A stretch of 32,340 nt of DNA from Circinaria calcarea (Eukaryota): positions 1-32,340 of the forward strand of contig JAVECS010000038.1 of assembly GCA_051942165.1 (NCBI GenBank). Reading direction: 5' to 3'. Positions 1 to 32,340 of this stretch are shown here, piece after piece; the stretch's first letter is position 1, and every line of letters begins with the position of its first letter. The notes under the pieces were generated by a model. That model saw nothing but the letters and a program-made list of their open reading frames with translations. It had not been told where the DNA came from and searched no databases. The position numbers and the translations under genes were made by a program.

Positions 1-449
1 GATTTGCAGGATCGATTCCGAAATGGAATGCATTGGAGACCGGAGAAGAAGAGGGGGGAGGCGGCGTGTGGTGGAGGTGGGAAAGGGAGATTAGAGTTTG
101 GGAGTGGAGGTGGATGTTGGGTATAGGTTTGGTATGAAGCGTCCAGGGAGGAATTGGCATAGGAACTTTCGAGGCAAGTTTTGAACTACTGCCGGGCATG
201 GGCGTCGTAGAGCCTGTGCACTGATTTGATACGAGAGAGACGGTCGACGCAGCTAGATACTAGTTACACAAAGATATCGCTTACAAGGCGTTGCCCAGTC
301 GTAACGGTCGTAAGCGTGGAGTCAAAACATTAAACGTGCCCTCTCGATCAAGACGTCACCATTTACCACGTATGTACTTTTGTTCCTTTTCCCATCCCCA
401 GAATGAAACTGCACAGACAGATATCGTAAAAGCCTCGGCCCAATCGCCA

Positions 450-2291
450 TTACTTCCGGGCTCTTTTGCCCTTGTTCTCTTCGGTCTGTAAGCCCGCAAG
501 CCTCCACCCATCGGCAGTCTCCTCGATCAGACCCTCCTTGTCCATCCAGTCCCGCAGGACCGTGTCTTCGTGCCAAGTCTGGGTCTCACCGTGGCCACTC
601 TCCAAATGTCGTCCGACATGCTCCATCCGGTTCTCCCACGAGCCTGGCCCCTGAAACACGCCACCTCCCCGGTTGCTGTCTGCGTGATTACAATACCCAC
701 AGACGCTGTACGTTGGCGGCTCGCGTGTGTTCTTCAAACATCGCTTGCTAGCTTGTACGAGTGAGTTAGCGAATTCCTCGTGCTCGGCTGACGAGCTCGA
801 TTCGGAGGGTGCATGCATTCGGCGGAGATGCTGAGTGAAGAGGTCCTTGCGATTGAAGTCGTTGAACGTGGGCTCCTCAACCTCCACCTTGACCGAGACC
901 GTTCGAGCTTTTCGTGAAGATCTCTCCGGGATGGCAGGGGGGAGCTTCTGTTGTGGCAGGCAAGCGCCAAGATCGCACCGCCAGATTCCGAGTCGGAGGT
1001 GTTGCGATGAGACGTGCCGTTTCCATTCGTTCTTGGAGCCAAAAGTGGCGGAGCATCCGTAGAGTCGGAATGTGCAGGTAAACGGGCGGGTGTGGGTCGT
1101 GGAGATGTGTTTCTTGAGAGCGGACTTTGTCTGCAGGGTAGCGGAGCATTGGGAGCAAGTCGTTGCAGGGTCTTTGCCTGCTGCAGAGATAGTCAACGCA
1201 GGAGCGACTTGAGTCTCTTTCGAGGGGCGCTTGACGATTCCGTTGACTGTTGAGCGCTGGCCACTCTTCGTCTTAGTTTTACCTGACCGCGCTCTTGGTG
1301 TTTGCTGGGCGCCCTTACGTTCTCCTCGATGGATGCGAGTATTTCTGATGCTGTGCCCGTGAGCTCTTCGAGTGTCTGGATTATAGTCCGAGCCGCTGTC
1401 GTTGTCTCCGTCGCTCGTGGTATCAACGTTTACGGTCATCTCCTCGTCATCGAGGGTATAGCGCGGCGCTGATCCTTCACGAGGTGCTGGAGTCGAAGCG
1501 TACGTGGGTTGATCATCACAAGTGACGATTGGCGGCAGCCTCGGCGGGCCGAGATCATTTGACGAGCATATATCTGGGGAACCATGGTCTTCCCGGAGGG
1601 CTTTGCTATCATAATCTTCCGGGTAGGTTGTATCGGGGTATTGCTGCACTTCCTGAAGAGTAATCCCAGAATTTGACCTTGGGTGTGTGAAAGACGACGA
1701 GTCGGAGAAGCACCCTCCGGATTGGACCGTGTACGACTGGGAAAATGTACCGTCCGAGTACGTACTTCCTGACGGGCAGATTGTCTCGTAGTTTTGACGT
1801 GAATGGGCATCACCTGCTTCCAATTCGAATCGATCCTCACTTGGCTCCGGACTCCAGGTGCTACCACCAGATGAGGAGCTCTGCTCACTCACACTCACCA
1901 CCCTCTCACCGAAACCGGGCGGAATGTAGCTTGGTGGTGCAATGGCAGAAGACCATGAAGCCGAGCGATGCGGATTGGCGGAGCTCGGGAAGTTCCAGTT
2001 GAAGTCTGGCCGTACAAGTCCCGGACGCCAAGGTGGCAATTCATGGGTGAGGCTCCGGTCGTGGTCGACCAGCGCAAAGCGCATATCATCCTTACCATAC
2101 CAAGGTTTCTGTGGAGTCCATGATGGAGGAGACATCCCGGGATTAAAGGCATGGAAGGCCTCGACGTTGGATGGGGAAGTCATCGAGTGCCACCCAGGGC
2201 GAAGGCGGTCCACTGTCGAGTGCATGCCCGAGACTGGCTCACAACCAAGCTCAATCGAGGGAAGATCATTGAACATGTTGATGCTCCCCAT
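450..2291 (-). CDS. C2H2 zinc-finger transcription factor (about 613 aa from the first in-frame ATG; no intron needed)
   Basis: Long ORF; the track start at 2354 is GTG and the first in-frame ATG is 2291. S/P-rich low-complexity N-terminus, then CSQC...KKHISTTH, linker TRPFTC, CTFRLYGC...FGSKNEWKRHVSSQH, WRC...FNRKDLFTQHLRRMH and CGYC...WENRMEHVGRH. Basic C-terminus KGKRARK. An additional upstream exon is possible (see findings). Confidence 0.9.
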   Translation of the reverse strand: MGSINMFNDLPSIELGCEPVSGMHSTVDRLRPGWHSMTSPSNVEAFHAFNPGMSPPSWTPQKPWYGKDDMRFALVDHDRSLTHELPPWRPGLVRPDFNWNFPSSANPHRSASWSSAIAPPSYIPPGFGERVVSVSEQSSSSGGSTWSPEPSEDRFELEAGDAHSRQNYETICPSGSTYSDGTFSQSYTVQSGGCFSDSSSFTHPRSNSGITLQEVQQYPDTTYPEDYDSKALREDHGSPDICSSNDLGPPRLPPIVTCDDQPTYASTPAPREGSAPRYTLDDEEMTVNVDTTSDGDNDSGSDYNPDTRRAHGHSIRNTRIHRGERKGAQQTPRARSGKTKTKSGQRSTVNGIVKRPSKETQVAPALTISAAGKDPATTCSQCSATLQTKSALKKHISTTHTRPFTCTFRLYGCSATFGSKNEWKRHVSSQHLRLGIWRCDLGACLPQQKLPPAIPERSSRKARTVSVKVEVEEPTFNDFNRKDLFTQHLRRMHAPSESSSSAEHEEFANSLVQASKRCLKNTREPPTYSVCGYCNHADSNRGGGVFQGPGSWENRMEHVGRHLESGHGETQTWHEDTVLRDWMDKEGLIEETADGWRLAGLQTEENKGKRARK

Positions 2292-3340
2292 GACTGTAGT
2301 GTTCAGAAATTCTGTCAGTTGTCCACGACTGCGGACACGAAGCTTGATTGACACGTGTCGCGACCTGGGCAGGAAGAAGGCGGTAGGGCCGGCGATACAG
2401 GAGGCGAAGGCGCGGGAGGGTCCTTCTCCGTATAGGGGAGTTAGAGTGACCGTTGAAAGGGGGGCGGTGGATAGAATGGAGATACAATGCGTTTAGGGAC
2501 CGGTGAGGGAATTGACCAGCGACTGGTTCGAACGGTGAATCGAGCAGACGTGGCCGTAGAGACCAGAAACGTAAGGAGATAGAGAGGCCTGGGTGGTAGT
2601 GATACGGTATCATGGGTGGGAGGTGAGATCTCAAACATAGAGGCAGCCGGGCTGCGCGGAGGGAGGGCATCGACCAGGTTATAAGTGCCCCCGAGCAATT
2701 CCAAAATCTTACCGCAGGACAAGAGGGTGTGAAAAGAGCCGCATCGATTTATGGACGATGAGGGAGCGATGCGTACAGAGCGACCCCTGCAGGAAGGGGT
2801 AGCTTCTGTGCCTCGAAAGGAGGGCAGCAGCTCCATAGGTATGCAGCCTCAACCACATCGCGTGCATGTACCCGTCCAATGGAGGAGCCGGTGGCTGCCT
2901 TCCCAGGCCGGTGGGACAAGAAGGTGAAAGTGCATTCCTGAGATGCAGAGGCACTATACTATGCTGCGCCTTGGACTCTCCCGAATGCCTCTCCCTGAGG
3001 AAATGGAAGTGGAAATCCGATGGTGATTTGCCGGAAAGGCGAAAGAAAGGCGGCGTGGCAGGAGGGCCATCCGAGGCGTCGTGACCTGCACCACCGGACA
3101 TACCTACCTGCATTGGATTTCGAGAGGACTCTGAGCCCCCACACCGGGGGGTCCTGCATATGGTAAGTCCTAAGCCCTACCTGCCGTGGGTACTTCCAAC
3201 GAGGAGGCGTAACAACCACGAGAGTAGAAATCAGGAACACTGCCTCGCATCTCAAAATGCCTCAGGCAACGTGGAAGTGCATCGAGCTTCATGCGGTGGA
3301 GAAGGCAGATTGGAGTGCTCCCTTCGTCAGACCTCTAGTG

Positions 3341-3367
3341 GTTGCTGTGGCTGCTGTTGCTGCTGCT
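3341..3367 (+). repeat. Imperfect (GCT/GTT)n trinucleotide microsatellite
   Basis: gttgctgtggctgctgttgctgctgct read directly. Confidence 0.5.
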
Positions 3368-3761
3368 TTAGCGGTGACCTGACTCCGCCGGGACACCGCA
3401 TCGAAGAAACGAAGCTGAGGAGAGTGGAGTCGGGGGAGTATGGGGAGGGGATGACGGGATTGGTCGGTCGAGGAGCTGATTTTCTCGCTCATGACCGGGC
3501 TCGATCAGGCAGACGCTCCTTGACGCCTGAGCTACTCCGTAATGGCAGACGCCTCAATTGCCTTCTTTTTTCGGGGCGAAGGTCAAGAAAAGTGCCAGAG
3601 GCTTGTGGTAAAGTGACCATCGGCTCTTCGACCAATCACACGTCGGCCCGCGTCACACAACCAACCACAAGAAAGAGTCGAGAATCCCGCTTTGGGCGGC
3701 TACGGGAGTATTCTATGCGACGAGCACTGAATGGCTTTTCGCTTTTCGCTTTTCTTCCCTC

Positions 3762-3786
3762 TTCCCACTTCCCACTTCCCACTTCC
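3762..3786 (+). repeat. (TTCCCAC)x3 at the end of a pyrimidine tract (about 3736-3786)
   Basis: ttttcgcttttcgcttttcttccctcttcccacttcccacttcccacttcc read directly. Confidence 0.6.
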
Positions 3787-4975
3787 TCGCAGCAACAAGG
3801 GTTATTGCGGCTCTTCCGTTGGACCCACCAACCATAGATAATAGTGAACGATTGCTCCTGCGATCCCCAAGAGCCTCCATGCCTCTGGTTCTCGAGTTTA
3901 GTGAACCACCTGACTCCTTCTTTCCTGCTCCAAAACTCGGTCCCGGGGCCGAACTGCCTATTCCACTCCGAAAAAAGCAAACATGACGCTCCACCTCGAG
4001 AAGCGCCGTGAAAGATCTATTTCCACTCCTCGCACCCTTCTTCCTACACCCCCTTCATCGGCGTCGTCTCCATCTGTGGTTCGTTTTCTACTAACCAAAG
4101 GAGGCTTATCCAGGGCGCTGGACCAGATCTCTTCCATTAACAAATGCTATACCTATACCAGCAGTGTCGCACAATGATTAAGGTCACGGGGATTCGGCTA
4201 GCAATCGCCCCATAAAGGGAATAGAACTTAGTGACTTAATTCAATGGTGTCGATCGAGGAAATGCACATTCATCGAGATGCATAGTGAACCAACTGGAGA
4301 TTGGTACACATAGACTGGGAATTCATACATCGAAGAGTGTACATGACCCAGCTACTCTGATGCCGCCTAGTCCTACTTGCTCTCTTGCCACCCTGTTTCC
4401 CGGTACATCAGACAATAAAATATTATCGCCTTTCATTTATTGACTCTGGTGGGATTGCACAATAGAGGGTAATGCTATAATTCTGGGAATGTACCTAACA
4501 AGTTTATATTACTATAAGACAAGCCACTGTAAATCAGTGAATTCTGTTCCATTGTCTCTTTTGTCATCCGGCTTCTGAGCATATCCTCCTAACATTATGG
4601 CTTTTATATGTTCGAGGTGGCCTGGAAGATTGAAATGAGAACCATTATACAACTCATATAATCAATGATGATTTGATCCCCACGAGCTTCGGCTAGGGCT
4701 TTCCAGATTGCTCTGGCGCGTGACAGAACTCCAGAAAGGATGTGCAACATGACGGACGCCCGCAGTCTATTATGTTTCGCATATTAAATGGTAAGACGAA
4801 GCTCTTACGCCTTTCACTGTTTAGACCTGATACCCAGGAACCGCAGTAAAAGTGGTGTTCTAGCGCAGTTTGTGATAGTGGAGCTCGCTTAAGGAACCCT
4901 AATCTGGATTGTTATTCTTCCTGCCACCCCTTATACATTGACACTAGACTCCTCGAAAACTTGCTGTTCAACACA

Positions 4976-5019
4976 CACACAAGCACGATGTTCTTTTCAC
5001 ACTAGCACGATGTTCTTTT
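4976..5019 (+). repeat. 22-bp tandem duplication upstream of the orphan ORF
   Basis: CACACAAGCACGATGTTCTTTT (4976-4997) followed by CACACTAGCACGATGTTCTTTT (4998-5019), 21/22 identical. Confidence 0.85.
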
Positions 5020-5265
5020 CTTGCCCATATGATTGATCCGGATCCACTCCTTGCTCAATCACCCACTGACTGATCGGACGAGTCGAATCATTCCTTTTAG
5101 ACCTACAAGCGTAGATGAGCGTCTTCATAAACGTTATTGGAAACATCCGAGCATCCTTGCTGTTGACGCATCACCCATTTGCAGTATCTTCGAGCTTCAG
5201 CGAAACAACACAGCACCACACAACAGAGTTTGCTCTCGGCCTCTCGAGAACTTGCATCCACTAAG

Positions 5266-6093
5266 ATGGCAGGTGGCATCACTGTTCCTATCCCGAGCAT
5301 AGAGACGACCCAGTATTTCGCCCTTCCCACCACAACCGCGAGGAGGACCAGGAATTTCGCCTTTTCCGACCAGTTCATAACCCTTACCTCTGCTCCTATC
5401 CTAGCACAGCCTGCCAAACTGGGCCACTTTAACCACACCCACGTTGCCAGTGCCAAAAACGAGATCGCCGAATCGCTCGACCGAGGCAGGGCGACAATAG
5501 CCGATTTCCTACCTTCAATGAAACTTGAAGTCGGAGACATGTGGGATAAGCTGGGTGATGCCATAAAGGCTGAAGAAGACCGAGCTCGCATCTTTGAACA
5601 TCTTCATGATTTTCTCAACTGGGGCGAATTGAATCCCTCAGAGTCCATCGCCTCAATGCCTGATAGCCGAATGCGTAGCCAGGCTCTTCCCGACGACGAT
5701 GACGACGACGGCAGCACCGAGGACGAGAACGACAAGAACTGTACCAACGGAGCTATCCTCGAGGAGTCCAAAGCTCTGCGCCATAGAGTGCGATCTTACT
5801 GCAAAAACGTCGAATGCGTCCTCCTGCGAGGTAAAGCCTGGAAAGGCGACGAGTGTCCCGAAGCAGGAGTGTTCGGCCTTGGTGGAATAGCCCCGGGATC
5901 AGGGGCCCAACGCCAACCGTGTCCGTCGACCTTCTTGGGTGAGTTGAAGGAGGAGAAAGAGCTGTGGGAAACACTATGGCAAGGGTGTTGGGTCGCCTGG
6001 GAAAGATTCCTACACTTGCAGGGGAGAATGACAACGTTGGCAAAACTTTGGAAGATTGATGGATATCCACCCGAGACAGAAGAATGCTGTTGA
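5266..6093 (+). CDS. Hypothetical protein, 275 aa, no recognised domain
   Basis: Uninterrupted ORF; first ATG at 5266 in good context (AAGATGG). Protein-like composition with an acidic tract (DDDDDDGSTEDEND) and helical, Trp-rich segments. Flanked by more AT-rich, stop-rich DNA. Confidence 0.65.
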   Translation: MAGGITVPIPSIETTQYFALPTTTARRTRNFAFSDQFITLTSAPILAQPAKLGHFNHTHVASAKNEIAESLDRGRATIADFLPSMKLEVGDMWDKLGDAIKAEEDRARIFEHLHDFLNWGELNPSESIASMPDSRMRSQALPDDDDDDGSTEDENDKNCTNGAILEESKALRHRVRSYCKNVECVLLRGKAWKGDECPEAGVFGLGGIAPGSGAQRQPCPSTFLGELKEEKELWETLWQGCWVAWERFLHLQGRMTTLAKLWKIDGYPPETEECC

Positions 6094-7289
6094 GTGGATC
6101 GGAAGGGACTCTCATGCACGTCAATAGGGATGGAACGTCGGAAGACTGTCTAGCTTTCCTACCAGCTGGCAGGTTGGATGACAAGCCACCTGAGGCACTA
6201 GAAAAAAGGGTAAATTGGTGGATGTACGTTGTATGAATGCGAAAATGGATGACGAGCTGTCTGGATGTCGAGCACTTCATGTGTGCCGCGTTTTTTTAGT
6301 CTCTGAAGACAATGTTTTAATCCGCCAGTCGGCGGCCCCAAGGATTTTTGATCTCCTTCTGGTGGTTACTCACTTGAAGGGTCAAAAGGACAATCCGCCG
6401 AGATATTCAAGGAGGCTTTCATCCACGATGCGATACTCTAGATGTACGGTTCAGTCCACGTCAGAAATGAGAATGCAGCTTTTCAATTATCAGTTCCTGA
6501 CATTGTCAATCAACAAATCTAGGCTTTAAGAGCGAGAACGTGTTGGACTAATTTGTGAATGAAACCCCTTACTAACCTACTACTTCGCATATTGACGGTG
6601 AAGCAATGGATGATCAAGCAAAGGCGAAAGCATCGAAGCATTACGACTGTCTTAAGTCAAATAGACGGAATTCAGAGAAAAGAGCGGGATCACTACCCAA
6701 TTTACTCTTAAACCAGGCTACCATTAGACAGCAATATTGGCGAGACCAGACGATCGGGGTTTCCCGTTCCAGAATCTTGTCAAGTTTAGAAAGGTCAACG
6801 TCTTCTGTTCTTTGGTAGCGTCATATTGTTGTTCCATGTATCGACTACCTCCTCGTTTGACGACTTGCAAAAGGAACAGTATCCATTGTCCAAGTTATAA
6901 ATATCTTTGCACTGTACCTTTAGAAGATGGCGAGTTGGTGATCTAACCAAAATCAAGCCCATAACTCAGCCGCACAGGGGTCGAGCAGCTTGCGTCAGTT
7001 CGGATGGTGCAATCGGAAATTGGTCTGTGTGATAACATGGTGCGAGTGAAGCCATCAGAAGACAAGAAGGGAGAGAGACACGAAGAGTGTACATTTAGGC
7101 CTTTGTGTATTGAGACTCAAGGTATATCACACTTAGGCACCTTCCCAATCTAAATGCTGGACCGTTGTGCAATACCAACCGTTCCCTCATTTTACAAAGC
7201 ACTCCGTCCTCAACACCACATAAGCATGCTCTTTCTCCTCAACAACCCTTGCACCTTTCCGGATTCATGCATTCCTCATTTGCGTAGGC

Positions 7290-7818
7290 TTAACAACATG
7301 CCTCCAAGCAGTCGCATGTCTGATCACAAACAAAACAACAGCAGAGCGCCGCGATACTACCATGGAGAATCTTGAATCAGTCAAGTCCTGTCGCGCCAAC
7401 ACCGAATTAGAATCGGTGAAGTAGCTCACCAAGCTTTAAAGCATCCCCCGCTGTTGTCCTTCTGCCTTGGAGCGGTTGGCGGAGGCCCCTGCTGGTATTG
7501 CATCTGCGGTGTGAACGGTCATTAGTTTGGATTTGGTGAACAGGTTGTGCTTAGCGAAGGAGAAGGTACGCACGGGTGGAGGACCTTGGTTGTACCCATA
7601 GCCTTGCTGGGGAGGAGGATAGCCTTGTTGAGGATAGCCGCCGCCATAACTGTGAGGATGACAACAGGTCAGCTTAAATCATGTACGAGCCGGGCCTTCC
7701 ATCGTTTTTGACGGTTGATCACGGACTGTCACGAAGGTGGAAATAGGTGGACGACGAAGACATACGCTTGCTGTGGGTACTGGGGCTGCTGATTGCTGTA
7801 GTAACCTTGGTTGGACAT
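7290..7818 (-). CDS. CYSTM (cysteine-rich transmembrane module) family protein, 89 aa; exons 7818-7766, 7649-7574, 7503-7430, 7356-7290
   Basis: Three canonical introns (GTATGT..GCTGAC..CAG; GTGCGT..ACTAAT..CAG; GTGAGC..ACTGAT..TAG) join into a 270-nt CDS: MSNQGYYSNQQPQYPQQAYGGGYPQQGYPPPQQGYGYNQGPPPMQYQQGPPPTAPRQKDNSGGCFKACIAALCCCFVCDQTCDCLEACC. A P/Q/G/Y-rich head with a GC..AC.AALCCC tail is the CYSTM architecture. Confidence 0.92.
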
Positions 7819-9310
7819 TGTGATGAGTCGGTGGATGGACCGCCGAGCAAATGAACCAGGTGGATGGAATGCGCTTTGTACTCCGTACCGTTGGATCTTC
7901 GAGTCTTGGCTTGAAGGGATCGGCAATCTTGGCTTCTTGGGCCGGCAGCGCAAAGAATGTGTGAAGGGTGAATGGTGAATGGGGTGGCGGGGGGGGTGTG
8001 ATCGATCTGGGATGACGTGGATTGCGTATACGGTGGCGGGAGGTTTTTGGTCCGTCGTACATCGGCTCCTTCTTGGTGGTGCTCGCTTTGGGATTCGCTT
8101 TGGGATTCTAGTGACCGGTCATTTGAAAGGAGTCTTCTTAGCCGTGTGCAGTTTCGTCAATCAGGTCTGTTGTCTGATTCAATGCCTCTCCTGGTTCGTT
8201 GCAATTCAAATACAGAGTATGCAGCTCCCACATCGATCAGCCCAGCTCAACAGTGCACGCTTCCGCAGTAAACACCCTAGCCTGCATTATCACACTATGG
8301 AATTCAAAAACATAGACTCCAAATTCGTCATCTTAACATCAAATCCCCAGTCAAAGGCGAATATCAGTGTAGCCTTCCTAACATCATTAAGATGTTAGCT
8401 TGCCTGGTTTGCCAAACCCTCGACGATGGAGACCTTCGAAAGTACCTTCCGAAAGAGATGGAGATGCCTCTTACACATTGTGAGCTCAAGATGGTTCTCC
8501 CTCCAATTCAGGCTCTGAAGGCTCTCTTGAGTTTTCTCTATATGAGCTACACATCAAAGATTATCACAAATCTACTCGGGAACGATTTCTCAACCTTCGC
8601 TCTTCTTCCAACCCCAGCTATCGACTTTATTACTACGACGTAAACCGGAAGCAGAAACTTCCAGCAAGGAAAGCCAAGGCTCTACAGGTAGCTTTACTGG
8701 GAGCGCCTAAGTCAAATCCTACTATTATCAAACCCGCCCTAGAGAGTTTACTACTCGGTATTGTTTCTTTCTTGGGTTTTTCTGTCTTTGATTGCCAAGC
8801 AGCTTGCCAGCTTTGTGAGAGGGTAAGATGTACTTCAATGTTGAGATTCCTCAAGCACAATCTCACCAAAGCCCATACGCATACAAGGCAACACCATTCG
8901 ACGCAGCCATGCGATTGGGTCTCCATATTATCAATACGGGTAGGATTGACCATACCGTTTCGTTCTGGCTGCGATCGAGAGGGCAGCAGAATGTTTGAAG
9001 ACGAACACGCTAGTAAACGAGTCGAGGCAAAACGACCTGTCAAATGCCACGTCTGTTAGGGATTTACGCCTGTTATTTAAATTCTATGCATAAGGCGCGT
9101 ATGCAAAAGTGTATTAAAGCTATTCATATGCTTCTGTGGGCAGAAATGGGTCCCCGGAGCCTAATAGGCCCCCTCCGTACGCCCTATGCCCGTTCCGTAA
9201 TAACGCCGATAAATAGCAAAAATTCCTAGTTGGAGTTGATAAACCTAGGCTGGCAGTCCGGTCCGCCAAAGCGATAATTTCAAAGATAACTTGTAATAAA
9301 ATAAAATAAA

Positions 9311-9345
9311 AATAAGCAATAAGTAATAAGTAATAAGCAATAAAC
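9311..9345 (+). repeat. AT-rich heptamer tandem repeat (AATAAGY)x4 plus one degenerate copy
   Basis: aataagc aataagt aataagt aataagc aataaac, preceded by (TAAAA)n. Confidence 0.8.
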
Positions 9346-9433
9346 ATTTATATTTCCAAAACTCACAAATCGAAGGATTTTATAGTGGAAATTTGAAGTG
9401 TTAGTTTGCGGAATCCCAAAGCGAGGAAAGGCC

Positions 9434-9438
9434 AAAAA
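9434..9438 (-). terminator. RNA polymerase III terminator (T5) of the tRNA-Val gene
   Basis: TTTTT on the minus strand, separated by 6 nt from the tRNA discriminator base. Confidence 0.7.
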
Positions 9439-9444
9439 GGGATT

Positions 9445-9533
9445 TGACCAGACTGAGGCTCGAACTCAGGACCTTGTCCGTTTTTAGCTAGGAACTGTTA
9501 AGGACACGTGATAACCAACTACACCATCCGGCC
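9445..9533 (-). tRNA. tRNA-Val, anticodon AAC, with a 15-nt intron (9481-9495)
   Basis: Minus strand GGCCGGATGGTGTAGTTGGTTATCACGTGTCCTT-AAC-A[GTTCCTAGCTAAAAA]CGGACAAGGTCCTGAGTTCGAGCCTCAGTCTGGTCA. Acceptor stem GGCCGGA/TCTGGTC, A box TGGTGTAGTTGG, anticodon stem TGTCC/GGACA, T arm CTGAG-TTCGAGC-CTCAG. The intron sits at the canonical 37/38 position. Confidence 0.96.
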
Positions 9534-10692
9534 GTTACTTATATGACGATATTTGTCAAGTTAAATTATATATTCCAATTTAAAGCTTAGATTAAAGCTA
9601 GTGTCCATTCCGCTCCTAGGCAAGCTTACATTACTACAAATCGACCCTATCTCTTGATCTCTCGGATTTTACCTTGTTTTACGTGTAACAACATTGCTTT
9701 ACGCAGCTTCTGTATACGGCCTGGCGTGCATTGATGCGAACTCATCCCTTTAACCGACTGGCTGCTTTCGCGCTCGATACAGGTCAAGCCCTGTTTACAT
9801 CAACAGGCAACACCAAGGCATGTTCCCGGCTTATATACAACTTGGAATTTAATTTAATTGATTATATTACTACCTACGGTGTCATCAATGACGTAGAAAG
9901 CGTGAGGGTATGTGGTGCGCTAGCAGTTTCTTGTGCAACCCAACCGAGCGAAGGCAGCCTAAATCGAAGCTGGCAGTCTCTTACCTGTTACGGCCCTGTA
10001 CTGCCCTAATAGTACTCCGTCTTGCTCCCTCGCTGCTCCCTTAGTGCTCCCTTTAAAGTAGCCCTTGCTCTCTTTCCTGAACGAGAACGTCAATCAGCAA
10101 TCCCAAGTTCGGGATGCAGCTAATATATTGATATCTATAATAGTTAGACGAGCTGCTACATCATGTTATATTAGTCACACAGACTCCTCCCTTCTGACCG
10201 TTGAAGGTTGAAATGTACTTGTGCCCTCAGGTGATTGGTGCGACGGCTGAACTACGCTGAACTATCAGCGACGTTTATATGACCGAGTTGCGTTAACTAC
10301 ATTATGAACTGCGTTGTAGGCACTTTCTCATGGTTGGACACATTGTACACATTCTTTACCAACAATAGACGATGCGGTCGTAAAGATTTTCATTTATGAG
10401 CGTGAATAACTGATAATTATCATGGAGAATAGTGCTATCAACGATACCACCAGAATAGTACAATAAACTTAGTTCAGTCATCCTCCACTGCCTTGTACAC
10501 TGCATGTGCTGGTTACCTTACTATAACGTGTAATATAAGACACTCCAAAGCCGATAAATCCCACGCCGTACTTCCTCCACAATAAATGCCTGAACTTCCA
10601 CAAAAAACTGGTAAGACATGAACTGCCAAATTCGTGTTGGATTGACGAATTGGAAAAACGGTTCTAAACAAATTTTGAAAAATTGCACACAA

Positions 10693-12813
10693 TCATTGCA
10701 ACTCGGAAAGAAGATGTGATGAGTCGAATCCACCATAAAACTGTGGATTATTAGAAGGGGATATTTCGAGATCGAACATTAAAGAGTCATAATTTGTATC
10801 CAGCAAATTGATACCACCATAATCTTCGTCCTCCACGTGTGAATTGTCTGTAGTCATGATTGACTGGCTTGCTCGTGTAGGCGCAGTACCGTGGCGTTGT
10901 AAGCGCGCTGTAGCTGGCGTGGACACTTCTCGAGCTATAATCGTTGCTTCCGAATTAGAGATATCGCTTGGGGTTGGCCGAAGAGTACGACACGGGATTG
11001 GCTCGAAAAAAACGGTTGGCTGCGGGGGAGGATCGTGGTTTGAATTACCGAATAAGTCAGTAATGGTAGAATGGTCTAGGTCGTCAATTTCGAAGTCCTC
11101 GACAGTCATGTTCTCGGGTACAAACTCGTCAATCTCTTTCATCCACATTTTGAGCACGTCCATCGCAGGATACTCTCCTCCACCTTTCCCACCTCGCTTT
11201 TCCTCGTTCTTACCCTTGCCCTTACGTCCCTTTTGTCGTTTGTTGAAATGTGTACGGCGCAAATGAGCAGCGGCGTTATAGTAAGCCCCATAGGTCTTTT
11301 TCTGGCGGCAAGCCTTGCAGTTTGCCAGGAAATCTTTGTTTTGTGAAACGTCAACACATATCCACACTTTACGAAGCATGCGGTGAGCACGATCAATATG
11401 CCGTTGGAGTTCGTGTGGACCCCGGAAGCCATCTGGCTTCTCGTTACATTTGGTGCATTTCACTTTCTCGTGAATTGGTCGGCTATGTGGCGTTTTTGAG
11501 ATGGGCATCACTTCCTTTATGTAACCATCCGCCGACTTGATCCGGATCATTCGATTTTCTAGCGAGGTCTGATGTGACATCGCTATCTCGTCATCGGAAA
11601 GTTTGGGGGCGATGGGCCGTGAGCTTTGCGCGATTTGCTCTAGGCGACGACGTGATGCCCGAGATTGAGAGGAGACATTGCTCTCCGAAGACGTTGATCG
11701 TCGCATCTCAAAGTCCTCCTGTGAATTCAAAGATAATGGGATGGCTGTAGGGATAACAGAAGGAAGAGATGGATTCGAATGATTGATGTTATTCGCATTA
11801 TCGTCAATGGGTAGAACAAAGTGCGAAGGGTTTGCATTCAACAGGCTGAAGCTACCAGCACTGGGTGAATCAAAAGATTGCTTGAATTTGTACGGAGATT
11901 GCTCTCCAACAAGACTCCAATCCGAAATATCAGATCTGTGAGAAGGTAGAGCCATCATGTCTATTCCTCCGCAGAGCGAGTCGCTCATCAGGCTGCTTTG
12001 ACGACTCATGTCGCTTGTGATGGTTGTCGCATTAGTTAGTCCGTCAGTTGTCGGCGTTGTTGGGGACTGAGAGCTCATGCTCATACTAAAGGAAGATGAA
12101 ACCTGGTTGGGAGATAATGATAGCCGACAAGAATTGCGACGTGGGTAGTGATTGCGAGGTATTTGCTTCGACAGGCTGTGACACCCATTACAAGAATCTT
12201 CAGTTTTACTCAGGAAATCAGCCGGATTATCGTAAACCGCGATTTCGGGGACCTGTTGAAGAAGTTGTCGGCCAGACGTAGTGCGCCGCATTTTTAATGA
12301 ATGACCTATGGATAGGTTGCTGAAAGGCTCGTCTGGGTTGGCCTGCCAATTGATAATTGGTAGCAGTGGGGATTCTTTGTCATAGCCGTTGAAGCGTATC
12401 GGTACAACGTCCATTCCAGATCCATTAGAACGCTTTCTGGACATGGGGGCCGAGTGCTGGGAAAGAGTCTGACGTCTGTCAAGCGGCCGGGAAATGGGTT
12501 GATCCTAATCCCAAATCAGTTCGAGAGGACGGCCGACACGAGGAGGATTTTGTACCGATCTTCGTCTTGAAATCAAAGGCACTGCATCGGTCCGTATAGC
12601 GTCATGTTGAATGATATTGTCTTTGAGACCTTCAAGATCGAGTCGTGGCACCGGAGGTGTAATGCTCAGTGCGGAATTTAATTGGGCCGCTCTGGATGCC
12701 CAACGACGCTGCCGTTCTTCTATTGGGAGGTGAGCCAGCTGAGTCCAGAGGGTTTCCTTCTCGAGGTGTAGTAGATTTAACAAGGTATCTTGAGCGCCGC
12801 TAGGGGCTGCCAT
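10693..12813 (-). CDS. KLAP1-like (key lime anthracnose pathogenicity protein-like) atypical zinc-finger regulator, about 689 aa; exons 12813-12556 and 12504-10693
   Basis: ORFs 12505-12813 and 10693-12444 are in the same frame and are joined by a 51-nt intron (GTACAA..ACTGAT..TAG, 12555-12505). Domain CTKCNEKPDGFRGPHELQRHIDRAH..KVWIC..CKAC..KTYGAYYNAAAHLRRTHF..KRGGKGGG..P..VLKMWM matches my recollection of the Colletotrichum KLAP1 family (not database-verified). Confidence 0.85.
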
Positions 12814-12889
12814 TCGTGGCCGCGTACAATCCGGATTGATAGGTAAAGATCAACGACTGAGGCGTAGCTCTGAAGACTAGCACCAACGA

Positions 12890-12949
12890 CTAAGAGCGCC
12901 AGTCAGTGGATCAGTACAGTGCTTGGAGCTCCACTCCAGACCCACTTAC
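12890..12949 (-). other. Predicted 60-nt 5'-UTR intron of the KLAP1-like gene
   Basis: Minus strand GTAAGT donor at 12949, ACTGAC branch site and CTCTTAG acceptor at 12890, 76 nt upstream of the ATG. Confidence 0.7.
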
Positions 12950-15114
12950 CGGCAATCAACGACGATATTTAACAGAAGACGAGAGCTTGAAAGGCGAGGC
13001 AGTGAATGGCAAGAAAAACGGTTAGGAGGATGCTTGGGAAGGTGCCTGGGTGGATAGAAGATAAAGGTGATGGAAGAAGAGTGCGCCTACATGTCCGGTG
13101 AGGGTGTAGGCAACACGAAGGTGTAAGCGGTCTCTGCCCTCTTGAGGCATTTGTGATAGGCACTTCTCCTTCCCCCACCTCGACGCCCAATTTGGCCGGG
13201 TCTTCCACCGGTCGGGTGCTGTTGCGTGAACCATGAGCAAACAGTGAGGCAACCAATAGACGATCTATTCGAGGTTTCGCAGGATTTCATGTTTTGCCAA
13301 GCTAGCTTTCGTACGACGTATTGTTGAATTCTTGGCATCGCCGGACTCCACAAATCCGCTGCAGTTGCACTTGGGAGACTGAGGAGCTAGTGAAATGTAA
13401 AAGGGGGTCTTGTACTCCGTAAACTACAGGGTCATGCCTTTACACACGTTTTCCACCGCCCCCTAGTCTCCAATCCGTGGCACTGCTTCCCGGGCCACAC
13501 CCACTAATGCCGCTGTGCATGATTACACTCCATTCACGCCCACGTCCTGGGCGGACGGGGCAACAAGTAAGACGCGCAACAACGCTACTCGTATCTCAGG
13601 AGCCACATGGTCCGTCTCAAGCCTCCACCGTTTAACTTTTGTGGAGAGAGTGCTTGGCAGAACCGACGGCTTTACAGGTGAAGCGACATCTTTGCCCTTT
13701 GGGAATAAGGAGTACAGCTGGCTGGAACCACGTATTCTAGCTGTCAACCGAGAAACTAGGGTCTCCGTCAACGGATTCTTAATCGAAACCAGCTAACCGA
13801 TGGACCTATTGCGTCTATCTCCGGTAAGGAGGAGCGCCAGTAGGAATCAAATTTGTCCCTTGTCCCTTGAATCCATTTATCAGCAGCTCCAAACTATCTG
13901 GGCACCTGAAGGTCTACCACTCATTGTTCAGCGCCTATGGATTTGGGAGGCTCAAGGATGGAACATTCAGAGATTTGGCTTTGCCTTTCCGTACTCTCGA
14001 TTGAGCATTTATTAATAGTCCCAGTGTTCTTTCCCAGCTGCTTCTAAGAGGGAACTAAGTATAGGGAGTTTCCAGAGGGTTCTATCAATAATAAAGACTT
14101 GCTGCTCCCCTAGAAAAATTTAATCTCGTTGCCTTATGAAGGTCCTGAGGACTGTGTGCTCTCTATAGATGGGCTGGCCCAGAAACCCCAGTGCCATTTT
14201 CTCAGGGTGCGGCCTTCATGCCAAGATAGGACCATTCGGGTCTGCATCTGCGTCTGCGTCTGCCCTCCCCAAGGAAACTTCCTTCTCGTCCTGCGACGAA
14301 TGCAGAACTGTCCTCCCGTAGAGGGCGATATCTGGCATGTCTTGATGCGGTTGTCCTACTAAGGCTCTTTGACCAATGGAAGGATGCCGACCATCCACGT
14401 CGAGAAATAGTTAACTGGAGGAAGTTTCCGTCATTTACAGCTGGTAGTCTAGGATTGCGAATGAGTGGATGAGCAACTTTAGGAACGTGAGCCTATTGCC
14501 GGCGGCCACGACCTGGATATCTCCCTTCACGCTTCAAGCGCAACGGCAATCCCCATAACCTTGATGAAAACGGCAAAGTGCATGAGTTATTGGCCTTTCT
14601 ATTCTTTTTCCTTTCTCAACCTTTCTATGGAGTAGACTTGCCATTATCTTCGCTCCGGCACTGTAGTGAGCTGTACTCTTGGATGCAGCCCTTGTCACTC
14701 CTGTGGGAATAGCATCGTCAGTTCATTTGACCACTCGTCAAATATGGATCAAAGATCGGGATGTGAGAGAGACTTGGATCGTGACTAAATGCTGGGCTTC
14801 CGACTTGGCAGACAGGAGGACTTCTGGGACGGGTTCGAGTCATCGCAACCGTATCGATAGTCTATATTTTTACAGTGAAAGCAATCGATGGAAGGCAGTC
14901 TCTCAGAGCTTCACTGCGCAAATCTTCGAAAGGGATAAAGTGACTGTTAGACTCATGCCCATGGTGTCTAAGCTTCAGCCCTGCCAAGCCTGGGAGAACT
15001 TGACAGCTAAAGGTATTGTTCTCGTCTCGTCTGAGAACGATGATAGTCGGAAGGCGCAACAGCACACCTGGATAATTGGTGAAGCTCTCTTTTACCTCTC
15101 TTTGGTCTTTCGGT

Positions 15115-17793
15115 ATGACGTCTACGTCCATAGACCCTTTCTTGAAGGGAGACACTGGCCGCAATACCCGTGGCCTTTTGCGATTGATCATCCTCTGTAC
15201 CATTGCTGCGGCCGCAGTTTCCAGTCGTTTATTCAGTGTAATACGTATGTCCGCCAATCTGATTACCCAAAGCCGGTCATGTTCGAAGTACCTGGGAGGA
15301 GGTTTAATCTTACAGCAGAGCTGTGCTAACGTCCTGGGGAATATAGGATTTGAGAGTATCATCCACGAATGTTCGTCCACACCTCCCAAGCTTATACCCC
15401 CCTATGAGCCGTTTCCAATTTATTTGATTCAATATCCACACGCAGTGCCACACGGCTGATAGGTTATCAGTTGATCCTTGGTTTAATTTTCGGGCGACAA
15501 AGTACTTAGTGCAACATGGCTTTTATAACTTCTGGGACTGGTTTGATGACCGTAAGCCTTCCCGTCATGCAAGGCCAAGGTGAACATCCTCGACTAGAGG
15601 CATTACCCGCAAAGAAAATAGCGTTGGACATTCATGCAAGACTATGTAGCTGACTTCTGACGCGGACTACAGGAACATGGCATCCACTGGGCCGAGTTAC
15701 TGGAGGCACACTCTACCCAGGATTGATGGTAACCAGTGGGGTCATCTATCACGTTCTGCGACTCCTCTCTATGCCTGTGGACATACGAAACATATGTGTA
15801 CTGCTTGCCCCTGGGTTCTCGGGTCTTACAGCTTTCGCATCCTATCTCTTGACCTCCGAAATGTCCGACTCGCCGTCCGCCGGACTACTTGCGGCGGTCT
15901 TCATGGGCATTACCCCCGGTTACATCTCCCGCTCAGTTGCTGGAAGTTACGATAATGAAGCAATCGCCATATTCTTGCTTGTCTTCACGTTCTATCTCTG
16001 GATTAAATCTGTCAAGGAAGGATCGGCTATGTGGGGCGCCTTGACTGCCCTTTTCTACGGATACATGGTATCAGCGTGGGGAGGATATGTCTTCATTACA
16101 AATCTGTTACCATTACACGCTTTTGTGCTCATCTTGATGGGACGGTATAGCCCAAGACTTTACGTGAGCTATAGTACCTGGTTCGCTTTAGGGACGCTAG
16201 CCAGCATGCAAATCCCGTTTGTCGGCTTCTTGCCTGTTAGAAGCAGTGAGCATATGTCAGCATTAGGTCTGTTACTCCTCAACAAGGAATCTAGAAATAG
16301 TCTAATAGTAACAGGTGTTTTCGGCCTCCTACAGCTTGTCGCTTTCGTTGAGTTTGTTCGTCAGCAGGTGCCCAATAGACAATTTCAGACGCTACTACGG
16401 AGCTTGATCCTCATAGTATTCGCAGTGTCCTTGGGTGGACTGGTGCTTCTGACTGTTTCAGGGACCATAGCACCTTGGACAGGTCGATTCTACTCTCTAT
16501 GGGATACGGGCTACGCAAAAATCCATATCCCGATCATTGCTTCCGTTTCGGAGCACCAGCCCACTGCCTGGCCGGCATTCTTCTTCGACCTGAATTTGTT
16601 GATATGGCTCTTCCCAGCCGGAGTTTACATGTGTTTCCGGGAATTGAAGGATGAGCAGGTTTTCGTTGTCATATACGCAGTCCTCGCCAGTTACTTTGCA
16701 GGTGTCATGGTCAGGTTGATGTTAACTCTTACCCCTGTTGTGTGCGTAGCTGCGGCGCTGGCGCTATCAAGTATCCTTGACACTTATCTTTTGGCTGACT
16801 CGCCGACACAAGACGCCAAGGCCAATGGCAGCGCCAACGGAGATCCAGTGAAGACTGCCACTTCTGTGATACAAGACTCGCTCAAGTCGACTCGGAATCC
16901 TGTGGTCGGAATCTACTCATTACTTTCGAAAGTGTCAATTGTGGGAATGATCACTACATACCTGCTTCTCTTTGTCCTTCACTGCACATGGGTAACATCG
17001 AATGCATACTCTTCACCCTCAGTTGTCCTGGCGAGCAAATTGCCTGATGGGAGCCAGCACATTATAGACGACTACCGCGAAGCATATAACTGGCTCCGAC
17101 AAAACACTCCGAAAAATGCCAAGGTCATGTCATGGTGGGACTACGGGTATCAGATTGGAGGCATGGCCGATAGGCCTACACTGGTCGATAACAACACCTG
17201 GAACAACACGCACATCGCCACTGTGGGCAAGGCTATGAGCTCTAGGGAGGAAGTCAGCTACCCAATATTAAGACAGCATGACGTCGATTATATCTTGATT
17301 GTTTTTGGAGGCTTACTAGGCTACTCGGGCGATGATATCAACAAATTCTTGTGGATGGTCAGGATCGCCGAAGGTATCTGGCCAGATGAGGTGAAGGAGC
17401 GGGACTATTTCACCGCGCGAGGCGAGTACAAGGTCGATGATGAGGCAACCCCGACGATGAGGAACAGTCTGATGTAAGCGCCAGGGAGCCTTCTTATAAG
17501 GTCAGGACTGATGTCGCGACAGGTACAAGATGTCGTACTATAACTACCACTCTCTGTTCCCAGCCGGCCAGGCCCAGGACCGGGTTCGCGGATCGAAGCT
17601 CCCCAGCGAAGCTCCCCAGCTCAATACGCTGGAAGAGGCCTTTACGAGTGAGAACTGGATCATTAGGATCTACAAGGTCAAGGACTTGGACAACCTGGGC
17701 CGGGATCATGCCAGCACGGTGGCCTTTGAGAAGGGAAATAAAAAGAAGAAGGCTGGCAAAAGGCGAGGAGCCCGGGTGCTGAGGGTGGAATGA
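15115..17793 (+). CDS. STT3: Dolichyl-diphosphooligosaccharide-protein glycosyltransferase catalytic subunit STT3; exons 15115-15244, 15347-15370, 15471-15551, 15673-16266, 16315-17473, 17523-17793
   Basis: The spliced product contains the hallmark motifs [76 protein letters not shown] and DDINKFLWM, plus many transmembrane segments. All five introns are GT-AG with CTRAY branch sites and restore the frame. Confidence 0.98.
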
Positions 17794-18846
17794 GGATGAT
17801 GGATGCGCATTCGCAGGGCTGCGACAGTACCCGGTGTAATTGTATAGATGAAATGTATTGTATCCCGGCATGAGATCTCGTGCTCCCTTCCCTTTACCGT
17901 GAGCGAGCTCCCCTCGTGCGATATGCAGTGCGGGGTCCCCAGTTGGTGAGTCTACGTTGGGCTAGCTTAGCTTCGCTTAGCTCAGCCGCCTAACTCCAGA
18001 AGGTCTTTTTGATTAAATGTAACAAAAGATACTGGTGCAGTCGCCCATCGCCCCACCAACAAACAATTCCATTGTTTCCATCCGAGCACGTCGTCGGAAG
18101 TTCATGTGGAAGAAGACAGCGAAGGTGTCGCACATCCGCCTGATGATTTGCTCCAGGGCCTGATGCACCCTGGGGGTTCTTCCGTGGCCGATTGCTGCCC
18201 AAACGATTCGGGTCGGATGGAGGAGGCTGCATGGTGATCACCTCGTGTTTGTTCTTCTCCGCCTGCTCCTCTCCCAATGCCATCGGTCGTTCAAGCCCTC
18301 ACCCAATAAGGGCCTGTGAATTGATTGAGATTATCCCATTGCTCCCTCGGCCTGGATGAATTGCCTTTTCTGCTGTTCTCAGCATTTTACTGGAACAAAG
18401 CGAGAATAATCTCGGCGGGCTTGCATGTCATTTCGTCCTTGGCCGGAAATCTCTCCAATGCTGCCGAGTCGTTTCGTTCGTCTTGATTGTCCCTTTATTT
18501 GTCCGCAGCTAGGCCTGACAATGGATTGTATGGATGGTGTGCTATGCTATGCGCCCGGCCAGCTTGCTCTCCCAGTTTCGTGGCATACTCCTTGGCCTTC
18601 AATCCTCCTGCCGGTGATACTGCATCAGGGTTTCGATTCATAACTGGATATCTCGGGAGTAGACTATCCTTTCGCAACGTGGGTCAGAGGCTTGTCCAGC
18701 ATCAACAGCTCGCTTGGAAGAGCTTTCCAGCTTAGGGTGCAAACCGACGATAATTTTGGTCGACATCGCAAACTTTGATAGCAAACGTCTTCAAGGCCGT
18801 CGAAACTGCCCTCATATAGCCGCTGCTGGACCGAGGTCTCTACATT

Positions 18847-21800
18847 ATGCCGTTTCCCTACACGGCGGCTGCTGCATCCGTGCGCCACCGTCGAGTGAAG
18901 GATAAGGATAGTCGGGGTGTCAGCGCGAGTTCTAGTAGCAGGCGTCAAAGAGATGTTTCTCGGGTGAACGACAATCGATCACCAGCACCGAATCATCGCA
19001 GTCCACGATCATCAATATATTCTCAACAGAATATCACATTAGACCAACTACCTCCTCTGCCATCTTCCGGAACAGTGTCACCGTCTTCTGCAGCATCGCC
19101 GACTCTGCAACCAACTCAATTGACCGCGGCTTCAACGGGCATCTTTCATTTGGCACACCCACCCCACACGCCTGCAGCTCTCCAGGCATACCTCGACGAT
19201 GAGCCCGATTCTAACCCCAATGTCGATACGTCGCCCATAGACGTTCAAGACGAGACCGCTATTCCCCTTTATAGTCAGAGAAACCAACCTGAGTCGCCAG
19301 TTCCACGGTCATACCCAGAGGCGCCTCCATCCTCTCCGCTAAATCCGTTGCATCAAACCACCGAGGATAACTTGCCGCAAACGCCATCTCAGGCCCACTC
19401 CCTCGAGATACCTGTTCAAGGCTTCGTGCAATCCTCTCCCCGACTGTTCTCCCCAACTCCTCTCTCTCCCGGGCCACCGTACTTGGCTGGTCCGTCGGCA
19501 TCTGTGCCTGCTGGACCTTGGCAGGGCGGATACCCAAAAGACCATTTCTTCACTTCTCCCTACGCACGACCACCGATCTACGGGATGGTGCAACCCAGTG
19601 CTCTTACAGGAGAGGGGCAGCAGTATCCGGTACAGCCGATGCCTTACTTCGCAGAATATGGATCACCCTATCCTGTTCCTACCGCATATGGCAACCCGCG
19701 AGGGCTCCCCATTCATGGATACGCGATGCCTACAAGGTCAAGCATTTCCGGTTATCCATCAGTATCGGCATCACAGGCACCTATAGACCCTACCGAACCA
19801 GCAGGTCACGAGGTAACGGTGCCAAGCAGCCAGGGATCAGATGATGGTGCTGGAGAGCTATTACATCGTATACAGAGTGCGATTCCTGATTTACATCTTC
19901 TTCTGAATCGTTACCGAGAAACTTCCGGCCAACTCGGCATCCGAGAGGATTTGATGCGACAATCAGAAACACAGAAAGCTGAAGCATTAAGACAGAAGGA
20001 GACATGTATCGACCGACTGGGCAAGGAATTGGAGTCCGCCTCGCAGAAACACTCCGCCGAGAGTAGTAAGCTCCGGTTGGAAATCGGGAACTTGGAGGAA
20101 AAGCATAGGGAACTACAGGATGAAGTGATTGCGAAGAAGAAATCGAGGGACCGGCTAGAAGCAGCTAATCAAACACTGCTAAAGGAAACAGACTTGTTGG
20201 AGAAGCGTCACTCAGAAGCATTGGAGGCTGCGACAAACAACTATAAGCAGTGGAAGGATGAAGTTTCCGCAGAGTATGAGTTGAAAGAGAAGGTGACCAA
20301 AGAGGAGCTTCAACGCAAAGCTAAAGCTGCAGTAAATTTACAAACCAAAATTATGGACAAAGACAGCAGTCATATGAAGGAGCGCGAATACTTAAAGGCG
20401 ACTTGGGCCAGGGAGAGAAAAGAGATTGAGATCAATCATGATAGCCTCAGAAAAGATATGGAAGAAGCACTCCGTACATGCCGTAAAGATCTCGAAGAGT
20501 CGGAACGTAAGGAGCGTGAAGGCCGAGAAGCTTGGGAGAGCGAACGTCAAGCCTCGAACCAACAATGGGACGAAGAACGGATCCGGCTCAGTATGGGATG
20601 GGAAGAGCAGCTGAAAATACTGGAGGCCCGACACCTAGAGGACAAGGAGAATATGCAGAAAAACTGGGATATTGCCCAAGAACAGTCAAAGAAACAAAAA
20701 GACGAGGAAAACGTCGAGCTACGGAAGGAAATCGAAAGACTCAAGCTCGCTTGGGACAGGGACAAGATCAAACTTACTAACACGGCAAGGGATTTGGGCA
20801 CATTGACTGCTAAATTGACTGATGAGAATAGTAGTTTGAAGAAGATGGTGGATGCTTTTGGGGAAGCAACTGACTTCAGGAGTCGGGGAGACGCGTACTT
20901 GTAAGTTGACTGTATAGACGTTCTGTCTTTGGTCCCTAAAACTGCGCTTCGCAATGTCATTGTAAGTACGCGAGTACTTCATATGATTTGGGTACCGGTG
21001 ACTGCCTCAATTCCGAGAGAGACTGACTTCGCTTCCGAATGGCAGTATTGCTGCATTCACCAAGCTGCGCAACGAGATCTCAGCGCTTGCCATGGAACGC
21101 TGCAAAGGCGCAATGGGGCGGACTCCGGAAAAACTCCTCATGGAAATACCTGCAGATATTCCCGATTTCCTTGCAGATAGCCCTGCGTCGATTCAGCTGC
21201 GGGCCGCTTACGTACAACATACTATATCCCGAATCCTCTCTTACCGAATCTTTCAGCCATTCTTGTTCACTTTGAGCCGTCGGCATGAAGCAGCCGATCG
21301 TCTCTTTCAGGCGATGTCGCAGAAGCTTCGGCACGACTCCTTTAGACGTGAAGCCTTTTGGCGACAACAAACATTACACGCGGCTTATACTGTGTCTAGC
21401 GCTAAACAATCCATCAACAAGATCGCCGCGGTCATTGTAGAAGAGATCATGGAAGAGCTTCAATATTTGACATGCCCGAATGAACGGGAGCAGACCAAAA
21501 TAGCTATCAGGAGAATAGTGAAGCTCAGTGCAGAGTCCTGGCGTTATGCAAGGTAAGCCGAATGGAGTGCTCTAACGTTTCGACATACAATGCTCACACG
21601 GGCAGATTGGAGAGGGAGATGATTACGGCATCGATGCCGTCTGTACAACACCCTTCCGTGCTTGGTGTAGGTGCCTATGATGGCGCTTTGACCTCGAATA
21701 CTGGGGCTCAAGATGCTTCACCGCGTGTTATCCTCCCACTGCTTCCTCACATTTCGCGAGAGCCGACACATCAAAACTCCATTGCAGACTCGAACAGAGT

Positions 21801-22245
21801 CGATCCAGGATGCATGTATTCTCGGGGAGACGTCCTCTACTCCAATAGTGCCATAGTCATGGCTCGCTTGGCGGAAATCAAACAGGCAAGCAAAAGCGCT
21901 ACAGATCTAAGAACAAGAGAGTCACTCCACTTCCCAGAAGACATCACAGCGAACCAGAACAGTGAGTTTGAGAGTACCAAGGACCGTTCTAGATCCCCGA
22001 TAGACAACGGTCTGTCGCCAGTGAAAGCAGAGGCTGTGGTTGAGGAAGGCGGTATCAATGCTCCGGGCAGGGATGCATTTAGTGAAATCGAGGTGGCCAA
22101 GGACTCTCCGGATAGGACAGGCATACGATCCAACGGGTCCGGTCACCGCCAACCACATCCGGTAGGACTATCACCTCCAGCTCAAGCAATACCCAAATGG
22201 GCCGAATCATCAGGGATAATCTCACCCGAGAGCACTAAATGGTAG
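18847..22245 (+). CDS. Uncharacterised coiled-coil protein, about 1066 aa; exons 18847-20900, 21046-21552, 21606-22245
   Basis: P/S/Y-rich N-terminus, motif LLHRIQSAIPDLHLLLNRYRETSGQL, a long E/K/R-rich coiled coil, then a helical domain (RAAYVQHTISRIL..RIFQPFLF..REAFWRQQTLHAAY..SAESWRYARLERE). Introns 20901-21045 (GTAAGT..ACTGAC..CAG) and 21553-21605 (GTAAGC..CAG) join three track ORFs in frame. Confidence 0.88.
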
Positions 22246-23545
22246 GATGTTGTTGGTACTACTGTAGGTTAGTCGTTTTATACCCCAGAACGGGGGCGCA
22301 TGCGTTGAAAGTGTAATGGCGTCTTGATACACGGTATAGAATATGAATGCTCCAATCACCGGTTCACCGTGGAACCTACACTTCACCCGTACTGTAGACG
22401 CATCCCAGACTCCAGTCCAAGCCATTCCACCGTGTCTCTGACGGTATTGGGCTCCGCATGGACTGACAGATTCCCAAGCCACCCTGCCAGTGCATGGCTT
22501 GGCGGATCAAGGCACGGAGTCGGCGTCATATCTCGTCGAGGCAGATTACCGTGGGAGTGATGCGAAGACCCAGGGCCCTATTCCTAGGCATCCTTCCACA
22601 CCAAATCCCATCCGCAGTTCGCCTTGGCGGTTTGGCGCGCTCGCTTCGAGGGCGCGGGGAGAGCACCCTGCCGGCTTCATGACGGCACGCCAGGCCGCCA
22701 TGAGACTAAAAGCGGGCTAGAAATCAGATCATCCGGTTCTCCTCCCGATGATGATTCAAGGTATGATACGATGCCCGTACCAAACCGTATTATCCAGCCT
22801 CAGCCTCAACCTCAGCTTTCACCGGCTCGAGGCGTCTTATCATTATTATTAATGAGCTCGACTGCTTGCTCAATCCTCCCGCGGTCGACATAACGACATT
22901 CTTCTCCCTCGTCCCCGTCCCCGTCCAAGGGAAGTCTCGTTTCTGCGGCGCGTCAGGTTTCGGATCCAGTTGGACGTCAACTGTCGACTGTCCACATCGG
23001 GAATCCATTTTCCTCGGGAGCGTGAGAGCCTCACCGTCAGCCTGCCTTCTGCTTGCCGCTCTAGCTTCACCTCTCCCGGTCCCAAGGCGCAATCTGCAAC
23101 CAGGCGTAGCCTTCACACATTGTCGCATCAACTCTCGTCCTCTCTGCTGCTATTGCTCTCACCATCGTCTCCATCGTTGCAATTACGACGTGCTTCCTGC
23201 AGTCTTCGCTGGTTTGCATTGTTTCTGACGTCGTCTTAACATCGTGTTCGCGATTGAATTGCTTCGGACCCACTTGCACGACTTGAGCTTAATCGCATTA
23301 CCTCCACCGCGCTCTCATCCGCGTCTTGCACTCGCAACCGAACCATGAGCAGTTGAGATCCATGGACTGCCTCTCGGCGTAAACCGGCCTCGAATTTGAG
23401 CATATTATGCATAACATGCCACGACTGATCACATCCAAAATTGCCATATACAGAGTTCCAGCTCCCCCTCTCGCCTGATACATTATTGATCGCCTTCCTT
23501 TTCGCGTACTGTCTATCGTAGCCAAGCTCGAACAGCCTCCTAACG

Positions 23546-26500
23546 ATGTCAATCATTTCGACACTTCCAAGCGGTGAATTCACAAATCGCTCTCCTTCCT
23601 CCAATAGACAAAGACTCCACGGCACTTTCCTCCCGTTGTCGCCGAGCGCGGAGCATTCTATACCACTATACGGACACGGGCACTCACAAGAGTCTTACGA
23701 GTACTATTCATCGCCTTCTGTCGGCTCGACGAATCATGTGAGTGCCAAGCTGGGAGGATCCGAAGTTTCACCACGTCCGACTATGTACGAAGCAGTAGAG
23801 TTTGAAGACGAAGGGGTTACTCGGCAGCACGGTTACAAGTTCCCACCGCAGAGTGCGGCAGAGATCTCGACAGAGTCATCATACACGAATGGAACAGCAC
23901 CATCATACAATGGTATGAGCCCCGCCGATACTTACACTTCGGAATATGAGGTCAATGGATTGAATGACTTTGTTGGGCCTGATTTTGACGACAACAACTT
24001 CCTTCTTGAAGCCGACTTCGGTCCCTTGAGTCTTCCAGGCGATCAAATCGAGGCAGGGCCGTTCGGAGGTCCTGCAAGACACCCCGTGCAAGAGCAAATC
24101 AACACCATACACGGTTCCAGTGACATGAGTTGTATTACCCCACCGCGTTCATCAGATAAAACGCTACAATCTTCGCACTTGATGAGTCCGGGGTTGACGG
24201 ATAATACCAGTCCCGAGTCTGGATATGCGGCAAAGACTCCGGTTACAAGGATACGATTGCTAGGAGGGGGGACCATGAGCAGGGTCTCCTCTCAGAGTAC
24301 CAGCATTGAACCAAACCATTCTCTATATCAGTGCACGCCTGCTTTGACAACTAGCTCCGTGGAGGCCAGTCCTGAACCATCGAGTGTGCCGGACAAGGGG
24401 CGCATCGCTAGCCCTGTTGTGCGCATCGAAAGATATAGTAGAGGAGATTCTCCTGCCAGGGCGGCGGGGTCAATGCTCCGTAACTCAAGTAAGCGGAGCC
24501 GAACAAGTCGATCCTCGTGCCACCTGGCCGCACCGAATGATGATTCGTCAGACGAAGACCATTATCGCAGTTATGGTGATGATCGAAGCAGACCTGTTTT
24601 AGGCTTGGACCTTTCCGTAGCCTCGGATGAGCTTGATCAGGTATCCGGTCAACGATCGGGTTTGGATCCTGTGATGAGATCGCAGATGACTGATACTATA
24701 GTGCCAAACTTCAAGGACCAAGACGAGATAAACGAGCAGAATGCAAGAGAAGCAGTTGTGCGAGATTGGTTGTCACAAAGCGCGGGTCCGCATGAAGGCC
24801 GTGTTGTTACTCCAGGTTCCCTTGGTATACGCAAGGACAAAGCTTGTGGGTCCCGGCGAAGGGCCAGAAGCGCTGGTGATCATTGCGGCCTGCAGCTAGA
24901 TGGCCTCGAAATCAACAGCCCAAAATTAGTCCACGCAGAGCGCCAAGTCCCTGGGCCTGGATTACTCTTAAATGAGGACAGCGGTGAGGAAGAAGACGAG
25001 GGTGTTGGCGATGTCCCTCCAACTCCTCCCGTAAGTAACGATAGGATAGAGGAAGAGAATGAGCCGGCCGGTGGTTACTTTGCTGATCCAGATTGGGAGT
25101 CTAAGCCAGCTCTTGAAGCATCCCCGTGGGCGGACCCGATCTATTTCCCATCAAAAATGGGTTCGAGAGGCCAACCAGCTACTGCAAATGCCGCTATAGC
25201 GTTCTTCCGCAAGAAGGCAGCGGATATCGAGACCATATCTCGTAGGGCGACTTGCGGTACAAGTGTCCGGAGACTCAGTGAAACTGATTTGGACAGAGTA
25301 CTCGGACCTGAAGGCCTACTTTCCCGCTTCTCGATATCCAGAGACAAGATCATGGAGAAAATCGACAGCCATGGCAGTTCTTTAGCCTCAAAGATTCTTC
25401 TTAAACGGAGTATAAGCAACACGAAACGGAAATCGAGCGAGCCGACATGGCCGCAGTCAGAGCAGAGCTTACCAGCTAACAGTGGTCGAAAAGAAAGTCT
25501 TCATGGAAGAAAAGAGAGTTCTCACGAAAGGAAAGACAGTTTACAGGGCAGGAAAGAGAGTCTTGGGAGTCGACCGGAAATTCCAGCGGTCTCGAGCAGT
25601 CCACGGCGTATCCCTAGCCTTAACAAACGACCAAAGTCTCCGAGCCTCAATACTAGTAGCACGATGGTTGCGATGACTAGTCATATCGCTTCTCTAGGAG
25701 GGCACGGCTCCATCAGCCCGACGGCTACCTCGCCCCCCACAGGTGCTTGGAATACTGCTCGAACCCTCATACGCCGGAGAAGTCGGGGTGATTCTAACCG
25801 ACCTTCGATGAGCAATACAGCGGAGTCAGGGCTTGCCGCTCTATGGACCAAGCAGGGGGGACCACCCCTGCCCACACTGGCTACGCCCCCTGAAGGACGG
25901 GATAGCGTAGCGCTATTTGAAGCACCAGCAGATGACGACGAAGCTGCTGAGACAGATGATCTGCCAAACGAACACGGCACCTCGATGGACTTCACTCCGC
26001 GTAAAGATAAGATCACTCCTACCAAGGACGGCTTTAAGGCCAATGTGGGAGATCTCAATCCTCGGCTGGCGCCATATCTGGTAGAGCGCCTTGGACAAGA
26101 ACAATTGCGACGTTTTAAAAAACTGGTTGAGTTTAGAGTTGGTCACATCCAAGCGATACAGGATGGTGTCTGCAGCTCAGGCAAACGTTGCATAGAACTT
26201 GGTGGCGAGCCATCCTATCTGGGTTCAAAGGCAGGCAAGAAGGAAACCGAGTTGTCTCATACAGGATTCTCTGTTACTAGGGTGGAGAAGTCTGACCTAG
26301 ATGCTAATGCGCTTCCTGAAGGCGTCGTTACCGCTGCGCAGTTTCCGCCGGGCGTCCCTCTACCTCCCGTTCATCGCTTGCCTGCAGAATTCGAATGTCC
26401 TCTATGTTTTACAATCAAAAAGATACAGAAACCTTCGGATTGGTCGAAACATGTGCACGAGGATCTTCAGCCCTTTACGTGCACTTTCCCGGATTGCTCG

Positions 26501-27637
26501 GAGCCCAAGTCATTTAAACGCAAGGCGGACTGGGTCAGACACGAAAATGAGAGGCATAGACAGCTTGAATGGTGGAATTGTAGCATGCCTGAGTGCCAGC
26601 ATAAATGCTATCGAAGGGACAACTTCGTTCAGCATCTTGTTCGGGAGCACAAGTTAACAGAACCTAACGCGAAATGCACCAGATCCAACAAACCAGCCGT
26701 CCGAGGGCCTGCCAAGAGTAAACTCCGAGCGAAAGGGGTTGTCGAGAACCGCACGTCCGAGGATGAGGTTTTAGCCTTGGTCGCTAGTTGTCGACATGAG
26801 ACGCCGAAGCTACCGAAAGGTGAGCCGTGCAGGTTTTGCGGAAATGTCTGCAACAGTTGGAAGAAGCTCACGGTGCATCTTGCCAAGCACATGGAACAAA
26901 TCAGCATACCAGTCTTGGATTTAGTTCAGCAGCTGGATGTAAGTCCGGATACAATCATCAGCCCTATTGAACAGTCAAACGTCACAAACGTACCTCCGGC
27001 GGCCGAGGACCAATCCGTCAGCCGGGGCTCGGTCAGTGTGTCACCGCTATATGATAGGTCTATGGATATGTCCCACGTCAAGGAAGAGTTACCGCCTTCC
27101 TTCAACCCCCTGCAAGCTACAGCGATTTTTCATTCTCCTAATGAGAACCAATCCCCAGGTACCTTCCAGTGGGGCCAGAGCTCTGAGGCTCAAGCTGGAG
27201 ATTCAATGGGTTATGTTCAAGGCCTTAACACCGACTATCCTCCCTCCTATACAGCATACGACCCTCCTGGAGCGGCACCATTCCAAGCGGGGAACTCTCA
27301 GTTAAACCACCTGCACACGGTTCCTGGGCCTGGCGCAAGGTCAATGTATACGGGGCTACGGGGCCAGGTTTCCCACATGAGGCATGTCTCCTATCCCGAA
27401 AACCAGCCGTTCTCTATGGGAATGAGTCAAATTCCAATATCATCGGCCCCACTAGAAGGCCCTTTCTTTGCCAATCCAAATAATTTTTCCGCCTCGCAGC
27501 CACCGCAGTTGCCCGCTCATATGGCGATCCCATCCCACCTTGGCTCGAGACCGGACACCGGGTTTCCGCAGGGCCAGAATAATCTCAATAACATTTACCA
27601 GGATCAAAGTCAGCAATACTACCCATATGCAATGTAG
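23546..27637 (+). CDS. Large C2H2 zinc-finger protein, 1363 aa, single exon
   Basis: Uninterrupted ORF. Fingers ECPLC..KPSDWSKHVHED, PFTCTFPDC..FKRKADWVRHENERH, WWNCSMPEC..CYRRDNFVQHLVREH and CRFC..SWKKLTVHLAKHME. Long S/P-rich N-terminus and Q/P-rich C-terminus. Confidence 0.93.
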   Translation: MSIISTLPSGEFTNRSPSSNRQRLHGTFLPLSPSAEHSIPLYGHGHSQESYEYYSSPSVGSTNHVSAKLGGSEVSPRPTMYEAVEFEDEGVTRQHGYKFPPQSAAEISTESSYTNGTAPSYNGMSPADTYTSEYEVNGLNDFVGPDFDDNNFLLEADFGPLSLPGDQIEAGPFGGPARHPVQEQINTIHGSSDMSCITPPRSSDKTLQSSHLMSPGLTDNTSPESGYAAKTPVTRIRLLGGGTMSRVSSQSTSIEPNHSLYQCTPALTTSSVEASPEPSSVPDKGRIASPVVRIERYSRGDSPARAAGSMLRNSSKRSRTSRSSCHLAAPNDDSSDEDHYRSYGDDRSRPVLGLDLSVASDELDQVSGQRSGLDPVMRSQMTDTIVPNFKDQDEINEQNAREAVVRDWLSQSAGPHEGRVVTPGSLGIRKDKACGSRRRARSAGDHCGLQLDGLEINSPKLVHAERQVPGPGLLLNEDSGEEEDEGVGDVPPTPPVSNDRIEEENEPAGGYFADPDWESKPALEASPWADPIYFPSKMGSRGQPATANAAIAFFRKKAADIETISRRATCGTSVRRLSETDLDRVLGPEGLLSRFSISRDKIMEKIDSHGSSLASKILLKRSISNTKRKSSEPTWPQSEQSLPANSGRKESLHGRKESSHERKDSLQGRKESLGSRPEIPAVSSSPRRIPSLNKRPKSPSLNTSSTMVAMTSHIASLGGHGSISPTATSPPTGAWNTARTLIRRRSRGDSNRPSMSNTAESGLAALWTKQGGPPLPTLATPPEGRDSVALFEAPADDDEAAETDDLPNEHGTSMDFTPRKDKITPTKDGFKANVGDLNPRLAPYLVERLGQEQLRRFKKLVEFRVGHIQAIQDGVCSSGKRCIELGGEPSYLGSKAGKKETELSHTGFSVTRVEKSDLDANALPEGVVTAAQFPPGVPLPPVHRLPAEFECPLCFTIKKIQKPSDWSKHVHEDLQPFTCTFPDCSEPKSFKRKADWVRHENERHRQLEWWNCSMPECQHKCYRRDNFVQHLVREHKLTEPNAKCTRSNKPAVRGPAKSKLRAKGVVENRTSEDEVLALVASCRHETPKLPKGEPCRFCGNVCNSWKKLTVHLAKHMEQISIPVLDLVQQLDVSPDTIISPIEQSNVTNVPPAAEDQSVSRGSVSVSPLYDRSMDMSHVKEELPPSFNPLQATAIFHSPNENQSPGTFQWGQSSEAQAGDSMGYVQGLNTDYPPSYTAYDPPGAAPFQAGNSQLNHLHTVPGPGARSMYTGLRGQVSHMRHVSYPENQPFSMGMSQIPISSAPLEGPFFANPNNFSASQPPQLPAHMAIPSHLGSRPDTGFPQGQNNLNNIYQDQSQQYYPYAM
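25484..25567 (+). repeat. Coding 21-bp / 7-aa tandem repeat x4 (GRKESLH GRKESSH ERKDSLQ GRKESLG)
   Basis: Seen in the translation; synonymous codons differ between copies. Confidence 0.85.
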
Positions 27638-28718
27638 TTGTTTTGCTGATTGGCACAACGCCTGCGCTGTTGTTCCCGTCCACTGGACGGCTATTGTTGT
27701 CAAGCCCGAGATTCGGACTCACCTCGTGCCCGGTTCACGCCCGGGTCACACCCTTACTTACTTTCGGCGTCGCTGGAAGTAGCATCTTTGTGATGATCGG
27801 CACGTTCTTTTCAACGGTCTCGAATGTTGTATACATGCTTTACGGGAATGGATCTAGTCATTTTCTATGGGATATGGCACAGAACGGCACGGCTCTTACG
27901 GCTGTATGATTTACGGTTTAAATATTGTAGTAGTTTGGAACATGAAAGGCGGTGTCCGGTTGCAATCATATCTTACAAGCAGGACATTTACATTGTCGAG
28001 TTAATATCAGTGCCGGTCGTAGGATAGAATCGTGCTTGGTAGAGCCGGATTGCAGTGGACGGTTGGAAGCTTATTAGACTATAGTACGTCCAGCTTGCCT
28101 CCGGATCCGACATAGTTGATCTTTGATCCCAAGGGGGTCTTGCATATACGATCTGGCGACTCTGCACCGACACTGGAGCAGTCCATTTCGCTGCCCGACG
28201 GTGGGAGGGCGAAGGCTCTCAGCTCGTCTTTAAGCGAGCGAGTCAAACGGCACCGGTCGAGGGGGGCCATTTCGCCTCACTTTTCGCACAGGAGGGTGAG
28301 AGGTACCGTAAGCATCTAACAGAACATTGGATAAGAAGCACCATGCCTCACTCTGCTTTGTCGGACCTTACCCACCACATGCGAATCTCAACAGCCGCTG
28401 ACGCAGACCGCACTCATCCACCACTCGACACTCGATAGTGCCCGCTACCCTGACGGCGAGACCCATCATCTTCGCACAGCCGCTCCGCTCTTCCAGTCTC
28501 GAAGCTCAGCCTGACCTTCTAGAAAAACCCCTTCCCCCCGTCCATGCGGCTCTTCAGGCAGTGCCCGCTGGGCTCATTCCACCACGCTGTCTAGCTATTA
28601 GAGCACCCTCTTCTCCTATCTATGCCTATTCGCCACCTCTACTGCTGTTGCCTGATGCTGGAAACCATGTTCGAGTCAAACACACGTGACCGAGATTGAG
28701 GCTGGATAGCTCGTCACA

Positions 28719-31715
28719 ATGGATCTTTCGAACCCGCCTTACGGGCCTTCTGCCTACCTCTACAGAGAGCCACATGTAGGATCCCGGCTCGTCTACAGCA
28801 TTTCAGTTGGTGCTATTGTCATCCGCTGACCAGGTTTTGATGCACAGTCGCAGCGGAACCATAGCAACGAACATGTGTCGTCTAGATCCCAAAGAGAAAC
28901 ATTCAACCAGGGCAAGATGGGCCCTCCAGCTCCAATACCTATAGACCCGTCCTTGGTACAATGCACTCATAACCACCATTCCGCCTACTATTCTCACAGA
29001 GGTTCTTCAAACCAGGATTTCCGGATTGAGCACAGACATCAGGGAAGGTCCTTGCTATCAGAGAATCCCGGGGGATTGGATGCTGTTCCTATAGGTGTCT
29101 TGGAGCCCAGAACTGGAGATCCGGAGTCGAATCCGCTGCTTCGTTTCTGGAACGAGGATGGACCATGGAATCCGCAAGGTCTCGGAGGGGGAGGCCTGGG
29201 GCAACCCCCCACCTTTCCGCATGCAATTTCCCACGAACGGAGTAAAAGATCTCATCCTTCTCATAGGCAATATGGGCATTCCGTTGTTGGGACAGCGCTT
29301 GAAAGACGTTTTCTAGGAAGGCAGTTGTCAGATTCAGGATACGGAACCCAGAGTCATGTTACCGGTTCTGTCTTTAGTAGAGACTATGATGACCAGATTC
29401 CAGAGAACCAAAGCCTTGCGAGTGATACTGACAGAGCCCATGCACAATTGGAGAATGTGCCGCCCGACCATCTCCATGAAGCCTCGGAGGAGGCTCAACC
29501 ATTGCCCTTTGACAACTGCAGCGATGGTCCTAGAGAACCGGGTACCTTGATTTCACTGACCTGTGACTATTCAGACTGTGGTGCAACGTTGAAGACCCAA
29601 TCGGAGTATAGGTACTCATCCTAAGTTGCTAGCCTATTAGCCTTGGCTAATTCTTTCTTCTGTTCAGGAAGCACCGCCAACGCCATGAAAAGCTATTTGT
29701 ATGTCAAGAACGTGATTGCACGAGGCAGCAGAAGGGTTTCAGTACCAAGAACGACTTGGAAAGACACAAAAAGAGCGTACACAAAATAACACCCACAAAC
29801 ATTACTGACAAGAGCTTTCAATGCCGGGGCCTCAACTGCACCAAACGAAATAAGATTTGGCCGCGTCTAGACAATTTCCGCTCGCACGGAAAACGTGTTC
29901 ACAAAGATGAAGATCTTGAGGATCTTGTCAGAAAGTGAGTGAGCAGCTCATGTGTGTTTTGCGTTAACATGCTCATACATTACAGGTCAGAGATTGACAA
30001 TAACGTAACGCCCATTCACGATGAGGTGCGTTATCGAGCATCTTCGCATCCAGCTGGACCGCCCAGCGCACGAAAGGGCTTAAATGACAATCACGGGGCT
30101 AGTGCCGAAGGAGCATCTCCCGGGGAACATTCATTACATGAAGGCACAAGAGAACCGGTGATACCTGGTACAGGCACAGCCAAAACAACACAGCTGCCTG
30201 TGATTGCTCCATTCGACGGAATGACCCCTGCCATTGATAGTAGATTAGACGTAGACGATGCCAGGCATCCCGAGGAGCCAAGATATCTGACACGAAAACG
30301 ATATTCTGCGCACTCTCCACTCACCGTGACGTCTACTCAACCAGTGTTTGAAGCAAATGAATTGACTTCATCGCGTAAGGTACCACAGCAGTACATATCT
30401 CTTTTTCAATCAACGACGGACGCTGCAGCCGCAAATCTCTCTCAATCAACACCATCGTCTAGAGTTCATGTTCCGTCAGCAGGAAAGCGGGTCTCTGGAA
30501 TCCAGGCAGAACAGTTATCGAAAGCCATATCGGCTGATATCAATCAGTACATGAACCAGCCGCTTTCGGAGGAGATGCAGACTATGATTCGGAATCGAGT
30601 CTTGGGCCTCCTTAACCCGTCTGGTTTCAGCAAACGTACCGTCGAAGACGCCAGTTTAGATAGCCCACCGGAACCTCCAGGGAAGCGAGTTGCTTGCAGC
30701 ATATGCCCCAAGACAATGGGGCGTCCCTGCGATATCAAGTAAGCCTTCCGAGTGCCAGACAGATTCTCTCTCACCAGCAGAGCTGATAACATGTCTAGGA
30801 AGCACGAAAAGCGCCATCGTCGCCCCTACGGTTGCACGTATGCCACCTGTACTAAAGCCTTCGGCAGCAAGAATGATTGGAAACGGCATGAGAACTCTCA
30901 GCACTACCAGCTCGAGACATGGCGTTGTCACGAGCCGAACCCTCGGAGCAAAATCAATCAATGCGCAAGGATCTTTTATCGGCGAGACCCGTTTCACGCC
31001 CACCTGCGAAAGGACCATCATATCACAGACGAAGAGTATATCCGGGATCAATGCAAGCGCGGCCGAATTGGGCGAAATGGGCAAAGTGGCTTCTGGTGCG
31101 GGTTCTGCAAAAAGGTTGTGACGCTGGAGAAGAGGGGCCTGGAGGCTTGGGACGAACGGTTTAACCATATCGACGATGAGCACTTTAAGCAGGGCCGGCG
31201 CATTGAAGATTGGTATCCGCCGGACAAGGACATCCCGAAAGGCTCACTTAGGACGGAAAATATACTGGACAGTGGAGGCCCGCCGACCGCTTTGGACGGA
31301 TCCGAGGACGAGGACAGCGGCGGCGAACCGCCATGCAATGAGAGCAATGCAACGCGGGCAACGGTCCCACAGAAGCCTCAAAAAGTTCTGCTTGCGCCTG
31401 TAGCCACACTTTCGGCTCCTCGACAGCGCGAGACCCCTCACGATGTCGAAAATGGCCATGCTATTGAAACGTCGCGATCGAACAAAAGGCAGAAAACTTC
31501 CACCGGGTTCGAATGGTACTGTGTAAGCGCAATCCCTTCAACCTCAACCTCCGAACCTATTCTCCTGAAATGATGTCGTTTTACTAATTGGAATGCGTGT
31601 ATTTTAGTGCAAATGCAAAATGGGACCGCATAATGCCCACATTGTAGTCTCCTGCTGGGGAGAATCATGTAATGAACACCGAATCTGCACGCATTGTCAG
31701 GTAGTTATGTATTAA
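28719..31715 (+). CDS. Multi-C2H2 zinc-finger protein with a C-terminal Cys-rich module, about 890 aa; exons 28719-28775, 28848-29611, 29668-29934, 29986-30738, 30799-31522, 31608-31715
   Basis: Five GT-AG introns give one 2673-nt frame. Array 1: CDYSDC..EYRKHRQRH, CQERDC..GFSTKNDLERHKKSVH, CRGLNC..WPRLDNFRSHGKRVH. Array 2: CSIC..CDIKKHEKRH, CTYATC..FGSKNDWKRHENSQH, WRC..C..FYRRDPFHAHLRKDH, WCGFC..WDERFNHIDDEH. Tail WYCCKCKMGPHN..C..C..H..C..C. Exon 1 is the least certain. Confidence 0.9.
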
Positions 31716-32340
31716 AGAATTGGGCAAATCTAGACTATGGAGCGTAATATTGGTTGGATTCATAGCCGTTGTTAAATGGACAGAGGGATTGAGATTAATC
31801 CGTTTGACTCGCCCCCGAAGTGGGATATGGCCGGTGAGCTCTTCTATGTTTGTGGAGGTTGTGGTGGATGATTGATTGCTAATTTGGGATCTAGACACGT
31901 TATTCCACGTTCGCCCCAATGGACCGCAGTGTGGATGGGTTGCTGAAATTCGTCCTGGTTTACTTTCCCAACTCGTCTTGACTTGGTCTTTGCGACAGCT
32001 AACGGCGTGTATTCGTCTGATGTGAGACGTCGTGGCAGGATATCAACGAACATGCTCATCTTTCTCAACCGTATGCCATGGCTTTTCCCAAAACGATATG
32101 ATATGCCCGTGAAACGTAGGGCTCCCAAATCATGGAAGCTTCCCAACTCTTCCCTGCCCCCCCCCCCAAAAATAATAAACAAATAAAACGTCGACCGACC
32201 GACCGGCTCTTCCAAAACCAAACTGTAGGTTTGATTCCTAGAAAAAGACCATCGCCCCTGGCCTAGAATACTCCGTTCTACACCACCCCCCGCCCGCCTG
32301 GTCAATTTCGTAAATCCCTAATCCCTAATCCCTCTGAGGG

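Follow-up and report, generated by a model that had tools for sequence, protein, structure and literature searches.

Several genes for atypical C2H2 zinc-finger proteins lie close together on one short contig of Circinaria calcarea, raising the question of whether they form an old family that has stayed physically linked, and if so, which genes belong to it. The stretch analyzed here (hereafter the window) is this contig of a lichen-forming Lecanoromycete, 32,340 nucleotides long. An initial annotation, made from the sequence alone, had proposed an ancient, physically retained cluster of paralogous C2H2 regulators comprising four of its eight genes. We find this description to hold for three genes, named A, B and C: according to their orthologues, the module tree and the recurrence of B–C adjacency in 21 of 25 lineages, they are probably ancient paralogues of one C2H2 family, linked since before the filamentous ascomycete classes diverged. 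It does not extend to the KLAP1-like gene. Our literature search found no publication on the A/B/C cluster. The features are as follows.

450..2291, minus strand: gene A, one ORF for a C2H2 protein (613 aa with the ATG at 2291 as start; ORF and translation)
555..1169, minus strand: finger module of gene A (family HMM, 161 bits at 567-1115; alignments)
10693..12444, minus strand: KLAP1-like gene with DUF7896 (ORF 10693-12504; PF25438, E 6.6e-30)
14670..17790, plus strand: STT3 oligosaccharyltransferase gene, several exons, main exon 15654-17477 (PF02516, E 9e-105)
18847..22245, plus strand: coiled-coil gene, upstream neighbour of B (ORFs 18847-20904, 21002-21556 and 21562-22245)
23546..27637, plus strand: gene B (ORF of 1363 aa; gene model of 1284 aa in the protein collection)
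26378..26920, plus strand: finger module of gene B (family HMM, 148 bits; alignment)
28719..31715, plus strand: gene C (DNA reading and stop-to-stop ORFs)
29612-29667, 29935-29985, 30739-30798 and 31523-31607, plus strand: introns of gene C (read from DNA)
29570..29917, plus strand: Cn, the N-terminal finger set of C (family HMM, 28.7 bits at 29666-29917, profile positions 1-79)
30695..31237, plus strand: C-terminal finger module of C (family HMM, 179 bits; alignment)
31608..31715, plus strand: last small exon of gene C, with a Cys-rich tail, CxC...C...C..C

A finger module common to genes A, B and C

BLASTP comparisons showed that A, B and C are significantly alike in the finger module alone. 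Pairwise identity of 22–41% was confined to the module, with scores of 47 bits for A–B (E 3e-9), 55 bits for A–C (E 8e-13) and 63 bits for B–C (E 4e-15), and the three-way alignment of the modules contains 27 invariant columns. All other segments gave E > 0.5, in agreement with the earlier observation that there is no likeness outside the fingers. A family HMM built from 26 modules of A, B and C type matched the six-frame ORFs of the window at four places only: A, B and two in C. Together with the BLASTP values, the scores of 148–179 bits for the three full modules confirm that these genes carry the same ordered module, and all motif strings quoted in the initial annotation are present in the translations at the places given there. 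The fourth match, Cn, is a second, weaker copy of the module core that was absent from that description; the Cn-C architecture was found in 184 of 486 proteins examined.

In each of the three genes, the order is a leading finger, a Trp finger with H-x4-H spacing, a 'WxC' finger and, at the end, a finger with a long loop; the WxC finger of A carries a long insert. By translations and alignments, finger 2 of A, B and C fits C-x2-5-C-x12-H-x3-5-H plus a conserved aromatic residue, and its Trp, at the usual Leu position, is invariant in all 26 modules. The loops of finger 3 are longer and variable. At helix core position +4, where an aliphatic residue (Leu or other) was looked for, all three genes have Trp in finger 2 and Phe in finger 3. 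None of the modules reached the Pfam zf-C2H2 (PF00096) cut-off of 25.2 bits, with 20.7 bits for B, 14.9 for A and 12.2 for C. The helix likeness SKN[DE]WKRH is limited to one finger, and common DNA targets, as suggested in the initial annotation, would be one possible reading of it.

Orientation and intron content differ between the genes, as had been described: A lies on the minus strand and B and C on the plus strand, and A and B are single ORFs, whereas C contains four to five introns. Gene C starts either at 28719, with an extra intron at 28776-28847, or at 28917, and the leading finger of its C-terminal module is interrupted by the intron at 30739-30798.

The KLAP1-like gene had been counted as a fourth, more distant family member, and this was not borne out in three comparisons. 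BLASTP of its ORF against gene C gave E 0.46, the family HMM did not match it at E ≤ 1e-3, and hhalign against the module returned a probability of 2.4% over 17 columns. The same ORF scored 103.5 bits against PF25438 (cut-off 25), covering profile positions 2-83 of 83, and thus carries DUF7896; 'KLAP1-like', which refers to KLAP1 of Colletotrichum acutatum, is the label of the initial annotation. Since this gene, unlike A, B and C, has no detectable relation to the finger module, the cluster comprises three of the roughly eight genes instead of four. Within Lecanoromycetes the gene stays in synteny, four of the metagenome loci described below (L007, L008, L012 and L015) having it at their left end.

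Relation to known zinc-finger proteins

Profile searches matched the module to solved finger arrays, namely WT1 (E 5.8e-10), GLI (E 6.8e-9), TFIIIA (E 3.1e-8) and also Zif268. For the AlphaFold model of the B module (pLDDT 80.9, pTM 0.66), the top Foldseek matches were TFIIIA, CTCF, Klf4, WT1 and GLI, all DNA-bound tandem finger arrays; these matches were weak (best E 1.3e-3, TM 0.2–0.3), with none at E ≤ 1e-3. Because of this likeness to DNA-binding C2H2 arrays, we infer that A, B and C are transcription factors. The module and the classical arrays (WT1, EGR1/Zif268, GLI, TFIIIA and CTCF) have in common the C..C..H..H ligands, the P(F/Y)xC linker between fingers 1 and 2 and, in the predicted structure, units of a beta-hairpin plus helix. 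The differences are considerable. Where classical arrays have a core Leu, the module has Trp or Phe, and its histidines show H-x4-H spacing. Finger 3 opens directly with WxC in place of a canonical linker; its Cys–Cys or Cys–helix loop varies, reaching about 40 residues in A, and finger 4 lies 40–70 residues off and has a long loop. Unlike the classical arrays, the modules match Pfam zf-C2H2 below threshold only.

Gene B belongs to a named Pfam family. PF26082.1, zf-C2H2_AcuF according to the Atlas, is present in the precomputed annotation of 120/120 gene B matches listed, including the window's own model, and PF26082 is found on 81–94% of members in the Atlas clusters of gene B relatives; the assignment rests on this precomputed annotation, our own hmmscan having been silent, presumably owing to an older Pfam copy. 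The B module is 65–98% identical to those of the other 119 relatives listed. PF26082 was missing from the precomputed annotation of the 120 C-type and the 120 A-type proteins listed, and among the three linked orthogroups the family is thus limited to gene B. The Atlas clusters for gene A are Ascomycota C2H2 proteins without a common Pfam family. In some lichens, a second B-like gene has C-type N-terminal fingers within the same gene model.

Linkage across ascomycete classes

Profile searches found 2454 proteins for A, 1541 for B (E ≤ 1e-3) and 1175 for C. A-type orthologues occur in Lecanoromycetes and Pleosporales. Among the matches listed, named C orthologues come from Dothideo-, Leotio-, Eurotio-, Lecanoro-, Candelario-, Geoglosso-, Coniocybo- and Sordariomycetes, the class assignment having been checked for six species. 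The duplications are old, since separate orthologues of A, B and C exist in several classes. In a tree of 73 modules, which is based on a short alignment of 122 columns and a quick search, A, B, C and Cn group separately, with the class order repeated inside the groups; the split of A+C+Cn from B has a support of 98, and the Cn group one of 97. The earlier statement that the genes are not recent tandem copies is thus upheld by the separate orthogroups and tree groups.

We then compared the surroundings of B orthologues in 80 metagenome loci, which fall into 51 lineages. Of the 25 lineages with at least 5 kb of flank downstream of the B module, 21 have C there, 20 of them with C on the B strand, the two modules being 3.3–4.9 kb apart. 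C was additionally seen in three lineages with shorter flanks; counted by locus, it is present in 28 of 36. The lineages with the pair include Lecanoromycetes, Dothideomycetes and Eurotiomycetes (Eurotiales and Chaetothyriales), showing that the linkage recurs in other classes. The class evidence consists of C modules 84–87% identical to those of Parastagonospora and Phaeosphaeriaceae, a C module 86% identical to that of Thermoascus, and B proteins sharing a 90% cluster with Thermoascus aurantiacus (L049) or Lithohypha guttulata (L064). Lineages 13, 24, 28, 32, 36, 41 and 42 have C but obtained no class from the C module, and lineage 36 was placed via its B protein. Named genomes also contain the pair: a 2132 aa protein of Pyrenophora seminiperda is a merged B+C model, and in Lambiella B and C carry the locus tags 007955 and 007954. 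In 3/5 lichens named in both lists of matches, B and C are on different, short contigs.

C is missing within 10 kb downstream of B in four lineages (the lichen fungi 3 and 6, and 43 and 44, which were assigned to no class), and in lineage 1 it is missing in locus L003 and inverted in three other loci. On its outer sides, before B and after C, the pair has different neighbours in different classes, while B–C itself stays the same; this is an internal control, in which the pair is compared with its own outer neighbours. That B and C are direct neighbours in very different moulds and lichens suggests that something keeps the pair together.

Two unrelated genes accompany the pair. STT3 precedes B in the lichen lineages; in Dothideomycete lineages it follows C. 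The coiled-coil gene matched no Pfam family. Its part at 21002-21556 precedes B in Lecanoromycete loci, in L049 and L066 (both Eurotiomycetes) and also in L023 and L054. Both genes are part of the same block, which appears to rearrange slowly.

Gene A is linked to B–C more loosely, and its side and strand vary. It was found inside the fetched flank, at most 10 kb from B, in six lineages, and within 10 kb in 5/19 lineages having at least 9 kb on either side of B. Among the lichens named in the lists of both A and B matches, the locus tags of A are 4–9 from those of B in 6/10, and A is on a different contig from B in 4/10. A gene model of the Sordariomycete Phyllachora maydis contains Cn, C and A in one. 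The linkage of A is kept in Lecanoromycetes and Dothideomycetes.

Possible origins of the linkage

Chance could account for the locus if the module were so common that three copies per 32 kb are expected. The wider family is indeed sizeable, with 9774 representative proteins at E ≤ 1e-3, and other proteins contain extra AcuF-like modules. However, only 2477 (E ≤ 1e-10) or 848 (E ≤ 1e-30) of 1.84 billion representatives were found at stricter thresholds, and across the longest loci of the 51 lineages, one per lineage and together 724 kb, all family-HMM matches except one lay in A, B or C orthologues. Nor does chance predict that the same three orthogroups come together again in other classes, and we regard it as very improbable. 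Even less credible is a recent tandem duplication in this lineage, which would agree with the closeness of the genes and their common module; it is already contradicted by the identity of 22–41% in the module only, the unlike intron structures, and the genes' own orthologues in other classes and separate tree groups.

A more serious competitor, though clearly the less favoured one, is that ancient paralogues have been retained passively, their linkage being functionless in a slowly rearranging region and the pair surviving because a gap of just about 1.3 kb separates B from C. STT3 and the coiled-coil gene, neither with an obvious connection to the finger genes, are likewise kept near B/C across classes; since these non-regulators are retained too, the linkage may partly reflect a slowly rearranging neighbourhood and not selection on regulators. 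A has moved and flipped repeatedly, and the pair is broken in 4/25 lineages that still have B. Passive retention sits less well with the change of the outer genes by class while B–C strand and spacing (3.3–4.9 kb) are kept in 20/25 lineages from three classes. Gene order between filamentous ascomycete classes is, moreover, reportedly scrambled in general, and the C-type fingers in the second B-like lichen gene hint that the two parts belong together. The modules might also be zinc-finger scaffolds for protein or RNA contacts instead of DNA-binding units, in which case the genes would not be transcription factors. In line with this, B falls into zf-C2H2_AcuF, whose name-giving protein is annotated as an oxidoreductase; the core Trp, H-x4-H spacing, long loops and near-invariant B module are odd for simple DNA-reading fingers, and the pTM of 0.66 hints at fingers packed into one unit rather than strung out like beads. 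Against it, the best sequence and fold matches are the DNA-bound arrays WT1, GLI, TFIIIA, CTCF and Klf4, and base-contacting helix positions are conserved inside each orthogroup. We therefore consider the scaffold explanation rather unlikely.

Under the favoured explanation, an old linkage of three paralogues, local duplication would have produced an ancestral order B→C→A on one strand. The A, B and C proteins would use the finger array to bind DNA and so regulate transcription. The initial annotation saw a possible role in development or host interaction; our analysis yielded nothing for or against such a role. A cis constraint might keep B→C, for example if control sequences of C lie in or beside B or if the pair is co-regulated. 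The Hox, NK and Iroquois clusters of animals are paralogous regulator clusters kept by synteny. The A/B/C block may be likened to them in that paralogues of one domain type, predating the groups compared, stay adjacent in fixed orientation; the likeness would concern synteny only, and collinear or shared regulation is not part of the match. Unlike those clusters, the block comprises two to three genes only, is of another domain type, and contains the unrelated STT3 and coiled-coil genes.

Similar Cys-rich tails to that encoded by the last exon of gene C occur in 18 of the 184 Cn-C gene models, and many tblastn matches to C end at the same intron, right after 'YC'. RNA contigs of a close relative, from one metatranscriptome, cover parts of B and C, and in one of them the intron at 30739-30798 of C is seen spliced.

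Gene models and the shared finger module

The window is a complete contig of 32,340 bases from a lichen-forming Lecanoromycete, and the closest named relatives of its gene B, among the matches listed, belong to Schaereria, Xylographa, Lambiella and Trapelia. ORFs and Pfam scans gave the following map, in which A, B and C are the three linked C2H2 finger-module genes and Cn is the N-terminal finger set of C.

Genes and features of the window
450–2291, minus strand: gene A (ORF)
between gene A and the DUF7896 gene in map order: small unassigned ORFs
10693–12444, minus strand: DUF7896 gene, initially called KLAP1-like (ORF and Pfam)
about 14.7–17.8 kb (14670–17790), plus strand: STT3 (ORF and Pfam)
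18847–22245, plus strand: coiled-coil gene (ORF)
23546–27637, plus strand: gene B (ORF)
28719–31715, plus strand: gene C (read from the DNA)
29570–29917, plus strand: Cn, a second, N-terminal set of three fingers in gene C (family HMM, 28.7 bits at 29666–29917)
29612–29667, 29935–29985, 30739–30798 and 31523–31607, plus strand: introns of gene C (DNA reading)
31608–31715, plus strand: last exon of gene C, encoding a Cys-rich tail (CxC...C...C..C)

The motif strings quoted for the module in the initial annotation were all present in the translations, and BLASTP agreed with its statement that the similarity among A, B and C is restricted to the fingers (A–B, E 3e-9; A–C, E 8e-13; B–C, E 4e-15). 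In a three-way alignment 27 columns were invariant, among them every zinc ligand and the finger-2 Trp. We trained a family HMM (alignment A5) on 26 A, B and C modules taken from the window and related loci. Among the six-frame ORFs of the window it matched gene A (161 bits), gene B (148 bits) and the C-terminal module of gene C (179 bits), with no match beyond these and Cn. The latter is a weak match to the core of the same module, and the Cn–C architecture occurs in 184 of 486 proteins, suggesting an ancient internal duplication or fusion.

The family had been proposed to comprise four genes, the fourth being the KLAP1-like gene, which encodes a DUF7896 protein (Pfam E 6.6e-30). It gave no match to the family HMM among the window's six-frame ORFs, its BLASTP comparison with C reached only E 0.46, and hhalign against the family profile returned a probability of 2.4% over 17 columns. 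By these three measures the family holds for A, B and C but not for the KLAP1-like gene, which at the sequence level is unrelated to the module.

Several traits of this C2H2 finger array are atypical. The core position of a C2H2 finger is usually Leu; here it is Trp in finger 2 and Phe in finger 3, with H-x4-H spacing. Finger 3 begins with WxC and has a variable loop, and finger 4 is distant, with a long loop. Pfam scans of A, B and C yielded nothing beyond generic finger matches, and the module scores below the threshold of zf-C2H2. Searched against solved structures, the family profile matched 47 sequences at E <= 0.01, the DNA-binding fingers of WT1 (E 5.8e-10), GLI, TFIIIA and Zif268 among them. 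An AlphaFold model of the B module (pLDDT 80.9, pTM 0.66) showed four hairpin–helix units, and its best fold matches, none at E <= 1e-3, were the DNA-bound arrays of TFIIIA, CTCF, Klf4, WT1 and GLI. Helix positions −1, 2, 3 and 6 were read by the Zif268 convention. In finger 2 they are S, N, D/E and R in A and C, and R, A, D and R in B; in finger 3, positions −1 and 2 are R and D in all three genes. These residues are invariant or nearly so inside each orthogroup, and it is plausible that the fingers of A, B and C read related DNA sites.

The ORF of gene B encodes 1363 amino acids and the collection model from the same contig (P0003) 1284, so that the start or an intron was called differently. 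Gene C starts either at 28719, with one extra short intron, or at 28917. The intron at 30739–30798 interrupts the leading finger of its module. A contig from a biocrust metatranscriptome (X1) begins at 30799, and its 11 unmatched letters are the final 11 of the preceding exon (30728–30738), indicating that this intron is spliced in RNA; because the contig is 90–99% like the window, its source is a close relative. Further X1 contigs cover portions of B and C (23000–32000), and such a relative thus transcribes both genes in biocrust. No X1 contig bridges the B–C spacer of about 1.3 kb. A DNA run (X2) contained nothing that aligned to the window, and the small word share of X1 and X2 was uninformative on habitat.

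The Cys-rich tail of C was present in only 18 of the 184 Cn–C gene models of the collection. Many tblastn matches end at the conserved intron 31523–31607, right behind 'YC', suggesting that the last exon is often missed; many public C gene models probably lack it.

Three orthogroups in a family of moderate size

A, B and C each represent a separate orthogroup. Of 1671 candidate proteins, the B profile matched 1541 at E <= 1e-3; 119 listed relatives, besides the window's own model, are 65–98% identical in the module, which is among the most conserved finger modules in this analysis. All 120 listed B proteins carry PF26082.1 (Atlas name zf-C2H2_AcuF), and PF26082 is absent from the 120 listed A and the 120 listed C proteins. 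The C profile matched 1175 proteins among 3278 candidates, and named matches among those listed come from Dothideo-, Leotio-, Eurotio-, Lecanoro-, Candelario-, Geoglosso-, Coniocybo- and Sordariomycetes, class placements that we checked for six species and in part presume for the others. The A profile matched 2454 proteins among 5175 candidates, the named ones among those listed being from Lecanoromycetes and Pleosporales; the Atlas assigned A no family.

In a quick tree search over 73 modules and 122 columns, the modules grouped by gene, with A, B, C and Cn each on its own. C was set off by one branch (support 84), Cn had support 97, B together with three long-branch extra modules 98, and A with one long-branch row 92; the split between A+C+Cn and B had support 98. 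The order of classes recurs within the groups. With a short alignment and an arbitrary root, the tree indicates that the groups are old and separate without placing the duplications in sequence.

We then asked how common the module is. The longest locus of each of 51 lineages, fetched around B orthologues in metagenomes, gave 724 kb of flanks, in which the family HMM made 107 matches; by position, all but one sit in A, B or C orthologues. Among 1.84 billion representative proteins, the number matching the family profile was 848 at E <= 1e-30, rising to 2477 at E <= 1e-10 and to 9774 at E <= 1e-3, and the best 150 listed were of A, B or C type save for a few proteins with extra modules. These counts point to a family of moderate size, not common enough for three copies to be expected in 32 kb. 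The joint recurrence of the same three orthogroups is a stronger argument against chance than the counts.

The single exception in the flanks is a small two-finger gene of the style 'W.C ... F.R.D...H', about 2 kb downstream of C in a Dothideomycete lineage (lineage 9):

L026, 19636–19953, plus strand: two-finger gene (31–32 bits, family HMM)
L028, 19586–19807, plus strand: two-finger gene (31–32 bits, family HMM)

One 90% cluster joined Trichophyton C2H2 proteins with 54-aa DUF397 proteins of Micromonospora, most likely a clustering artefact and not biology.

The type of finger domain is already known, and B lies in a curated Pfam family. Searches of open-access article texts found nothing on B–C–A linkage or on the three orthogroups, and neither did passages of PMC8396895 and PMC3730340. 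As far as we found, all three are widespread, strongly conserved and uncharacterised in the literature.

Linkage of B and C and their changing neighbours

Scanning metagenome contigs with the B alignment confirmed 154 places, of which 80 were retained as loci, each with flanks of up to 10 kb; grouping at >= 95% nucleotide identity in the B module gave 51 lineages, and neighbours were called by tblastn with the window proteins. Twenty-five lineages had downstream flanks that ran 5 kb or more beyond the B module. A C orthologue lay 3.3–4.9 kb downstream of the module in 21 of them, and in 20 of these 21 it was on the same strand as B in all loci. Counted by locus, C was present in 28 of 36. C was also found in three more lineages with shorter flanks. 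It was not within 10 kb in lineages 3, 6, 43 and 44, and in lineage 1 it was inverted in three loci and absent from a fourth, L003. The last matches L001 and L006 at 97% identity as far as ~14.8 kb, a point 1.6 kb beyond the B module, and diverges from there on, through a polymorphism between strains or species, the insertion of a repeat or a break in the assembly.

The best named C matches were Lecanoromycetes for lineages 1, 2, 4, 7 and 14, Dothideomycetes for lineages 9, 12, 15, 16, 18, 19, 20 and 21 (with identities such as 87% for Parastagonospora and 84% for a Phaeosphaeriaceae species), and Eurotiomycetes for lineages 25 (Thermoascus, 86%) and 38 (Paecilomyces, 60%). Those of lineages 13, 24, 28, 32, 41 and 42 were just 37–50% identical and gave no class, and lineages 43–51, which lack C, were likewise not placed. 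By exact look-up, the B protein of L049 shares a 90% cluster with Thermoascus aurantiacus and that of L064 with Lithohypha guttulata (Chaetothyriales); ORF products of L072, L073, L074, L077, L079, L054 and L023 returned no organism names. In annotated genomes, B and C are consecutive locus tags in Lambiella insularis, three tags apart in a Caloplaca-like species, and on separate short contigs in three Teloschistaceae. Gene order in filamentous ascomycetes is mostly scrambled between classes, so a same-strand pair whose order and spacing persist across lichens, black yeasts, Eurotiales and Pleosporales stands out.

The outer neighbours of B and C vary by class, and the pair stays constant. STT3 is upstream of B in lichen lineages; in five Dothideomycete lineages it directly follows C. 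A conserved part of the coiled-coil gene precedes B in lichens, in two Eurotiomycete loci (L049 and L066) and in L023 and L054. The DUF7896 gene was found in lichen loci only. This change of outer neighbours against a constant B–C is the sole internal control for the linkage. Non-regulator genes sit within the same block. STT3 was within 10 kb of B–C in two classes, on opposite sides (L022, L032, L033, L038, L041 and L053).

An A orthologue lay inside the fetched flank in six lineages (4, 7, 14, 15, 18 and 27). In two it followed C without a change of strand, in one it was downstream but inverted, and in three it was upstream and inverted. Where at least 9 kb was available on both sides, A was present in 5 of 19 lineages. 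Ten lichens were named in both the A and the B lists; in six, the two genes are 4–9 locus tags apart on a contig of the same length, in agreement with the window, and in four they are on different contigs. A minus-strand ORF of L026 (3–956) was considered as an A orthologue, gave no BLASTP match to A and was excluded from the counts.

Merged gene models also bear on adjacency. A 2132-aa protein of Pyrenophora seminiperda (P0041) is a merged B–Cn–C model, and a 1060-aa protein of Phyllachora maydis (Sordariomycetes; P0198) carries the Cn, C and A modules in order, so that C and A adjoin on one strand there. Such mergers by gene predictors are evidence of adjacency, but they make the annotations unreliable. 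Collectively, the data support a tight B–C core with A as a looser member. The proposal of an ancient retained cluster is supported for A, B and C, with B followed by C in 21 of 25 lineages and in three classes, and loses the KLAP1-like gene.

Possible constraint on the locus

B, C and, more loosely, A might form an ancient ascomycete regulator cluster in which B and C are coupled in cis and the trio cross-regulates; in this complete form, we consider the reading rather unlikely. The cluster would have been present in the common ancestor of Eurotio-, Lecanoro-, Dothideo- and Sordariomycetes, if not earlier. B and C, arranged head to tail, would be kept together by shared cis-regulation or coupled transcription, the paralogous arrays, with near-identical contact residues in fingers 2 and 3, would read related DNA sites, and the trio would act as one cross-regulating module. 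By analogy, it would be a small fungal counterpart of animal homeobox clusters. PMC3730340, which does not mention this locus, reports that Aspergillus C2H2 genes tend toward large, conserved upstream regions, which would fit a constraint in cis.

B–C offers a testable case of gene-order constraint beyond metabolic clusters and mating-type loci, and the locus allows separation, deletion and swapping in model moulds with expression and binding as readouts. If the linkage is passive, the three named orthogroups are still a useful annotation, and the corrected C gene models with their missed last exon remain, as does the warning about predictor mergers.

A second B-like gene was seen in some lichen fungi (P0534, Ptychographa xylographoides, 1005 aa; P0531, Heterodermia aff. 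obscurata, 913 aa; P0471; P0453; P0482); it was not among the 80 loci. It shares about 50% identity with B across the module region, and the same model continues with N-terminal fingers of C type that reach 56% identity to exon 3 of C. Either the two parts are truly fused, or the model merges a duplicated B–C pair; as a natural fusion, it would hint at the same coupling. Ptychographa has an ordinary B as well.
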